Shown here: one piece after another, positions 1-64,000 of the stretch
Layout of the letters: each line of letters starts with the position of its first letter
How positions within the stretch are numbered: position 1 is the stretch's first letter
Source: Eledone cirrhosa
Taxonomy: Eukaryota
Direction of reading: 5' to 3'
Assembly (NCBI GenBank): GCA_964016885.1
Contig: OZ024741.1
Location: 119,846,001 to 119,910,000 of the forward strand
DNA: 64,000 nucleotides
Notes under the pieces: model-generated
Told to the model about the DNA's origin: nothing
Seen by the model: the letters and a program-made list of their open reading frames with translations, nothing else
Database searches by the model: none
Made by a program: the position numbers and the translations under genes

Positions 1-1188
1 TCGATATCTATAACTATATGTATCTGTCGATATATCTATCTATATCTATATGTATATGTCGATATCTATATGTATATGTTGATATATATATATCTATATG
101 TATATCTATATGTATATGTCGATATCTATATCTATATGGATATGTCGATATCTATATCTATATGTATATGTCGATATCTATATCTCTATGTATATGTCGA
201 TATCTATATATATATGGCGATATCAATATCTCTATGTATATATCGATATCTATATCTATATTTATATGTCGATATCTATATGTATATGTTGATACTTATA
301 TCTAGATTTATATGTTGATATCTATATCTCTATATGTATGTCGATATCTATATCTATATCTATACGTATATGTCGATATCTCTATCTCTATCTATATGTT
401 GATATCTATATCTTTATGTGTACGTTGATATCTATATGTATATGTCGATATCTATATCTATATGTATATGTTGATACCTATATCTATATGTATATATCGA
501 TATCTATATCTATATGTATATGTAGATATCTATCTCTCTCTATATATGTTGATATCTATATCTCTATGTGTACGTTGATATCTATATCTATATGTATATG
601 TCGATATCTATATCTATATGTATATGTCGTATATGTTGACATCTATATCTATATCTATATGTATATGTTGATATCTATATCTATATGTATATGTCGATAT
701 CTATATCTATATCTATATGTATATGTTGATATCTATATCGATATCTAACTGTATATGTTGATATATATATCTATATGTATATGTCGATTTCTATATCTAT
801 ATCTATATCTATATCTATATGTATATGTCAATATTTATATCTATATGTATATGTTGATATCTATATCTATATGTATATGTCGATATCTATATGTATATGT
901 TGATATATATATCTATATGTATATGTATATGTCGATATCTATATCTATATGGATATGTAGATATCTATATCTATATCGATATGTCGATATTTATATCTAC
1001 ATGTTTATGTTGATATCTATATCTATATGTATCTGTTGATATCTATATCTCTATGTATATGTCGATATCTATATCTATATCTATATGTCGATATCTATAT
1101 CTATATGTATATGTTGATATCTATATCTATATGTATATGTTGATATCTATATGTATATGTATATATTGATATCTATATCTATATTTAT

Positions 1189-1581
1189 CGTTTTCGGTGC
1201 GCCTGGCCGACTGAACTCACTCGATATGCAAATTAGGCTGCTCAGCCGTTAATTTTCATAAGGAAAGTATATACTTTCGAACGTTCAACCATCTGGCAGA
1301 AGGGTATACGGTGCTGACGATAGCTAACAAGCTTGAAACTAGTACATCGTTCCTGTGTCAGTGTTGAAAAAAAAAAAGGTGACGTGGTAGCCTTAACACC
1401 ATACGGCATAAATCAGGCTGTCCGTTTCTTTACAAACGGACAAAGCGAACGTTATAATAAACGTTCGCTAAACTGATAGGTACATATATATATGTGTACC
1501 TGTATGTATATATATATATATATATATATGCATGCTACTGTACGTCTGTATACATATATGTATGTACGTATACATACATAC
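1189..1581 (+). mobile_element. Structured non-coding cassette in satellite, copy 1 (hammerhead-containing, retrozyme/Penelope-like non-autonomous element)
   Basis: Non-satellite sequence CGTTTTCGGTGCG...GTATACATACATAC with many hairpins and an internal (TA)n; repeated at 7453 and 10581; diverged homologue at 60438-60650 (-). Confidence 0.7.
1308..1350 (+). ncRNA. Minimal type-I hammerhead ribozyme, copy 1
   Basis: ACGGTG-CTGACGA-TAGCT AACA AGCTT-GAAA-CTAG-TA^-CATCGT: CUGANGA and GAAA boxes, 6-bp stem I (one G-U), stem II AGCT/AGCT, palindromic ACTAGT stem III, GUA triplet (cut predicted after 1344). Confidence 0.75.
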
Positions 1582-4500
1582 TTATATCTATATGTATTTG
1601 TTGATATCTATATCTATATCTATATCTATGTGTATATGTTGATACCTATATCGATATGTATATATTGATATTTATATCTACATGTATATGTTGATATCTA
1701 TATGTATATGTCGATATCTATATCTATATCTATATGTTCATATCTATATCTATATGTACATGTTGATAGCTATATCTATATGTATATGTATATGTAGATA
1801 TCTATATCTCTATGTATATGTCGATATCTACATCTATAACTATATGTTGATATCTATATCTATATGTATATGTTGATATCTATATTTATATCTATATGTG
1901 TATGTCGATATCTCTATCTATATGTATATGTTGATAGCTATATCTATATGTATATGTCGATATCTATATCTATATGTCGATAGCTATATCTATATGTATA
2001 TGTTGAAATCTATATCTATATGTATATGTATATGTCGATATCTATATATTTATGTATATGTCGATATCTATATCTATATATATATAATTATGTCGATATC
2101 TCTATCTCTATGTATATGTCGATATCTATATCTATATGTCGATATCTTATCTCCATGTATATATCGATATCTATATCTATATGTATATGTCGATATCTAT
2201 ATCTATATGTATATGTTGATACCTATATCTATATCTATATGTTGATATCTATATCTATATGTATATGACGATATCTATATCTATATGTATATGTTGATAT
2301 CTATATCTATATGTATATGTTAATATGTATATCTATATGTCGATATCTATATCTATCTGTATATGTTGATATCTATATCTATATTTATATGTCGATTTCG
2401 ATTTCTATATATATATCTATGTCTATATGTATATGTCGATATCTATATCTATATGTATATGTCGATATATATATCTCTATGAATATGTCGATATCTATAT
2501 CTATATTTATATGTATATATTGATATCTATATCGATATCTATATGTATATGTTGATATCTATATCTATATCTATATGTATATGTTGATATCTATATCTAT
2601 ATATATATCTATATGTATATGTTGATATCTATATCTAAATGTCGATATCGTTATATAACTGTATATGTTGATACATATAACTATATGTATATGTCTATAT
2701 CTATATCCATATCTATATCTATATGTATATGTCGATATCTATATCTATATGTGTATGTTGATATCTATGTTGATATCTATGTTGGTATCTGTATCGATAT
2801 TTATATCTATATGTATATATTACTATCTATACCTATATGTATATGTGGATATCTATATCTATATGTATATGTTGATATCTATATCTATATGTATATGTCG
2901 ATATCTATATGTATATGTTGATATATATATCTATATGTATATGTATATGTCGATATCTATATCTATATGCATATGCCAATATCTATATCTATATGTATAT
3001 GTCGATATTTATATCAATATGTTTATGTTGATATCAATATCGATATGTATCTGTTGATATCTATATGTATATGTATATGTTGATATCTATATCTATATGT
3101 ATTTGTTGATATCTATATCTATATCTATATCTATACGTATATGTTGATACCTATATCGATATGTATATATTGATATTTATATCTATATGTAAATGTTGAT
3201 ATCTATATGCATATGTCGATATCTATATCTATATCTATATGTTCATATCTATATCTATATGTACATGTTGATAGATATATCTATATGTATATGTATATGT
3301 TGATATCTATATCTCTATGTTTATGTCGATATCTACATCTATATGTCGATAGCTATATGTATATGTGTATGTTGATATCTATATGTATATGTTGATATCT
3401 ATATCAATATGTATATGTTGATATCTATATCTATATGTATATGTTGATATATATATCTATATGTATATGTATATGTCGATATCTATATCTATATGGATAT
3501 GTAGATATCTATATCTATATGTATATGTCGATATCTATATCTATATATATATATTTATGTCGATATCTATATCTCCATGTATATATCGATATCTATATTT
3601 ATATGTATATGTCGATATCTATATCTATCTGTATATGTTGATATCTATATCTATATGTATATGTCGATTTCTATTTCTATATCTATATCTATATCTATAT
3701 CTATATCTATATGTATATGTCGATATTTATATGTATATGTATATGTTGATATCTATATCTCTATGTGTATGTCGATATCTACATCTATATCTGTATGTAT
3801 ATATTGATATCTATATCTATATCTATATGTAGATGTTGATATCTATATCTATATGTATATGTTGATATCTATATCTATATCTATATGTATATTTTGATAT
3901 CTATATCTCTATATATATATCTATATCTATATGTTGACATCTATATCTATATGTCGATATCCTTATCTATCTGTATTTGTTGATACCTATAACTATATGT
4001 ATATGTGTATATCTATATCCATATCCATATCTATATGTATATGTTGATATCTATATCTAAATGTATATGTTGATACCTATATCTATATGTATATGTTGAT
4101 ACCTATATCTATATGTATATGTCGATATCTATATCTATATGTCAATATCTATCTCTATATCTACATGTCGATAGCTATATCTATATGTATATGTTGATAT
4201 CTATATGTATATGTATATGTTGATATCTATATGTATATGTATATGTTGATATCTATATGTATATCTCTATGTATATGTCGATATCTACATCTATATCTAT
4301 ATGTTGATATCTATATCTATATGTATATGTTGATATCTATATTTATATCTATATGTGTATGTCGATATCTATATCTATATGTATATGTAGATATCTCTAT
4401 CTATATGTATATGTTGATACCTGTATCTATATGTATATGTCGATATCTATATGTATATATATATGTCGATATCTTTATCTATATGTCGATAGTTATAGCT

Positions 4501-7452
4501 ATATGTGTATATTGATATCTATATCTATATTTATATGAATATATCTATATCTATATGTATATGTTGATATCTATATTTATATCTATATGTATATATCGAT
4601 ATCTATATCAATAGGTATATGTTGATATTTATATCTATATATATATGTATATATATATGTCGATATCTATATCTATATGTCGATAGTTATAGCTATATGT
4701 GTATATTGATATCTATATCTATATCTATATGTATATATCGATATCTCTATGTATATTTTGATATATATATATCTATATGTATATGTATATGTCGATATCT
4801 ATATATATGTTTATGTCTATATCTATATCTCTATGTATATGTCGATATCTATATCTATATGTCGATATCTATATCTCTATGTATATATCGATATCTATAT
4901 CTATATTTAAATGTCGATATCTATATCTATACGTATATGTTGATACCTATATCTATATCTATATGTTGATATCTATATCTCTATATGTATGTCGATATCT
5001 ATATCTATATCTATACGTATATGTCGATATCTATATCGCTATGTATATGTTTATATCTATATCTCTATGTGTATGTTGATATCTATATCTATATGTATAT
5101 GTCGTATATGTTGACATCTATATATATATCTATATGTATATGTCGATATCTATATCCATATGTATATGTTGATACCTATATCTATATGTATATGTTGATA
5201 TCTATAACTATATATATATCTATATGTATATGTTGATATCTATATCTATATGTCGATATCTATATCTATCTGTATGTGTTGATATCTATATCTATATATA
5301 TATCTATATGTATATGTTGATATCTATATCTATATGTCGATATCTATATCTATATGTGTATGTTGATATCTATATCTATATTTATATGTCGATATATATA
5401 TCTATATGTGTATGCTGAGATCTATGTTGATATCTATGTTGATATCTATATGGATATTTATATCTATTTGTATATGTTGATATCTATATATATATGTATA
5501 TGTCGATATCTATATGTATATGTTGATATATATATATATATATATATGTATATGTATATGTATATGTCGATATCTATATCTATATGGATATGTCGATATC
5601 TATATCTATATGTCGATATTTATATCTATATGTTTATGTTGATATCTATATCAATATGTATCTTTTGATATCTATATCTCTATGTATATGTCGATATCTA
5701 TATCTAAATCTATATGTCGATATCTATATCTATATGTATATGTTGATATCTATATCCATATGTATATGTTGATATCTATATGTATATGTATATGTTGATA
5801 TCTATATCTATATGTATATGTTGATATCTATATCTATATCTATATCTATATGTATATGTTGACATCTATAAGTATATGTCGATATCTATATTTATATCTA
5901 TATGTTCATATCTATATCTCTATGTATATGTTGATAGCTATATCTAAATGTATACGTATATGTCGATATCTATATCTATATCTATATGTTGATATCTATA
6001 TCTATATGTATATGTTGATATCTATATTTATATCTATATGTGTATGTCGATATCTATATCTATATGTATATGTAGATATCTATATCTATATGTATATGTC
6101 GATATCTATATGTATATGTTGATATATATATATATCTATATGTATATCTATATGTATATGTCGATATCTATATCTATATGGATATGTCGATATCTATATC
6201 TATATGTATATGTCGATATCTATATCTCTATGTATATGTCGATATCAATATATATATGGCGATATCAATATCTCTATGTATATATCGATATCTATATCTA
6301 TATTTATATGTCGATATCTATATGTATATGTTGATACCTATATCTAGATTTATATGTTGATATCTATATCTCTATATGTATGTCGATATCTATATCTATA
6401 TCTATATGTATATGTCGATATCTATAGCTATATGTATATGTCGATATCTATATCTCTATGTATATGTCGATATCAATATATATATGGCGATATCAATATC
6501 TCTATGTATATATCGATATCTATATCTATATTTATATGTCGATATCTATATGTATATGTTGATACCTATATCTAGATTTATATGTTGATATCTATATCTC
6601 TATATGTATGTCGATATCTATATCTATATCTATACGTATATGTCGATATCTCTATCTCTATCTATATGTTGATATCTATATCTCTATGTGTACGTTGATA
6701 TCTATATGTATATGTCGATATCTATATCTATATGTATATGTTGATACCTATATCTATATGTATGTATCGATATCTATATCTATATGTATATGTAGATATC
6801 TATCTCTCTCTATATATGTTGATATCTATATCTCTATGTGTACGTTGATATCTATATGTATATGTCGATATCTATATCTATATGTATATGTCGTATATGT
6901 TGACATCTATATCTATATCTATATGTATATGTTGATATCTATATCTATATGTATATGTCGATATCTATATCTATATCTATATGTATATGTTGATATCTAT
7001 ATCGATATCTAACTGTATATGTTGATATCTATATCTATATGTATATGTCGATTTCTATATCTATATCTATATCTATATCTATATGTATATGTCAATATTT
7101 ATATCTATATGTATATGTTGATATCTATATCTATATGTATATGTCGATATCTATATGTATATGTTGATATATATATCTATATGTATATGTATATGTCGAT
7201 ATCTATATCTATATGGATATGTAGATATCTATATCTATATCGATATGTCGATATTTATATCTACATGTTTATGTTGATATCTATATCTATATGTATCTGT
7301 TGATATCTATATCTCTATGTATATGTCGATATCTATATCTATATCTATATGTCGATATCTATATCTATATGTATATGTTGATATCTATATCTATATGTAT
7401 ATGTTGATATCTATATGTATATGTATATGTTGATATCTATATCTATATTTAT

Positions 7453-7765
7453 CGTTTTCGGTGCGCCTGGCCGACTGAACTCACTCGATATGCAAATTAG
7501 GCTGCTCAGCCGTTAATTTTCATAAGGAAAGTATATACTTTCGAACGTTCAACCATCTGGCAGAAGGGTATACGGTGCTGACGATAGCTAACAAGCTTGA
7601 AACTAGTACATCGTTCCTGTGTCTGTGTTGAAAAAAAAAAGGTGACGTGGTTGCCTTAACACCATACGGCATAAATCAGGCTGTCCGTTTCTTTACAAAC
7701 GGACAAAGCGAACGTTATAATAAACGTTCGCTAAACTGATAGGTACATATATATATGTGTACCTG

Positions 7766-7819
<54 letters not shown>

Positions 7820-7868
7820 TGCTACTGTACGTCTGTATACATATATGTATGTACGTATACATACATAC
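7453..7868 (+). mobile_element. Structured cassette in satellite, copy 2
   Basis: Near-identical to 1189-1581; differs mainly in A-run and (TA)n length. Confidence 0.7.
7572..7614 (+). ncRNA. Minimal type-I hammerhead ribozyme, copy 2
   Basis: Identical to 1308-1350. Confidence 0.75.
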
Positions 7869-10580
7869 TTATATCTATATGTATTTGTTGATATCTATAT
7901 CTATATCTATATCTATGTGTATATGTTGATACCTATATCGATATGTATATATTGATATTTATATCTACATGTATATGTTGATATCTATATGTATATGTCG
8001 ATATCTATATCTATATCTATATGTTCATATCTATATCTATATGTACATGTTGATAGCTATATCTATATGTATATGTATATGTAGATATCTATATCTCTAT
8101 GTATATGTCGATATCTACATCTATAACTATATGTTGATATCTATATCTATATGTATATGTTGATAGCTATATCTATATGTATATGTCGATATCTATATCT
8201 ATATGTCGATAGCTATATCTATATGTATATGTTGATATCTATATCTATATGTATATGTATATGTCGATATCTATATATTTATGTAGATGTCGATATCTAT
8301 ATCTATATATATATAATTATGTCGATATCTCTATCTCTATGTATATGTCGATATCTATATCTATATGTCGATATCTTATCTCCATGTATATATCGATATC
8401 TATATCTATATGTATATGTCGATATCTATATCTATATGTATATGTTGATACCTATATCTATATCTATATGTTGATATCTATATCTATATGTATATGACGA
8501 TATCTATATCTATATGTATATGTTGATATCTATATCTATATGTGTATGTTAATATGTATATCTATATGTCGATATCTATATCTATCTGTATATGTTGATA
8601 TCTATATCTATATTTATATGTCGATTTCGATTTCTATATATATATCTATGTCTATATGTATATGTCGATATCTATATCTATATGTATATGTCGATATATA
8701 TATCTCTATGAATATGTCGATATCTATATCTATATTTATATGTATATATTGATATCTATATCGATATCTATATGTATATGTTGATATCTATATCTATATA
8801 TATATCTATATGTATATTTTGATATCTATATCTAAATGTCGATATCGTTATATAACTGTATATGTTGATACATATAACTATATATATATGTCTATATCTA
8901 TATCCATATCTATATCTATATGTATATGTCGATATCTATATCTATATGTATATGTTGATACCTATATCTATATGTATATGTCGATATCTATATCTATATG
9001 TCGAAAGCTATATCTATATGTGTATATTGATATCTATATTTATATGTATATGTTGATATCTATATCTATATGTATATGTTGATATCTATATGTATATGTA
9101 TATGTCGATATCTATATCTATATGTAGATGTTGATATCTATATCTATATGTTTATGTATATGTCGATATCTATAACTATATGTATCTGTCGATATATCTA
9201 TCTATATCTATATGTATATGTCGATATCTATATGTATATGTTGATATATATATATATCTATATGTATATCTATATGTATATGTCGATATCTATATCTATA
9301 TGGATATGTCGATATCTATATCTATATGTATATGTCGATATCTATATCTCTATGTATATGTCGATATCAATATATATATGGCGATATCAATATCTCTATG
9401 TATATATCGATATCTATATCTATATTTATATGTCGATATTTATATGTATATGTTGATACCTATATCTAGATTTATATGTTGATATCTATATCTCTATATG
9501 TATCTCGATATCTATATCTATATCTATATGTATATGTCGATATCTATATCTATATGTATATGTCGATATATATATCTCTATGTATATGTCGATATCAATA
9601 TATATATGGCGATATCAATATCTCTATGTATATATCGATATCTATATCTATATTTATATGTCGATATCTATATGTATATGTTGATACCTATATCTAGATT
9701 TATATGTTGATATCTATATCTCTATATGTATGTCGATATCTATATCTATATCTATACGTATATGTCGATATCTCTATCTCTATCTATATGTTGATATCTA
9801 TATCTCTATGTGTACGTTGATATCTATATGTATATGTCGATATCTATATCTATATGTATATGTTGATACCTATATCTATATGTATATATCGATATCTATA
9901 TCTATATGTATATGTAGATATCTATCTCTCTCTATATATGTTGATATCTATATCTCTATGTGTACGTTGATATCTATATCTATATGTATATGTCGATATC
10001 TATATCTATATGTATATGTCGTATATGTTGACATCTATATCTATATCTATATGTATATGTTGATATCTATATCTATATGTATATGTCGATATCTATATCT
10101 ATATCTATATGTATATGTTGATATCTATATCGACATCTAACTGTATATGTTGATATCTATATCTATATGTATATGTCGATTTCTATATCTATATCTATAT
10201 CTATATCTATATGTATATGTCAATATTTATATCTATATGTATATGTTGATATCTATATCTATATGTATATGTCGATATCTATATGTATATGTTGATATAT
10301 ATATCTATATGTATATGTATATGTCGATATCTATATCTATATGGATATGTAGATATCTATATCTATATCGATATGTCGATATTTATATCTACATGTTTAT
10401 GTTGATATCTATATCTATATGTATCTGTTGATATCTACATCTCTATGTATATGTCGATATCTATATCTATATCTATATGTCGATATCTATATCTATATGT
10501 ATATGTTGATATCTATATCTATATGTATATGTTGATATCTATATGTATATGTATATGTTGATATCTATATCTATATTTAT

Positions 10581-10894
10581 CGTTTTCGGTGCGCCTGGCC
10601 GACTGAACTCACTCGATATGCAAATTAGGCTGCTCAGCCGTTAAATTTCATAAGGAAAGTATATACTTTCGAACGTTCAACCATCTGGCAGAAGGGTATA
10701 CGGTGCTGACGATAGCTAACAAGCTTGAAACTAGTACATCGTTCCTGTGTCAGTGTTGAAAAAAAAAAAGGTGACGTGGTCGCCTTAACACCATACGGCA
10801 TAAATCAGGCTGTCCGTTTGTTTACAAACGGACAAAGCGAACGTTATAATAAACGTTCGCTAAACTGATAGGTACATATATATATGTGTACCTG

Positions 10895-10942
<48 letters not shown>

Positions 10943-10991
10943 TGCTACTGTACGTCTGTATACATATATGTATGTACGTATACATACATAC
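10581..10991 (+). mobile_element. Structured cassette in satellite, copy 3
   Basis: Near-identical to 1189-1581. Confidence 0.7.
10700..10742 (+). ncRNA. Minimal type-I hammerhead ribozyme, copy 3
   Basis: Identical to 1308-1350. Confidence 0.75.
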
Positions 10992-13900
10992 TTATATCTA
11001 TATGTATTTGTTGATATCTATATCTATATCTATATCTATGTGTATATGTTGATACCTATATCGATATGTATATATTGATATTTATATCTACATGTATATG
11101 TTGATATCTATATGTATATGTCGATATCTATATCTATATCTATATGTTCATATCTATATCTATATGTACATGTTGATAGCTATATCTATATGTATATGTA
11201 TATGTAGATATCCATATCTCTATGTATATGTCGATATCTACATCTATAACTATATGTTGATATCTATATCTATATGTATATGTTGATATCTATATTTATA
11301 TCTATATGTGTATGTCGATATCTCTATCTATATGTATATGTTGATAGCTATATCTATATGTATATGTCGATATCTATATCTATATGTCGATAGCTATATC
11401 TATATGTATATGTTGATATCTATATCTATATGTATATGTATATGTCGATATCTATATATTTATGTATATGTCGATATCTATATCTATATATATATAATTA
11501 TGTCGATATCTCTATCTCTATGTATATGTCGATATCTATATCTATATGTCGATATCTATATCTCCATGTATATATCGATATCTATATCTATATGTATATG
11601 TCGATATCTATATCTATATGTATATGTTGATACCTATATCTATATCTATATGTTGATATCTATATCTATATGTATATGACGATATCTATATCTATATGTA
11701 TATGTTGATATCTATATCTATATGTATATGTTGATATGTATATCTATATGTCGATATCTATATCTATCTGTATATGTTGATATCTATATCTATATTTATA
11801 TGTCGATTTCGATTTCTATATATATATCTATGTCTATACGTATATGTCGATATCTATATCTATATGTATATGTCGATATCTATATCTCTATGAATATGTC
11901 GATATCTACATCTATATTTATATGTATATATTGATATCTATATCGATATCTATATGTATATGTTGATATCTATATCTATATCTATATGTATATGTTGATA
12001 TCTATATCTATATATATATCTATATGTATATGTTGATATCTATATCTAAATGTCGATATCGTTATATAACTGTATATGTTGATACATATAACTATATGTA
12101 TATGTCTATATCTATATCCATATCTATATCTATATGTATATGTCGATATCTATATCTATATGTGTATGTTGATATCTATGTTGATATCTATGTTGGTATC
12201 TGTATTGATATTTATATCTATATGTATATATTACTCTCTATACCTATATGTATATGTGGATATCTATATCTATATGTATATGTTGATATCTATATCTATA
12301 TGTATATGTCGATATCTATATGTATATGTTGATATATATATCTATATGTATATGTATATGTCGATATCTATATCTATATGCATATGCCAATATCTATATC
12401 TATATGTATATGTCGATATTTATATCTATATGTTTATGTTTATATCAATATCGATATGTATCTGTCGATATCTATATGTATATGTATATGTTGATATCTA
12501 TATCTATATCTATTTGTTGATATCTATATCTATATCTATATCTATACGTATATGTTGATACCTATATCGATATGTATATATTGATATTTATATCTATGTG
12601 TATATGTTGATATCTATATGCATATGTCGATATCTATATCTATAGCTATATGTTCATATCTATATCTATATGTACATGTTGATAGATATATCTATATGTA
12701 TATGTATATGTTGATATCTATATCTCTATGTTTATGTCGATATCTACATCTATATGTCGATAGCTATCTCTATATGTGTATGTTGATATCTATATGTATA
12801 TGTTGATATCTATATCAATATGTATATGTTGATATCTATATCTATATGTATATGTTGATATATATATCTATATGTATATGTATATGTCGATATCTATATC
12901 TATATGGATATGTAGATATCTATATCTATATGTATATGTCGATATCTATATCTATATATATATATTTATGTCGATATCTATATCTCCATGTATATATCGA
13001 TATCTATATTTATATGTATATGTCGATATCTATATCTATCTGTATATGTTGATATCTATATCTATATGTATATGTCGATTTCTATTTCTATATCTATATC
13101 TATATCTATATCTATATGTATATGTCGATATTTATATGTATATGTATATGTTGATAACTATATCTCTATGTGCATGTCGATATCTACATCTATATCTGTA
13201 TGTATATATTGATATCTATATCTATATCTATATGTAGATGTTGCTATCTATATCTATATGTATATGTTGATATCTATATCTATATGTATATGTTGATATC
13301 TATATCTATATATATATATCTATATCTATATGTTGATATCTATATCTATATGTCGATATCCTTATCTATCTGTATTTGTTGATACCTATAACTATATGTA
13401 TATGTGTATATCTATATCCATATCCATATCTATATGTATATGTTGATATCTATATCTAAATGTATATGTTGATACCTATATCTATATGTATATGTTGATA
13501 CCTATATCTATATGTATATGTCGATATCTATATCTATATGCATATGTCAATATCTATATCTATATCTACATGTCGATAGCTATATCTATATGTATATGTT
13601 GATATCTATATGTATATGTATATGTTGATATCTATATGTATATGTATATGTTGATATCTATATGTATATCTCTATGTATATGTCGATATCTACATCTATA
13701 TCTATATGTTGATATCTATATCTATATGTATATGTTGATATCTATATTTATATCTATATGTGTATGTCGATATCTATATCTATATGTATATGTAGATATC
13801 TCTATCTATATGTATATGTTGATACCTGTATCTATATGTATATGTCGATATCTATATGTATATACATATGTCGATATCTATATCTATATGTCGATAGTTA

Positions 13901-16900
13901 TATCTATATGTGTATATTGATATCTATATCTATATTTATATGAATATATCTATATCTATATGTATATGTTGATATCTATATTTATATCTATATGTATATA
14001 TCGATATCTATATCAGTAGGTATATGTTGATATTTATATCTATATATATATGTATATGTATATGTCGATATCTATAAATATATGTATCTGTCGATATCTA
14101 TATCTATATCTATATCTATATGTATATATCGATATCTCTATGTATATGTTGATATATATATATCTATATGTATATGTATATGTCGATATCTATATCTATA
14201 TGTCGATATCTATATCTCTATGTATATATCGATATCTATATCTATATTTAAATGTCGATATCTATATCTATATGTATATGTTGATACCTATATCTATATC
14301 TATATGTTGATATCTATATCTCTATATGTATGTCGATATCTATATCTATATCTATACGTATATGTCGATATCTATATCGCTATGTATATGTTTATATCTA
14401 TATCTCTATGTGTATGTTGATATCTATATCTATATGTATATGTCGTATATGTTGACATCTATATATATATCTATATGTATATGTCGATATCTATATCCAT
14501 ATGTATATGTTGATACCTATATCTATATGTATATGTTGATATCTATATCTATATATATATCTATATGTATATGTTGATATCTATATCTATATGTCGATAT
14601 CTATATCTATCTGTATGTGTTGATATCTATATCTATATATATATCTATATGTATATGTTGATATCTATATCTATATGTCGATATCTATATCTATCTGTAT
14701 ATGTTGATATCTATATCTATATATATATCTATATGTATATGTTGATATCTATATCTATATGTCGATATCTATATCTATATGTGTATGTTGATATCTATAT
14801 CTATATTTATATGTCGATATATATATCTATATGTGTATGCTGAGATCTATGTTGATATCTATGTTGATATCTATATGGATATTTATATCTATATGTATAT
14901 GTTGATATCTATATATATATGTATATGTCGATATCTATATGTATATGTTGATATATATATATATGTATATGTATATGTATATGTCGATATCTATATCTAT
15001 ATTGATATGTCGATATCTATATCTATATGTCGATATTTATATCTATATGTTTATGTTGATATCTATATCAATATGTATCTTTTGATATCTATATCTCTAT
15101 GTATATGTCGATATCTATATCTAAATCTATATGTCGATATCTATATCTATATGTATATGTTGATATCTATATCCATATGTATATGTTGATATCTATATGT
15201 ATATGTATATGTTGATATCTATATCTATATGTATATGTTGATATCTATATCTATATCTATATGTATATGTTGATGCCTATATCGATATGTATATATTGAT
15301 ATTTATATCTATATGTATATGTTGATATCTATAACTATATATACATATTTATGTCGATATCTATATCTCTATGTATATGACGATATCTATATCTATATGG
15401 CGATATCTATATCTCTATGTATATATCGATATCTATATCTATATGTATATGTTGATATTTATATCTATATGTGTATGTCGATATCTATATGCATATGTAT
15501 ATGTTGACATCTATATCTATATGTATATGTAGATATCTATATCTATATGTCGATATCTATATCTATCTGTATATGTCGATTTCTATATCTATATCTATAT
15601 GTATATGTCGATATTTATATCTATATGTATATGTTGATATCTATATCTATATGTATATATCGATAATTACATCTATATCTATATTTATATAATGATATCT
15701 ATTTCTATATCTATATGTATATGTTGATACCTATATCTATATGTATTTGTTGATATCTATATCTATATGTATATGTTGATATCTATATCTATATCTATCT
15801 GTATATTTTGATATCTATATCTATATGTATATGTCTATATCTATATCCATATCTATATCTATATGTATATGTCAATATCTATATCTATATGTATATGTTG
15901 ATACCAATATCTATATGTATATGTCGATATCTATAACTATATGTGTATGTTGATATCTATATGCATATGTTGATATATATATCTCTATGTATATGTATAT
16001 GTCTATATCTATATCTATATGGATATGTCGATATCTATATCTATATATATATGTCGTTATTTAAATCTATATGTTTATGTTAATATCTTTATCTATATAT
16101 ATCTGTTGATATCTATATCTATATGCATATGTCAATATCTATATGTATATGTCGATATCTATATCTATATGTATATGTTGATATCTATATCTATATGTAT
16201 ATGTTGATATCTATATGTATATGTATATGTTGATATCTATATGTATATGAATATGTTGATATCTATATCTATATGTATATGTTGATATCTATATCTATAT
16301 CTATATGTATATATTGATACCTATATTGATATGTATATATTGATATTTATATCTATATGTATATGTTGATATCTATATGTATATGTCGATATCTATATTT
16401 ATATCTATATGTTCATATCTATATCTGTATGTATATGTTGATAGCTATATCTATATGTATATATATATGTCGATATGTATATCTATATCTATATGTCGAT
16501 ATCTATAACTATATGTATATGTTGATATCTATATCTATATATATATGTTTATGTCGATATCTATATCTCTATGTATATTACGATATCTATATCTATATGG
16601 CGATATCTATATCTCTATGTATATATCGATATATATATCTATATGTATATGTTCATATTTATATCTATATGTATATGTCGATATCTATATTTATATGTTG
16701 ATATATATATCTATATGTATATGTATATGTCGATATCTATATCTATATGGATATGTCGATATCTATATCTATATGTATATGTCGATATCGATATCTCTAT
16801 GTATATGTCGATATCTATATATATATGTTTATGTCGATATCTATATCTCTATGTATATGACGATATCTATATCTATATATCGATATCTATATCTCTATGT

Positions 16901-19887
16901 ATATATTGATATCTATATCTATATGTATATGTCGATATCTATATCTATATGTATATGTTGAGACCTATATCTCTATGTATATGTCGATCTCTATATCTAT
17001 ATGTATATGTTGTATATGTCGATATCTATATGCATATGTATATGTTGACATCTATATCTATATGTATATGTTGATATCTATATCTATATGTATATGATGA
17101 TATCTATATCTATATCTATATGTATATGTTGATATCTATATCTATATGTTGATATCTATATCTATATGTATATATCGATAATTACATCTATATCTATATT
17201 TATATATTGATATCTATTTCTATATCTATATGTATATGTTGATACCTATATCTATATGTATTTGTTGATATCTATATCTATATGTATATGTTGATATCTA
17301 TATCTATATCTATATGTATATGTCGATATCTATATCTATATGTATATGTTGATATCTATATCTATATGTATATGTTGATATCTATATCTATATATATATC
17401 TATATGTATATGTTGATATCTATATCTATATGTATATGTCGATATCTGTATCCATATCTATATCTATATTTATATGTCGATATCTATAACTATATGTGTA
17501 TGTTGATATCTATATGCATATGTTGATATATATATCTCTATGTATATGTATATGTCTATATCTATATCTATATGGATATGTCGATATCTATATCTATATG
17601 TATATGTCGATATTTATATCTATATGTTTATGTTGATATCTTTATCTATATGTATCTGTTGATATCTATATCCATATGCATATGTCAATATCTATATCTA
17701 TATGTATATGTCGATATCTATATCTATATGTATATGTTGATATCTATATGTATATGTATATGTTGATATCTATATGTATATGTATATGTTGATATCTATA
17801 TGTATATGAATATGTTGATATCTATATCTATATGTATATGTTGATATCTATATCTATATCTATATGTATATATTGATACCTATATTGATATGTATATATT
17901 GATATTTATATCTATATGTATATGTTGATATCTATAAGTATATGTCGATATCTATATTTTCATATCTATATCTGTATGTATATGTTGATAGCTATATCTA
18001 TATGTATACGTATATGTCGATATCTATATCTATATCTGTATGTTGATATCTATATCTATATGTATATGTTGATATCTATATTTATATCTATATGTGTATG
18101 TCGATATCTATATCTATATGTATATGTAGATATCTATATCTATATGTATATGTTGATACCTATATCTATATGTATATGTTTATATCTATATCTATATGTA
18201 TATCCACATGTCGCTATCCATATCTATATGTATATGTCGATTTCTATATTTATATGTCGATAGCTATATCTATATGTGTATGTAGATATCTATATGTATA
18301 TGTTGATATCTATATGTATATTTCGATATCTATATCTATATGTCGATAGCTATATCTATATGTGTATATTGATATCTATATCTATATGTATATGTCGATA
18401 TCTATATCTATACGTATATGTTGATATCTATATTTATATCTATATGTATATGTCGATATCTATATCTATATGTATATGTTGATATCTATATTTATATGTA
18501 TATGTTGATATATATATCTATATGTATATGTATATGTCGATATCTATAACTATATGTATATATCGATATCTATATCTATATCTATATCTATATCTATATG
18601 TTGATATCTATATCTATATATATATGTATATGTCGATATCTATATGTGTATGTTGATATATATATCAATATGTATCTGTTGATATCTATATCTATATGCA
18701 TATGTCGATATCTATATCTATATGTATATGTCGATATCTATAACTATATGTATATGTCGATATCTATATCTATATCTATATGTATATGTCGATATCTATA
18801 TCTATATATATATATGTTTATGTCGATATCTATATCTCTATGTATATGTCGATATCTACATCTATATGTATATGTTGATATCTATATGTATATGTATATG
18901 TCGATATCTATATCTATATATCGATACCTATATCTATATGTGTATGTTGATATCTATATCTATATGTATATATCAATATCTATATCTATATGTATATATC
19001 GATATCTATATCTATATGTATATATCGATATCTGTATCTATATCTATATGTATATGTCGATATCTATATGTATATGTTGATATATATATCTATATGTCTA
19101 TGTCGATATATATATCTATATGGATATGTCGATATCTGTATCTATATGTATATGTCGATATCTATATCTATATGCATATGTCGATATCTATAACTATATG
19201 TATCTGTTGATATCTATATCTATATGCATATGTCGATATCTATATCTATATGTATATGTCGATATCTATATCTATATGTATATGTCGATATCTATATATC
19301 TACGTGTATGTCGATATCTATATATATATGTATATGTAGATATCTATATCTCTGTGTATATGTTGATATCTATATCTATATGTATATGTTGATATCTATA
19401 TGTATATGTTGATATATATATCTATATGTCTATGTCGATATATATATCTATATGGATATGTCGATATCTGTATCTATATGTATATGTCGATATCTATATC
19501 TATATGCATATGTCGATATCTATAACTATATGTATCTGTTGATATCTATATCTATATGCATATGTCGATATCTATATCTATATGTATATGTCGATATCTA
19601 TATCTATATGTATATGTCGATATCTATATATCTACGTGTATGTCGATATCTATATATATATGTATATGTAGATATCTATATCTCTGTGTATATGTTGATA
19701 TCTATATCTATATGTATATGTTGATATCTATATGTATATGTTGATATATATATCTATATGTCTATGTCTATGTCGATATCTATATCTCTATGTGTACGTT
19801 TATATCTATATCTATATGTATATGTCGATATCTATATGTATATGTCGATATCTTTATCTATATCTATATCTATATGTCGATATCTAT

Positions 19888-22800
19888 GGTTATTTCAGTG
19901 CCTGGACTGTATGCCTGCCTCTCCCATTGCTGCGGAACAACAACAACAACAAAAACTGAAGATTGTGTCTTCTTCTACCATTGTTCCTTAACAACAACAA
20001 CAAAAACCGACCGTCAATACGGAGTTTGAGGAAATACGGCAAAAGAATTCCGCTTTAAGCCGAGAAATAGCGGAAATAAAATCAAGCGTTCGTGTAGAAC
20101 CCCACAATGAGGGATCTTACCGGAGTGCCTTGTTAAAAAATCTCTGTGTACCTTATGTTGAACCTAAACGCATTGAGAATGCCACTGAATCTGCAAACCA
20201 CGAAGTGATTTCCATTGGTGTACCAGAAGACATAGTTGATCTTCAGGCATTTGCTGCCAGTTCATCCCGCAAAGGGTGCTCTACGACTTGGCCGACCAGG
20301 CCCGAAACCCAGGCTAAATAGACTGTCGTTTTCAAACTCAACTGAGGCGCGTTCATACCTTGTAGCCTCTGATAAAGCTAGGCGTGAAAGTCAGATTGCT
20401 TTCCGAACACGCCCTGGTCTTCCACCTGATGTCCGCCCAAAGTTGCGTGTTGCAGCTTCCTTAAACCGCAGCTCGGCAGAACATGAAAGCTTCAGCCTAC
20501 GAGATGATGGGCAGATATGGAAGTTTGTTAAGGTTGGCGAAACATGGAAAAGAGACACCAGCTGGTCTGAAAATACTGTACCCACAACAACTGACAATAA
20601 AGAAACTGAAAAATCTCTGGGAAACTAAATCAGTACAACCTGCCATCCCCTGCACATAATCATAGACTGGAATCAAGGTACAAATTGTTGTCCTTGAATG
20701 CACGTAGTCTATGCAATAAGATTAATCTTTTTGACTCCTACGTCAAAAGTATCAACCCTGACTTCATTACAGTCACGGAAACTTGGGCACATCCCTTACT
20801 CTGTGATGGGGTTTTCAGCATGACTGGCTACAACCTATTTCGTAAAGACCGCATTAATCGTCGTGGTGGTGGTGTAATGGTCTACGTTCGGTCAAATCTG
20901 TCGGCAATTCCTTGTGTTGATTTGAACCAATCACAGCAGGAAGTTTTTTTCTGCGATATACGTATGACCATGTCAACACTGCTACTTGGAATCGTTTACG
21001 TCCCCCAAATTACCATTAGGACACTCAACTTTGTGATATCCTCAGAGCTGCTGCCAGGAAGACAGCCACTTACATTTTCATTGCAGGAGACTTCAATCAC
21101 TCTGAGATTGACTGAGAAACCTTTCGTGGCCGCCAAGTGCAAATGACTTCCTTGAGCTAGTGCTGGACTCGAGTTGGTCCCAAGTGGTCACCTCCCCAAC
21201 AAGAAGTGACAACACTTTGGACCTACTCTTCACCACTACTCCTGAAACGGTCATTAGTGTTACTGCTGAGGAACCTTTAGGTGACTCTGATCATGCTATG
21301 GTCATTGCCAATCTATCCCTCATGGGCAGTAACAAGAACCACAACCATCTCCAAACTGCTCACTTTGACTGGAATAAAGCAGACTGGAACTTACTGCACC
21401 GAGTTGCAACGGCCAAACTGGCTTGAGTTCTACGACTCTGGAGATGTCAACACTGTACTCCAGAACATCCTGAGCTCAATATGGACAGCATGTGCAGCAT
21501 CGGTGCCACGTAAGCGGAAAAAACATCCCAAAAGTGCAATTTGGGAGACTGCAGCAGTCCGTCTTGCCAGAAAAGAACGGCGCAATGCTGAACGTGAGTA
21601 CAAACTTCACAAATCAGACAATTAATAGGAAGAGGCGAAATAGATCGTCCAACCACCTCAAACAGGTGACAAAAAAGGCAGTGCTTCAATTTGAGCAGCG
21701 CATAGCAACCAGCCCTGACAGTAAGGTGTTCTGGAAGTATGTTCACTCAAAGCAGAGGCCTCACTCTCCAGTTGGTCCTCTTCGCAATCCCCACACAAGC
21801 CAGGTTACTGACGACCCCAAGGAATGCGCAGAGCTCATTGCTGAATGCTATGCAGGCATTTTCACTATTGAAGACCAGAGTGTACCATCTCCACCACCTA
21901 TGACATCGGACTCTATTACAACCATGGAATTTACACCTGCAATGCTGCGACGTCACCTAAAAAATAAACGCAACCATGCCTCTCCTGGTCTTGATGGTGT
22001 TACGTACCTGCTTTTTAAACGTGGTGGGTACTTCCTTCTGCACCAGTTATCACGCTTCTTCCAATACTGTCTGACAACAGTGCTACTCCAGAACAGTGGA
22101 AAACTGCCAGTGTCATTCCTCTGTTCAAAAAAGGTGACCGCACACCACCTGTGAACTATCGTCCAGTCAGTCTTACTAGTTGCATTGCCAAACTGATGGA
22201 ATCCTGTGTCAGAGAAACACTTTGGAACTTCTGGAGCTCTCACAGTCTTATCCGGCCCTCGCAATTTGGATTTATCACCAACTCCAGCTGCTGTGATCAA
22301 CTTATAGAGTTTCTTGAGGACATCACCCGGATCACTGATGGCGGCTCATGGGTGGATGTTGTTTACCTTGACTTTGCGAAAGCCTTCAATTCTGTGCCAC
22401 ACAAAAGGTTTATGGCAAAACTTTCTGCAATGGGTATGAAGGATGATCTTTTTAACTGGTTGAAGTCCTTCATTCTCAGTCGAAGAGAGGTAGTCACGGT
22501 TCTGGGACAGCATTCTTCACCATATGAGATGTTATCTGGTGTACCACAGGGATCTGTTCTTGGCCCCCTTTTGTTTGTGGCATATATTAATGACATAGAT
22601 GCCAACTTAAAGAATGCCACGGTACTAAAGTACGCAGATGACATCAAGCTGTACCTTGAGATAAAAAGGACAGATCCTGAACACTATGGATCTTGCTTGC
22701 AGCCTGACCTGGACACAATGCAACAATGGATCTCAGACTGGCAACTCAAGCTAGCTGTGGACAAGTTCACCACCATGCATTTTGGGAGTAAAAACCCAGC

Positions 22801-23582
22801 GTCCACATACTCCCTCCACAGTACTAATATCAAGAAGTCTTCTTGTGAACGTGACCTGGGCATTACGGTCAGCAGCGATTTGCGTTGGACGAAGCACGTC
22901 TCTAAAATTGTCAAGAGGGCCGAGGGTGTCTTAGCATCACTCAGCAAGACCTTTGTCAGCCGCTCTCCAGATATCTATTTAAGGCTGTACATGGCTATGG
23001 TGCGGCCACACTTAGAATTTGCATCACCAGTCTGGAACCCCTATCTTGCTCAGAACATTGACCGCCTGAAAACTGTTCAGAGACGTGCAACCAAGCGAAT
23101 ACCCTCCATCAGGCATCTACCATACTCTGAGCGCCTTGATTCCCTGGGCATGGATACATTGAAGCTCCGACGCCTGGCAACTGACTTGGTAAACGCCCAC
23201 AAAATTGTTAACCATCTTGGCAACAAAAACCCTGAGTACCTTTTTGATTTCCATGTGTCTAACACACGTGGACATGCCCACAAAGTCAGAAAACAGCACA
23301 GTTCCCATGACTTTCGGAAACATTTTTTCACGCTCAGAGTTGCTGAAGTATGGAACAAACTACCTGCATCAGTTGTTAGCTGTCGAGACACTGCATCCTT
23401 TAAGGCCTCCATGCTTCCCGAGATCCGCCAACAGTACAGCTAATGTTCCCCTCCATACACATACACACGTGTATATCATAACTCATACACTATTCACTTC
23501 CCTGACATTTGTGTATCATTCTATGTACTATACATACACCTTTGACGAGTTGTAGTGCACCTGAGCACTTTACACAATAATT

Positions 23583-23584
<2 letters not shown>
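19888..23584 (+). mobile_element. Decayed CR1-clade LINE, probably 5'-truncated, ending in an (ATT)n tail
   Basis: ORF1-like remnant (~19.9-20.63 kb), broken APE+RT ORF2, 3'UTR ending ...CACCTGAGCACTTTACACAATAATTTC followed by (ATT)n. Confidence 0.88.
20685..23443 (+). pseudogene. CR1-type ORF2 (APE endonuclease + reverse transcriptase), several frameshifts/stops
   Basis: LNARSL, TETW, RGGGV, LDL, SDH (APE); NYRPVSLT, DFAKAF, GVPQGSVLGP, YADD (RT); CR1-like C-terminus TRGH...FF..RV...WNKLP. Split over at least five ORF pieces. Confidence 0.9.
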
Positions 23585-23614
<30 letters not shown>

Positions 23615-23626
23615 GTTATTGTTATT

Positions 23627-26600
23627 CCTTGAATCTCAGTCATTGATGTTGGTTAACTGGAAAGTCCGTTGGATTGAATATCAAGCCACTACCTGCAGCC
23701 TCAGATATTCAGGACGTATCGGAGGGTTCTTGCTGTTCCAAGCAAGCATGCCTTTTGAAGCGTTCCAAAAAGCGTGAAGGGGCCGATTTTCTTTAACCAT
23801 CCCTGGAAACTTTTGGAGATAGTCCCCAGTGCGCCTATGACAATCGGGATCACTTTGACTTCATGGCAGTTCCAAATCCTTTTCACCTCCCACTTTAGGT
23901 CCTGGTATCGGTTAATTTTCTCCCTCTCCTTCTCTTGCACTCTCGTGTCGAACGGGCAGGCCACATCCACAATCAGGCACGATCTTTTTTCTTTGTCCAC
24001 AACCACCAGGTCAGGTCTATTGTGTTCCAGTTTTTTGTCCGTCTGTATCCTAAAATCCCACAGCACCTTCACCTGATTGTTCTCCATCACCGCCTCTGGC
24101 CTATGCTCATACCATTTCTCAGAATGTGGTAGATTGTTTACTTTGCACAGGTGCCAGTGGATCACCCGGCCCATCACATCGTGTCTCCAGCCCTTATAGT
24201 GGGTCTGGGCTAGGTGTTTACACTCGGACACAATGTGAGCCACAGTCTCCTCTCTCCACAGATCCTGCACAGTGGGCTGGCCTCCTCCTTGTAGATATGG
24301 TGCTTCAACCACTTCGTTTTGAGGGCCTGCTCCTGCGCAGCCATTAGCATTCCTTCTGTAGCCTTTTTGAGGTCTCCTCTTCTCAACCAGTTCCATGTCT
24401 GTGGATCTCTAAATTCAGTTTTCTCAAAGAAGGTACTATGAAGGGGTTTTCCCTTAAGGCTGCTCTTCCTCCTTGATGTTATTTCCTCCCTGGACATCCC
24501 CTGGCCTACTGTCCCCTCCTTCAGTACAGCTCTGAGCATTGGCTCCTTACTATAGGTCACGTATTTGTATAGGTTGTTTTTCTCCATCTGAACACAGTCC
24601 TCTATGCTGATAAGACCTCTTCCACCCTCAGATCTCCTTAGGTAGAGTCTATCGACATCACTCCTCTTGTGGAACATGTTGTAGATAGTCAATAGCTTCC
24701 CAGTCTTCCTATCCATTTCTTTCTGTTCAGCAACATTCCATCTCAGAATTCCCGCACTGTACCTAATAATAGACACAGCTCGGGAATTTACTGCGCTTAT
24801 GGCATTTCTGCTGTTCAGATGTGACTTCAATACGCTCCTTACTCTCCGAATGTATTCAGTTCTTAATAATTCCTTCATTTTTTTGTTCTTTATGCCATCA
24901 GCCTCCAGAACGCCCAAATACTTGTATCCTTCCTCAGAGTCAATTTCCTTTATCATCTCACCTGTTGGTATCTGGATCCCGTTACTTCTGCTCAACCTAC
25001 CCCTCTTCATCACAATGACTCTACATTTACCAATACCAAACTGCATACATATATCACTGCTGAAAATACGGACAGTGTCAACAAGCACATCCAACTCCTT
25101 CTCACTTTTCCCGAAGAGCTTAAGACCGTCCATGAAGAGGAGGTGATTGATGGTAAGCTCTCCCCTTCCCAACTTGTATCCTGCTCTCACTTTTCGCAGC
25201 ATAATGGTCAAGGGCATCAGGGCAAGGACAAACAACAGAGGGGACAGGCTATCTCCCTGGAAGATACCTCTCTTGATCTTCACGCTTCCCAAGGATACTC
25301 CAGTTGATGTCAACTCTGTCTCCCAGGACCCCATACTCCTGCCTAGCAACTGTCTGATGTTATCCGCCACCCTGAAGATCTCCAGGCTTTTGGTGATCCA
25401 GGAATGAGGCACCATGTCAAATGCCTTTCTGTAGTCTATCCATCCCATGGCAAGATCAGTGTGTCTCCTCCTGCAATTCCCCATTACCATCTTATCAATA
25501 AGCAACTGGTCCTTTGTACCACGTGACTTCTTTCGGCATCCTTTCTGTTCGTCCGGTAACAAGTTGTTTGTGTGGAGGTGATGGTAGATTTCCTCAGACA
25601 CAATGCTCGTCAACAGTTTCCACATTACGGGCAGACATGTGATAGGTCTATAGTTGGTAGCATCATTACCCTTGATTCGGTCTTTCATTATCAGAACTGT
25701 GGTACCTTTTGTCAACCACTCTGGCACCTCACCCGACACCAAGCAGTCATTGAACATGGCCGTCAGCTTCGGGTGGAGGGATGTTAGATGTTTAATCCAA
25801 TACCCCTGCACACCGTCTGGGCCTGGCGATTTCCAGTTGGTTAGTTTTTTGGCTTGTCCCTTAAGAGTTTCAACTGTGATACTCAAATCAGTCTGTTGCT
25901 GTGCCTGCTCACCGATCTCCCTCTGTACTGTCTCAATCCACCCTGCCTGGGCATTGTGTCTAACATCCTGCTCCCATATTCCTCTCCAGAATGTTTTAGT
26001 TTGCTCCGCCCCAGGGATCAAGTCGTTGCCTCTTTCTTTGCCCTCAAGCTGTCCAAACAGCATCTTCTGGTTGTTGTCGAACATGCGGTTCTGTTTATAC
26101 TGACTGACTCTGTTCTCGTATCGCCTGATTTTTGCACTCTTTGCTACAATGCGTTGCTTCAATTCCTCTATGATAATATTTAGCTTTTTACTCCTAGTTT
26201 TGTATTTTATTTCCAGTCTATTTTTAGTGCCTATGTTTTTTAGTGTCCCATTCAGTAGTGACTCAAGCTTTCCTATGTCATTTCTCATTTCCCCGATTTG
26301 CCCACTCAGTCGCTTCTTCCACCACGGCTCTGCTCTTTCTTGTCTGTTGTTTCCTCTCGCTTTTATACCAAGTAGTTTCCTCACCGTATTTGCTGTTGCT
26401 CTGAGGATATTGATGCACTGGTGAAGGCTCCTCGCCTCAAGGTATGGGATGACTTTGTTTACCTTAGCTGTTGTTTCTTTTAACTTTTTCCTGTCTACAA
26501 ATCTTAGGTTCATAGGTCTCCCACTATCATTGTTCAATTCATCTACCACTAGATTTAGGATGTCAACCGAATCTTGTCCTAGCCCGTCAGCATTCATCTC

Positions 26601-27318
26601 CTCAGTGGCCGTATCTCTGTTCCAGGTATTATTTATCTCAGTATTCAGATCATTGTCTGCTTCGGGTGGTTCCTCCGTTCTCAGGACCTCCTCACCTTCA
26701 TTTCCCACCGGCTCGCTTGTCTGGCATACTACACCCGCCATCTCCAAGCCATTCTCTCTGCTCAGTTCCTCCAGTTCCAGCTCGCTTATCCACCCATTAG
26801 TTCTTATTACCCGAGCCTGCCCGGCCAAATTTTGTTCATCTAATTTAAATAAACCAATCTCGTTCCAGATGTTATGCATCCGTCTCCTGTAGCCCCTCTC
26901 CTTGGGGTTACTTTTCAGGTAGCATTGCATAACAGTTCTATTCAATTCTTTCGTCCAGTTGGTTCTGGCCCCTTTCCTTCTTCTCCTTCCTCCAACATCA
27001 GCAGTATTTGGTTGACAGTCAGGTTCCTGCTGCTGAGCCAGGGGGCACCTGTTGGGTGAGAGTCTGTCACATGACGTTCTAGTCTCCATTTCACCGTTAT
27101 TCGAACTGTTTATGTTCGATATTTAAACACTCTTATCGAGGATTGGCGAATGTATGTTTACATAGCCATCTGTGGGTCCGCCATCCCACTTGGCCCTTGT
27201 GTGGCATTATCACCACGCTGTATACGAACACACATAAACAAACAAACACACAGGCAGAAAGGGCCCCAGAAATGAATAAGCATAAGTTTCATTGTAATGT
27301 AGTGTTCGAATGTCTGAC
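23627..27318 (-). mobile_element. R4/Dong-like RLE non-LTR retrotransposon family A, copy 1 (short 5' end, defective)
   Basis: Single long ORF with RT + CCHC + PD-(D/E)xK domains, flanked by (TAA)n. (TAA)n targeting is the established behaviour of Dong elements (R4 clade). Confidence 0.9.
23701..27089 (-). pseudogene. R4-A RT/RLE polyprotein, copy 1: 4-bp deletion frameshift in TC run at ~24250 and catalytic FMDD changed to FMDG
   Basis: Comparison with the intact 1130-aa copy at 50312-53704. Confidence 0.9.
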
Positions 27319-27353
<35 letters not shown>

Positions 27354-27365
27354 GTTATTGTTATT

Positions 27366-30300
27366 CCTTGAATCTCAGTCATTCATGTTGGTTAACTGGA
27401 AAGTCCGTTGGATTGAATATCAAGCCACTACCTGCAGCCTCAGATATTCAGGACGTATCGGAGGGTTCTTGCTGTTCCAAGCAAGCATGCCTTTTGAAGC
27501 GTTCCAAAAAGCATGAAGGGGCCGATTTTCTTTAACCATCCCTGGAAACCTTTGGAGATAGTCCCCAGTGCGCCTATGACAATCGGGATCACTTTGACTT
27601 CATGGCAGTTCCAAATCCTTTTCACCTCCCACTTTAGGTCCTGGTATCGGTTAATTTTCTTCCTCTCCTTCTCTTGCACTCTCGTGTCGAACGGGCAGGC
27701 CACATCCACAATCAGGCACGATCTTTTTTCTTTGTCCATAACCACCAGGTCAGGTCTATTGTGTTCCAGTTTTTTGTCCGTCTGTATCCTAAAATCCCAC
27801 AGCACCTTCACCTGACTGTTCTCCATCACCGCCTCTGGCCTATGCTCATACCATTTCTTAGAATGTGGTAGATTGTTTACTTTGCACAGGTGCCAGTGGA
27901 TCACCCTGCCCATCACATCGTGTCTCCAGCCCTTATAGTGGGTCTGGGCTAGGTGTTTACACTCGGACACAATGTGAGCCACAGTCTCCTCTCTCTCTCC
28001 ACAGATCCTGCACAGTGGGCTAGCCTCCTCCTTGTAGATATGGTGCTTCAACCACTTCGTTTTGAGGGCCTGCTCCTGCGCAGCCATTAGCATTCCTTCT
28101 GTAGCCTTTTTGAGGTCTCCTCTTCTCAACCAGTTCCATGTCTGTGGATCTCTAAGTTCAGTTTTCTCAAAGAAGGTACTATGAAGGGATTTTCCCTTAA
28201 GGCTGCTCTTCCTCCTTGATGTTATTTCCTCCTTGGACATCCCCTGGCCTACTGTCCCCTCCTTCAGTACAGTTCTGAGCATTGGCTCCTTACTATAGGT
28301 CACGTATTTGTATAGGTTGTTTTTCTCCATCTGAACACAGTCCTCTATGCTGATAAGACCTCTTCCACCCTCAGATCTCCTTAGGTAGAGTCTATCGACA
28401 TCACTCCTCTTGTGGAACATGTTGTAGATAGTCAATAGCTTCCTAGTCTTCCTATCCATTTCTTTTTGTTCAGCAACATTCCATCTCAGAATTCCCGCAC
28501 TGTACCTAATAATAGACACAGCTCGGGAATTTACTGCGCTTATGGCATTTCTGCTGTTCAGATGTGACTTCAATACGCTCCTTACTCTCCGAATGTATTC
28601 AGTTCTTAACAATTCCTTCATTTTTTTGTTCTTTATGCCATCAGCCTCCAGAACGCCCAAATACTTGTATCCTTCCTCAGAGTCAATTTCCTTTATCATC
28701 TCACCTGTTGGTATCTGGATCCCGTTACTTCTGCTCAACCTACCCCTCTTCATCACAATGACTCCACATTTACCAATACCAAACTGCATACATATATCAC
28801 TGCTGAAAATACGGACAGTGTCAACAAGCACATCCAACTCCTTCTCACTTTTCCCGAAGAGCTTAAGATCGTCCATGAAGAGGAGGTGATTGATGGTAAG
28901 CTCTCCCCTTCCCAACTTGTATCCTGCTCTCACTTTTCGCAGCATAATGGTCAAGGGCATCAGGGCAAGGACAAACAACAGAGGGGACAGGCTATCTCCC
29001 TGGAAGATACCTCTCTTGATCTTCACGCTTCCCAAGGATACTCCAGTTGATGTCAACTCTGTCTCCCAGGACCCCATACTCCTGCCCAGCAACTGTCTGA
29101 TGTTATCTGCCACCCTGAAGACCTCCAGGCTTTTGGTGATCCAGGAATGAGGCACCATGTCAAATGCCTTTCTGTAGTCTATCCATCCCATGGCAAGATC
29201 AGTGTGTCTCCTCCTGCAATTCCCCATTACCATCTTATCAATAAGCAACTGGTCCTTTGTACCACGTGACTTCTTTCGGCATCCTTTCTGTTCGTCCGGT
29301 AACAAGTTGTTTGTGTGGAGGTGATGGTAGATTTCCTCAGACACAATGCTCGTCAACAGTTTCCACATTACGGGCAGACATGTGATAGGTCTATAGTTGG
29401 TAACATCATTACCCTTGATTCGGTCTTTCATTATCAGAACTGTGGTACCTTTTGTCAACCACTCTGGCACCTCACCCGACACCAAGCAGTCATTGAACAT
29501 GGCCGTCAGCTTCGGGTGGAGGGATGTTAAATGTTTAATCCAATACCCCTGCACACCATCTGGGCCTGGTGATTTCCAGTTGGTTAGTTTTTTGGCTTGC
29601 CCCTTAAGAGTTTCAACTGTGATACTCAAATCAGTCTGTTGTTGTGCCTTCTCACCGATCTCCCTCTGTACTGTCTCAATCCACCCTGCCTGGGCATTGT
29701 GTCTAACATCCTGCTCCCATATTCCTCTCCAGAATGTTTTAGCTTGTTCCGCCCCAGGGATCAAGTCGTTGCCTCTTTCTTTCCCCTCAAGCTGTCCAAA
29801 CAGCATCTTCTGGTTGTTGTCGAACATGCGGTTCTGTTTATACTGACTGACTCTGTTCTCGTATCGCCTGATTTTGGCACTCTTTGCTACAATGCGTTGC
29901 TTCAATTCCTCTATGATAATATTTAGCTTTTTACTCCTAGTTTTGTATTTTATTTCCAGTCTATTTTTAGTGCCTATGTTTTTTAGTGTCCCATTCAGTA
30001 GTGACTCAAGCTTTCCTATGTCATTTCTCATTTCCCCGATTTGCCCACTCAGTCGCTTCTTTCACCACGGCTCTGCTCTTTCTTGTCTGTTGTTTCCTCT
30101 CGCTTTTATACCAAGTAGTTTCCTCACCGTATTTGCTGTTGCTTTGAGGATATTGTTGCACTGGTGAAGACTCCTCGCCTCAAGGTATGGGATGACTTTG
30201 TTTACCTTAGCTGTTGTTTCTTTTAACTTTTTCCTGTCTACAAATCTTAGGTTCATAGGTCTCCCACTATCATTGTTCAATTCATCTACCACTAGATTTA

Positions 30301-31912
30301 GGATGTCAACCGAATCTTGTCCTAGCCCGTCAGCATTCATCTCCTCAGTGGCCGTATCTCTGTTCCAGGTATTATTTATCTCAGTATTCAGATCATTGTC
30401 TGCTTCGGGTGGTTCCTCCGTTCTCAGGACCTCCTCACCTTCATTTCCCACCGGCTCGCTTGTCTGGCATACTACACCCGCCATCTCCAAGCCATTCTCT
30501 CTGCTCAGTTCCTCCAGTTCCAGCTCGCTTATCCACCCATTAGTTCTTATTACCCGAGCCTGCCCGGCCAATTTTTGTTCATCTAATTTAAATAAACCAA
30601 TCTCGTTCCAGATGTTATGCATCCGTCTCCTGTAGCCCCTCTCCTTGGGGTTACTTTTCAGGTAGCATTGCATAACAGTTCTATTCAATTCTTTCGTCCA
30701 GTTGGTTCTGGCCCCTTTCCTTCTTCTTCTTCCTCCAACATCAGCAGTATTTGGTTGACAGTCAGGTTCCTGCTGCTGAGCCAGGGGGCACCTGTTGGGT
30801 GAGAGTCTGTCACATGACTTCTAGTCTCCATTTCACCGTTATTCGAACTGTTTATGTTCGATATTTAAACACTCTTATCGAGGATTGGCGAATGTATGTT
30901 TACATAGCCATCTGTGGATCCGCCATCCCACTTGGCCCTTGTGTGGCATTATCACCACGCTGTATACGAACACACATAAACAAACAAACACACGGGCAGA
31001 AAGGGCCCCAAGAATGAATAAGCATAAGTTTCATTGTAATGTAGTATTCGAATGTCTGACTTAGTTTTTGTTTTTTAAGTTTTACTTTTTCCCCCTTCTT
31101 CTCTGTCCGTCCGCCTGCCTCTCTCTTCATTCTTATTTTCTTTACGTTTTTGGGGTTTCTTTTTTTGTTTTTGTTTTTCTCTGTTTGTTTTTCTCGTTTT
31201 TTGCTGTTGTTGCTGTGCTGCTTTGGTTTTGTTGTTTGTTTTTTCTTTTTTCTTTTGAGTCTATCTATATATTTTGATGCCTTCCTCTTTGTTAGTAGTA
31301 GGGATTCTATAATGTGGAAGTAGTAGCAGCCAGCAGGGAGAAGTGGGAGGCTGGCGGCGCTGGCGATACTGAGACAGTGGTGGTGGTGATGTCGATACCG
31401 AGGCAGTGGTGGCGGTGATGCGACCGTATTACTGTAGTGATGGTGCTGTAGCGGTGGCAGCAGCAGTGAAGGAGTCAAGGGGTGGTGGCGGCGGTGATGG
31501 GATAGTGGTGGTAATGATGGCCGTAGTGAGCGGTGGCGGTGAAGGTGAAAATGCTGTTGTGTTTAGTGTACACAGATGATGGGGTGGGTGGTGTATCTAG
31601 TTTCTGGTGTTGGTGAGTTTAGCTGTCCTATATAGTGTAGCCAGAGGAGAGGAGGGGGGGGGGGTTCTTCTTCTTCCATTTATAGCCATTTTTTTGGGGG
31701 GGATATACAGTGTACAATACAAAGTTGAATATTTGAATATTTGAGCCTTATACCAATATATTTTGGGTCCGAATTTTTTGGGGCTCAAGCCGGGTGCTTT
31801 ACGTAGCATTTGTACTAAGAGTTGTTATTTCACAAATGATTTAAATATGTTAAAAATTCAAAACTTACGGGAGCGATTTCATGACCTCCGTCACCTCGTG
31901 CGTCTTCTTCCC
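27366..31912 (-). mobile_element. R4-A copy 2, long form with ~850 bp extra 5' segment
   Basis: Near-identical to copy 5; 5' end (TAA)n|GGGAAGAAGACGCACG is the same as at 55089. Confidence 0.9.
27440..30831 (-). pseudogene. R4-A polyprotein, copy 2: 1-bp deletion just after the ATG (~30818) and TGG>TGA stop at ~30062; 863-aa RT/RLE part still open
   Basis: ORFs 30062..30688 and 27440..30031 are collinear with the intact copy. Confidence 0.88.
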
Positions 31913-32001
<89 letters not shown>

Positions 32002-32002
<1 letters not shown>

Positions 32003-32928
32003 CTTGAATCTCAGTCATTGATGTTAGTTAACTGGAAAGTCCGTTGGAATGAATATCAAGCCACTACCTGCAGCCTCAGATATTCAGGACGTATCGGAGG
32101 GTTCTTGCTGTTCCCAGCAAGCATGCCTTTTGAAGCGTTCCAAAAAACGTGAAGGGGCCGATTTTCTTTAACCATCCCTGGAAACTTTTGGAGATAGTCC
32201 CCAGTGCGCCTATGACAATCGGGATCACTTTGACTTCATGGCAGTTCCAAATCCTTTTTACCACCCACTTTAAGTCCTGGTATCGGTTAATTTTCTCCCT
32301 CTCCTTCTCTTGCACTCTCGTGTCGAATGGGCAGGCCACATCCACAATCAGACACGATCTTTTTTCTTTGTCCACAACCACCAGGTCAGGTCTATTGTGT
32401 TTCAGTTTCTTGTCCGTCTGTATCCTAAAATCCCACAGCACCTTCACCTGATCGTTCTCCATCACCGCCTCTGGCTTATGCTCATACCATTTCTCAGAAT
32501 GTGGTAAATTGTTTACTTTGCACAGGTGCCAGTGGATCACCCTGCCCATCACATCATGTCTCCAGCCCTTATAGTGGGTCTGGGCTAGGTGTTTACACTC
32601 GGATACAATGTGAGCCACAGTCTCCTCTCTCTCTTCACAGATCCTGCACAGTGGGCTAGCCTCCTCCTTGTAAATATGGTGTTTCAACCACTTCGTTTTG
32701 AGGCCTGCTCCTGCGCAGCCATTAACATTCCTTCTGTAGCCTTTTTAAGGTCTCCTCTTTTCAACCAGTTCCATGTCTGTGGATCTCTAAATTCAGTTTT
32801 CTCAAAGAAGGTACTATGAAGGGATTTTTCCTGAAGGCTGCTCTTTCTCCTTGATGTTATTTCCTCCTTGGACATCCCCTGGCCTATTGTCGCCTCCTTC
32901 AGTACAGTTCTGAGCATTGGCTCCTTAC

Positions 32929-32931
<3 letters not shown>
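32002..32931 (-). mobile_element. R4-A copy 3, 5'-truncated (RLE domain + 3'UTR), more diverged, frameshift at ~32700
   Basis: ORFs 32076..32687 and 32684..32917 match the R4-A C-terminus. Confidence 0.9.
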
Positions 32932-32971
<40 letters not shown>

Positions 32972-33180
32972 GGCGACCTACGTAGTAAATCGTATCATCG
33001 TGAGCTCCGCAAAGGTTTGTTATTTCCGTTTGTTAAAAATTGTCATTTATGGAAAATTTTAATGTTAACTGTTTATAAGCGCACATACATTGTTTTCCGA
33101 AAAGGACACCCAAAAAGATTGGGGCCTTGTGCCCAAAATTTAAACTTTTATTATTATCAAAAAAAATTTCTTTGAAAAAA

Positions 33181-35220
33181 ATGGCTAATTCACCTCTGCA
33201 CGAAGCAGCTGAAAGCCTTCCTCACAAATTAACACCTCACACCGACACCACCATTGTAAATGTTACTACGTTTGCCAACACAAAAAAAATATCAGCACTA
33301 GCAATATTTTAAATTTGTCTCAGGCAGACATTCATTTCCCGCCATTACCAATGACTGCAGATGTTAAAGCCTCCACCACCACCACCACCGCGACAACAGA
33401 AACAAAAGAAGAAAAAAATAAATTAACTCGTGATGTCGAAATGAAATCAAGCAAAATGGACTCTTCCCCACCAAAGACGACTGACGTCACCACCACCACA
33501 ACTGAAACTAAAATTAATATTAACACAAATAACGATAGCAACAACAACAACAATGACATTATAAAACCGTTTCGCCAGAGTAGCAAAACAATTCGAAGCA
33601 TTTACGTTAACTCAGGAGGATTTAGAAAATGCCAAACAAATGGTAAAGAAAGATGGGTACAGGGTCAGCCTCACCCCCCTAACTAATAAAATGGAGCATC
33701 GGCGCCTATGCACCGTGTCGTATAGAACAATAAATGTAAAATCGCGCCGAGTGGAACGGGCATCCGAGTCCCAAATCCAAAAAGCTTTGGGACATGTGTG
33801 GGCAAGAAAAACCCACATCAGACGTGGGCAAAAGTATGGAACCGTGGACGTGTTCTTTGAAACACCAGAGGAGGCTAGAGAACACTCCATGGCCCCATTA
33901 AAAATTGACGACTTCACACTCGTCCCAAGCTATTGTGGCCAGAGACTCGTAAAGATTAGGGTGACCCACGTTCCACCGGCCATCGAAATTCCCTGGCTAA
34001 TAGCGGCCGTCCTCGCCGGCATCGAAGCCAACACGAAAATAATAGCAATAGCAAAAGAAAAGCAGGAAAACTGGTCCGGATCTGGGATGGAGCTCCTGAT
34101 CCAAGCGGACCAAAAAAGCATTGAGGAGATCCCAGAGGTAATAGACCTCACTGACGGCAGCCACCTCACGGTAATTGTCGAGGGCAGAAGACCTAGGTGT
34201 GTCGTTTGTGGTGAAGGAACCCACCTAAGGGCTTTCTGCCCTCAGGCTAAAAGGTTGAGGCCACCTCTCCTACCCACCCCAGTGACACAACCATCAACAC
34301 CACCAGTAGCAGAGATGGCAGCAACAACTGTAGCAGCAACAACAGAAGCAACTATAACAGCAACAACCCCAGCAACAGTAGCAAAACCAACACCACCACC
34401 ACCACCAGCAAAACCAACACCACCACCACCCAACGCTTCAGAACTAGCACCAGCGCCTACACCATCCACCACGCCACAACCAAAACTAACGGCTGTGGAG
34501 GATTTTCCACTCTCCGGCCTATCACAACTGGAGACAGATTGTGACGACGAGGAGTGGGAAACGATATCCGGAAAAAAAAAGAAACCAAAAAAGAAAAAAT
34601 TCTCTTCCTTCCCCCTCCAAAAACAAAATACAGAGGGAAACAAATAAATTAAGAAACAAAAAAGTTAGGACAGATATGCCACTATCCACACCAGCATCAC
34701 CAACCCCATCAACCCAAACACCAACACCATCACCATCATTAACCCCAACACCACCATCACCTACACCACAAAAGTCACCAAAATGCGAAACAGAAACAAA
34801 CCCACAACAAATGCAAAAAAAACAAAACAACCAAAACGATACACACTACACAGCATTAAATTTGAACACGGGGTCGATAAAATAAAGTACTAGTAATGTA
34901 CTGGGTAATTGCTGGCCTTGTGCCTAAAGTAGAAACAATTAAATTTGAACAACAAGCAATTATTACACTACATCCAACACAACACCAGCATCACAGAAAA
35001 AGACTACACAACAACCCCAAAATTCACACCACCTCCACACATACAAATCACTCGCATCACACAGAAAACGTACATGACACTAAAACAAAAATTCCCCAAA
35101 GACATCGGAGACTTCCGACAAGCACTCTCCAGGAGGATTTATAAGGACATCCTTCCTGAGGAGGCCACAAGCAGTGAAAAGGATGGAAAAACCGTCCTTC
35201 CCCTACGAGAAGTAAGGTAA
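33181..35220 (+). pseudogene. Tx1 copy 1 ORF1 (gag-like, CVVCGEGTHLRAFC knuckle, T/P-rich regions), frameshifted and interrupted by an insertion
   Basis: Pieces from ATG 33181, 33315, 33640, 34541 and 34945..35220; core and C-terminus are homologous to copy 2 ORF1. Confidence 0.8.
34869..34937 (+). mobile_element. 69-bp insertion (probable SINE 3' fragment) with 14-bp target-site duplication ATTAAATTTGAACA
   Basis: TSD at 34855-34868 and 34938-34951; related 29-mer on the minus strand at ~50139-50167. Confidence 0.8.
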
Positions 35221-35254
35221 GTGGTCTTTCCCATCTTTTCCACTCCTTTTCAAC

Positions 35255-38200
35255 GTGACCTCACTCAGAATAGGCAGAATAAATGCGCGTGGCTTGGGGT
35301 CGTCATGGAAGCAGGGCCACCTGCTCAACGACCTCAGGTCACTAAACATAGATGTAGTGGCCATCAGCGAGACCAGAATCTCCGAAGCACAGGCTTTCGC
35401 ACCGATCTTCGGCGGCTACCATGTGTACGCATCTCCCAGCCGTCCGGGATCGGGGGGAGGAGTTGCTGTGCTTTTTCGGAGAGGTTTGGATCTTGCCATA
35501 CGGGCCATCTTCCTGGACCCAGAAGGTAAGTTGGTGGTGCTGGACGTGACCAGCGGAGACGGGCAAGCTTTCAGGTTAGTGGCCGTCTATGCCCCGACAG
35601 GAGCAGGGCGGCCTGATTTCTTCCGGTGTCTGGAGACCTTTCTTGGAACGTCCCGCTCTTTAGTGTTAGTGGGCGACTGGAACGGGATCTTAGATGCACG
35701 CTGGGATTGTGTGGGATTAGTGGATAGGGAAGGAGGGTGCAAGAGTCTCACCAACCTGCTCAGACGTTTTGAACTGTCTGACAGGTACCGAATGGATTTC
35801 CCGAATGTACCAATGTGGACTTGGACAAATCGCATAGGGTCATCCAGATCATATCTAGATAGAGTATTTTGTAGGGAAATAGATAGGTCTAGCATAGGCT
35901 GTCCACAATTCAAGATAGTCAGCTACACGGACCACAAATTCGTGATCTGTGTGCTTGACTTAGATAGGCTTCATAGACGAGGACCCGGCTACTGGAAGAT
36001 AAACGCGTCCTTACCAGCGCGCAAGGCCTACAGAGACCGGATTAGCGAACTAGTTAAGCGGGCGTTGACGGGGGCCATCGTCAACAACAAGTGGTGGTTT
36101 GCTCTGAAAAGAGCAATTAGAATAGAGTCCATTAGGTTTAGTAAGACTTTAGCAATAGAGAAAAATAGAGCAGAGGGAGTACTAGTTAGAAAATTAGATG
36201 AGGCGCTTAGCAAAGGCATCGCGACCGACGTACTTGCGGCGAAATTGGCCCTTGACCAATTCTTCAATGCAAAGCACGAAGGCTGCGTTGTCAGAGCTAG
36301 GGTGCGTGCTCTCAGACACGAGGGGACAAAAGCCGTTCAATGGACCCGAGTGGCGGAGGCGCGTCGTGGCAACAAAGCCACTATCCGGTCTTTGGTGGAC
36401 CACGATGGGCGCATGCTACTCGATCCCGGGCAAATGTGTGAAGCTTTTCAGCGACACTTCGCTCAACTGTTCGGGGGCAGTGGCGGGCCGGATCGAGGGA
36501 TGTGTCTACCTCGACGGACTGCCGCGGCTTTCGGCCACTGAGGCGGAGTGTTGCGAAAAGCCGATAACAACCGCTGAAGTACGGGATGCAATGACTAGTT
36601 GCACAAGGGGTAAATCGCCTGGTTTAGATGGTCTGCCCTATGAACTTTACGTACAAATGCCAAACTTGTTCGGAGGCCTCTTGGCGGACGTCTACTGCAA
36701 CTGGCAACAGAACGGGAGAATTCCCAGCTCTGTGAGCCGAGGAGCGGTGGCGCTGCTGAGAAAGAATCCGAACAAGGGGGATAACATAGATAATTTTAGG
36801 CCCATAATACTGCTAAACACAGAGTTCAAGATTTTGGCCAAGGTGCTAGCAAAGAGGTTGGCGCTTGTCGTTGGTGGTCTGGTGGGAGAGGCACAGACAT
36901 GCGCCATTCCCGACAGATCCATTCACGACAACCTCCACCTCATGCGATACATCGTAGAGAGGGTAGCTAGGGAACCTGGCACGGGTGGGTCTTTGATCAA
37001 TTTAGATCAGTCGAAAGCCTTCGATAGGGTCGACCATCGTTACCTAGCGGCAGTCCTGAGGGCGGCTGGCTTTGGGCCCGTCTTCAGAGGCTGGATCGCT
37101 GCCATGCACAGCGACATCTGCTCTGTAGTGAGAGTGAACGGTCACCTTTCGGAACCGTTCAACATCATGCGCTCGGTCCGCCAAGGCTGTCCCCTCTCGT
37201 CCCTATTGTACCTATTTGATTCTCGAGCCATTACTGCACAAACTGGAGACGTTGAGGGGCGTCCCGCGCGAACTAGGATGCGGAAGATCCGTGTCAGCAT
37301 ATGCCGACGATGTCACCGTAGTGGTGTCGAACGCTAAACACATCGAGGCGATCGGCACTACACTAAGAGAATACGAAGCGGTGACAGGAGCAATGATCAA
37401 CCAGGAAAAGTCAGTGGGCCTGCAGCTCGGCACCTGGAGAGGCAGGTCCATGCCGTCCAACAGCGTCGTCGGGCGCTGGACGGACGGACCGGTTAAATTG
37501 CTAGGGGTCTGGTTCGGTCCAGACCTCCAGACGGACAAAAACTGGGACGAGGTGACGAGCAGCGTGGCTTCTCTCACCCAGAAATGGGCCGAGAGGAAGC
37601 TATCCCTGAAAGGTCGAGCGGAGGTGGCTAACGCGTACATCGCGTCCGTCATCTACTACCGCCTGACCGTCGTACCTTGTCCTAAGCCCCGCCTGACTGC
37701 GCTGAAGCGTTTGCTCTTTCGCTTCTTGTGGAAGGGACGCGCTCCGATGGTCAGGCGGTTCATCTGTTGTCAACACCCGCTACGTGGAGGGCTGGGCATG
37801 CCGTGGCTGATGATGCGCAGACACGCGCTCAGGCTACGACATCTCCACCTCTTCCTCGACGGTGATCAGGTGTGGTCGCCGTTTGCTAGACACGTTTTTT
37901 CCCAGCTCGTCTCCTTGACGGAGCTGCAGTCCTGGGTCAAGCGAAGACCGAGAGGGAGCGCTTGGAGACTGGAATGTCTTCAGGCGCTCACAGCCCTCGA
38001 CCAATCGGGCAATGTGATCGGTGGAAACTCCACCTTGGCGTTCTATAGGGGATTAGTGGAGGGGAAGAGCGACGACGTACTTGGAGAAACTCTAGGCGTC
38101 GACGAAAATCAACTAGCCAATCTCTTCGGAAGGACTTTCGGGCCGGGGCCTATGGACAACTTCCAGAAATCCCTGGCCTGGCAGTGCTACCGGGGTGCTT

Positions 38201-38666
38201 TGCTAGTTCGGGATAAACTTTACAGGCATGGAGGTGCCGTCAGCCGGGCATGTCCGAGATGCGCACAGGGCGACGAAACCGTCCTGCACGCACTCGTCCA
38301 GTGTCCGAGCATTGCTGACTTGTGGGTTTATGTCGAACACCTGCTGTCACGTGTAGGACGGATCCAGCTATCAGCTGAGTCCATCGTGAGGATTGCCCCG
38401 CCTCTTCCTTTTGCCGGGAAGGGCAGGCAGTTTTTATCTGTCTGGTGGCCATGGCGAAAGAGATAGTATGGTGGACACGTTTGAAAGGGCTGAAGACGAG
38501 CACTTACCTCTTCGGTGATGCCCTGATTAACTTTTTCAAATTTCATCTGAAAAAGAAAATCAGGGTAGAGAGGGAAGTGCTCTCTTCCCAGCATTTTGTT
38601 GAAAGATGGGTGAGAGAAGCAAGTATGGCCCGAATGAATGGGCCTTCTCTGAGTATGTGTCTGTAA
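35255..38666 (+). pseudogene. Tx1 copy 1 ORF2 (APE-RT-CCHC), GTG start, frameshifts near 36500, 37212 and 38400
   Basis: Pieces align almost identically to intact ORF2 41282..44701. Confidence 0.9.
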
Positions 38667-39145
38667 ATTAAAGGTGGAAAACTGGGAGAGGGCACTTGCC
38701 CTGGTGGTCAGGGCCACTGTGGTCTTTTAATGGGCTTTCTCCACAAATGTCCCTCGGAAGTCTCCCCCCTATTGGGGAATTTTTCTTTGTTATTTTATTT
38801 CATCCGGTGTTTTTTTTTACACGCAGAAATGCCCATTTGTACCGTCCTGTATTGTCCTGTACTGTCCTTAATGTCTACTTTATGTAAACCCTTGTGGTTA
38901 ATAAAGAAAACATTATTATTATTATTATTGAATGCTATGGTTGACGGAGGCTCGGCTCTGTAAGGTATTATAAATTTTGAACGCTATAACAATTGTAAAT
39001 TGTTTAAAACTTTAACGAACTTGTAGACAAAAACACCCTCCTCCTCGTGAGAGGGGTCTTTCTGCCCGTTATTTGGCCCTTCGGGGTTAAATAACTGTAT
39101 ATTGGGGTTTTGTACCCAATATTTATTTTAAACAAAAAAATCAAC

Positions 39146-41246
39146 ATGGCTACGAAAAAGAATTTGCATAGGTCACTCCCACTCATTCCGTCTTCTTCTT
39201 CCTCAATCATCACTACAGAAGAGAGAAGATTGTCTCTCTCCCTCCCTTCTTTAAATGTGTCTCTCTCCCTCCCTTCTCTTTCGCAAGCGACGAAAGAAAA
39301 GAAAAGTCTCGTGCAAAGCGTGCAAGGTTTCTCCACGACGACGACGACAGCGACTAAACAAGTGTGCGGGAAATACGAAAACCCAGTTCATTCGTCTGAC
39401 GTCAGGAATAATAGCAGTAGCAGCCGTAATAACAACAGCAACAGTGACAATGAAAACAACAGTAGCAGCCGCAACAGCATCACCAGCAGCATAAACAATA
39501 ACAGCATTAGCAGCAGCAACACCAACAACAACCACAGCAACAGCGGCGAAGGCAGTAGTCGTAGTACCTGCAGCAACAACAAAAGTAACAGCAGCTCTGA
39601 CGACAACAACAACAACAGCAGCAAAGAAAAACCAATCTCATTTGCAGGTATTGCGAAAAACTTGGAAACAATCCTCATAACAAATGAGGAATTAGAGGAA
39701 GCGAAGAAGATGGTGACAAAGAATGGACACCGAGCAATCTGCAAGGCAGCGGAAACATTTTTCGAAACCCAACAGCACTGTACGGTCACGTACCGTACAG
39801 TAAGTACAAAATCCCGTAGGGTGGAAAGAGCCACAGAGGCCCAAATACAAAAAGCCTTGGGGTCTGTGTGGCAGCGGAAAACGCACATCACCCGAGGCAA
39901 AAAATATGCCACCGTAGACGTACTTTTTGCCACACCCCAGGAGGCAAAGGCCCAATCCGTAGTGACCCTAAGGAGCGAGGAAATGGTGTTGGTGCCCTCC
40001 TACTGCGGGCAAAAAATTGTGAGGGTCAAACTGACCCACGTCCCCCCCCGGAATGGCCCCTCTTGGCTGGCCGCGTCTGTCCTCGTCGGAATGGAGGACA
40101 AAACAACTGTACTGCAAGTACAGAAAAAAGTAAGAGAAGATTGGGTCGGCACCTCCATTGAGATGCTAATCCAAACCAACCAGGAGTGCATCGAAGCTAT
40201 CCCGGATGTGATAGACTTCGATAACGGCACTCAACTGCCCATAAGTGTTGAGGGCAAACGCCCGAAATGCTTTCGCTGTGGATCGAAGACTCACCTCAGG
40301 GCCTTCTGCAACGAGAAGACCCTGAGAAAGGAGAAAACCCCCCTCCTTCCGAAACCGGCTCCACGGCTACCAGCAACAGGACAAGCGGCAACCAGGAACG
40401 ATAGGTCCGTGGCACCCATACCCACGCCACGGAAATCAAAAACAGCAGCAGCAGTGGAAATATTAACAACAACAACAGCAATACCAAATGCAGCTGCAAC
40501 AGAGACTCCAGTGCAAACATCACCAACAACAACAAGTGAAAGAGTGGAGCTGGTACCCCTCCCCGACCTCACAGAATCAGACATGGAGTGTGAGGTGGGA
40601 GAGGGATGGCAAAAGGTCGTAAGAAGGCACAAACGCAGAAGCAGCGCATCGTCGCCTTTGAAAAGGGAGGAAAGAAATGAGAAAAGGGTAAAGTCTACTG
40701 CAAAGAGACCCACAGCAGCAACACCACCAACACCATCACCACCCACACTAGCACCACCATCCCCACCGGCGACAACCCCACCGCCAACAACACCTTCAAC
40801 ACCACCACCACAAGCACCAACATCGCAAACACAACAACAAAACACACACACCCAGCAACAACGACAAGAAAATAGCAGAACCACACCGCACCCCAGAAAA
40901 AAAATGCACGGCAATAAATACACACAACAAGAAACTAATGACTTACATAATTGAACACATAGACATTTCACAACACGACTACATAATACCAGCACCAATC
41001 AAAACGCCAACTAACATAAGACTGCTAAAAATAGCACAGAAACAATACACAAACATTAAAACGAAATTCCCCAACGCAGTTGGTGATTTCAGGGACCTAG
41101 GAGGAACTATCAATCGAAGAGTATATTCAGACATTCTCTTAGAAGAGCCGACGACCAGCCGAAGGGACGATTCAACGGTCCCTTCACCAGACGATCAAGT
41201 GAAAAAGGATGTAAAAACCATCCCTCCTCTACGAAAAGTACGGTAA
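39146..41246 (+). CDS. Tx1 copy 2 ORF1 (gag-like nucleic-acid-binding protein, CFRCGSKTHLRAFC), with one apparent frameshift at ~40.9 kb
   Basis: ORF from ATG 39146 to 40954 plus 40938..41246, whose end (KTIPPLRKVR*) matches copy 1 (KTVLPLREVR*). Confidence 0.75.
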
Positions 41247-41281
41247 GTGGTCTTTCCCATCTTTTCCACTCTATTTTAAAC

Positions 41282-44200
41282 ATGACCTCACTCAGAATAG
41301 GCAGCATAAATGCGCGTGGCTTGGGGTCGTCATGGAAGCAGGGTCACCTGCTCAACGACCTCAGGTCACTAAACATAGATGTAGTGGCCATCAGCGAGAC
41401 CAGAATCTCCGAAGCACAGGCCTTCGCACCGATCTTTGGCGGCTACGATGTGTACGCATCTCCCAGCCGTCCTGGATCGGGGGGAGGAGTTGCTGTGCTT
41501 TTTCGGAGAGGTTTGGATCTCGCCATACGGGCCATCTTCCTGGACCCAGAGGGTAAGCTGGTGGTGCTGGACGTGACCAGCGGAGACGGGCAAGCTTTCA
41601 GGCTAGTGGCCGTCTATGCCCCGACAGGAGCAGGGCGGCCTGATTTCTTCCAGCGTCTGGAGACCTTTCTTGGAACGTCCCGCTCTTTAGTGTTAGTGGG
41701 CGACTGGAACGGGATCTTAGATGCACGCTGGGATTGTGTGGGATTAGTGGATAGGGAAGGAGGGTGCAAGAGTCTCACCAACCTGCTCAGACGTTTTGAA
41801 CTGTCTGACAGGTACCGAATGGATTTCCCGAATGTACCAATGTGGACTTGGACAAATCGCATAGGGTCATCCAGATCATATCTAGATAGAGTATTTTGTA
41901 GGGAAATAGATAGGTCTAGCATAGGCTGTCCACAATTCAAGATAGTCAGCTACACGGACCACAAATTCGGGATCTGTGTGCTTGACTTAGATAGGCTTCA
42001 TAGGCGAGGACCCGGCTACTGGAAGCTAAACGCGTCCTTACCAGCGCGCAAGGCCTACAGAGACCGGATTAGCGAACTAGTTAAGCGGGCGTTGACGGGG
42101 GCCATCGTCAACAACAAGTGGTGGTTTGCTCTGAAAAGAACAATTAGAATAGAGTCCATTAGGTTTAGTAAGACTTTAGCAATAGAGCAACATAGAGCAG
42201 AGGGAGAACTAGTTAGAAAATTAGATGAGGCGCTTAGCAAAGGCATCGCGACCGACGTACTTGCGGCGAAATTGGCCCTTGATCAATTCTTCAATGCAAA
42301 GCACGAAGGCTGCGTTGTCAGAGCAAGGGTGCGTGCTCTCAGACACGAGGGGACGAAAGCCGTTCAATGGGCCCGAGTGGCGGAGGCGCGTCGTGACAAC
42401 AAAGCTACGATCCGGTCTTTGGTGGACCACGACGAGCGCATGCTACTCGATCCCGGGCAAATGTGTGAAGCTTTTCAGCGACACTTCGCTCAGCTGTTCG
42501 GGGGCAGCGGTGGGCCGGGTCGAGGGATGGACTTTAGTGTCTACCTCGACGGACTGCCGCGGCTCTCGGCCACTGAGGCGAAGTGTTGCGAAAAGCCGAT
42601 AACAGCCGCTGAAGTAAGGGAGGCAATGACTGGCTGCACAAGGGGTAAATCGCCTGGTTTGGATGGTCAGCCCTATGAACTTTACGTACAGATGCCAGAC
42701 TTGTTCGGAGGCCTCTTGGCGGACGTCTACTGCAACTGGCAACAGAACGGGAGAATTCCCAGTTCTGTGAGCCGAGGAGCGGTGGCACTGCTGAGAAAGG
42801 ATCCGAACAAGGGGGATAACATAGATAATTTCCGGCCCATAACTCTGCTAAACACAGAGTTCAAGATTTTGGCCAAGGTGCTAACAAAGAGGTTGGCGCT
42901 TGTCGTTGGTGGTCTGGTGGGAGAGGCGCAGACATGCGCCATTCCCGACAGATCCATCCACGACAACCTCCACCTCATGCGATACATCGTAGAGAGGGTA
43001 ACTAAGGAACCTGGCACGGGTGGGTCCTTGATCAATTTAGATCAGTCGAAAGCTTTCGATAGGGTCGACCATCGTTACCTAGCGGCAGTCCTGAGAGCGG
43101 CTGGCTTTGGGCCCGTCTTCAGAGGCTGGATCGCTGCCATGCACAGCGACATCTGCTCTGTGGTGAGAGTGAACGGTCACCTGTCGGAACCGTTCAACAT
43201 CATGCGCTCGGTCCGCCAAGGATGTCCCCTCTCGTCCCTCTTGTACGTATTGACTCTCGAGCCATTATTGCACAAACTGGAGACGTTGAGGGGTGTCCCG
43301 CGCGAACTAGGATGCGGAAGATCCGTGTCAGCATATGCCGACGATGTCACCGTAGTGGTGTCGAACGCCAAACACATCGAGGCGATCGGCACTACACTAA
43401 GAGAATACGAAGCGGTGACAGGAGCAATGATCAACCAGGAAAAGTCAGTGGGCCTGCAGCTCGGCACCTGGAGAGGCAGGTCCATGCCGTCCAACAACGT
43501 CGTCGGACGCTGGACGGACGGACCGGTTAAATTGCTAGGTGTCTGGTTCGGTCCGGACCTCCAGACGGACAAAAACTGGGACGAGGTGACGAGCAGGGTG
43601 GCTTCTCTCACCCAGAATTGGGCGGAGAGGAAGCTATCCCTGAAAGGTCGAGCGGAGGTGGCTAACGCGTACATCGCGTCTGTCATCTGCTACCGCCTGA
43701 CCGCCGTACCTTGTCCTAAGTCTCGCCTGACTGCGCTGGAGCGTTTGCTCTTTCGCTTTTTGTGGAAGGGACGCGCTCCGATGGTCAGGCGGTCCATCTG
43801 TTGTCAATACCCGCTACGTGGAGGGCTGGGCATGCCGTGGCTGATGATGCGCAGGCACGCGCTCAGGCTACGACATCTCCACCTCTTCCTCGACGGTGAT
43901 CAGGTGTGGTCGCCATTTGCTAGACGTGTATTTCCCCACCTCGTTTCCTTGACGGAGCTGCAATCCTGGGTCAAGCGAAGACCGAGAGGGAGCGCCTGGA
44001 GACTGGAATGTCTTCAGGCGCTCACAGCCCTCGACCAATCGGGCAATGTGATCGGTGGAAACTCCACCTCGGCGTTCTATAGAGGATTAGTGGAGGGGAA
44101 GAGCGACGACGTACTTGGGGAAACTCTAGGCGTCGACGAAAATCAACTAGCCAATCTCTTCGGAAGAACTTTCGGGCCAGGGCCTATAGACAACTTCCAG

Positions 44201-44701
44201 AAATCTCTGGCCTGGCAGTGCTACCGAGGAGCATTGCCAGTTCGGGATAAACTCTACAGGCATGGAGGTGCCGTCAGTCGGGCATGTCCGAGATGCGCGC
44301 AGGGCGACGAAACCGTCCTGCACGCACTCGTCCAGTGTCCGAAAATTGCTGACTTGTGGGTTTATGTCGAACACCTGCTGTCGCGTTTAGGACGGATCCG
44401 GCTATCATCTGAGTCCATCGTGAGGATTGCCCCGCCCTCCTCCTTTAGCCGGGAAGGGCAGGCAGTTTTTATCTGTCTGGTGGCCATGGCGAAAGAGATA
44501 GTATGGTGGACACGTTTGAAAGGGCTGAAGACGAGCACTTACCTCTTCGGTGATGCTCTGATTGACTTTTTCAAATTTCATCTGAAAAGGAAAATCAGAG
44601 TAGAGAGGGAAGTGCTCTCTTCCCAGCATTTTGTTGAAAGATGGGTGAGAGAAGCAAGAATGGCCCGAGTGAATGGGCCTACTCTGAGTATATATCTGTA
44701 A
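41282..44701 (+). CDS. Intact Tx1/L1-type ORF2, 1139 aa: APE endonuclease, RT, C-terminal CCHC
   Basis: INARGL, SET, GDWN, SYLD, TDH (APE); GYWKLN; KSPGLDG, DQSKAFD, RQGCPLS, YADD (RT); CPRC..ETVLHALVQC. Confidence 0.93.
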   Translation: MTSLRIGSINARGLGSSWKQGHLLNDLRSLNIDVVAISETRISEAQAFAPIFGGYDVYASPSRPGSGGGVAVLFRRGLDLAIRAIFLDPEGKLVVLDVTSGDGQAFRLVAVYAPTGAGRPDFFQRLETFLGTSRSLVLVGDWNGILDARWDCVGLVDREGGCKSLTNLLRRFELSDRYRMDFPNVPMWTWTNRIGSSRSYLDRVFCREIDRSSIGCPQFKIVSYTDHKFGICVLDLDRLHRRGPGYWKLNASLPARKAYRDRISELVKRALTGAIVNNKWWFALKRTIRIESIRFSKTLAIEQHRAEGELVRKLDEALSKGIATDVLAAKLALDQFFNAKHEGCVVRARVRALRHEGTKAVQWARVAEARRDNKATIRSLVDHDERMLLDPGQMCEAFQRHFAQLFGGSGGPGRGMDFSVYLDGLPRLSATEAKCCEKPITAAEVREAMTGCTRGKSPGLDGQPYELYVQMPDLFGGLLADVYCNWQQNGRIPSSVSRGAVALLRKDPNKGDNIDNFRPITLLNTEFKILAKVLTKRLALVVGGLVGEAQTCAIPDRSIHDNLHLMRYIVERVTKEPGTGGSLINLDQSKAFDRVDHRYLAAVLRAAGFGPVFRGWIAAMHSDICSVVRVNGHLSEPFNIMRSVRQGCPLSSLLYVLTLEPLLHKLETLRGVPRELGCGRSVSAYADDVTVVVSNAKHIEAIGTTLREYEAVTGAMINQEKSVGLQLGTWRGRSMPSNNVVGRWTDGPVKLLGVWFGPDLQTDKNWDEVTSRVASLTQNWAERKLSLKGRAEVANAYIASVICYRLTAVPCPKSRLTALERLLFRFLWKGRAPMVRRSICCQYPLRGGLGMPWLMMRRHALRLRHLHLFLDGDQVWSPFARRVFPHLVSLTELQSWVKRRPRGSAWRLECLQALTALDQSGNVIGGNSTSAFYRGLVEGKSDDVLGETLGVDENQLANLFGRTFGPGPIDNFQKSLAWQCYRGALPVRDKLYRHGGAVSRACPRCAQGDETVLHALVQCPKIADLWVYVEHLLSRLGRIRLSSESIVRIAPPSSFSREGQAVFICLVAMAKEIVWWTRLKGLKTSTYLFGDALIDFFKFHLKRKIRVEREVLSSQHFVERWVREARMARVNGPTLSIYL

Positions 44702-44983
44702 ATTAAAGGTGGAAAACTGGGAGAGGGCACTTGCCTTGGTGGTCAGGGTCATTGTGGCTTTTACTGGGCTTTCTCCACAAATGTCCCTCCGAAGTCTCCC
44801 CCCTATTGGGGAATTTTTCATTGTTATTTTTTGTTACATCCTCTGTTTTTGTTTTTTACACGCAGAAATGCCCATTTGTACCGTCCTGTATTGTCCTGCA
44901 CTGTCCTTAATGTCTACTTTATGTAAACCCTTGTGGTTAATAAAGAAATCATTATTATTATTATTATTATTATTGTTGTTATT

Positions 44984-46068
44984 CCTTGAATCTCAGTCAT
45001 TGATGTTGGTTAACTGGAAAGTCCGTTGGATTGAATATCAAGCCACTACCTGCAGCCTCAGATATTCAGGACGTATCGGAGGGTTCTTGCTGTTCCAAGC
45101 AAGCATGCCTTTTGAAGCGTTCCAAAAAGCGTGAAGGGGCCGATTTTCTTTAACCATCCCTGGAAACTTTTGGAGATAGTCCCCAGTGCGCCTATGACAA
45201 TCGGGATCACTTTGACTTCATGGCAGTTCCAAATCCTTTTCACCTCCCACTTTAGGTCCTGGTATCGGTTAATTTTCTCCCTCTCCTTCTCTTGCACTCT
45301 CGTGTCGAACGGGCAGGCCACATCCACAATCAGACACGATCTTTTTTCTTTGTCCACAACCACCAGGTCAGGTCTATTGTGTTCCAGTTTTTTGTCCGTC
45401 TGTATCCTAAAATCCCACAGCACCTTCACCTGATTGTTCTCCATCACCGCCTCTGGCCTATGCTCATACCATTTCTCAGAATTTGGTAAATTGTTTACTT
45501 TGCACAGGTGCCAGTGGATCACCCTGCCCATCACATTGTGTCTCCAGCCCTTATAGTGGGTCTGGGCTAGGTGTTTACACTCGGACACAATGTGAGCCAC
45601 AGTCTCCTCTCTCTCTCCACAGATCCTGCACAGTGGGCTAGCCTCCTCCTTGTAGATATGGTGCTTCAACCACTTCGTTTTGAGGGCCTGCTCCTGCGCA
45701 GCCATTAGCATTCCTTCTGTAGCCTTTTTGAGGTCTCCTCTTCTCAACCAGTTCCATGTCTGTGGATCTCTAAATTCAGTTTTCTCAAAGAAGGTACTAT
45801 GAAGGGATTTTCCCTTAAGGCTGCTCTTCCTCCTTGATGTTATTTCCTCCTTGGACATCCCCTGGCCTACTGTCCCCTCCTTCAGTACAGTTCTGAGCAT
45901 TGGCTCCTTACTATAGGTCACGTATTTGTATAGGTTGTTTTTCTCCATCTGAACACAGTCCTCTATGCTGATAAGACCTCTTCCACCCTCAGATCTCCTT
46001 AGGTAGAGTCTATCGACATCACTCCTCTTGTGGAACATGTTGTAGATAGTCAATAGCTTCCTAGTCTT
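44984..46068 (-). mobile_element. R4-A copy 4, 5'-truncated (331-aa C-terminal ORF 45058..46053)
   Basis: Near-identical to the 3' 1.1 kb of the other copies. Confidence 0.92.
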
Positions 46069-46086
46069 ATTATTATTATTATTATT

Positions 46087-49000
46087 TGCATTTATCTTGA
46101 TTTATGTTTATACGAGTTATCACCAAGTCACAACCAATGACCTCAAGAGACAACAAGGTCCGCCATGTTCAAGAAAGAACACACATATTCACACATGCAT
46201 CCTTAGTGTTTAGACTTGTGATGTACTTATATTGACAGGATCTTCCTTAGTATATGGGCAGTTCCCATTAGTACTATCTTTTGTATTTCTCCTATACGCG
46301 GGTTTCCTGGGATTTGCGATAAGTAGTCGTTAGACCCCTTAGGTATCATTCCCAGAGCGCCTACAACCACTGGTATTGTTTTAGTTCTCAATTTCCACAT
46401 TTTTCCAATTTCTATCTCCAGGTCCTTATACTTGCTCAATTTTTCAAATGTTTTTATAGATACATTCTTGTCTATTGGAACAGACATATCAATTAGCAGG
46501 CATACCCTCCTTTGAAAGTCCTTCAATATTATATCAGGTCTATTTGCATCTATTTTTCGGTCTGTTTGGATGCTAAAGTTCCACAAGATTGAGATGTGAT
46601 CTTTTTCAAGTATGGGAGGTGGTTGATGCTCCCACCAATTCTTTTGATGGGGCAGGTCAAAATGCTTGCACATTATCCAATGTATGTATTGTGCAGCTCT
46701 GTCATGCCTGTTTAGGTATTCGGTTGGAGCTATAGGACTGCACATTGAAATTATATGGTCAATGGTCTCTGGTTGTTTTTTGCATACACGGCATAATGGG
46801 CTGCACCCATTTTTTATTATGTTGGCTTGGTAATTTTTTGTTGGCAGACACTGATCTTGTGCGGATATAATCAGTCCTTCAGTCTCCGATTTCAGTCCAG
46901 AGGATGCCAACCACTGATGGGTTAAAGTTTTGTCAACATCAGGATTGTTAGCTCGCTCTGGGTATTTTCCATACAGAGGCTTTTCTTGCCATTTCTTAGC
47001 CAGTTTCTGTAGCAGTTCTTTCTTTGCAGTTACTTTTACCTGCTTTGCTTTTTCTGTGTTTTCCATTTCAGCAGTAAATGGGACTTCTGAAATTTGTAGT
47101 CCATTACTGTATCTTTGTGCATCTTTTGTAATGGAATATGATCTTTTGGTGCTTTCGTGTTTCAAAACGAGTTTGATCATCCAATCATGTGATTCCCTTA
47201 GATATGTGGATAATCCAATTGTTGCAGTTTTCAACGCAATGTCTAACTGGATTAACCCACGTCCTCCTTCTTTCCTAGGGAGATATATTCTATCTATGTC
47301 TGCCTTAGGGTGATGCATTCTGTGCATGGTTAAGAATTTTCGGATTTTTGTATCGAGCCTACGGATCTCTGTGCTTGACCAGTTGATGACATTGTAACTG
47401 TAGGTTACTACTGGTATGGCAAGCGTGTTTATGGCATCGATCCTATTCCTTGCATTCAATTCCGTTCTTAAGATTGCTCTGACTCTGCGGTAACATTCCT
47501 TCCTTATCCTTTCCCTCATTGTCGAGTGCTTGATTCCGTCTCCTTCACAAACACCTAGATATTTGTAAGTTTGTTCTTGATCAAGCTCTCTTATCACGTT
47601 CCCCCGATCAAGATTAATGTCTGAACTCTTCAGCAGCTTTCCTCTGGTGAACGTTGCTTTGGCGCATTTATCCAGTCCAAACTCCATTTTAATGTCATCA
47701 CTGAACTGCTTCACAGTGGATAATAGCCCTTGCAATTGTTCATCATTTTTTGCAAATAGTTTCAGGTCATCCATGTAGAACAGGTGATTAATGGTTTTGT
47801 CATAGACTCTATATCCATGTTTTGTTTCATTGAGCATTTTACTTAATGGTATAAGTGCGATGCAGAATAAAAGCGGTGATAAAGAGTCAACCTGAAAAAT
47901 TCCACAATTAATGTTAACTTCTCCAGCTTCCAGTGATTTTGTTTCACTATTCAAAAGGAGTGTCGTTCTCCATGTCCTCATACTGAATGACAAAAACCTC
48001 CTGATAACGGGGGATATTTTGAAAATCTCTAAACATTTTTCAATCCAACTGTGTGGCAAACTATCAAATGCTTTTTTATAATCTATCCAAGCAATCGATA
48101 GATTTTTGTGTCTATTATGACAATCTTCCAGTATCATTTTGTTAACCAGAAGCTGATCCTTACAGCCATATGAGCCTCGTTTACACCCTTTCTGCTCAAT
48201 GGGAAATAGGTCATTTGTTATCAGGTGGTCATATGTGTATTCAGTTAGGACTGATGTTAAAATTTTATACATTGTGGTCAAGCAGGTTATCGGTCTGTAA
48301 TTTTTGGGATTGTTTGTCTCATCATTCTTCGGTAGCAGGAATGTAATGCCGTTAACTAGCCATGATGGTATCTTTTCTGGCTCCTTAACTATTTCATTGT
48401 AAAGTTGGGCTAACAGCTCATGAGACTCTGTGAAGGCATTTATCCAAAAGTTTTGTATTTTGTCTTTTCCTGGGGATTTCCATTTGCTGGTTTTTCTTAG
48501 AGCCAAGCGCAGCTGTTCAACTGTTATATTTTCCCATGTTTGTTCTTCAAGGTGAGCTGTTTCTTTCATTTGTCTGTCTATCCATGGGGCATGTATGTTA
48601 TGAACTTTTTCTTCGGCCCAGATCTTTTCCCAGAATTCTTGCACTTCCTCCTTGGGTGGTATTGATTTAGCAGTTATTGTTGACTTACCAATTTTTCTGT
48701 AGAAGTTTCTTTGGTTGTTTTTGAACATATTATTGTCCTTATAGAATCTAGATCGTTTTTCAAAGCGCCTTATACGAGCAGCTTTGGCCGACACTTTTTG
48801 CTTGATTGTTTCTATCAGCATGTCTATGTCACATGTTGATCTTATACTGTACTTTTTTTTCAATTTTCTAAGTTTAGTTTGTTTAACATGTTCACCTACT
48901 TTATAGTTTGTTAAAATTTCTATGTCAGATCGGAGAAGGTTTATTTGGCGATTGATGTTATCTTGCCAAGTAGATTTCTTGTGGGAATTCCTTTGTTTTT

Positions 49001-50188
49001 TCATCTTCACTCCACATAAGTGAGTGGTGACTTTAGCCGATGCATAATAGAGATGATTTAAGTCAGTAATGCTTAGTTTGTTTGTGATGATAATGTTTTT
49101 GAGAATTATGTTAGTCTTGTGTATTATCTTTTGGTTCTGTTTGGAGTTCTGGATCTTAGGGAGGGTGTCTCGTTCCCCCATGTCAGATTCTTTCATTTTC
49201 ATCCATTCGATCATAATTTCATCCTTCAAGTTGGCAAGTTCATTCTCATTCATTTCTTTATCATTTACGATCTCATTATTTTCATTTGGAGTTTCATCCT
49301 GAGCATGCACTCCCTCCACTTTTTCGCTCCTTTCTTTAATTTGTTCTGTTGCCAGTGATTCCGCCCCAACTCTGGGATTCGAAGTGTTACAGTTTACCTC
49401 GGTTTCACTGACGCATGCTTCATTTTCCCTTCGCTGACTTTGTGCTACTAGCTTGATCTGATCAATTTCTATATCAGTTAGTAACTTTTTTCTTACAATA
49501 TTTCTTCGTATATTGGCTAGTTTGTTACTGTCAATATAGCCTCTGTTTTCGGGATGTTTCTTTTTCCAGTTGATATATGTTTGCTCTGTATTCGATGTAT
49601 TTGATGGGTAGTACATGGCAGTGTAGAAAGCCTCAAGGACTTCTTTATTATCTTCCCTTGACCATTTTTCTCTCTTTTTCTTTGGATTTCTTGGTGGTGA
49701 GCATGGAGGGCCAACAGTAGGAGTATTCCGGTTATGGGAGGTCTCCAGCTCCGAAGTGATGGGAAGGTTTGAACCATTAGCTGATTTTTCGACCCCAGTC
49801 TGGTTCCTCTCTGAGGGACGCGGCCCTTTTTTACCCGGGTGACGGCCGATCCGGTATGAGATTTCATCATTAGACATCTACTTTATTTTGTCGCGTTTTA
49901 TCCTTATCCGCCAAGGGGTAATCTTTTCGTGTTACCACTTCTAGAACGAGTGTCAACCAAGACTAGAGGGGTCGTTCTCCCCTAGAGACATGGCTATTCC
50001 CCGCCGGCCGCCATCCCGGTATTTCTTGGTCACGGGGTTTTCTTTTTGTTGTTTTTTTTAAATTGTTATTATCATGAGTGGTTCCTTAATGTGAGCATTG
50101 CGTGGCTTAAGAATGAAATTATTAATAATTGTCTCCACTCCAGGCCAGCAATCACCCAGTGCATTACAATAATATAATATACTTTTTG

Positions 50189-50190
<2 letters not shown>
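46087..50190 (-). mobile_element. R4/Dong-like family B element (distinct lineage), apparently full length; 5' boundary uncertain (~50065 or ~50190)
   Basis: Single 1216-aa ORF homologous to but far from family A; flanked by (TAA)n. Confidence 0.88.
46227..49877 (-). CDS. R4-B RT/RLE polyprotein, 1216 aa, uninterrupted
   Basis: NYRPITCL, EQKGC, WIDYKKAFD, GIFQVDSLSP (canonical G replaced by V), FYMDD, CRVC..HIISMC, RHD, RPD..IDMSVP..K..KY. Confidence 0.92.
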   Translation of the reverse strand: MSNDEISYRIGRHPGKKGPRPSERNQTGVEKSANGSNLPITSELETSHNRNTPTVGPPCSPPRNPKKKREKWSREDNKEVLEAFYTAMYYPSNTSNTEQTYINWKKKHPENRGYIDSNKLANIRRNIVRKKLLTDIEIDQIKLVAQSQRRENEACVSETEVNCNTSNPRVGAESLATEQIKERSEKVEGVHAQDETPNENNEIVNDKEMNENELANLKDEIMIEWMKMKESDMGERDTLPKIQNSKQNQKIIHKTNIILKNIIITNKLSITDLNHLYYASAKVTTHLCGVKMKKQRNSHKKSTWQDNINRQINLLRSDIEILTNYKVGEHVKQTKLRKLKKKYSIRSTCDIDMLIETIKQKVSAKAARIRRFEKRSRFYKDNNMFKNNQRNFYRKIGKSTITAKSIPPKEEVQEFWEKIWAEEKVHNIHAPWIDRQMKETAHLEEQTWENITVEQLRLALRKTSKWKSPGKDKIQNFWINAFTESHELLAQLYNEIVKEPEKIPSWLVNGITFLLPKNDETNNPKNYRPITCLTTMYKILTSVLTEYTYDHLITNDLFPIEQKGCKRGSYGCKDQLLVNKMILEDCHNRHKNLSIAWIDYKKAFDSLPHSWIEKCLEIFKISPVIRRFLSFSMRTWRTTLLLNSETKSLEAGEVNINCGIFQVDSLSPLLFCIALIPLSKMLNETKHGYRVYDKTINHLFYMDDLKLFAKNDEQLQGLLSTVKQFSDDIKMEFGLDKCAKATFTRGKLLKSSDINLDRGNVIRELDQEQTYKYLGVCEGDGIKHSTMRERIRKECYRRVRAILRTELNARNRIDAINTLAIPVVTYSYNVINWSSTEIRRLDTKIRKFLTMHRMHHPKADIDRIYLPRKEGGRGLIQLDIALKTATIGLSTYLRESHDWMIKLVLKHESTKRSYSITKDAQRYSNGLQISEVPFTAEMENTEKAKQVKVTAKKELLQKLAKKWQEKPLYGKYPERANNPDVDKTLTHQWLASSGLKSETEGLIISAQDQCLPTKNYQANIIKNGCSPLCRVCKKQPETIDHIISMCSPIAPTEYLNRHDRAAQYIHWIMCKHFDLPHQKNWWEHQPPPILEKDHISILWNFSIQTDRKIDANRPDIILKDFQRRVCLLIDMSVPIDKNVSIKTFEKLSKYKDLEIEIGKMWKLRTKTIPVVVGALGMIPKGSNDYLSQIPGNPRIGEIQKIVLMGTAHILRKILSI

Positions 50191-50225
<35 letters not shown>

Positions 50226-50311
50226 GTTATTGTTATTCCTTGAATCTCAGTCATTGATGTTGGTTAACTGGAAAGTCCGTTGGATTGAATATCAAGCCAC
50301 TACCTGCAGCC

Positions 50312-53300
50312 TCAGATATTCAGGACGTATCGGAGGGTTCTTGCCGTTCCAAGCAAGCATGCCTTTTGAAGCGTTCCAAAAAGCGCGAAGGGGCCGATTT
50401 TCTTTAACCATCCCTGGAAACCTTTGGAGATAGTCCCCAGTGCGCCTATGACAATCGGGATCACTTTGACTTCATGGCAGTTCCAAATCCTTTTCACCTC
50501 CCACTTTAGGTCCTGGTATCGGTTAATTTTCTCCCTCTCCTTCTCTTGCACTCTCGTGTCGAACGGGCAGGCCACATCCACAATCAGGCACGATCTTTTT
50601 TCTTTGTCCACAACCACCAGGTCAGGTCTATTGTGTTCCAGTTTTTTGTCCGTCTGTATCCTAAAATCCCACAGCACCTTCAGCTGACTGTTCTCCATCA
50701 CCGCCTCTGGCCTATGCTCATACCATTTCTCAGAATGTGGTAGATTGTTTACTTTGCACAGGTGCCAGTGGATCACCCTGCCCATCACATCGTGTCTCCA
50801 GCCCTTATAGTGGGTCTGGGCTAGGTGTTTACACTCGGACACAATGTGAGCCACAGTCTCCTCTCTCTCTCCACAGATCCTGCACAGTGGGCTAGCCTCC
50901 TCCTTGTAGATATGGTGCTTCAACCACTTCGTTTTGAGGGCCTGCTCCTGCGCAGCCATTAGCATTCCTTCTGTAGCCTTTTTGAGGTCTCCTCTTCTCA
51001 ACCAGTTCCATGTCTGTGGATCTCTAAATTCAGTTTTCTCAAAGAAGGTACTATGAAGGGATTTTCCCTTAAGGCTGCTCTTCCTCCTTGATGTTATTTC
51101 CTCCTTGGATATCCCCTGGCCTACTGTCCCCTCCTTCAGTACAGCTCTGAGCATTGGCTCCTTACTATAGGTCACGTATTTGTATAGGTTGTTTTTCTCC
51201 ATCTGAACACAGTCCTCTATGCTGATAAGACCTCTTCCACCCTCAGATCTCCTTAGGTAGAGTCTATCGACATCACTCCTCTTGTGGAACATGTTGTAGA
51301 TAGTCAATAGCTTCCTAGTCTTCCTATCCATTTCTTTTTGTTCAGCAACATTCCATCTCAAAATTCCCGCACTGTACCTAATAATAGACACAGCTCGGGA
51401 ATTTACTGCGCTTTTGGCATTTCTGCTGTTCAGATGTGACTTCAATACGCTCCTTACTCTCCGAATGTATTCAGTTCTTAACAATTCCTTCATTTTTTTG
51501 TTCTTTATGCCATCAGCCTCCAGAACGCCCAAATACTTGTATCCTTCCTCAGAGTCAATTTCCTTTATCATCTCACCTGTTGGTATCTGGATCCCGTTAC
51601 TTCTGCTCAACCTACCCCTCCTCATCACAATGACTCCACATTTACCAATACCAAACTGCATACATATATCACTGCTGAAAATACGGACAGTGTCAACAAG
51701 CACATCCAACTCCTTCTCACTTTTCCCGAAGAGCTTAAGATCGTCCATGAAGAGGAGGTGATTGATGGTAAGCACTCCCCTTCCCAACTTGTATCCTGCT
51801 CTCACTTTTCGCAGCATAATGGTCAAGGGCATCAGGGCAAGGACAAACAACAGAGGGGACAGGCTATCTCCCTGGAAGATACCTCTCTTGATCTTCACGC
51901 TTCCCAAGGATACTCCAGTTGATGTCAACTCTGTCTCCCAGGACCCCATACTCCTGCCCAGCAACTGTCTGATGTTATCTGCCACCCTGAAGATCTCCAG
52001 GCTTTTGGTGATCCAGGAATGAGGCACCATGTCAAATGCCTTTCTGTAGTCTATCCATCCCATGGCAAGATCAGTGTGTCTCCTCCTGCAATTCCCCATT
52101 ACCATCTTATCAATAAGCAACTGGTCCTTTGTACCACGTGACTTCTTTCGGCATCCTTTCTGTTCGTCCGGCAACAAGTTGTTTGTGTGGAGGTGATGGT
52201 AGATTTCCTCAGACACAATGCTCGTCAACAGTTTCCACATTACGGGCAGACATGTGATAGGTCTATAGTTGGTAACATCATTACCCCTGATTCGGTCTTT
52301 CATTATCAGAACTGTGGTACCTTTTGTCAACCACTCTGGCACCTCACCCGACACCAAGCAGTCATTGAACATGGCCGTCAGCTTCGGGTGGAGGGATGTT
52401 AAATGTTTAATCCAATACCCCTGCACACCATCTGGGCCTGGTGATTTCCAGTTGGTTAGTTTTTTGGCTTGCCCCTTAAGAGTTTCAACTGTGATACTCA
52501 AATCAGTCTGTTGCTGTGCCTGCTCACCGATCTCCCTCTGTACTGTCTCAATCCACCCTGCCTGGGCATTGTGTCTAACATCCTGCTCCCATATTCCTCT
52601 CCAGAATGTTTTAGCTTGTTCCGCCCCAGGGATCAAGTCGTTGCCTCTTTCTTTCCCCTCAAGCTGTCCAAACAGCATCTTCTGGTTGTTGTCGAACATG
52701 CGGTTCTGTTTATACTGACTGACTCTGTTCTCGTATCGCCTGATTTTGGCACTCTTTGCTACAATGCGTTGCTTCAATTCCTCTATGATAATATTTAGCT
52801 TTTTACTCCTAGTTTTGTATTTTATTTCCAGTCTATTTTTAGTGCCTATGTTTTTTAGTGTCCCATTCAGTAGTGACTCAAGCTTTCCTATGTCATTTCT
52901 CATTTCCCCGATTTGCCCACTCAGTCGCTTCTTCCACCACGGCTCTGCTCTTTCTTGTCTGTTGTTTCCTCTCGCTTTTATACCAAGTAGTTTCCTCACC
53001 ATATTTGCTGTTGCTTTGAGGATATTGTTGCACTGGTGAAGACTCCTCGCCTCAAGGTATGGGATGACTTTGTTTACCTTAGCTGTTGTTTCTTTTAACT
53101 TTTTCCTGTCTACAAATCTTAGGTTCATAGGTCTCCCACTATCATTGTTCAACTCATCTACCACTAAATTTAGGATGTCAACCGAATCTTGTCCTAGCCC
53201 GTCAGCATTCATCTCCTCAGTGGGCGTATCTCTGTTCCAGGTATTATTTATCTCAGTATTCAGATCATTGTCTGCTTCGGGTGGTTCCTCCGTTCTCAGG

Positions 53301-53704
53301 ACCTCCTCACCTTCATTTCCCACCGGCTCGCTTGTCTGGCATACTACACCCGCCATCTCCAAGCCATTCTCTCTGCTCAGTTCCTCCAGTTCCAGCTCGC
53401 TTATCCACCCATTAGTTCTTATTACCCGAGCCTGCCCGGCCAATTTTTGTTCATCTAATTTAAATAAACCAATCTCGTTCCAGATGTTATGCATCCGTCT
53501 CCTGTAGCCCCTCTCCTTGGGGTTACTTTTCAGGTAGCATTGCATAACAGTTCTATTCAATTCTTTCGTCCAGTTGGTTCTGGCCCCTTTCCTTCTTCTT
53601 CTTCCTCCAACATCAGCAGTATTTGGTTGACAGTCAGGTTCCTGCTGCTGAGCCAGGGGGCACCTGTTGGGTGAGAGTCTGTCACATGACGTTCTAGTCT
53701 CCAT
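50312..53704 (-). CDS. Intact R4-A RT/RLE polyprotein, 1130 aa
   Basis: KSPGPDG, NYRPITCL, GIFQGDSLSP, FMDD, CRICG..HIVSEC, RHD, RPDL..VDVACP..K..RY all intact. Confidence 0.94.
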   Translation of the reverse strand: METRTSCDRLSPNRCPLAQQQEPDCQPNTADVGGRRRRKGARTNWTKELNRTVMQCYLKSNPKERGYRRRMHNIWNEIGLFKLDEQKLAGQARVIRTNGWISELELEELSRENGLEMAGVVCQTSEPVGNEGEEVLRTEEPPEADNDLNTEINNTWNRDTPTEEMNADGLGQDSVDILNLVVDELNNDSGRPMNLRFVDRKKLKETTAKVNKVIPYLEARSLHQCNNILKATANMVRKLLGIKARGNNRQERAEPWWKKRLSGQIGEMRNDIGKLESLLNGTLKNIGTKNRLEIKYKTRSKKLNIIIEELKQRIVAKSAKIRRYENRVSQYKQNRMFDNNQKMLFGQLEGKERGNDLIPGAEQAKTFWRGIWEQDVRHNAQAGWIETVQREIGEQAQQQTDLSITVETLKGQAKKLTNWKSPGPDGVQGYWIKHLTSLHPKLTAMFNDCLVSGEVPEWLTKGTTVLIMKDRIRGNDVTNYRPITCLPVMWKLLTSIVSEEIYHHLHTNNLLPDEQKGCRKKSRGTKDQLLIDKMVMGNCRRRHTDLAMGWIDYRKAFDMVPHSWITKSLEIFRVADNIRQLLGRSMGSWETELTSTGVSLGSVKIKRGIFQGDSLSPLLFVLALMPLTIMLRKVRAGYKLGRGVLTINHLLFMDDLKLFGKSEKELDVLVDTVRIFSSDICMQFGIGKCGVIVMRRGRLSRSNGIQIPTGEMIKEIDSEEGYKYLGVLEADGIKNKKMKELLRTEYIRRVRSVLKSHLNSRNAKSAVNSRAVSIIRYSAGILRWNVAEQKEMDRKTRKLLTIYNMFHKRSDVDRLYLRRSEGGRGLISIEDCVQMEKNNLYKYVTYSKEPMLRAVLKEGTVGQGISKEEITSRRKSSLKGKSLHSTFFEKTEFRDPQTWNWLRRGDLKKATEGMLMAAQEQALKTKWLKHHIYKEEASPLCRICGEREETVAHIVSECKHLAQTHYKGWRHDVMGRVIHWHLCKVNNLPHSEKWYEHRPEAVMENSQLKVLWDFRIQTDKKLEHNRPDLVVVDKEKRSCLIVDVACPFDTRVQEKEREKINRYQDLKWEVKRIWNCHEVKVIPIVIGALGTISKGFQGWLKKIGPFALFGTLQKACLLGTARTLRYVLNI

Positions 53705-54273
53705 TTCACCGTTATTCGAACTGTTTATGTTCGATATTTAAACACTCTTATCGAGGATTGGCGAATGTATGTTTACATAGCCATCTGTGGATCCGCCATC
53801 CCACTTGGCCCTTGTGTGGCATTATCACCACGCTGTATACGGACACACATAAAGAAACAAACACACGGGCAGAAAGGGCCCCAAAAATGAATAAGCATAA
53901 GTTTCATTGTAATGTAGTATTCGAATGTCTGACTTAGTTTTTGTTTTTTAAGTTTTACTTTTTCCCCCCTCTTCTCTGTCCGTCCGCCTGCTTCTCTCTT
54001 CATTCTTATTTTCTTTACGTTTTTGGGGTTTCTTTTTTTGTTTTTGTTTTTCTCTGTTTTTCTCGTTTTTTACTGTTGTTGCTGTGCTGCTTTTGTTGTT
54101 TGTTTTTTCTTTTTTCTTTTGAGTCTATCTATATATTTTGATGCCTTCCTCTTTGTTAGTAGTAGGAATTCTATAATGTGGAAGTGGTAGCCAGCAGAAA
54201 CTGGCGGCGTTGGCGATACTGAGACAGTGGTGGTGGTGATGTCGATACCGAGGCAGTGGTGGCGGTGATGCGA

Positions 54274-54921
54274 CCGTATTACTGTAGTGATGGTGCTGTA
54301 GCGGTGGCAGCAGCAGTGAAGGAGTCAGGGGGTGGTGGCGGCGGTGATGGGATAGTGGTGGTAATGATGGCCGTAGTGAGCGGTGGCGGTGAAGGTGAAA
54401 ATGCTGTTGTGTTTAGTGTACACAGATGATGGGGTGGGTGGTGTATCTAGTTTCTGGTGTTGGTGAGTTTCGCTGTCCTATATAGTGTAGCCAGAGGAGA
54501 GGAGGGGGGGGGGGGTTCTTCTTCTTCCATTTATAGCCATTTTATTTTTTTTTTGGATATACAGTGTACAATACAAAGTTGAATATTTGAATATTTGAGC
54601 CGTATTACTGTAGTGATGGTGCTGTAGCGGTGGCAGCAGCAGTGAAGGAGTCAAGGGGTGGTGGCGGCGGTGATGGGATAGTGGTGGTAATGATGGCCGT
54701 AGTGAGCGGTGGCGGTGAAGGTGAAAATGCTGTTGTGTTTAGTGTACACAGATGATGGGGTGGGTGGTGTATCTAGTTTCTGGTGTTGGTGAGTTTAGCT
54801 GTCCTATATAGTGTAGCCAGAGGAGAGGAGGGGGGGGGGGGTTCTTCTTCTTCCATTTATAGCCATTTTTTTTTTTAGATATACAGTGTACAATACAAAG
54901 TTGAATATTTGAATATTTGAG
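54274..54921. repeat. Tandem duplication of ~326 bp (54274-54599 / 54600-54921) with CC microhomology
   Basis: Segment is single in copy 2 (31424-31746) and doubled here. Confidence 0.9.
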
Positions 54922-55089
54922 CCTTATAACAATATATTTTGGGTCCGAATTTTTTTGGGGCTCAAGCCGGGTGCTTTACGTAGCATTTGTACTAAGAGTT
55001 GTTATTTCACAAATGATTTAAATATGTTAAAAATTCAAAACTTACGGGAGCGATTTCATGACCTCCGTCACCTCGTGCGTCTTCTTCCC

Positions 55090-55168
<79 letters not shown>

Positions 55169-55170
<2 letters not shown>

Positions 55171-55229
55171 GTATATGTCGATATCTATATCTATATCTCT
55201 ATGTCGATATCTATATCTATATGTATATA
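55169..55229. repeat. Terminal stub of the TYGATATC/TATATC satellite
   Basis: ATGTATATGTCGATATCTATATC... same monomers and orientation as 1-19887. Confidence 0.9.
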
Positions 55230-55969
55230 CTCCCGTTAAAGAACTTTTCTATGAGCCTACAAATTCTACCATTCAAAAGACAGATACATCTGCCTCTAAG
55301 CATTTATTAGTAAGAGTCGAAAATCAGTATCTCTTATGTTTGCTCGCATCACACTAAGTTGGTAATACATTACCAGCGGCATATCTGCATACGTGCATAA
55401 CTACACCTCATAATTGCATGAGAATCTGATGATGTCACACGGAGTCTGTCAATGATATAACCACGACGCTAAAATATACATTTTGCAATACACATAAAAC
55501 AATTATAGAAAAGTAGCATTGTCTTAACAATATTTCGTAAAAGTCTATATCTATATCTATATCTATATCTATCTATTTATATATGTATATAGATATCAGT
55601 TCGGATATATATGATATATAAAACTGAACCTTTTTTTGTGCGAGTCTTATTGTTATATAAAAATATTTATATAATCTCAAACCAAATTGAAGAAATAAAA
55701 TATTAATTGAAATACTATGCTAATTACGATACGAAGATAAGTTTAATAAGAAGTCACATCTGTTGCCGAATACCTAATACTTATTCCATATATTTCAAGG
55801 TATTACATAATGATATTTTAGGGTGCGATCCACAAAAAATCCTATAGATTTTGCTAATTTAACCTTGGTACATCCTCACCCAAAAGGTAAGAGTTAAAAT
55901 GTTAATTGAAGACATAATAAGGCACTATAAAAGTTGCTGTAATTTTGAACATAGGAGTAAAACACTCCA

Positions 55970-56023
55970 CTACTACTACTGCTACTACCTCTACTACTAC
56001 TGCTACTGTTGTTGCTGCTACTG

Positions 56024-56061
<38 letters not shown>

Positions 56062-56125
56062 GCTACTGCTGCTGCTGCTGCTGCAGCCGCTGCTACTACT
56101 ATTGCTGCTGCTGCTGCTGCTGCTG

Positions 56126-56191
<66 letters not shown>

Positions 56192-56460
56192 ACAACACCA
56201 TCAACCCTACCACACCTATCACCACTATTACCACCACCAACCCCACCACATCTATCACCACTATTACCACCACCAACCCCACCACACCTATCACCACTAT
56301 TACCACCACCACCATCAACCCTACCACACCTATCACCACTATTACCAGCACCACCACCACCATCAACCCTACCACACCTATCACAACGATTACCACCATC
56401 ACCACCACCACCACCACCACCACCACCATCAGTACCACCAAGTCAACAACCGCCAACGTT
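55970..56460. repeat. Compound (TAC)n/(TGC)n microsatellite followed by a 33-42 bp ACC-rich minisatellite (AACCCYACCACACCTATCACCACTATTACCACC...)
   Basis: Directly visible. Confidence 0.9.
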
Positions 56461-57155
56461 ACAACAACTTCACAAAGAATATCAGATTTTATAAATACAA
56501 ATAGAGGGAAATAGTGCTACGAACGACCAATATTAGTGAGCCAGGTCAATCTAATTCAACCATTAACATAATATCTTATTGTCTTCTAAGATAAGACAAA
56601 CAAGATTTTGTGGACAATGAAGAGATTATTTTATTTTAAAAATATCTCACTATCTTGAAAAGTTCTCTTTAAAAGAGTTTTTTTTTAGTAAATCTATTTT
56701 CCATAATAATATGTTTAACTAATTCGGTAATTCTTTCACTAATTAACTAATTATGGAATAATTAATTTGGCAACTCTGTAAATATAATCTGAGTAGCCAG
56801 AGAAATTTAGCTGTAGGCAACATATCAGACGTACTTGTATATTACGGAATCACACTTATTACGTAAGTAACAATATCATTGACTAGATATCTATTGCTTG
56901 TTTATGTTCTTTATCTACTTTATCTATTTTATTAGACGGTGATATTTAGATTTTAAGTTTTTAAATGTATTATGTTTGTAGTTGCGTATTGTGTAGAAGC
57001 GAAATGACAGATTGAATAAAATTAGAATTGTTGGTCATATATTGTAAATCCAACACTTCTATGGAAGTATTTGCCTGTTTACAATTAGATAGCTGTCATC
57101 TATATTGTCTTGTTGTCCGTCGGTGTCTGAAATATTTATAGGAGTTTTCTAAGGG

Positions 57156-57286
57156 ATGGTTAATAAGGAAAGTTATATATATTTACATATACTTACACGC
57201 ACACAAGCACACACACATACATACATAGACATAGTTGGTCTTGAACTTATACTGTTGAAACGGAAGGGCTTTTCCTATGGGACTAT

Positions 57287-57290
<4 letters not shown>
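57156..57290. repeat. ~135-bp dispersed repeat abutting (TA)n, copy 1
   Basis: Near-identical direct copy at 63577-63715. Confidence 0.85.
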
Positions 57291-57349
<59 letters not shown>

Positions 57350-57560
57350 TATTTACGTATCGAGAAAGAGAAAAAAAAGGGGAGGATAGGTGATACATAT
57401 GGTTATTTGCCAAGTAGCGTATGCCAAAGGTGCTCAATACTAGTGCCGGCAGTATTAAATATTCGAAGTGTTAATATTTAGTGGGCTAGAGAGTTAGGAG
57501 AGCGTAAGCACGTGGGAAACCTCTGGTAATGAGGTAATTATATTGTATTGATTTTTATAC

Positions 57561-57607
<47 letters not shown>

Positions 57608-57839
57608 ATGCATGTTCCTGTGTGAATTAGTGAGTATATTAACAAGTGTGTGTGTGTACAATTATGTGGGTATGTTTATATAGATTGCTGTGTGTATACA
57701 GATTTATGCATCTGTCCGATGTTTTCATGTTGTGAAATGTATGTGTATGTTTGTGTGTGCGTTTGTATTTGTGTGCTAGTGTTTGTGAGTGTGCGAGTAA
57801 ATATACATTTGTACAATTATAGACATTTGCATATATGTG

Positions 57840-57914
<75 letters not shown>

Positions 57915-57948
57915 GTATGCATATATATATATATGTGTGTGTGTGTGC

Positions 57949-57987
<39 letters not shown>

Positions 57988-58138
57988 TACGCGAAAGCGT
58001 TCAACCCCTGAAACTAAAAGATCGAACGGACCACATCCGGCAACCACTGGCTATTAGATCCACAGGTACATCTCCCAGAGAGTCCACGCAGATAATAGTG
58101 AGCCCCAGGTGATCTATGAACGTTTAAACAAGACCAGC

Positions 58139-58275
58139 TGCGCCTGGAGCTATGCAGATGACTGCATACGCATAATGGATATCGTGCCTGGAGCTATGCA
58201 GATGACTGCATACGCATAATGGATATCGTGCCTGGAGCTATGCAGGGGACTGCATAGGCAGAATGGATATCGCGC
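58139..58275. repeat. 44-bp tandem repeat x3, each with hairpin TATGCAG-N4-CTGCATA
   Basis: GCCTGGAGC at 58142, 58186 and 58230. Confidence 0.9.
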
Positions 58276-58307
58276 CCACACGGTCACCAGTACTGTTCAT
58301 CCTGTTA

Positions 58308-58465
58308 TATTTTGTAATAATTTTATGATAATTTTGTAATAATTTTGCGATAATTTTATGATAGTTTGATAATTTTGTAATGATTTTGTGGTAATTTTGT
58401 GATGATTTGATAATTTTGTAAAGATTATGTGGTAATTTTGTAATAATTTTGTAATAATTTTTAAT
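58308..58465. repeat. Degenerate 11-bp minisatellite (TAATTTTGTRA)
   Basis: Directly visible. Confidence 0.8.
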
Positions 58466-59383
58466 CCTGTATCAATAATTTTAGAATGTTTTTTTTGTGA
58501 TAATACATGGTTGGATCACTGAAGCTACCTTATACCTTCTTAAAGATACATTTTATGATTATTGTCTTTTTACTTATGTATTTTCTTAGTTACCACTTTC
58601 TTTAATCTTGCCCAACTTGATAAACTCCTTGAATTGCTCCCTAATTAAATTACTTAAATTGCTTAGATTATTGTATCTATTATGCCTAAGTTGTATCTGT
58701 TGAAGCAGCCCTTTGAAAATTCATCGGATATCCCAAATACCGTAATTTTTAATTTTTAACTTTTAATGTATAATTTTCCTCAATTCGTTTTTATATTTAT
58801 CCTTAAAGGCTCTCTAAAATTTTAATTCTTCGAAGGGTCTCTCGGAAGAAGTTCCTATTGGAAATATTAAAGGGGCCTTTTCTGAGAGATTTATGGAAGG
58901 CTCTCTGAATTAACCTCTAATTGATTAGTTTCTTTCAACCTAGTTTTCAATTCAGTTTTCAGAATTTTGTAAACGTGATCTCGGGGGAAGAAGGTTTTTT
59001 TCTTTCGGAAAAAATTTTTTTTCTCTAGAAGAAATTTCATAGGAACTTTATATATTTTTTAGGGAAACTTTATATTTTTATTTTCTTATTTTATTAGCCT
59101 CTTAATTTTCTTCTAGACTAATAGGTTTATTGGAGCCTGTAAGCTTTATGCACTCATTGAGGGATTTTCTGGGGTGCTTCTGCGGGACCCCAAGTCTTTT
59201 AGTTTAATGTTGATGCGTAAATTATATATTTTTGTCTAATTTTTAAACTTCAATCCCTGACCCCGACAACTAATATAAAAGAGCCCCCCTTAAAGCGGAG
59301 TTGCTGATGTATACAACAATTTCAAACTGCTAGCCTTGAGTGATACGTTGATGTAAACAATGATCTTGCAATCACATGTTATA

Positions 59384-59430
59384 TGCCTTGATAAGTCCCA
59401 CCATGGGGTCGGACGAAACGGCTGTCGGCA
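59384..59430 (+). ncRNA. Type-I hammerhead ribozyme, U3-A8 core variant
   Basis: TGCC-TTGATAA-GTCC..GGAC-GAAA-C GGCT G-TC^-GGCA: perfect stems I and II, GUC triplet; AATAAA follows immediately. Confidence 0.7.
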
Positions 59431-59583
59431 ATAAACTTGTTATAATGTCATAATAGTTCCTTTGTTCTTTTTCACTAATATTTCTGCTCTGCGTATACGC
59501 ATAGAGCTTAACTAGCTACCGTCACATATTTGGTAAGTCAGACGTGATCATCGCGATTCACATACGACCTACCATACATCTTA

Positions 59584-59625
<42 letters not shown>

Positions 59626-59776
59626 AATATATTACACAAAGAGAAGTGTGTTACACAGTGAGGAGATGTGGGTAAATAATTATTACAAGTGGGTTTTACT
59701 GTTACTGTATAGAGAACAATATCTACAAGTTTAGCAATTAAATAGAAAAAAACTAAGTCAGAATCAAATCTCTGAA

Positions 59777-59841
<65 letters not shown>

Positions 59842-59852
59842 TACATATATAT

Positions 59853-60189
59853 ATAAGTAAAAGAATTAATGAAAGAGTTACAAGCCGTTAAAACATATTT
59901 TTATATAGCTCTTACACATGTTTCGCCCAATGGGGCTCGTCAGAGGCAGATATTAAAGGCAAAGTTTTTCATTATAGACCCTAATAGGGTAAAATAATAG
60001 TTTTACATCACCGTGCATATTAAATTTAAATGTTAATGCACGGCGATGTAAAACTATTATTTTACCCTATATTAAAAACTTTGCCTTTAATATTTGTTCC
60101 GATGAATCCCATTGGGCGAAACATGTGTAGAAGCTATATAAAAATATGTTTTAACGGCTTGTAACTCTTTCATTAATTATTTTGCTTAT
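59853..60189. mobile_element. ~337-bp imperfect palindrome, Penelope-like terminal fragment in inverted arrangement
   Basis: Arms are reverse complements around ~60025; each arm has a hammerhead core. Confidence 0.75.
59907..59947 (-). ncRNA. Minimal type-I hammerhead ribozyme (Penelope type)
   Basis: Minus strand GCCT-CTGACGA-GCCC CATT GGGC-GAAA-C ATGT G-TA^-AGAGC; the mirror copy at ~60096-60134 has a mutated core (CCGATGA). Confidence 0.72.
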
Positions 60190-60348
60190 CACAGCTCTGC
60201 TTAACCTTTACACTAAATGTTAACTTTCTCTAATATTGAACCCTGATAACCCAAGCATTGAGCACTTACGCATCCGCTTTTAGCATGTAATATTCTGTAT
60301 CGCACCTCTTTATTCCTATTCTTTCTATCCTCTTTTACGATACTGTAT

Positions 60349-60437
<89 letters not shown>

Positions 60438-60442
<5 letters not shown>

Positions 60443-60650
60443 TATGTATACGTACATACATATATGTATACAGACGTACAGTAGTATGTATATATATATA
60501 TATACATACATGCACACATATATATATGTACGTATGGATTCACCGAACATTATTATAATGCTCGGTGTGTTTGTAAACAAACATCCCGAATGAAGCCGTA
60601 CAGTGTCTAGCAACCATCGTTGCTCATTTGTTCAACACTGATAAAGGAAC
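60438..60650 (-). mobile_element. Diverged dispersed homologue of the 3' part of the satellite cassette
   Basis: Reverse complement GTTCCTTTATCAGTGTTGAA...TACGGC...TTTACAAAC...TTATAATAA...CTACTGTACGTCTGTATACATATATGTATGTACGTATACATAC aligns with 1349-1581. Confidence 0.8.
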
Positions 60651-60747
60651 ATACATATATGTACGTATACATACTTATATTTAAGTAACAGCCGTACTAA
60701 GAGTGAGAAATGAAATTTCGTTTCATTTTTTCCGTTTATATATATAT

Positions 60748-60884
60748 ATATTTATTAAAATAACCGATTAAAATTTAAGCAAAGAATCGCTGCTTTCATC
60801 CTTAACGGGATCTTCTGAAGATCCCGTTAAGGGTGAAAGCAGCAATTCTTTGCTTAAAATTTAATCTGTTATTTTAATAAATAT
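60748..60884. repeat. 137-bp near-perfect palindrome centred on 60816; third partial arm at ~61077-61126
   Basis: ...TTAACGGGATCTTC T GAAGATCCCGTTAA...; contains a CTGAAGA..GAAA partial hammerhead core. Confidence 0.85.
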
Positions 60885-60977
60885 TTGCTCTACGGTTCTT
60901 ATATATCTGATATATATTTATCCTTATCGAGCCCTCTTTGGATTTTAGTCTTCAAATTTATTATTATTACTATATAT

Positions 60978-61079
<102 letters not shown>

Positions 61080-61963
61080 AAATAACAGATTAAAGTTTAA
61101 GCAAAGAATCGCTGCTTTCACCCTTATATATTTATAAACATTAACTAGCAAATGGCATGTAACAGGAATCTGTTGGCTATATTGTTAGTGTAAATAGTTT
61201 TAGAAATGTGAGTGAACCAGCTCTTTTCCTGATCTTCACATCCGAAATAAAGTTTATAACACTTTTGTTTGATATCAATTTATGTTACTGGGATTTTAAA
61301 GATTGATCATCACATAAATAACATTAGAACAGACAGTTCCACGGAAAAATAAGGCTGAAGATGAATAAAATGCTGGTATAGAATCCATAGAGCGTAACAC
61401 ACTAGCTATTAACACTGTTGCATTTGCAAGCAGACTGGCTTAGTGCTGCTCTTCACAGAAACAACTTGTCCATATCTGACCAGATCAAAACGTTTCCACA
61501 TGCATAGGAGTAATCTGTAAATTTCATTTCATTCCATACCTGTAACCAAAGGTTCCAAACTTAACTATCCCACCTTTCCTTGTTCGCACAGAGTGTGTCT
61601 AGGACTACGCTAACTGTTTTATATATTTTAAAGTTGACAATCCGTTCTGGGAGGAAATTTGGCTGCTATTTCTAACACGATGAGCTACCATATAGCCTAT
61701 CAATTCCTCAGTGAACTAAAGCTCTGAGAGAAATATGTCCATGTTATTTATCATGGCATTTTGTTAACATAACCTTTACATTGAATATGAAATACTAATA
61801 ATGCTTGATTGTGTGTGCAATTACTTAATTAGTCGATAATGAAAACGGATAACTATATATATATATATATATATAAATGAGAGGTATAGAGATTGTTTTA
61901 GCAAGAAGCTAACGGCATTCTATAACATATATGCGACTATAACGTCAAGATGGGAAAAGTAGT

Positions 61964-62000
<37 letters not shown>

Positions 62001-62042
62001 GGGGGGGGGTTAAAGAGGGGGGAGTAGACAGATAGATAGATA

Positions 62043-63290
62043 TCTTTATTTGCCACAAGGGCGCATAAGGAATGGGACATTTCAAGATGTGACAGTGGGG
62101 GTTTTACAATAAATCGTGTAAATAAATTAAACAATTATAAATAAACAATCAAAATCCCCAATATGGGGAAATGTTACTGCGATGTTGCTTTACACCTCGT
62201 AGATAGAACAACTCTCAACACCAGGAGCACGTTTTGTAGGTCTTCCTGTCTATTCACTCGGGCCATTTTCGCCACATTCACCCACCTTTCAGCGAATTTA
62301 CTGGGGTGTAGCACCTCTCTCTCCTCTCTCACCCTTCTTTTGAAGTGGTATTTAAAGAAGGGGATGAGGTGTTGTCCGGACAGGAAAGTGTTTGCCCTCA
62401 ATCCTTTTCACCTCGTCCACCATATTACCTCTTTCGCCATAGCCATCAGACAGAGGAAAACCGCCTCACCTTCATTCTTAAATGATGGCGGCGGGGTGTT
62501 CCTCGTGATGGACTCAGCTGACAACTGGATGCGTCCCACACGTGACACTAGCTGTTCGACATAATTCCACAGGTCGGTCATCTGAGCACAATTGCGTGCA
62601 GAACAGTTTCGATGTCCTGCTTGCGTCTAGGACAGGTCATTTTGGCAGGGTACCTGCCAGGGCGTCCGTGCCTGTAGATTTTGTCTCGAACTGGTAGAGC
62701 TCCTCGGTAGCACTGCCAGGCCAGAGACCTCTGGAAGTTATCCATAGGCCCCGGACGGAAAGTCCTCCCGAACAGACTGGCCTATTTGATGCCTAGAGTC
62801 TCCCCGAGAATGTCATCGCACTTATCCTCCACTAATCCCCTATAGAATGTCAAAGTGGAGTCTCCGCTGATTGCCGTTTCCGCTTGGTAGAGGGCTGTGA
62901 GCGGCTGAAGACTACAGCTTTGTTAACGAGATGAGTTGTGGAAAAGCTCGTCTCACAAACGACAACCACACCGGTTCACAGGTCAGGAATACCTGGAGAT
63001 GGCGTAGCCTCAGCACGCGTTTGCACATCAGCAGCCATGGCATGCCCAGCCCTCCGTTAGAAGAGGTGTTGACAGCAGATGGATCTCCTCACCAATGGAA
63101 CCTGTTTCTTCCAAAGGAACTTGAAGAAAAGATGCTCCATTTTTCTGGAGTGATCGCGGAGACAAGGCACGACAGTCAATCGGTAGTAGATGACGGACGC
63201 TATGTAATCCCCCCTTCTGGGTGAGTCCAAACACCTTCGCCGTGACCTCGTTCCTGGAGGTCTGGACCAAACCATTGTTGTAACTATCAA
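62043..63290 (-). pseudogene. Old 5'-truncated Tx1-like fragment (ORF2 C-terminal third + 3'UTR)
   Basis: YIASVIYYRLTVVPC, RRSICCQH, FFKYHFKRRVREEREVL..FAERWV are homologous to ORF2 41282..44701; 3' end CCCTTGTGGCAAATAAAGA. Confidence 0.85.
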
Positions 63291-63477
63291 TTATCTTTAA
63301 CGTACTGGCTGCTGAACTGGGGAATCCTAAAAACTATTCAAATCCAACATCATCAGAGCATGTTAACCCCCCGCCCATCCTCGCTGACTTGAGACGGCGT
63401 GCGGTATTTTTGCACTGGAGTGTAGGGAGATGCCTGAAAAGATAAAATGCCGGTATACCAGCCGTACGGGCCAGCTA

Positions 63478-63778
<301 letters not shown>

Positions 63779-63835
63779 GTGGGAAAGTAAAAAATCGGAG
63801 AATAGACCGTTAAAACATGTTTATTTAAAACAGCA

Positions 63836-63872
63836 ACTACGTACGTTTCGCCCAGTTGGGCTTCTCAAGGGC
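63836..63872 (-). ncRNA. Hammerhead core, U3-A8 variant, weak stem I
   Basis: Minus strand TTGAGAA-GCCC AACT GGGC-GAAA-C GTAC G-TA; flank CCGTTAAAACAT resembles 59885-59896. Confidence 0.55.
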
Positions 63873-64000
63873 ATAAATAATCACAAGTGTTCCTTATATT
63901 GCTCGGAAAGAGTTTTTGGGGTTAAATCCACATCAAGGTTCATTGCTCGCAATGTGTGTGTGTGTGTACGTACTGAATGTATGGATGTGTAAGTGTGCGT

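Follow-up and report, generated by a model that had tools for sequence, protein, structure and literature searches.

A 64,000-nucleotide window of Eledone cirrhosa DNA was analyzed, and it probably carries copies of a ~460-nt retroelement that is high-copy, non-coding and non-autonomous and belongs to the non-LTR retrozyme / Penelope-like element (PLE) type. The unit consists of a minimal type I hammerhead, a domain 3' of the cut that is structured as a single strand, and a 3' extension that rejoins the segment upstream of the hammerhead, so that no space is left in the unit for a reverse transcriptase (RT) ORF. The model monomer is 458 nt long, with a GC content of 37% and a longest ATG ORF of 55 aa. 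In its predicted fold 69% of the bases are paired, and the circular fold has a z of -8.3, a value inflated by TA-rich palindromes. It is likely that the element is real, abundant and structured, and that it works like a retrozyme mobilized by PLEs. On present evidence the family is a well-formed example within a known class, not a new system.

Three cassette copies of the element are located on the plus strand within a TA-rich 26-nt satellite (1-19887), which has higher-order periods of 3.1 kb and 9.4 kb and carries the cassette along. Copy 1 (1183..1584) contains about 400 nt of the ~460-nt monomer; its 3' end is the short end, without an inverted arm. Its start was moved from 1190 to ~1183, since the preceding letters belong to the family in contigs. 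Copy 2 (7447..7871), which lies in a higher-order duplication of the satellite, and copy 3 (10575..10994) have the same flanks as copy 1. The three cassettes, with matches from 1190, 7454 and 10582, share 99% identity across 1186-1480, and they are spaced at multiples of the ~3.13-kb higher-order period of the satellite. The common flanks indicated that the cassettes derive from one insertion, duplicated along with the 3.1/9.4-kb higher-order repeat, and therefore that only two independent family copies are present in the window. No tandem head-to-tail copies were found within the window.

The upstream segment of the cassette (1183..1308, plus strand) is unstructured (fold z -0.16 for 1190-1310) and promoter-like. 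It contains a word at 1226-1233, which we take to be an octamer promoter motif, and TATATA near 1269 (~1269-1274), both 5' of the hammerhead. The octamer, a post hoc choice, occurred in 139 of 20000 shuffles. By these motifs, 1183-1308 is a possible internal promoter.

The hammerhead (1309..1349, plus strand) has a GUA triplet and a predicted cut after A1344. Its parts are a 5-bp helix I, a CUGANGA core, a helix II of 4 bp with a U.U mismatch beneath it, GAAA, and a palindromic 2-nt loop III. A descriptor written around the motif itself had no match in the window outside the three cassettes, and none in 20000 shuffles. Public reads from 4 of 23 listed runs (X1, X4, X9 and X21) were compared with positions 60430-60750, of which 60430-60542 was masked as a repeat. 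The 3' half of the hammerhead was conserved in reads or contigs of all four runs, and the read consensuses differed only at tolerated positions (C/U at N7, and GUA/GUU at the triplet). The motif is without the usual G10.1-C11.1 pair, which is listed as typical for PLE hammerheads in the available text of Cervera and De la Pena (2014, PMC4209133). Rfam gave no match at the gathering level, and at E<=10 the cassette returned only AT-hairpin miRNA noise, without a hammerhead. The missing pair and the lack of an Rfam match together suggest that the hammerhead may be weak or dead. Further hammerhead-like remnants were noticed within nearby (TA)n.

The second independent copy lies at 60438..60650 on the minus strand. 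Over the GC-richer part (1349-1460 vs 60650-60550) it is 69% identical to the cassette, with an E of 1e-4 to 3e-6 within the window, and the local score of 84 exceeded the maximum of 34 among 2000 dinucleotide shuffles. The homology of these two sequences, which an earlier note on this DNA had proposed, was thereby confirmed, and the stem strings quoted in that note were all present where it had placed them.

The domain 3' of the cut is made up of a series of hairpins on the plus strand. Helix H1 (1359..1401) surrounds hairpin H2 (1378-1392) and is followed by a conserved linker (1402..1408), by hairpins H3 (1419-1442) and H4 (1444-1469) within 1419..1469, and by a region with H5, an internal (TA)n and a terminal AC-rich hairpin (1478..1581) that adjoins the short 3' end. 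Pairing was compared between two independent copies only, with the pairs taken from cassette copy 3. In H4 (1444-1469 vs 60566-60542) 10/10 pairs were kept, with two double changes and one A-T to G.T. In H2 (1378-1392 vs 60624-60609) 6/6 pairs were kept relative to copy 3, with two double changes and one single change; cassette copy 1 itself has a G.A mismatch in this hairpin. H2 and H4 together kept 16/16 pairs with four double changes (P(kept) 8e-4 under random placement of the same substitutions), four helices kept 30/32 (P 7.5e-5, same model), and the addition of a fifth, poorly kept closing helix (1412-1416/1473-1477, with only 3/5 pairs kept) gave 33/37 (P 8e-4), all of these P values being optimistic because the helices were chosen after both copies had been seen. 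Compensatory change, which the earlier note had claimed for three stems, was upheld for H2 and H4. The third stem, H3, differs between cassette and far copy not by substitutions but by a symmetric 4+4-nt deletion, one in each arm. A third variant of H4, read by hand in a 40-nt read insert, keeps all 10 pairs and has another double change and two G.U.

The fold z was -5.2 for the cassette and -3.7 for the far copy. The far copy folds to -35.1 kcal/mol on the hammerhead strand vs -29.3 on the other strand, and in the helices G.T outnumbers A.C by 3 to 2 in copy 3 (both A.C terminal) and by 4 to 1 in the far copy. The better fold on the hammerhead strand and the excess of G.T over A.C fit selection on one single strand. 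Among the read variants listed, 5 of 50 stem positions and 12 of 48 other positions were affected, a weak avoidance of stems (Fisher P 0.06). Three of the five stem variants keep pairing and two break a pair, and for one of these two a partner variant was listed.

The linker was kept (6/6 identical to the far copy) although its local partner was not. It is predicted to form the 5' strand of a long-range helix, pairing over 8 bp with 60690-60697 in the 3' extension (predicted pair probability 0.81-1.0). This predicted helix encloses H3-H5 and the terminal hairpin, and a 12-bp hairpin at 60705-60731 closes off the predicted domain. The controls were modest: any 8-bp complement occurred in 358/3000 shuffles and the energy of the linker duplex in 33/3000. 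An A>T variant at 60690 (24% of the X1 depth) would restore pairing with A1408 of the cassette. An origin of the hairpins from SECIS or tRNA was dropped, as the helices are short and a tRNA search of the unit found none. The covarying hairpins are best read as a cis RNA signal for a trans-acting protein.

In the far insertion, (TA)n flanks a head-to-head pair of arms, both truncated at the 5' end. The forward arm (60438..60650, minus strand) is truncated at +5 from the hammerhead cut and has its short 3' end in the (TA)45 target microsatellite (60351..60440); the other flank is a short (TA)n at 60738-60750. The inverted arm (60649..60739, plus strand) joins the forward arm with a 2-nt overlap. 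The family sequence goes on along 60649-60739, which makes the inverted arm ~90 nt long and gives it a one-sided extension (60681..60739, plus strand) of ~60 nt past the 3' end of the forward arm; in contigs the extension continues into the start of the cassette. The inverted cap at 60651-60680 that the earlier note described is present, but it is merely the first third of this arm, which reaches ~60739. PLE insertions are described as having an inverted 5'-truncated arm, a one-sided tail and a bias to (TA)n or microsatellites (Craig 2021, PMC8557442; Arkhipova 2013, PMC3846280). By analogy, the inverted arm with its one-sided extension is a PLE-type insertion structure, and the cap, as a standard part of such structures (Craig 2021, PMC8557442), is not a feature of cleavage. 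Both independent insertions (n=2) lie in TA-rich repeats, in keeping with a PLE-like (TA)n target bias, and further inverted joints were seen in reads.

A classic 37-nt tail ending at 60717 was considered and rejected as a double-digest library artefact. X21 is a RAD library whose reads run from CATGC to AATT sites (60589 and 60714), presumably cut with SphI and MluCI. The 32,905 X21 reads that apparently end at 60717-19 begin at CATGC and stop at the AATT at 60714, and the letters after this pile look random (0.47, then 0.20). An AATT-to-AATT chimera from 60717 to 60593 was among the joints listed.

A DNA element, either a MITE (~30-nt TIRs, TA target) or one like Helitron/DINE-1, would also suit the inverted ends of 30 nt, the flanking TA, the microsatellite within the element and its perfect hairpins. 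Covariation would then come from the structure of single-stranded DNA or from template switching during palindrome repair, and template switching could likewise account for the symmetric deletion in H3. The reads argue against such an element. At most ~146 reads cross 60650/60651 away from read ends (126+20 at 60650, with 114 having other letters), vs ~12,900 at 60642, and the near absence of this junction rules out an amplified MITE. No fixed, TIR-bounded unit has been amplified: the cassette has no cap or 5' inverted end, and the arms are joined at many positions. Helitrons and DINE-1-like elements have a fixed 5' TC with a hairpin and CTRR at the 3' end, or else inverted repeats in subterminal position, and this candidate was rejected on the variable 5' ends and head-to-head arms. 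In addition, the stems retain G.T pairs that repair of a palindrome would remove, and the strand concerned is also the one on which the hammerhead is conserved. A DNA element, which the earlier note had named as a refuting outcome (MITE/Helitron termini), is thus largely refuted and very improbable.

Contigs that run beyond 60739 enter the start of the cassette, which indicates that the retrozyme-like unit closes on itself as an ORF-less monomer of ~460 nt. Among the loose ends listed, those at 60723/60739 entered the first letters of the cassette in 40 contigs of X1 and in 2+1 of X4, two runs with different organism labels. Such joins of the 3' extension to the start of the unit would be expected of tandems or of inserts derived from circles; the contig loose ends behind this possible organization agreed at 0.69-0.95. 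The copies could instead be 3' stubs (pLTR pieces) of an autonomous PLE, in which case the contigs that close the unit would stem from the minority of copies that have internal deletions. Among PLE debris, such stubs with inverted arms are the most frequent form, as far as the available text of Craig (2021, PMC8557442) and Cervera (2014, PMC4209133) goes, and closure relies on the top loose ends among those listed. Against this, the listed loose ends of X1 and X4 past 60723-60739 that resemble known sequence all enter the cassette start, and the cassette begins at the very point where the long arm of the far copy ends. We regard the stub explanation as improbable and favor a closed, non-autonomous unit.

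An LTR, a PBS or a tRNA part was not found in the unit, as fits a short, non-coding retrozyme, nor was an ORF for PLE RT plus GIY-YIG, so that it is not an autonomous EN+ PLE. Among 14 long ORFs scanned in the window GIY-YIG was absent, so that none of them offers an autonomous partner; those ORFs showed RT, APE and zf-RVT. The family accounted for 57,414 of 12,467,656 RAD reads in X21, a share that does not equal copy number, and for 7084 contigs in X1; two further runs with other organism labels gave 51 and 10 family contigs. In public runs labelled as RNA the word share was only 0.06. Exact-pattern scans gave 0 loci in metagenome contigs, viral contigs, and bacterial and archaeal genomes. 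These read counts, together with the pairwise covariation, bear out the dispersed family proposed in the earlier note; its copies are abundant, and it is on a single strand that their hairpins are kept. A literature search found no paper on the family, which may already be catalogued in Repbase or Dfam; the supplements of Li 2026 and Cervera 2020 may list relatives.

The 5' ends of the copies bear on whether hammerhead-cleaved linear RNA is the usual template, with ends piling up at the cut. With the cut after A1344, the homology of the far copy begins with GTTCC at +5, so that 4 nt after the cut are missing, as the earlier note had observed. Two joints, 60579/60650 (7 reads) and 60582/60650 (27 reads), likewise end the arm at +5; each has 2 starts, creates no AATT site and displays no letters between the arms. 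Reference homology itself stops at +5, which draws joints to that position. A 60649/60649 fold-back (35 reads) creates AATT and may be a ligation chimera. The arm ends in the joints listed, these included, are scattered over -32, -20, +5, +6, +16, +31, +48, +53, +64, +73, +76 and +81 relative to the cut, with some more near the base of H4. The chance that one of two ends falls within 5 nt of the cut is ~5%, and the end lies at +5, not +1.

The hammerhead is also crossed by family sequence. The cassette reads through it, and among the loose ends listed at 60650 its 3' half was entered in all four runs (24 contigs in X1, 6175 reads in X21, 2 in X4 and 3 in X9), so that the far copy belongs, as a truncated member, to a family with a hammerhead. 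The RAD design favors long copies among the 6175 read-through reads, which therefore give no true histogram of 5' ends, and by the same bias short copies that start at the cut would be under-counted. Hammerhead cleavage was moreover dispensable for insertion in vitro (Frangieh 2024, PMC11167929, in the text available). These results indicated that read-through copies certainly exist, and that an excess of arm ends at the cut is possible. Cleaved RNA as the usual template is unlikely, and the claim of the earlier note that the family is mobilized as a self-cleaved RNA was weakly sustained by the far copy and the two joints at +5, and weakened by the scattered ends and by read-through.

Several other elements lie near the two insertions. 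At 59853-60189 is a fold-back with arms ~85-90% identical and a minimal hammerhead (core 59943, minus strand), next to (TA)n, with a damaged second hammerhead near 60100 on the plus strand; its right arm extends ~160 nt to the (TA)45 that holds the far copy. It is a separate PLE-like family, and a decayed hammerhead-like remnant at 63807-63873 (minus strand), adjoining (TA)n, is 72% like it. A hammerhead-like motif at 59383-59432 (plus strand), upstream of (TA)n, has one core change and matches Rfam Hammerhead_1 at E 0.3; in all, two neighboring motifs reach an Rfam hammerhead E of 0.3. A 137-nt near-perfect fold-back at 60748-60884 has a CTGAAGA...GAAA-like center and, with a partial third copy at 61077-61126 after (TG)n, is possibly another PLE stub. 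Runs of (TA)n are frequent in the AT-rich region from 55 to 64 kb, which includes two ~235-nt elements (57156-57389 and 63577-63805), 91% identical, that end in (TA)n. Between them and the satellite array that holds the cassettes, 19888-55168 is occupied by ~35 kb of LINE copies that are nested, 96-99% identical and of recent duplication, with (TTA)n ends and RT, APE and zf-RVT domains. We take these RT-encoding elements (~19.9-55.2 kb) to be L1/Tx1-like LINEs. The pile lies inside the TA-rich satellite, which resumes at 55167-55228, and this suggests satellite-targeted insertion.

A route by which the unit may move can be proposed from these features. Its transcript, which perhaps starts in the promoter-like upstream segment, would be a circle or a head-to-tail multimer. 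The hairpin domain would be bound by a PLE reverse transcriptase/GIY-YIG protein acting in trans, which would nick TA-rich DNA, and cDNA would begin internally, either at the AC-rich terminal hairpin (the short end) or ~60 nt further 3' (the long end). In an anole PLE, internal RT starts were reported at two sites in an AC-rich stem-loop, with RNA needed up to +172 and starts at 111-118, i.e. ~55-60 nt further 3' (Frangieh 2024, PMC11167929, in the text available). Synthesis of cDNA would stop at variable points, giving variable 5' truncation. Most long copies would read through the hammerhead from a template that is uncleaved, multimeric or re-ligated; in a minority, to which the far copy perhaps belongs, synthesis may run off a 5' end made by cleavage, with the final 4 nt lost when the arms are joined.

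PLEs have been proposed as the movers of retrozymes without direct proof, and in the available text of Cervera (2020, PMC7229834) and Li (2026, bioRxiv 10.64898/2026.07.22.740005) the link is inferred from the similarity of pLTRs and from co-occurrence. The way in which animal retrozymes move and the purpose of the PLE hammerhead are unsettled in the literature accessible to us, and a high-copy family such as this one, with PLE scars, diverged subfamilies and hairpins that covary, makes both testable. We suggest only tentatively, and with less than even confidence, that an ORF-less retrozyme with a PLE scar, a hairpin domain recognized by RT and +5 copies made from cleaved RNA points to mobilization in trans by PLEs. 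If this were true, a PLE integration scar on a retrozyme would be direct genomic evidence of such mobilization by PLE proteins. For PLE RT, the multi-hairpin domain with its long-range helix on either side of the short 3' end would be a natural RNA recognition element. The +5 sub-population would be an in vivo record of reverse transcription from RNA cut by the hammerhead, and the PLE hammerhead would gain a traceable role.

Among known systems, one close to the present family is newt satellite 2, which has an octamer motif in its promoter. That satellite is a hammerhead repeat with an internal snRNA-type promoter (via PMC2220036), and the family resembles it as a hammerhead repeat that possibly has its own promoter, with the octamer 88 nt upstream of the core. 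It differs from it in that no proximal sequence element was identified in the putative promoter.

The metazoan non-LTR retrozymes share with the family, as far as their published descriptions were available, an ORF-less unit of a few hundred nucleotides, a low GC content (37% here), a type I hammerhead whose helix III is short and palindromic, a highly self-paired predicted circle, and dispersed monomers. The U.U mismatch at the base of helix II recurs in the axolotl retrozyme HHR_Amex2, which cleaves weakly. The ~460-nt unit is larger than the 170-400 nt given by Cervera and De la Pena (2020, PMC7229834) and falls inside the 51-972 nt of Li, Clavereau and Pollet (2026, bioRxiv 10.64898/2026.07.22.740005). 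Unlike retrozymes, the element has no tandem array in the window, and one of its copies bears an inverted arm of the PLE type with an extension on one side, neither of which is reported for retrozymes in the available parts of Cervera 2020 and Li 2026.

Compared with the minimal hammerheads of metazoan PLEs, in the text available of Cervera (2014, PMC4209133), the motif agrees in its 4-5-bp helix I, its palindromic 15.2-16.2/loop 3 and a predicted action as a dimer, and departs from them in a short helix II (4 bp) and in the pyrimidine mismatch that replaces G10.1-C11.1. The unit differs from EN+ PLEs (Penelope/Poseidon, Neptune, Hydra, Naiad) in having no RT/EN ORF, and its extension of ~60 nt contrasts with the classic tail of 30-40 nt. 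Naiad is described as being without canonical hammerheads, so that the hammerhead here argues against a Naiad partner. In the features of insertion themselves the likeness to EN+ PLEs, on the descriptions accessible to us, covers strong 5' truncation, an adjacent inverted and 5'-truncated arm, a one-sided extension, a (TA)n target, a hammerhead upstream of the 3' end, and an AC-rich stem-loop at that end.

Follow-up and report, generated by a model that had tools for sequence, protein, structure and literature searches.

The window, a stretch of 64,000 nucleotides from Eledone cirrhosa, opens on an AT-rich satellite with a 26-bp unit and a 20-bp variant (positions 1-19887). The array is broken at 19888 by a block of retrotransposons that extends to 55168, after which the final 60 bp of satellite follow (55169-55228); with only about 60 bp of satellite on the right (55166-55228), the block lies at the edge of the array. 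Joining the satellite ends across the block yields a 31-mer with a single occurrence on the left side of the satellite; of 184 occurrences of the 12-mer before the break, 17 continue with the 10-mer that stands after it, which makes this the third most frequent continuation. The in-phase resumption claimed by the original prediction is thus valid for the 20-bp variant unit. Within the block, a CR1-like copy is followed by eight elements with nine (TTA)n tracts, and each of the eight is bounded by such tracts, as had been proposed. They stand side by side, un-nested, which departs from the Russian-doll geometry first envisaged. The accompanying statement that no element is inserted into the body of another is correct for the eight LINEs but not for a SINE piece found within one of them. 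The two predicted clades, RLE and APE, are indeed present, but they comprise three families: A (five copies) and C (one copy), both Dong/R4-like RLE elements, and B (two copies), a Tx1-like APE family on the opposite strand.

Family A is represented on the minus strand by A1 (23627-27318; 5'-truncated, one frameshift), A2 (27366-31912; 5' end intact, one stop), A3 (32002-32924; 5'-truncated and the most diverged A copy, with 27-35 mismatches per 900 nt to neighbouring A copies), A4 (44984-46066; 5'-truncated) and the full-length A5 (50238-55089). The ORF of A5 is open (50312-53737, 1141 aa) and contains RT, CCHC and PD..D..K; its 5' UTR carries a 326-bp tandem duplication. The C element, likewise on the minus strand (46085-50190), has an open ORF of 1216 aa (46227-49877) with QVD at the position of QGD in A, and shares 36% protein identity with A; about 730 nt present at the 5' end of other copies are missing from it. 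Both families consist of a single ORF in which RT is followed by a CCHC zinc knuckle and a C-terminal PD-(D/E)xK restriction-like nuclease, with no APE domain detected by Pfam. The A5 motifs CRIC..H..SEC, RPD, D.A.P.D and K..RY..L have equivalents in C, and the best relatives among solved structures are R2 proteins. The homologue-search matches included no named R4/Dong sequence; placed by domain layout and target, A and C appear R4/Dong-like.

The two B elements lie on the plus strand. B1 (32972-38912) is a two-ORF element with a frameshifted ORF2, while B2 (38928-44951), which differs from B1 in its 5' end and ORF1, has both ORF1 (39095-40954) and ORF2 (41087-44701) open. Their ORF2 regions are 95.7% identical at the DNA level, and their ORF1 proteins 42% identical. 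ORF1 carries a CCHC knuckle, and ORF2 combines APE, RT and a C-terminal zinc motif (zf-RVT) of the L1 group; the best solved relative is L1 ORF2p (E 1.7e-49). Among the homologue-search matches there was no named Tx1 reference, and on architecture we take the family to be probably Tx1-like rather than L1 proper. B1 contains the 5'-truncated SINE, a 69-nt piece (34869-34937) between 14-nt target duplications (34855-34951, plus strand), at a site that is empty in 19 of 19 matches among fetched loci. A tRNA-like SINE was considered as a further TTA-specific member and rejected, since only 7 of 155 SINE 5' ends follow three or more TTA units; this SINE is often found at TTA tracts and supplies tails as seeds.

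The first element of the block (19888-23584, plus strand) is a LINE with APE (PF03372) and RT (PF00078) domains in Pfam, broken into several (three) frames; across 453 aa it has 39% identity with an RT protein of the duck. Avian LINEs are generally CR1. Its domains, CR1-type C-terminus and short tandem-repeat tail suggest that it belongs to the CR1 clade. The family has about 2,800 copies (2,794 counted), and of 29 others sampled 28 end in a run of ATT and one in an ATT/ATC variant; tails are 3-15 units long, with a median of about 6 judged by eye. Dated by its nearest relatives among the best 30-40 matches, the CR1 copy is the most distant (97.25% identity versus 98.25-100% for the other elements) and looks like the oldest element of the stack, as the original prediction expected. 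No TTA or TAA run of three or more units occurs in the 19.9 kb of left satellite. Since the family ends in (ATT)n, the copy looks oldest and the satellite is free of TTA runs, a CR1 tail probably seeded the stack at 19888-55168, in keeping with the proposal that it created the target here.

Along the plus strand, the nine tracts measure 14 triplets (23585-23626, the CR1 (ATT)n tail plus a variant tail of A1), 15.7 (27319-27365), 29.7 (31913-32001), 15.7 (32925-32971), 5 (38913-38927), 10.7 (44952-44983), 6 (46067-46084), 15.7 (50191-50237) and 26.3 (55090-55168, read as the distal remnant of the seed tract). Their total of 139 exceeds the approximately 100 expected from eight average gains plus the seed, which counts against a model of target gain. 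Paralogous sites provide a measure of what each insertion adds. In a dispersed repeat, X, the internal tract of empty copies spans 7-18 triplets (median 14, 25 copies), while the triplets at filled sites sum to 23-34 with a single A (median 26.5, 16 sites) and to 18-33 with a single B (median 21, nine sites), a gain of about 12 and about 7 triplets per insertion, respectively. Triplets at filled sites were counted by hand, to within one, and scoring was confined to sites that hold one element and show both flanks; at nine single A insertions in CR1 tails, the sum is 19-33. In pure repeat, duplication is indistinguishable from reverse transcriptase slippage. The unique flank of X is duplicated across the element at four sites only, and the identical flank blocks measure 26, 28 and 85 nt for A and about 45-51 nt for B1. 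The repeat content of a filled site is thus about double that of an empty one, with target duplication the likely source, and both the filled-to-empty comparison and the four flank duplications agree with the predicted regeneration of two targets per insertion. If each insertion does duplicate its target, as is likely, elements would pile up in stacks of tens of kb.

A stack of this kind could also arise by local tandem duplication, unequal crossing-over or read-through transcripts spanning several elements. The A copies are 96-99% alike, RLE elements seem to have no obvious stop signal ahead of the tract, and MoTeR arrays are able to grow by recombination (PMC7367193, in part). However, neighbours in the stack differ at 8-35 of 900 nt and copies elsewhere at 1-12, so that each A copy is closer to copies elsewhere than to those beside it. 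All truncation points (three different ones) and the tract lengths differ, and the truncation junctions A1|A2 and A4|C are each unique in the genome, which rules out local duplication or co-mobilisation at these two tested junctions and makes such an origin of the stack very improbable. Assembly error, through collapsed or mis-joined repeats, is a second possible source of the block, and no read or contig across a junction was seen; of the public sequencing runs, three from one sample contain at least half of the queried words and the others small shares, and the pieces built from those reads leave out the repeats, span no junction and show no empty allele of the locus. Yet each copy has its own sequence and truncation, polarity is kept strictly, the satellite is in phase across the block, and many loci share this architecture and show target duplications. 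An artefact is hardly credible on these grounds.

Across the genome, sampled 3' ends run into a tract in 28 of 29 cases for A, 28 of 29 for B and 29 of 29 for C. A and C lie on the TAA strand, showing the sense-strand (TAA)n insertion that is a trait of R4/Dong elements, and B lies on the TTA strand of the same microsatellite; polarity is fixed and opposite. Of 1,687 B1 5' ends, 1,546 lie exactly after (TTA)3TT, B 3' ends in 108 long regions are followed by TTA 31 times and by TAA 0 times, and insertion of B into the internal tract of repeat X was observed. B is truly TTA-specific, and the anticipated sharing of one target by RLE- and APE-type elements is borne out by the 3'-end samples and the B1 5'-end counts. 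Another member is adjoined by at least 24 of 29 A ends, at least 19 of 29 B ends and at least 22 of 29 C ends (at least 65 of 87 sampled). Of 18 A sites followed in order of position, 14 proved to be multi-element stacks, one of them about 55 kb long, and the idea of an exceptional locus finds no support. For A, B and C together, exact 3' ends number at least 13,600 (4,524 for A, and 1,097 and 8,044 for the other two), a real share of the genome, and the dispersed TAA microsatellite comprises about 88,000 runs of six or more units. In a census of 89 position-ordered tracts (first 15 Mb of one chromosome, classed by hand, several tracts coming from the same stacks), 22 of the 36 tracts with a member on one side also had one on the other, against 4 of the remaining 53. 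Were tracts chosen uniformly, the two rates would be equal, so stacking goes beyond chance. Tract medians were 14 triplets between members versus 9 when unoccupied, a moderate difference.

A further check proposed at the outset was whether these families sit preferentially in CR1 tails genome-wide. The tail of this CR1 does start the present site, and with it at least 10 further junctions with A and 8 with B1, and one CR1-started site reaches about ten elements, which speaks for CR1 tails being preferred landing pads and CR1 the driver of the arrays. The occupancy counts contradict this: this CR1 adjoins only 11 of 4,524 A ends (0.24%) and none of the 58 A and C 3' ends in the sample; 0 of 12 CR1-type tails in the tract census carried an A, B or C LINE; and 0 of 29 sampled CR1 copies were occupied. 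At nine of the ten other CR1-to-A sites, moreover, there is a single A. Repeat X, with its longer tract, is occupied about 11 times more often per copy (A adjoins 36 of 793 copies, versus 11 of 2,794 CR1 tails). CR1 tails of 18 or more units number only 16 genome-wide, and 14 of these have none of these LINEs at the far end. A driving role for CR1 is accordingly almost without credit; the seed can be any sufficiently long tract, and CR1 is incidental.

Taken together, we put at roughly 78% the probability that this block is one of many stacks of A/C and B elements, built by serial retrotranspositions that each likely duplicate much of the target. In the order suggested by divergence, a CR1-like copy would likely have inserted 60 bp from the satellite edge, bringing its (ATT)n tail, and A, C and B would then have targeted TAA/TTA tracts with the opposite polarities that the counts reveal. 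Each insertion would likely turn one tract into two of roughly its original length, the gain probably coming from a long target-site duplication (26-85 nt into unique flank), to which A likely adds a short element-borne TAACAA tail. Longer tracts seem to be filled more often, to judge from two classes of seed with age and context as confounders; by positive feedback, each insertion would then make its site more attractive to the next, with growth in both directions. More than length may be needed to account for the clustering, given the modest difference in medians and the mostly empty long CR1 tails. Alternatively, TAA targeting is real but the clustering might be mainly a matter of context, insertions surviving in, or being steered to, regions that were silenced or gene-poor beforehand, with target regeneration minor. 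Such a view would accommodate an occupancy beside a member about eight times that beside other flanks at tract lengths so little different, as well as the empty long tails, but the repeat gain per insertion was measured at paralogous sites, and regional context alone does not predict clustering at the scale of single tracts with one polarity; we consider it unlikely. Serial insertion into regenerated targets is the reading that we prefer. A wider version of it, possible but at clearly less than even odds, is a telomere-like array system without telomeres, in which RLE and APE elements converged on one microsatellite, split by strand, and their long duplications make better landing pads for all. 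This would amount to cross-clade niche construction in thousands of 10-80-kb stacks, keeping most young LINE activity from unique DNA and hiding new insertions from short-read callers. The safe-harbour role given to the array in the original prediction is to be read as putative.

Self-feeding arrays of this type would provide a measurable mechanism for transposon hotspots, namely positive feedback via target duplication, that is testable with paralogous empty sites inside one assembly. The stacks add a (TTA)n-specific Tx1-like family, show RLE and APE nucleases sharing one target from opposite strands, and contain in A5 and B2 intact young copies usable for target-specificity assays. In Octopus vulgaris, Dong-R4 outnumbers every other recently active LINE class (PMC13282606, in part), and very few non-reference insertions of a Dong element were reported by a short-read caller in Octopus bimaculoides (PMC9115989, in part). 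Insertion into existing stacks would give few short-read calls even with an active element, which bears on estimates of activity in octopods. The component parts are already known, and the dispersed, cross-clade, self-feeding array appears new: the literature covered yielded no account of Dong and Tx1 elements mixed in stacks at TAA microsatellites, although one could stand in supplements, in Repbase reports or in Kojima and Fujiwara 2004, which lay outside the search.

Targeting of (TAA)n by Dong/R4 elements, which the original prediction took as established, is documented for Dong of Bombyx mori, DongAg and DongBg of the R4 clade (PMC3812793, in part) and matches the A and C 3' ends seen here; the single ORF with RT, CCHC and C-terminal PD..D..K is also common to both. 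B. mori Dong self-cleaves (PMC3774820, in part), whereas an Rfam scan of 19000-56000 for a 5' ribozyme (E up to 0.1) gave satellite noise only, with no match at the 5' end that A and C share. Neither multi-family stacks nor long target duplications are described in the portions of the Dong literature available. Tandem SINEU-3 insertions, in which copies sandwich a target duplication, are similar to the present stacks (PMC4494074, in part). B has the domain layout of its ORFs and insertion into simple repeats in common with the Tx1 elements Kibi, Koshi and crocodilian Tx1, but known Tx1 targets are (TC)n, (TTC)n, (TTCC)n and (TTTC)n in that source (PMC4494074), whereas that of B is (TTA)n. Unlike the microsatellite-specific Tx1 elements known so far from the same source, B shares its target with RLE elements.

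TRAS1 and SART1 are both R1-clade APE elements. In the (TTAGG)n telomeres of Bombyx these two families occupy one simple repeat in opposite directions, as here (PMC7265360, in part), but they are telomeric, whereas A, B and C share a dispersed microsatellite with unrelated nucleases on its two sides. MoTeR elements of Magnaporthe telomeres likewise form head-to-tail arrays with internalised target repeats between elements, but are telomeric and arise partly by break-induced recombination, in contrast to the independent insertions of the present interstitial stacks (PMC7367193, in part). On a contig of 416 Mb, the window is found at 119.8 Mb; neither its target nor its location is telomeric. 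With (TAA)n as the target, the system works like the TRAS/SART and MoTeR arrays but is not a member of either.

The satellite occupying positions 1-19887 of the window returns after the 35-kb block, as originally noted, but only at 55166-55228. Between the two parts lie a plus-strand CR1-like element (19888-23584) and eight further elements, with nine (TTA)n tracts as spacers. Family A contributes five minus-strand copies (A2 and A5 with a 5' end; A1, A3 and A4 cut short at differing points), joined on that strand by one copy of a second family, C, with 36% protein identity to A. Both encode RT, a CCHC motif and a PD..D..K nuclease, with no APE detected by Pfam. The plus-strand copies B1 and B2 have two ORFs with APE, RT and zf-RVT domains and are nearest to L1 ORF2p among solved structures. 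From architecture and target, rather than from a tree, A and C would be Dong/R4-like and B Tx1-like. Frames are open in A5 and B2; that of C is also open, but with QVD in place of QGD. The stack of eight elements first noted is present, arranged side by side rather than as a Russian doll; the claim that none sits in another's body holds for these eight but overlooked a fragment of SINE, 69 nt long and bounded by a 14-nt duplication, inside B1 (34855-34951). Neighbouring A copies in the stack differ from each other at 8-35 of 900 sites, from copies elsewhere at 1-12, and two truncation junctions checked were each found once in the genome; on this divergence and at these junctions, local duplication and co-mobilisation do not account for the stack.

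Several features of the components deserve mention. B1 and B2 have ORF2 and the 3' end in common (95.7% DNA identity), while their 5' ends differ (plus strand, 32972-35172 in B1 and 38928-41197 in B2) and their ORF1 proteins are 42% identical; each type is full-length and common elsewhere, mosaics are present, and the pattern looks like 5'/ORF1 swapping within the family. In full-length C copies the first 360-490 nt are 75-86% like the A 5' end (L210-L213, L198-L199; A5 at 54600-55089), set against the 36% protein identity: a 5' module common to both families, possibly a promoter or ribozyme. An abundant tRNA-like SINE (seen inside B1 at 34855-34951, and at L238 and L185) has a 3' end resembling that of B (CCTTGTG...AGAAA.CA, then TTA) and may be mobilised by it; it carries ATT tails and prefers ATTA-like sites without strict TTA specificity. 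A minus-strand fragment that is 68% like the 3' part of B ORF2 (62252-63206) lies outside any TTA tract. The satellite shows higher-order periodicity (9.4-kb offset, 92.5%, 1584-11075) and inserts of higher GC near 1-2, 7-8 and 10-11 kb; 10741-11075 matches 60354-60650 in inverted orientation (72%).

That the CR1 tail seeded the TTA tract here is well supported, since its family ends in ATT (a run of 3-15 units, read by eye, in 28 of 29 copies elsewhere, an ATT/ATC variant in one), no TTA run was found in the satellite, and the CR1 is the most distant from its closest relative. Identity to that relative is 97.25% over the 3' end, versus 98.25-100% for the eight elements, relatives being best matches in limited samples. 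The CR1 is therefore likely, though not proven, to be the oldest, as had been expected; by the same yardstick, A3 and B1 in mid-stack appear to predate A1, A4, A5 and C.

As a target the CR1 is not special, and a preference for CR1 tails is not supported genome-wide. Exact patterns return 2,794 CR1 tails, 4,524 A ends, 1,097 C ends, 8,044 B-type ends and 87,594 TTA runs of at least 6 units, and only 11 CR1 tails adjoin A within 40 nt and 8 adjoin B1 within 60 nt. None of the 29 other CR1 copies bears A, B or C, and none of the identity-ranked copies sampled (29 per family) adjoins this CR1 family. Of the ten further CR1-to-A sites, nine contain just one A and the last about ten elements. The target is the TTA repeat itself, for B as well: 5' ends were counted because the 3' tract might be the element's own tail, and 1,546 of 1,687 B1 5' ends directly follow an exact (TTA)3TT. 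In 26 cases a B 5' end comes directly after flanking sequence of the internal TTA tract of X, a dispersed repeat; one such flank is a copy made by an A insertion.

Stacking is widespread. In identity-ranked samples, at least 24/29 A, 19/29 B and 22/29 C copies adjoin another member, scripted counts that run low by about 2. When position-ordered A sites were followed over 10-40 kb, 14 of 18 proved to be multi-element stacks of unchanged polarity, a wider phenomenon than the single stack first described, bounded by the tails of other LINEs or of SINEs, by tracts within other repeats or, once, by an older CR1. One stack (G000:C1:37.10-37.185 Mb, L398-L405) extends over ~55 kb, with 14 tracts and about 14 elements that can be recognised; further elements of the same polarity lie 5 kb beyond, and the whole possibly reaches 80 kb or more. 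In a census of 89 non-independent tracts from the start of one chromosome (90 retrieved, one duplicate removed; classed by hand), 22 of the 36 tracts with a member on one side also had one on the other, against 4 of the 53 without; under uniform choice of tracts no difference is expected. Older relatives are also found in these tracts and keep their polarity (B-like, 70-80% to B1/B2; A-like, 79-91%; L192-L193, L200-L201, L284), so the targeting is long-standing. At 60958-60969 another repeat's 3' end carries a (TTA)n tail, and the same end flanks stacks elsewhere (L206-L207, L245).

Repeat X provides empty and filled sites for measuring the growth step. Its 793 copies carry poly-T and, in their interior, a TTA tract (L328-L357); 4 of 30 position-ordered copies bear one of these LINEs. 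With those 4 and one degenerate copy excluded, the 25 empty tracts measure 7-18 triplets (median 14). Tract sums at filled sites, counted by hand with multi-element, far-flank-missing and a few irregular sites left unscored, are 23-34 (median 26.5) for a single A with both flanks visible (16 scored among 30 examined of 36) and 18-33 (median 21) for a single B (9 scored among 20 examined of 26). For A the 5'-side tract alone equals an empty tract. The gain probably reflects duplication of the target across the element, since unique X flank recurs beyond it at four sites, as identical blocks of 26, 28 and 85 nt (A) and ~45-51 nt (B1). The A element also has its own TAACAA variant tail, common to copies on separate chromosomes. 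At L325, a 14-nt tandem duplication in unique X flank right before an A 3' junction is perhaps the trace of an aborted insertion. A-filled CR1 tails sum to 19-33 units, versus only 96 tails of at least 12 units and 16 of at least 18 genome-wide, and thus agree with the gain in X. Filled sums exceed empty ones, so one used tract is replaced by two of about equal quality, which supports the proposed regeneration. Such tracts would attract further insertions and thereby generate clustering. Tract length may contribute, as A occupies 4.5% of the longer X tracts versus 0.39% of the short CR1 tails. Against length alone, very long CR1 tails are free of these LINEs in 14 of 16 cases, and inter-member tracts are just modestly longer than free ones.

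Parts of this system are already known and explain the stack well. Dong elements, like A and C, insert into TAA (PMC3812793), whereas known Tx1 elements target TC, TTC, TTCC or TTTC repeats (PMC4494074), unlike B in TTA. Multicopy targets as a way to limit harm are an established notion (PMC4640811), and in Octopus vulgaris the same three LINE classes head the recently active list (PMC13282606); B ORF2 gives a short 66% match to a protein labelled Octopus sinensis, and both observations would fit an octopod host. Searches of the main texts of openly available papers turned up no stacks that mix RLE and APE elements in a dispersed TAA microsatellite, no Tx1 specific for TTA and no target duplications this long. 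Tandem SINEU-3 copies flank a duplication between them (PMC4494074) and MoTeR arrays use internalised telomere as spacer (PMC7367193). In a single telomeric repeat, TRAS1 inserts in one direction and SART1 in the other (PMC7265360), much as A/C and B lie on opposite strands here, except that the TAA tracts are dispersed. The interest lies in the genome-wide system with its measured target regeneration, rather than in this locus or its CR1.

Follow-up and report, generated by a model that had tools for sequence, protein, structure and literature searches.

Elements of the Dong/R4 clade in Bombyx mori have one open reading frame (ORF) with a reverse transcriptase (RT), a CCHC motif, and a PD..D endonuclease, and they are inserted in TAA repeats. 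In Bombyx Dong and R4, an HDV-like ribozyme cleaves at the 5' junction and thereby releases the RNA (PMC3774820), and elements with a restriction-like endonuclease (RLE) are described in general as dependent on host read-through transcription plus a 5' ribozyme (PMC3774820 and PMC3414825). Among mollusks, Dong/R4 elements are plentiful in cephalopods but nearly missing from the other groups (PMC10294476). For Octopus, 51 Dong-R4 and 80 L1-Tx1 families are listed, and both groups have recently been active in O. vulgaris (PMC13282606).

In the R2/R1 hybrid SIDEs of Drosophila, a 5' expression module is joined to another non-LTR group that shares the target array, and the combination has been kept for millions of years (PMC3414825). 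The RLE partner gives the 5' ribozyme and the APE partner gives the 3' end; the hybrids are non-autonomous and are 76 to 87% identical to their donors. Template jumps of R2 also occur in vivo (PMC3414825). Mammalian L1 families have recruited 5' untranslated regions (UTRs) and recombined among themselves (PMC3600994), and ORF1 has been transferred between the CR1 and L2 lineages (PMC4120745). In SVA_F1, a foreign 5' piece (i.e., MAST2 exon 1) became a fixed component of a subfamily through one ancestral event; the donor is a host gene, the pieces were joined by splicing, and the carrier is non-autonomous (PMC12593883).

The R4 family described here (i.e., R4-A) resembles the Bombyx clade in its ORF and its target. 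However, no HDV-like ribozyme was found in it by a search run without a positive control, and its 5' region of about 1,080 nt carries a leader that resembles those of Tx1 elements. If this leader came from a Tx1 element, which is a putative donor, the case would be like that of the SIDEs in joining a 5' expression module to another non-LTR group of the same target array, but in the reversed direction and with a full ORF kept. Unlike the L1 and CR1/L2 exchanges, which took place among APE-type two-ORF elements, the transfer would have been into an RLE element, and as in SVA_F1 one ancestral event would have fixed it. No report of a Tx1 or L1 leader on an R4/Dong element was found in the literature searched (most subscription papers and Repbase/Dfam lay outside its scope). 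The word "chimer" is absent from the searched text and supplement of PMC13282606. A Dong consensus is mentioned in PMC9115989, whose consulted passages contain no description of its 5' end, and an 18-mer of the R4-A 5' terminus does not occur in 6.8 million characters of the supplements of that paper, a partial search that provides no evidence. A long R4-A consensus may well sit unremarked in repeat databases.

R4 and Tx1 elements in one target array

The window (i.e., the whole 64,000-nt stretch of Eledone cirrhosa DNA that was analyzed) begins with a 19.9-kb satellite, followed by an array of non-LTR elements with TTA runs as spacers. Since the satellite (26-bp period) lies on both sides of the elements (1 to 19887 and 55168 to 55228), the 35-kb array sits at the satellite edge, at a TTA run. 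The array contains an L2/CR1-like element, five R4-A copies or pieces, one element of a second R4 family (R4-B), and two Tx1 elements. Between 23586 and 55167, one microsatellite target is used with opposite polarity, all R4 copies being on the minus strand and both Tx1 elements on the plus strand.

R4-A occurs in a short form (copy 1; 23613 to 27318, minus strand) and in a long form (copy 2, 27352 to 31912, and copy 5, 50224 to 55089; both on the minus strand). The ORF and 3' end of copy 2 occupy 27352 to 30831 on the minus strand, with the ORF in pieces (30062 to 30820 and 27440 to 30061). Copy 5 retains an open frame of 1,141 codons (50312 to 53737) with RT, CCHC, and PD..D restriction-like endonuclease motifs (aa 609, 650, 939, and 1025), unlike the non-autonomous, internally deleted SIDE-type hybrids. 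Its protein contains the RVT_1 and zf-RVT domains and lacks Exo_endo_phos (APE). R4-A thus has the single ORF of the R4/Dong clade, with the RT followed by the CCHC motif and the PD..D endonuclease and with no APE domain. It also has the (TAA)n insertion site of that clade, as TTA runs bound all five R4-A copies and R4-B in a single polarity; the (TTA)29 run at the 5' end of copy 2 (31913 to 31999) reads (TAA)n on the element strand. Among 32 R4 relatives with 27 to 54% identity, none has an N terminus matching the R4-A extension described below.

R4-B (46085 to 50190, minus strand; 36% amino acid identity to R4-A) has a 5' region of 313 nt. The core 5' UTR of R4-A (30832 to 31060, minus strand) is common to the long and short copies. 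A motif of 28 to 30 nt is present in R4-A (30902 to 30929, 27160 to 27187, and 53775 to 53802) and in R4-B (49988 to 50017), always on the minus strand and about 70 to 110 nt upstream of the start codon. Its ends can pair, and it was matched in none of 100 shuffles; we regard it as a candidate for an element of this UTR that acts in the RNA or as a promoter. The 5' region of R4-B has this core motif and lacks the extension. The core UTRs of R4-A and R4-B did not fold better than shuffled sequences, and a search with strict and loose descriptors and Rfam, run without a positive control, detected no HDV-like ribozyme in R4-B or at either the long or the short end of R4-A (the loose descriptor fired on 9 to 26 of 40 shuffles). 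Twelve ATGs lie upstream of the R4-A ORF start. A GGGGYC..TGCCC word that the Tx1 leaders have in common with the core UTR of R4-A was dropped (p = 0.10 to 0.18). The 5' end of R4-B (50143 to 50167, minus strand) is like a SINE-like insert in the first Tx1 element (34893 to 34917, plus strand) at 23 of 25 nt, a level reached in 0 of 100 shuffles, and R4-B may therefore carry a foreign 5' piece of its own.

The two Tx1 elements served as comparison elements. Tx1-1 (32972 to 38912, plus strand) has a leader (32972 to 33180), an ORF1 with a CCHC knuckle, and an APE-RT ORF2 in pieces. Tx1-2 (38930 to 44951, plus strand) has a leader (38930 to 39145), an ORF1, and an ORF2 with APE, RT, and zf-RVT domains.

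The extension moves with R4-A as a unit

An extension of about 850 bp past the end of copy 1, which the sequence-only reading had described in copies 2 and 5, was recovered by self-BLAST. It spans 31063 to 31912 in copy 2 and 53936 to 55089 in copy 5 (both on the minus strand), where it is longer through a 326-bp tandem duplication (54274 to 54927). The duplicated unit comprises the last part of the leader together with the ATG and T/P-rich sequence; the units are 0.9% apart, and the arrangement recalls the tandem monomers of mouse L1 promoters. The extension begins with a 223-nt leader (31690 to 31912, minus strand) in which the conserved 5' terminus is rich in G, GCTC..AAG lies at about nt 39, the middle is AT-rich, and the ATG is preceded by an A-run. 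This leader is a putative internal Pol II promoter. It is followed by a low-complexity segment of 627 nt (31063 to 31689, minus strand) that starts at ATGGCTA and is C/A-rich (T/P codons) and then 59% A. As had been noted, its ATG frame is stop-interrupted, ending after 30 codons in copy 2 and 20 codons in copy 5. The junction TAA (31061 to 31063, minus strand) is held in common with the target run that borders copy 1, and the composition shifts sharply at this point, A-rich sequence giving way to balanced sequence. The definition of the boundary at 31063 comes from one truncated copy plus the composition, and the exact point of a capture may lie elsewhere.

Copies 2 and 5 have different neighbors on both sides, and the same 5' terminus of the extension occurs with other flanks in sequencing runs of organisms B and D. 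The extension has thus been transposing with R4-A in R4 polarity, as the sequence-only reading had proposed. Words from the extension were found in 15 of 19 sequencing runs, with half or more of the words in five runs. The reads of four of the 19 runs, all of DNA, were mapped on 30400 to 31933: X2 (organism B), X7 (organism D), X8 (organism E), and X17. X7 and X8 were the two runs used out of 10 (D to M) with a word share under 0.25. Statements on individual mapped sequences refer to 24 loose ends (30 letters each) and 24 pieces, beyond which there were 333 and 2,578 more.

In X7, the contig covering the ORF differs from R4-A at 17 of 407 nt (4.2%), two contigs (11 and 12) bridge the junction (31016 to 31115) with 1 and 4 differences, reaching 47 and 52 letters beyond it to the two sides, and the 5' terminus is the same, with the target repeat following it. 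The depths of the junction contigs are 36.7 and 19.3 (sum, 56), versus 84.9 for the ORF contig. The R4-A copies of the window differ by only 0.75 to 1.3% (copies 2 and 5, 0.75%; copy 1 versus either, 1.16 to 1.27%). Since the junction is present in organism D together with an ORF diverged by 4.2%, the long form is older than the copies in the window. An X8 contig over 31764 to 31900 shows 2 differences, the first part of the leader being nearly unchanged. No junction-bridging pieces of X2 or X8 are among the pieces considered. The summed X2 depth, which does not represent copy number, is 27,000 to 120,000 over the extension (outside skipped repeats) and 58,000 to 150,000 over the core UTR.

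The short copies end at sites resembling the target: copy 1 is cut at a TAA, and copies 3 and 4 are cut at 2-nt microhomologies with the target. A further truncation at a TTA at 31852, i.e., 60 nt inside the leader, is represented by 461 reads of X17, a RAD-seq run in which counts follow cut sites and PCR copies and not copy number. Copy 1, which ends at the junction, is most likely a 5' truncation, and the long form is most likely the full-length element. The extension is hence the normal 5' end of a TAA-targeting multicopy Dong/R4 family and not a rare add-on. Several loose ends resemble, by eye, leader versions diverged by 80 to 85%, which may belong to subfamilies or to a donor family related to R4-A's source.

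Resemblance of the extension to Tx1 leaders and ORF1

The 5' motifs quoted earlier for the extension and the Tx1 leaders are present, and ATGGCTA lies 223 nt (extension), 209 nt (Tx1-1), and 216 nt (Tx1-2) from the 5' ends, as claimed. In the 44 kb outside the satellite, ATGGCTA is preceded by an A-run at only 5 places, each of them in one of these leaders or in the copy 5 duplicate; an A-run with ATGGC is an ordinary invertebrate start context. The CCCAA(A)AT motif, which had been assigned to all three leaders, does not hold for Tx1-2, where CCCAATAT stands instead. Its spacing to the ATG is uneven across the three leaders (about -78, -49, and -31), and the pattern has 13 matches in the 44 kb. 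Within the window, the 9-mer TGACGGAGG is found in the extension and Tx1-2 only. This 9-mer is polymorphic: a large class (in X17, 8,627 reads, as RAD-seq again not a copy number; in X7, one contig) diverges at 31887, where other letters replace TGACGG, the source of the longest Tx1-2 match. A search of metagenome contigs with a 21-mer of the 5' end gave one match (L001; 57% GC; 23 nt in common with the window), which was rejected as chance.

Alignment of the leaders gave results that depend on the scoring. When the first 190 nt without the ATG were compared with the two Tx1 leaders, lenient gaps gave z values of 4.0 and 4.6 (p about 0.001), and BLAST-like scoring gave p values of 0.58 and 0.30. 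Across 8 scoring settings, p was <0.05 in 4 for extension/Tx1-1, 6 for extension/Tx1-2, and 6 for Tx1-1/Tx1-2; with the first 32 nt dropped, the extension remained at this level in 4 of 8 (Tx1-1) and 3 of 8 (Tx1-2) settings. BLASTN produced no alignment between the extension and the neighboring Tx1 leaders. The number of three-way invariant columns (54) was close to that of shuffled sequences (51.9 ± 4.6; 21 of 60 shuffles as good). A hidden Markov model (HMM) built from the two Tx1 leaders did not find the extension at an E value of ≤10, but one Tx1 leader also misses the other by this approach (E = 1.3 and 0.49), and the two-leader HMM therefore has little or no power at such a distance.

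We also used a positional word test, in which 4-mers common to Tx1-1 and Tx1-2 at matching offsets were fixed without reference to the extension and then sought in it. When the ATG context was included, the extension contained 8 of 14 and 11 of 17 such words, levels that none of 4,146 control windows reached. Without the ATG, it contained 4 of 7, 5 of 8, and 7 of 10 words, which were equaled by 56, 26, and 0 of 16,668 overlapping controls and by 27, 17, and 0 of 3,708 AT-matched controls, respectively. The R4-A core and R4-B 5' ends contained 0 to 2 words, and the 5' end of the L2-like element contained 3 to 4. At word lengths of 5 and 6, the start-codon context carries almost all of the signal. 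In 30 pairwise comparisons of six 5' regions, with the ATG included, a p value of 0.004 was obtained only for extension/Tx1-1, extension/Tx1-2, and Tx1-1/Tx1-2. Among 2,196 windows, each Tx1 leader, self-matches aside, matched the extension leader best, by thin margins (60 versus 54 and 48.5 versus 46.5).

By these measures, the extension is about as similar to each Tx1 leader as the Tx1 leaders are to each other, which suggests a common plan with weak identity. The proposal of a Tx1-type leader on R4-A thus receives a mixed answer: the positional words are shared well above the controls, while the profile and strict-alignment tests are blank. A Tx1-type leader on R4-A is plausible but unproven at the level of sequence comparison.

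The 627-nt segment had also been described as a coding-like stub of ORF1, and here the composition agrees and the protein evidence does not. Of 800 windows scored for trinucleotide composition, the 6 nearest that do not overlap include 5 from the ORF1 regions of the two Tx1 elements, i.e., the segment is similar to a Tx1 tail in composition. However, no folded ORF1 core, CCHC zinc knuckle, or tail motif was found in any frame of the extension. Only 1 of 18 frame pairs had p <0.05 after local shuffling. A HMMER search with the Tx1 ORF1 core found 531 relatives; the best composition-corrected E value of the extension against the 150 that were compared was 9e-4, with 26% identity and an alignment running through the leader, and stronger scores appeared only with the composition correction off. 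The acidic-W-x-x-V-basic tail motif is absent from the extension, which scored -0.7 versus 34 to 44 for family members, and 94 of 458 control windows were as good. None of 7,121 candidates among longer proteins matched the ATG frame, which is weak evidence. The motif tests led us to discard two peptide likenesses (i.e., basic-PPLL after the ATG and EEG before a K-rich stretch). The best BLAST match of the middle part of the extension is an ACC-rich microsatellite at 56196 to 56440.

Origin of the extension

R4-A moves as a unit with its extension, has a fixed 5' terminus, and carried this arrangement before the copies in the window arose. For the source of the extension, the best explanation, to which we assign a probability of about 50%, is that it represents a standard 5' module of R4-A that was gained once, long ago, from a Tx1-type element. 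An ancestral R4-A would have entered a Tx1 ORF1 at a TAA on its A-rich sense strand; the (TAA)n polarity of R4 would place it in the same orientation as that Tx1, and at the junction a TAA indeed follows A-rich sequence, with an abrupt shift in composition. Alternatively, the R4 RT may have jumped onto a Tx1 RNA. Plain read-through of the array cannot make the fusion because the neighboring Tx1 elements point the other way. Transcription would then have started at the Tx1 internal promoter and continued through R4-A, and the R4 protein would have used the R4 3' end to prime the entire RNA into TAA runs. Having no job in cis, the coding part of Tx1 would have decayed to low-complexity remnants, and the promoter would have freed R4-A from read-through transcription and 5' self-cleavage (i.e., the Bombyx Dong route). 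Such a promoter would fill the need for RNA release, given that no HDV-like fold was found at the R4-A ends in the search made without a positive control. The donor would be a Tx1 subfamily other than the two in the window, and the short copies would be 5' truncations resolved at TA/TAA microhomologies.

The extension may instead be a long 5' UTR of R4-A's own that evolved an internal promoter in place and lengthened as ACC, AAC, and A-rich repeats expanded, its Tx1 likeness being convergence on host promoter words, AT-richness, and the start context; we consider this rather unlikely. Such an origin would agree with a family-wide and old extension, with the blank strict similarity tests and the absence of ORF1 homology, and with the ACC-rich microsatellite as the best match of the middle part. 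Moreover, the 5' primer of Bombyx Dong also begins with GCTCCC after TAA repeats (PMC3774820), and this word is thus not private to Tx1. However, a home-grown UTR must explain the equal leader length, the word order, and an identical ATGGCTA before a non-functional frame, and it must also account for R4-B, which has the same target and core motif without any of the extension, and for the sharp composition break at 31063. That break and the fixed 5' terminus would equally be expected if the module were foreign but not of Tx1 origin, i.e., a promoter and first coding stretch that were 5' transduced from another LINE clade (CR1/L2/I type) or a host gene and fixed like MAST2 in SVA_F1. The 3 to 4 test words in the L2-like 5' end point in this direction, as does the different foreign-looking 5' piece of R4-B, which suggests that R4 families take 5' sequence from several sources. 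We judge such a donor improbable: among the 5' ends compared, the two Tx1 leaders, which are the sole Tx1 references, match best, the nearest composition is that of the Tx1 ORF1 regions, and the ATG frame matches no longer protein (weak evidence).

By far the least probable is the version closest to the original proposal, in which the extension was acquired recently from a Tx1 neighbor in the same target array and the short copy is ancestral. Copy 1 is short and slightly further from copies 2 and 5 (1.16 to 1.27%) than they are from each other (0.75%), and TTA runs are common to both element types. However, the junction is bridged in organism D, where the ORF differs at 17 of 407 nt, and the leaders of the neighbors, which are only patchily alike, give no BLASTN alignment to the extension and run in the opposite direction; the bridged junction largely refutes this part of the proposal.

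With an old gain from a Tx1-type element as the preferred reading, R4-A might be, more tentatively, an autonomous multicopy octopod RLE element that runs on an internal promoter from a Tx1 sharing its microsatellite target, in place of the route of co-transcription plus ribozyme; this swap perhaps enabled Dong/R4 to spread far beyond transcribed arrays. If this is correct, an autonomous RLE family with an APE-clade internal promoter would mirror the R2/R1 hybrids. Such a family would show in concrete terms how an "ancient-type" element can free itself from its array, and it would supply a testable reason for the abundance of Dong/R4 in cephalopods. If convergence is correct, the extension would be an ordinary long 5' UTR, which would still be useful as a source of candidate promoter words common to unrelated LINEs.

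The Tx1 copies in the window show the same pattern of 5' exchange as the mammalian L1 families. Tx1-1 and Tx1-2 are 95.7% identical in ORF2 but 52% identical in the ORF1 core (amino acids), and their leaders are barely alignable; near-identity starts at the last ORF1 codons (35175 and 41200) and runs to the 3' end. From this alignment, we infer a 5'-module swap between Tx1 subfamilies and, with it, that Tx1 5' modules move in this genome. A word-index search with residues 150 to 450 of the Tx1-2 ORF1 passed none of 2,221 candidates, and the family was found by the HMMER search; no Tx1 ORF1 was confirmed among 511 candidates in viral contigs. The named relatives (five of ten proteins checked) are from Octopus sinensis, O. 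bimaculoides, and Argonauta hians. Pieces of the Tx1 ORF1 core are also fused to unrelated host-like domains in the gene models P0012, P0044, P0058, and P0108, three of which bear names of Octopus proteins; these fusions are either annotation artefacts or exonisation.

The ORF1 tail of Tx1-1 (34855 to 34951, plus strand) contains an insert of about 70 bp with a 14-nt direct repeat on both sides, which we take to resemble the 3' end of an octopus SINE with its target-site duplication. A word of the Tx1-1 leader (33123 to 33137, plus strand) also ends this SINE-like insert, at 34914, and is followed by short TTA repeats. The Tx1-2 leader region (38930 to 39152, plus strand) is predicted to form successive hairpins (z = -3.7), with a stability that 1 of 200 shuffles reached, while the other two leaders have no such folding.
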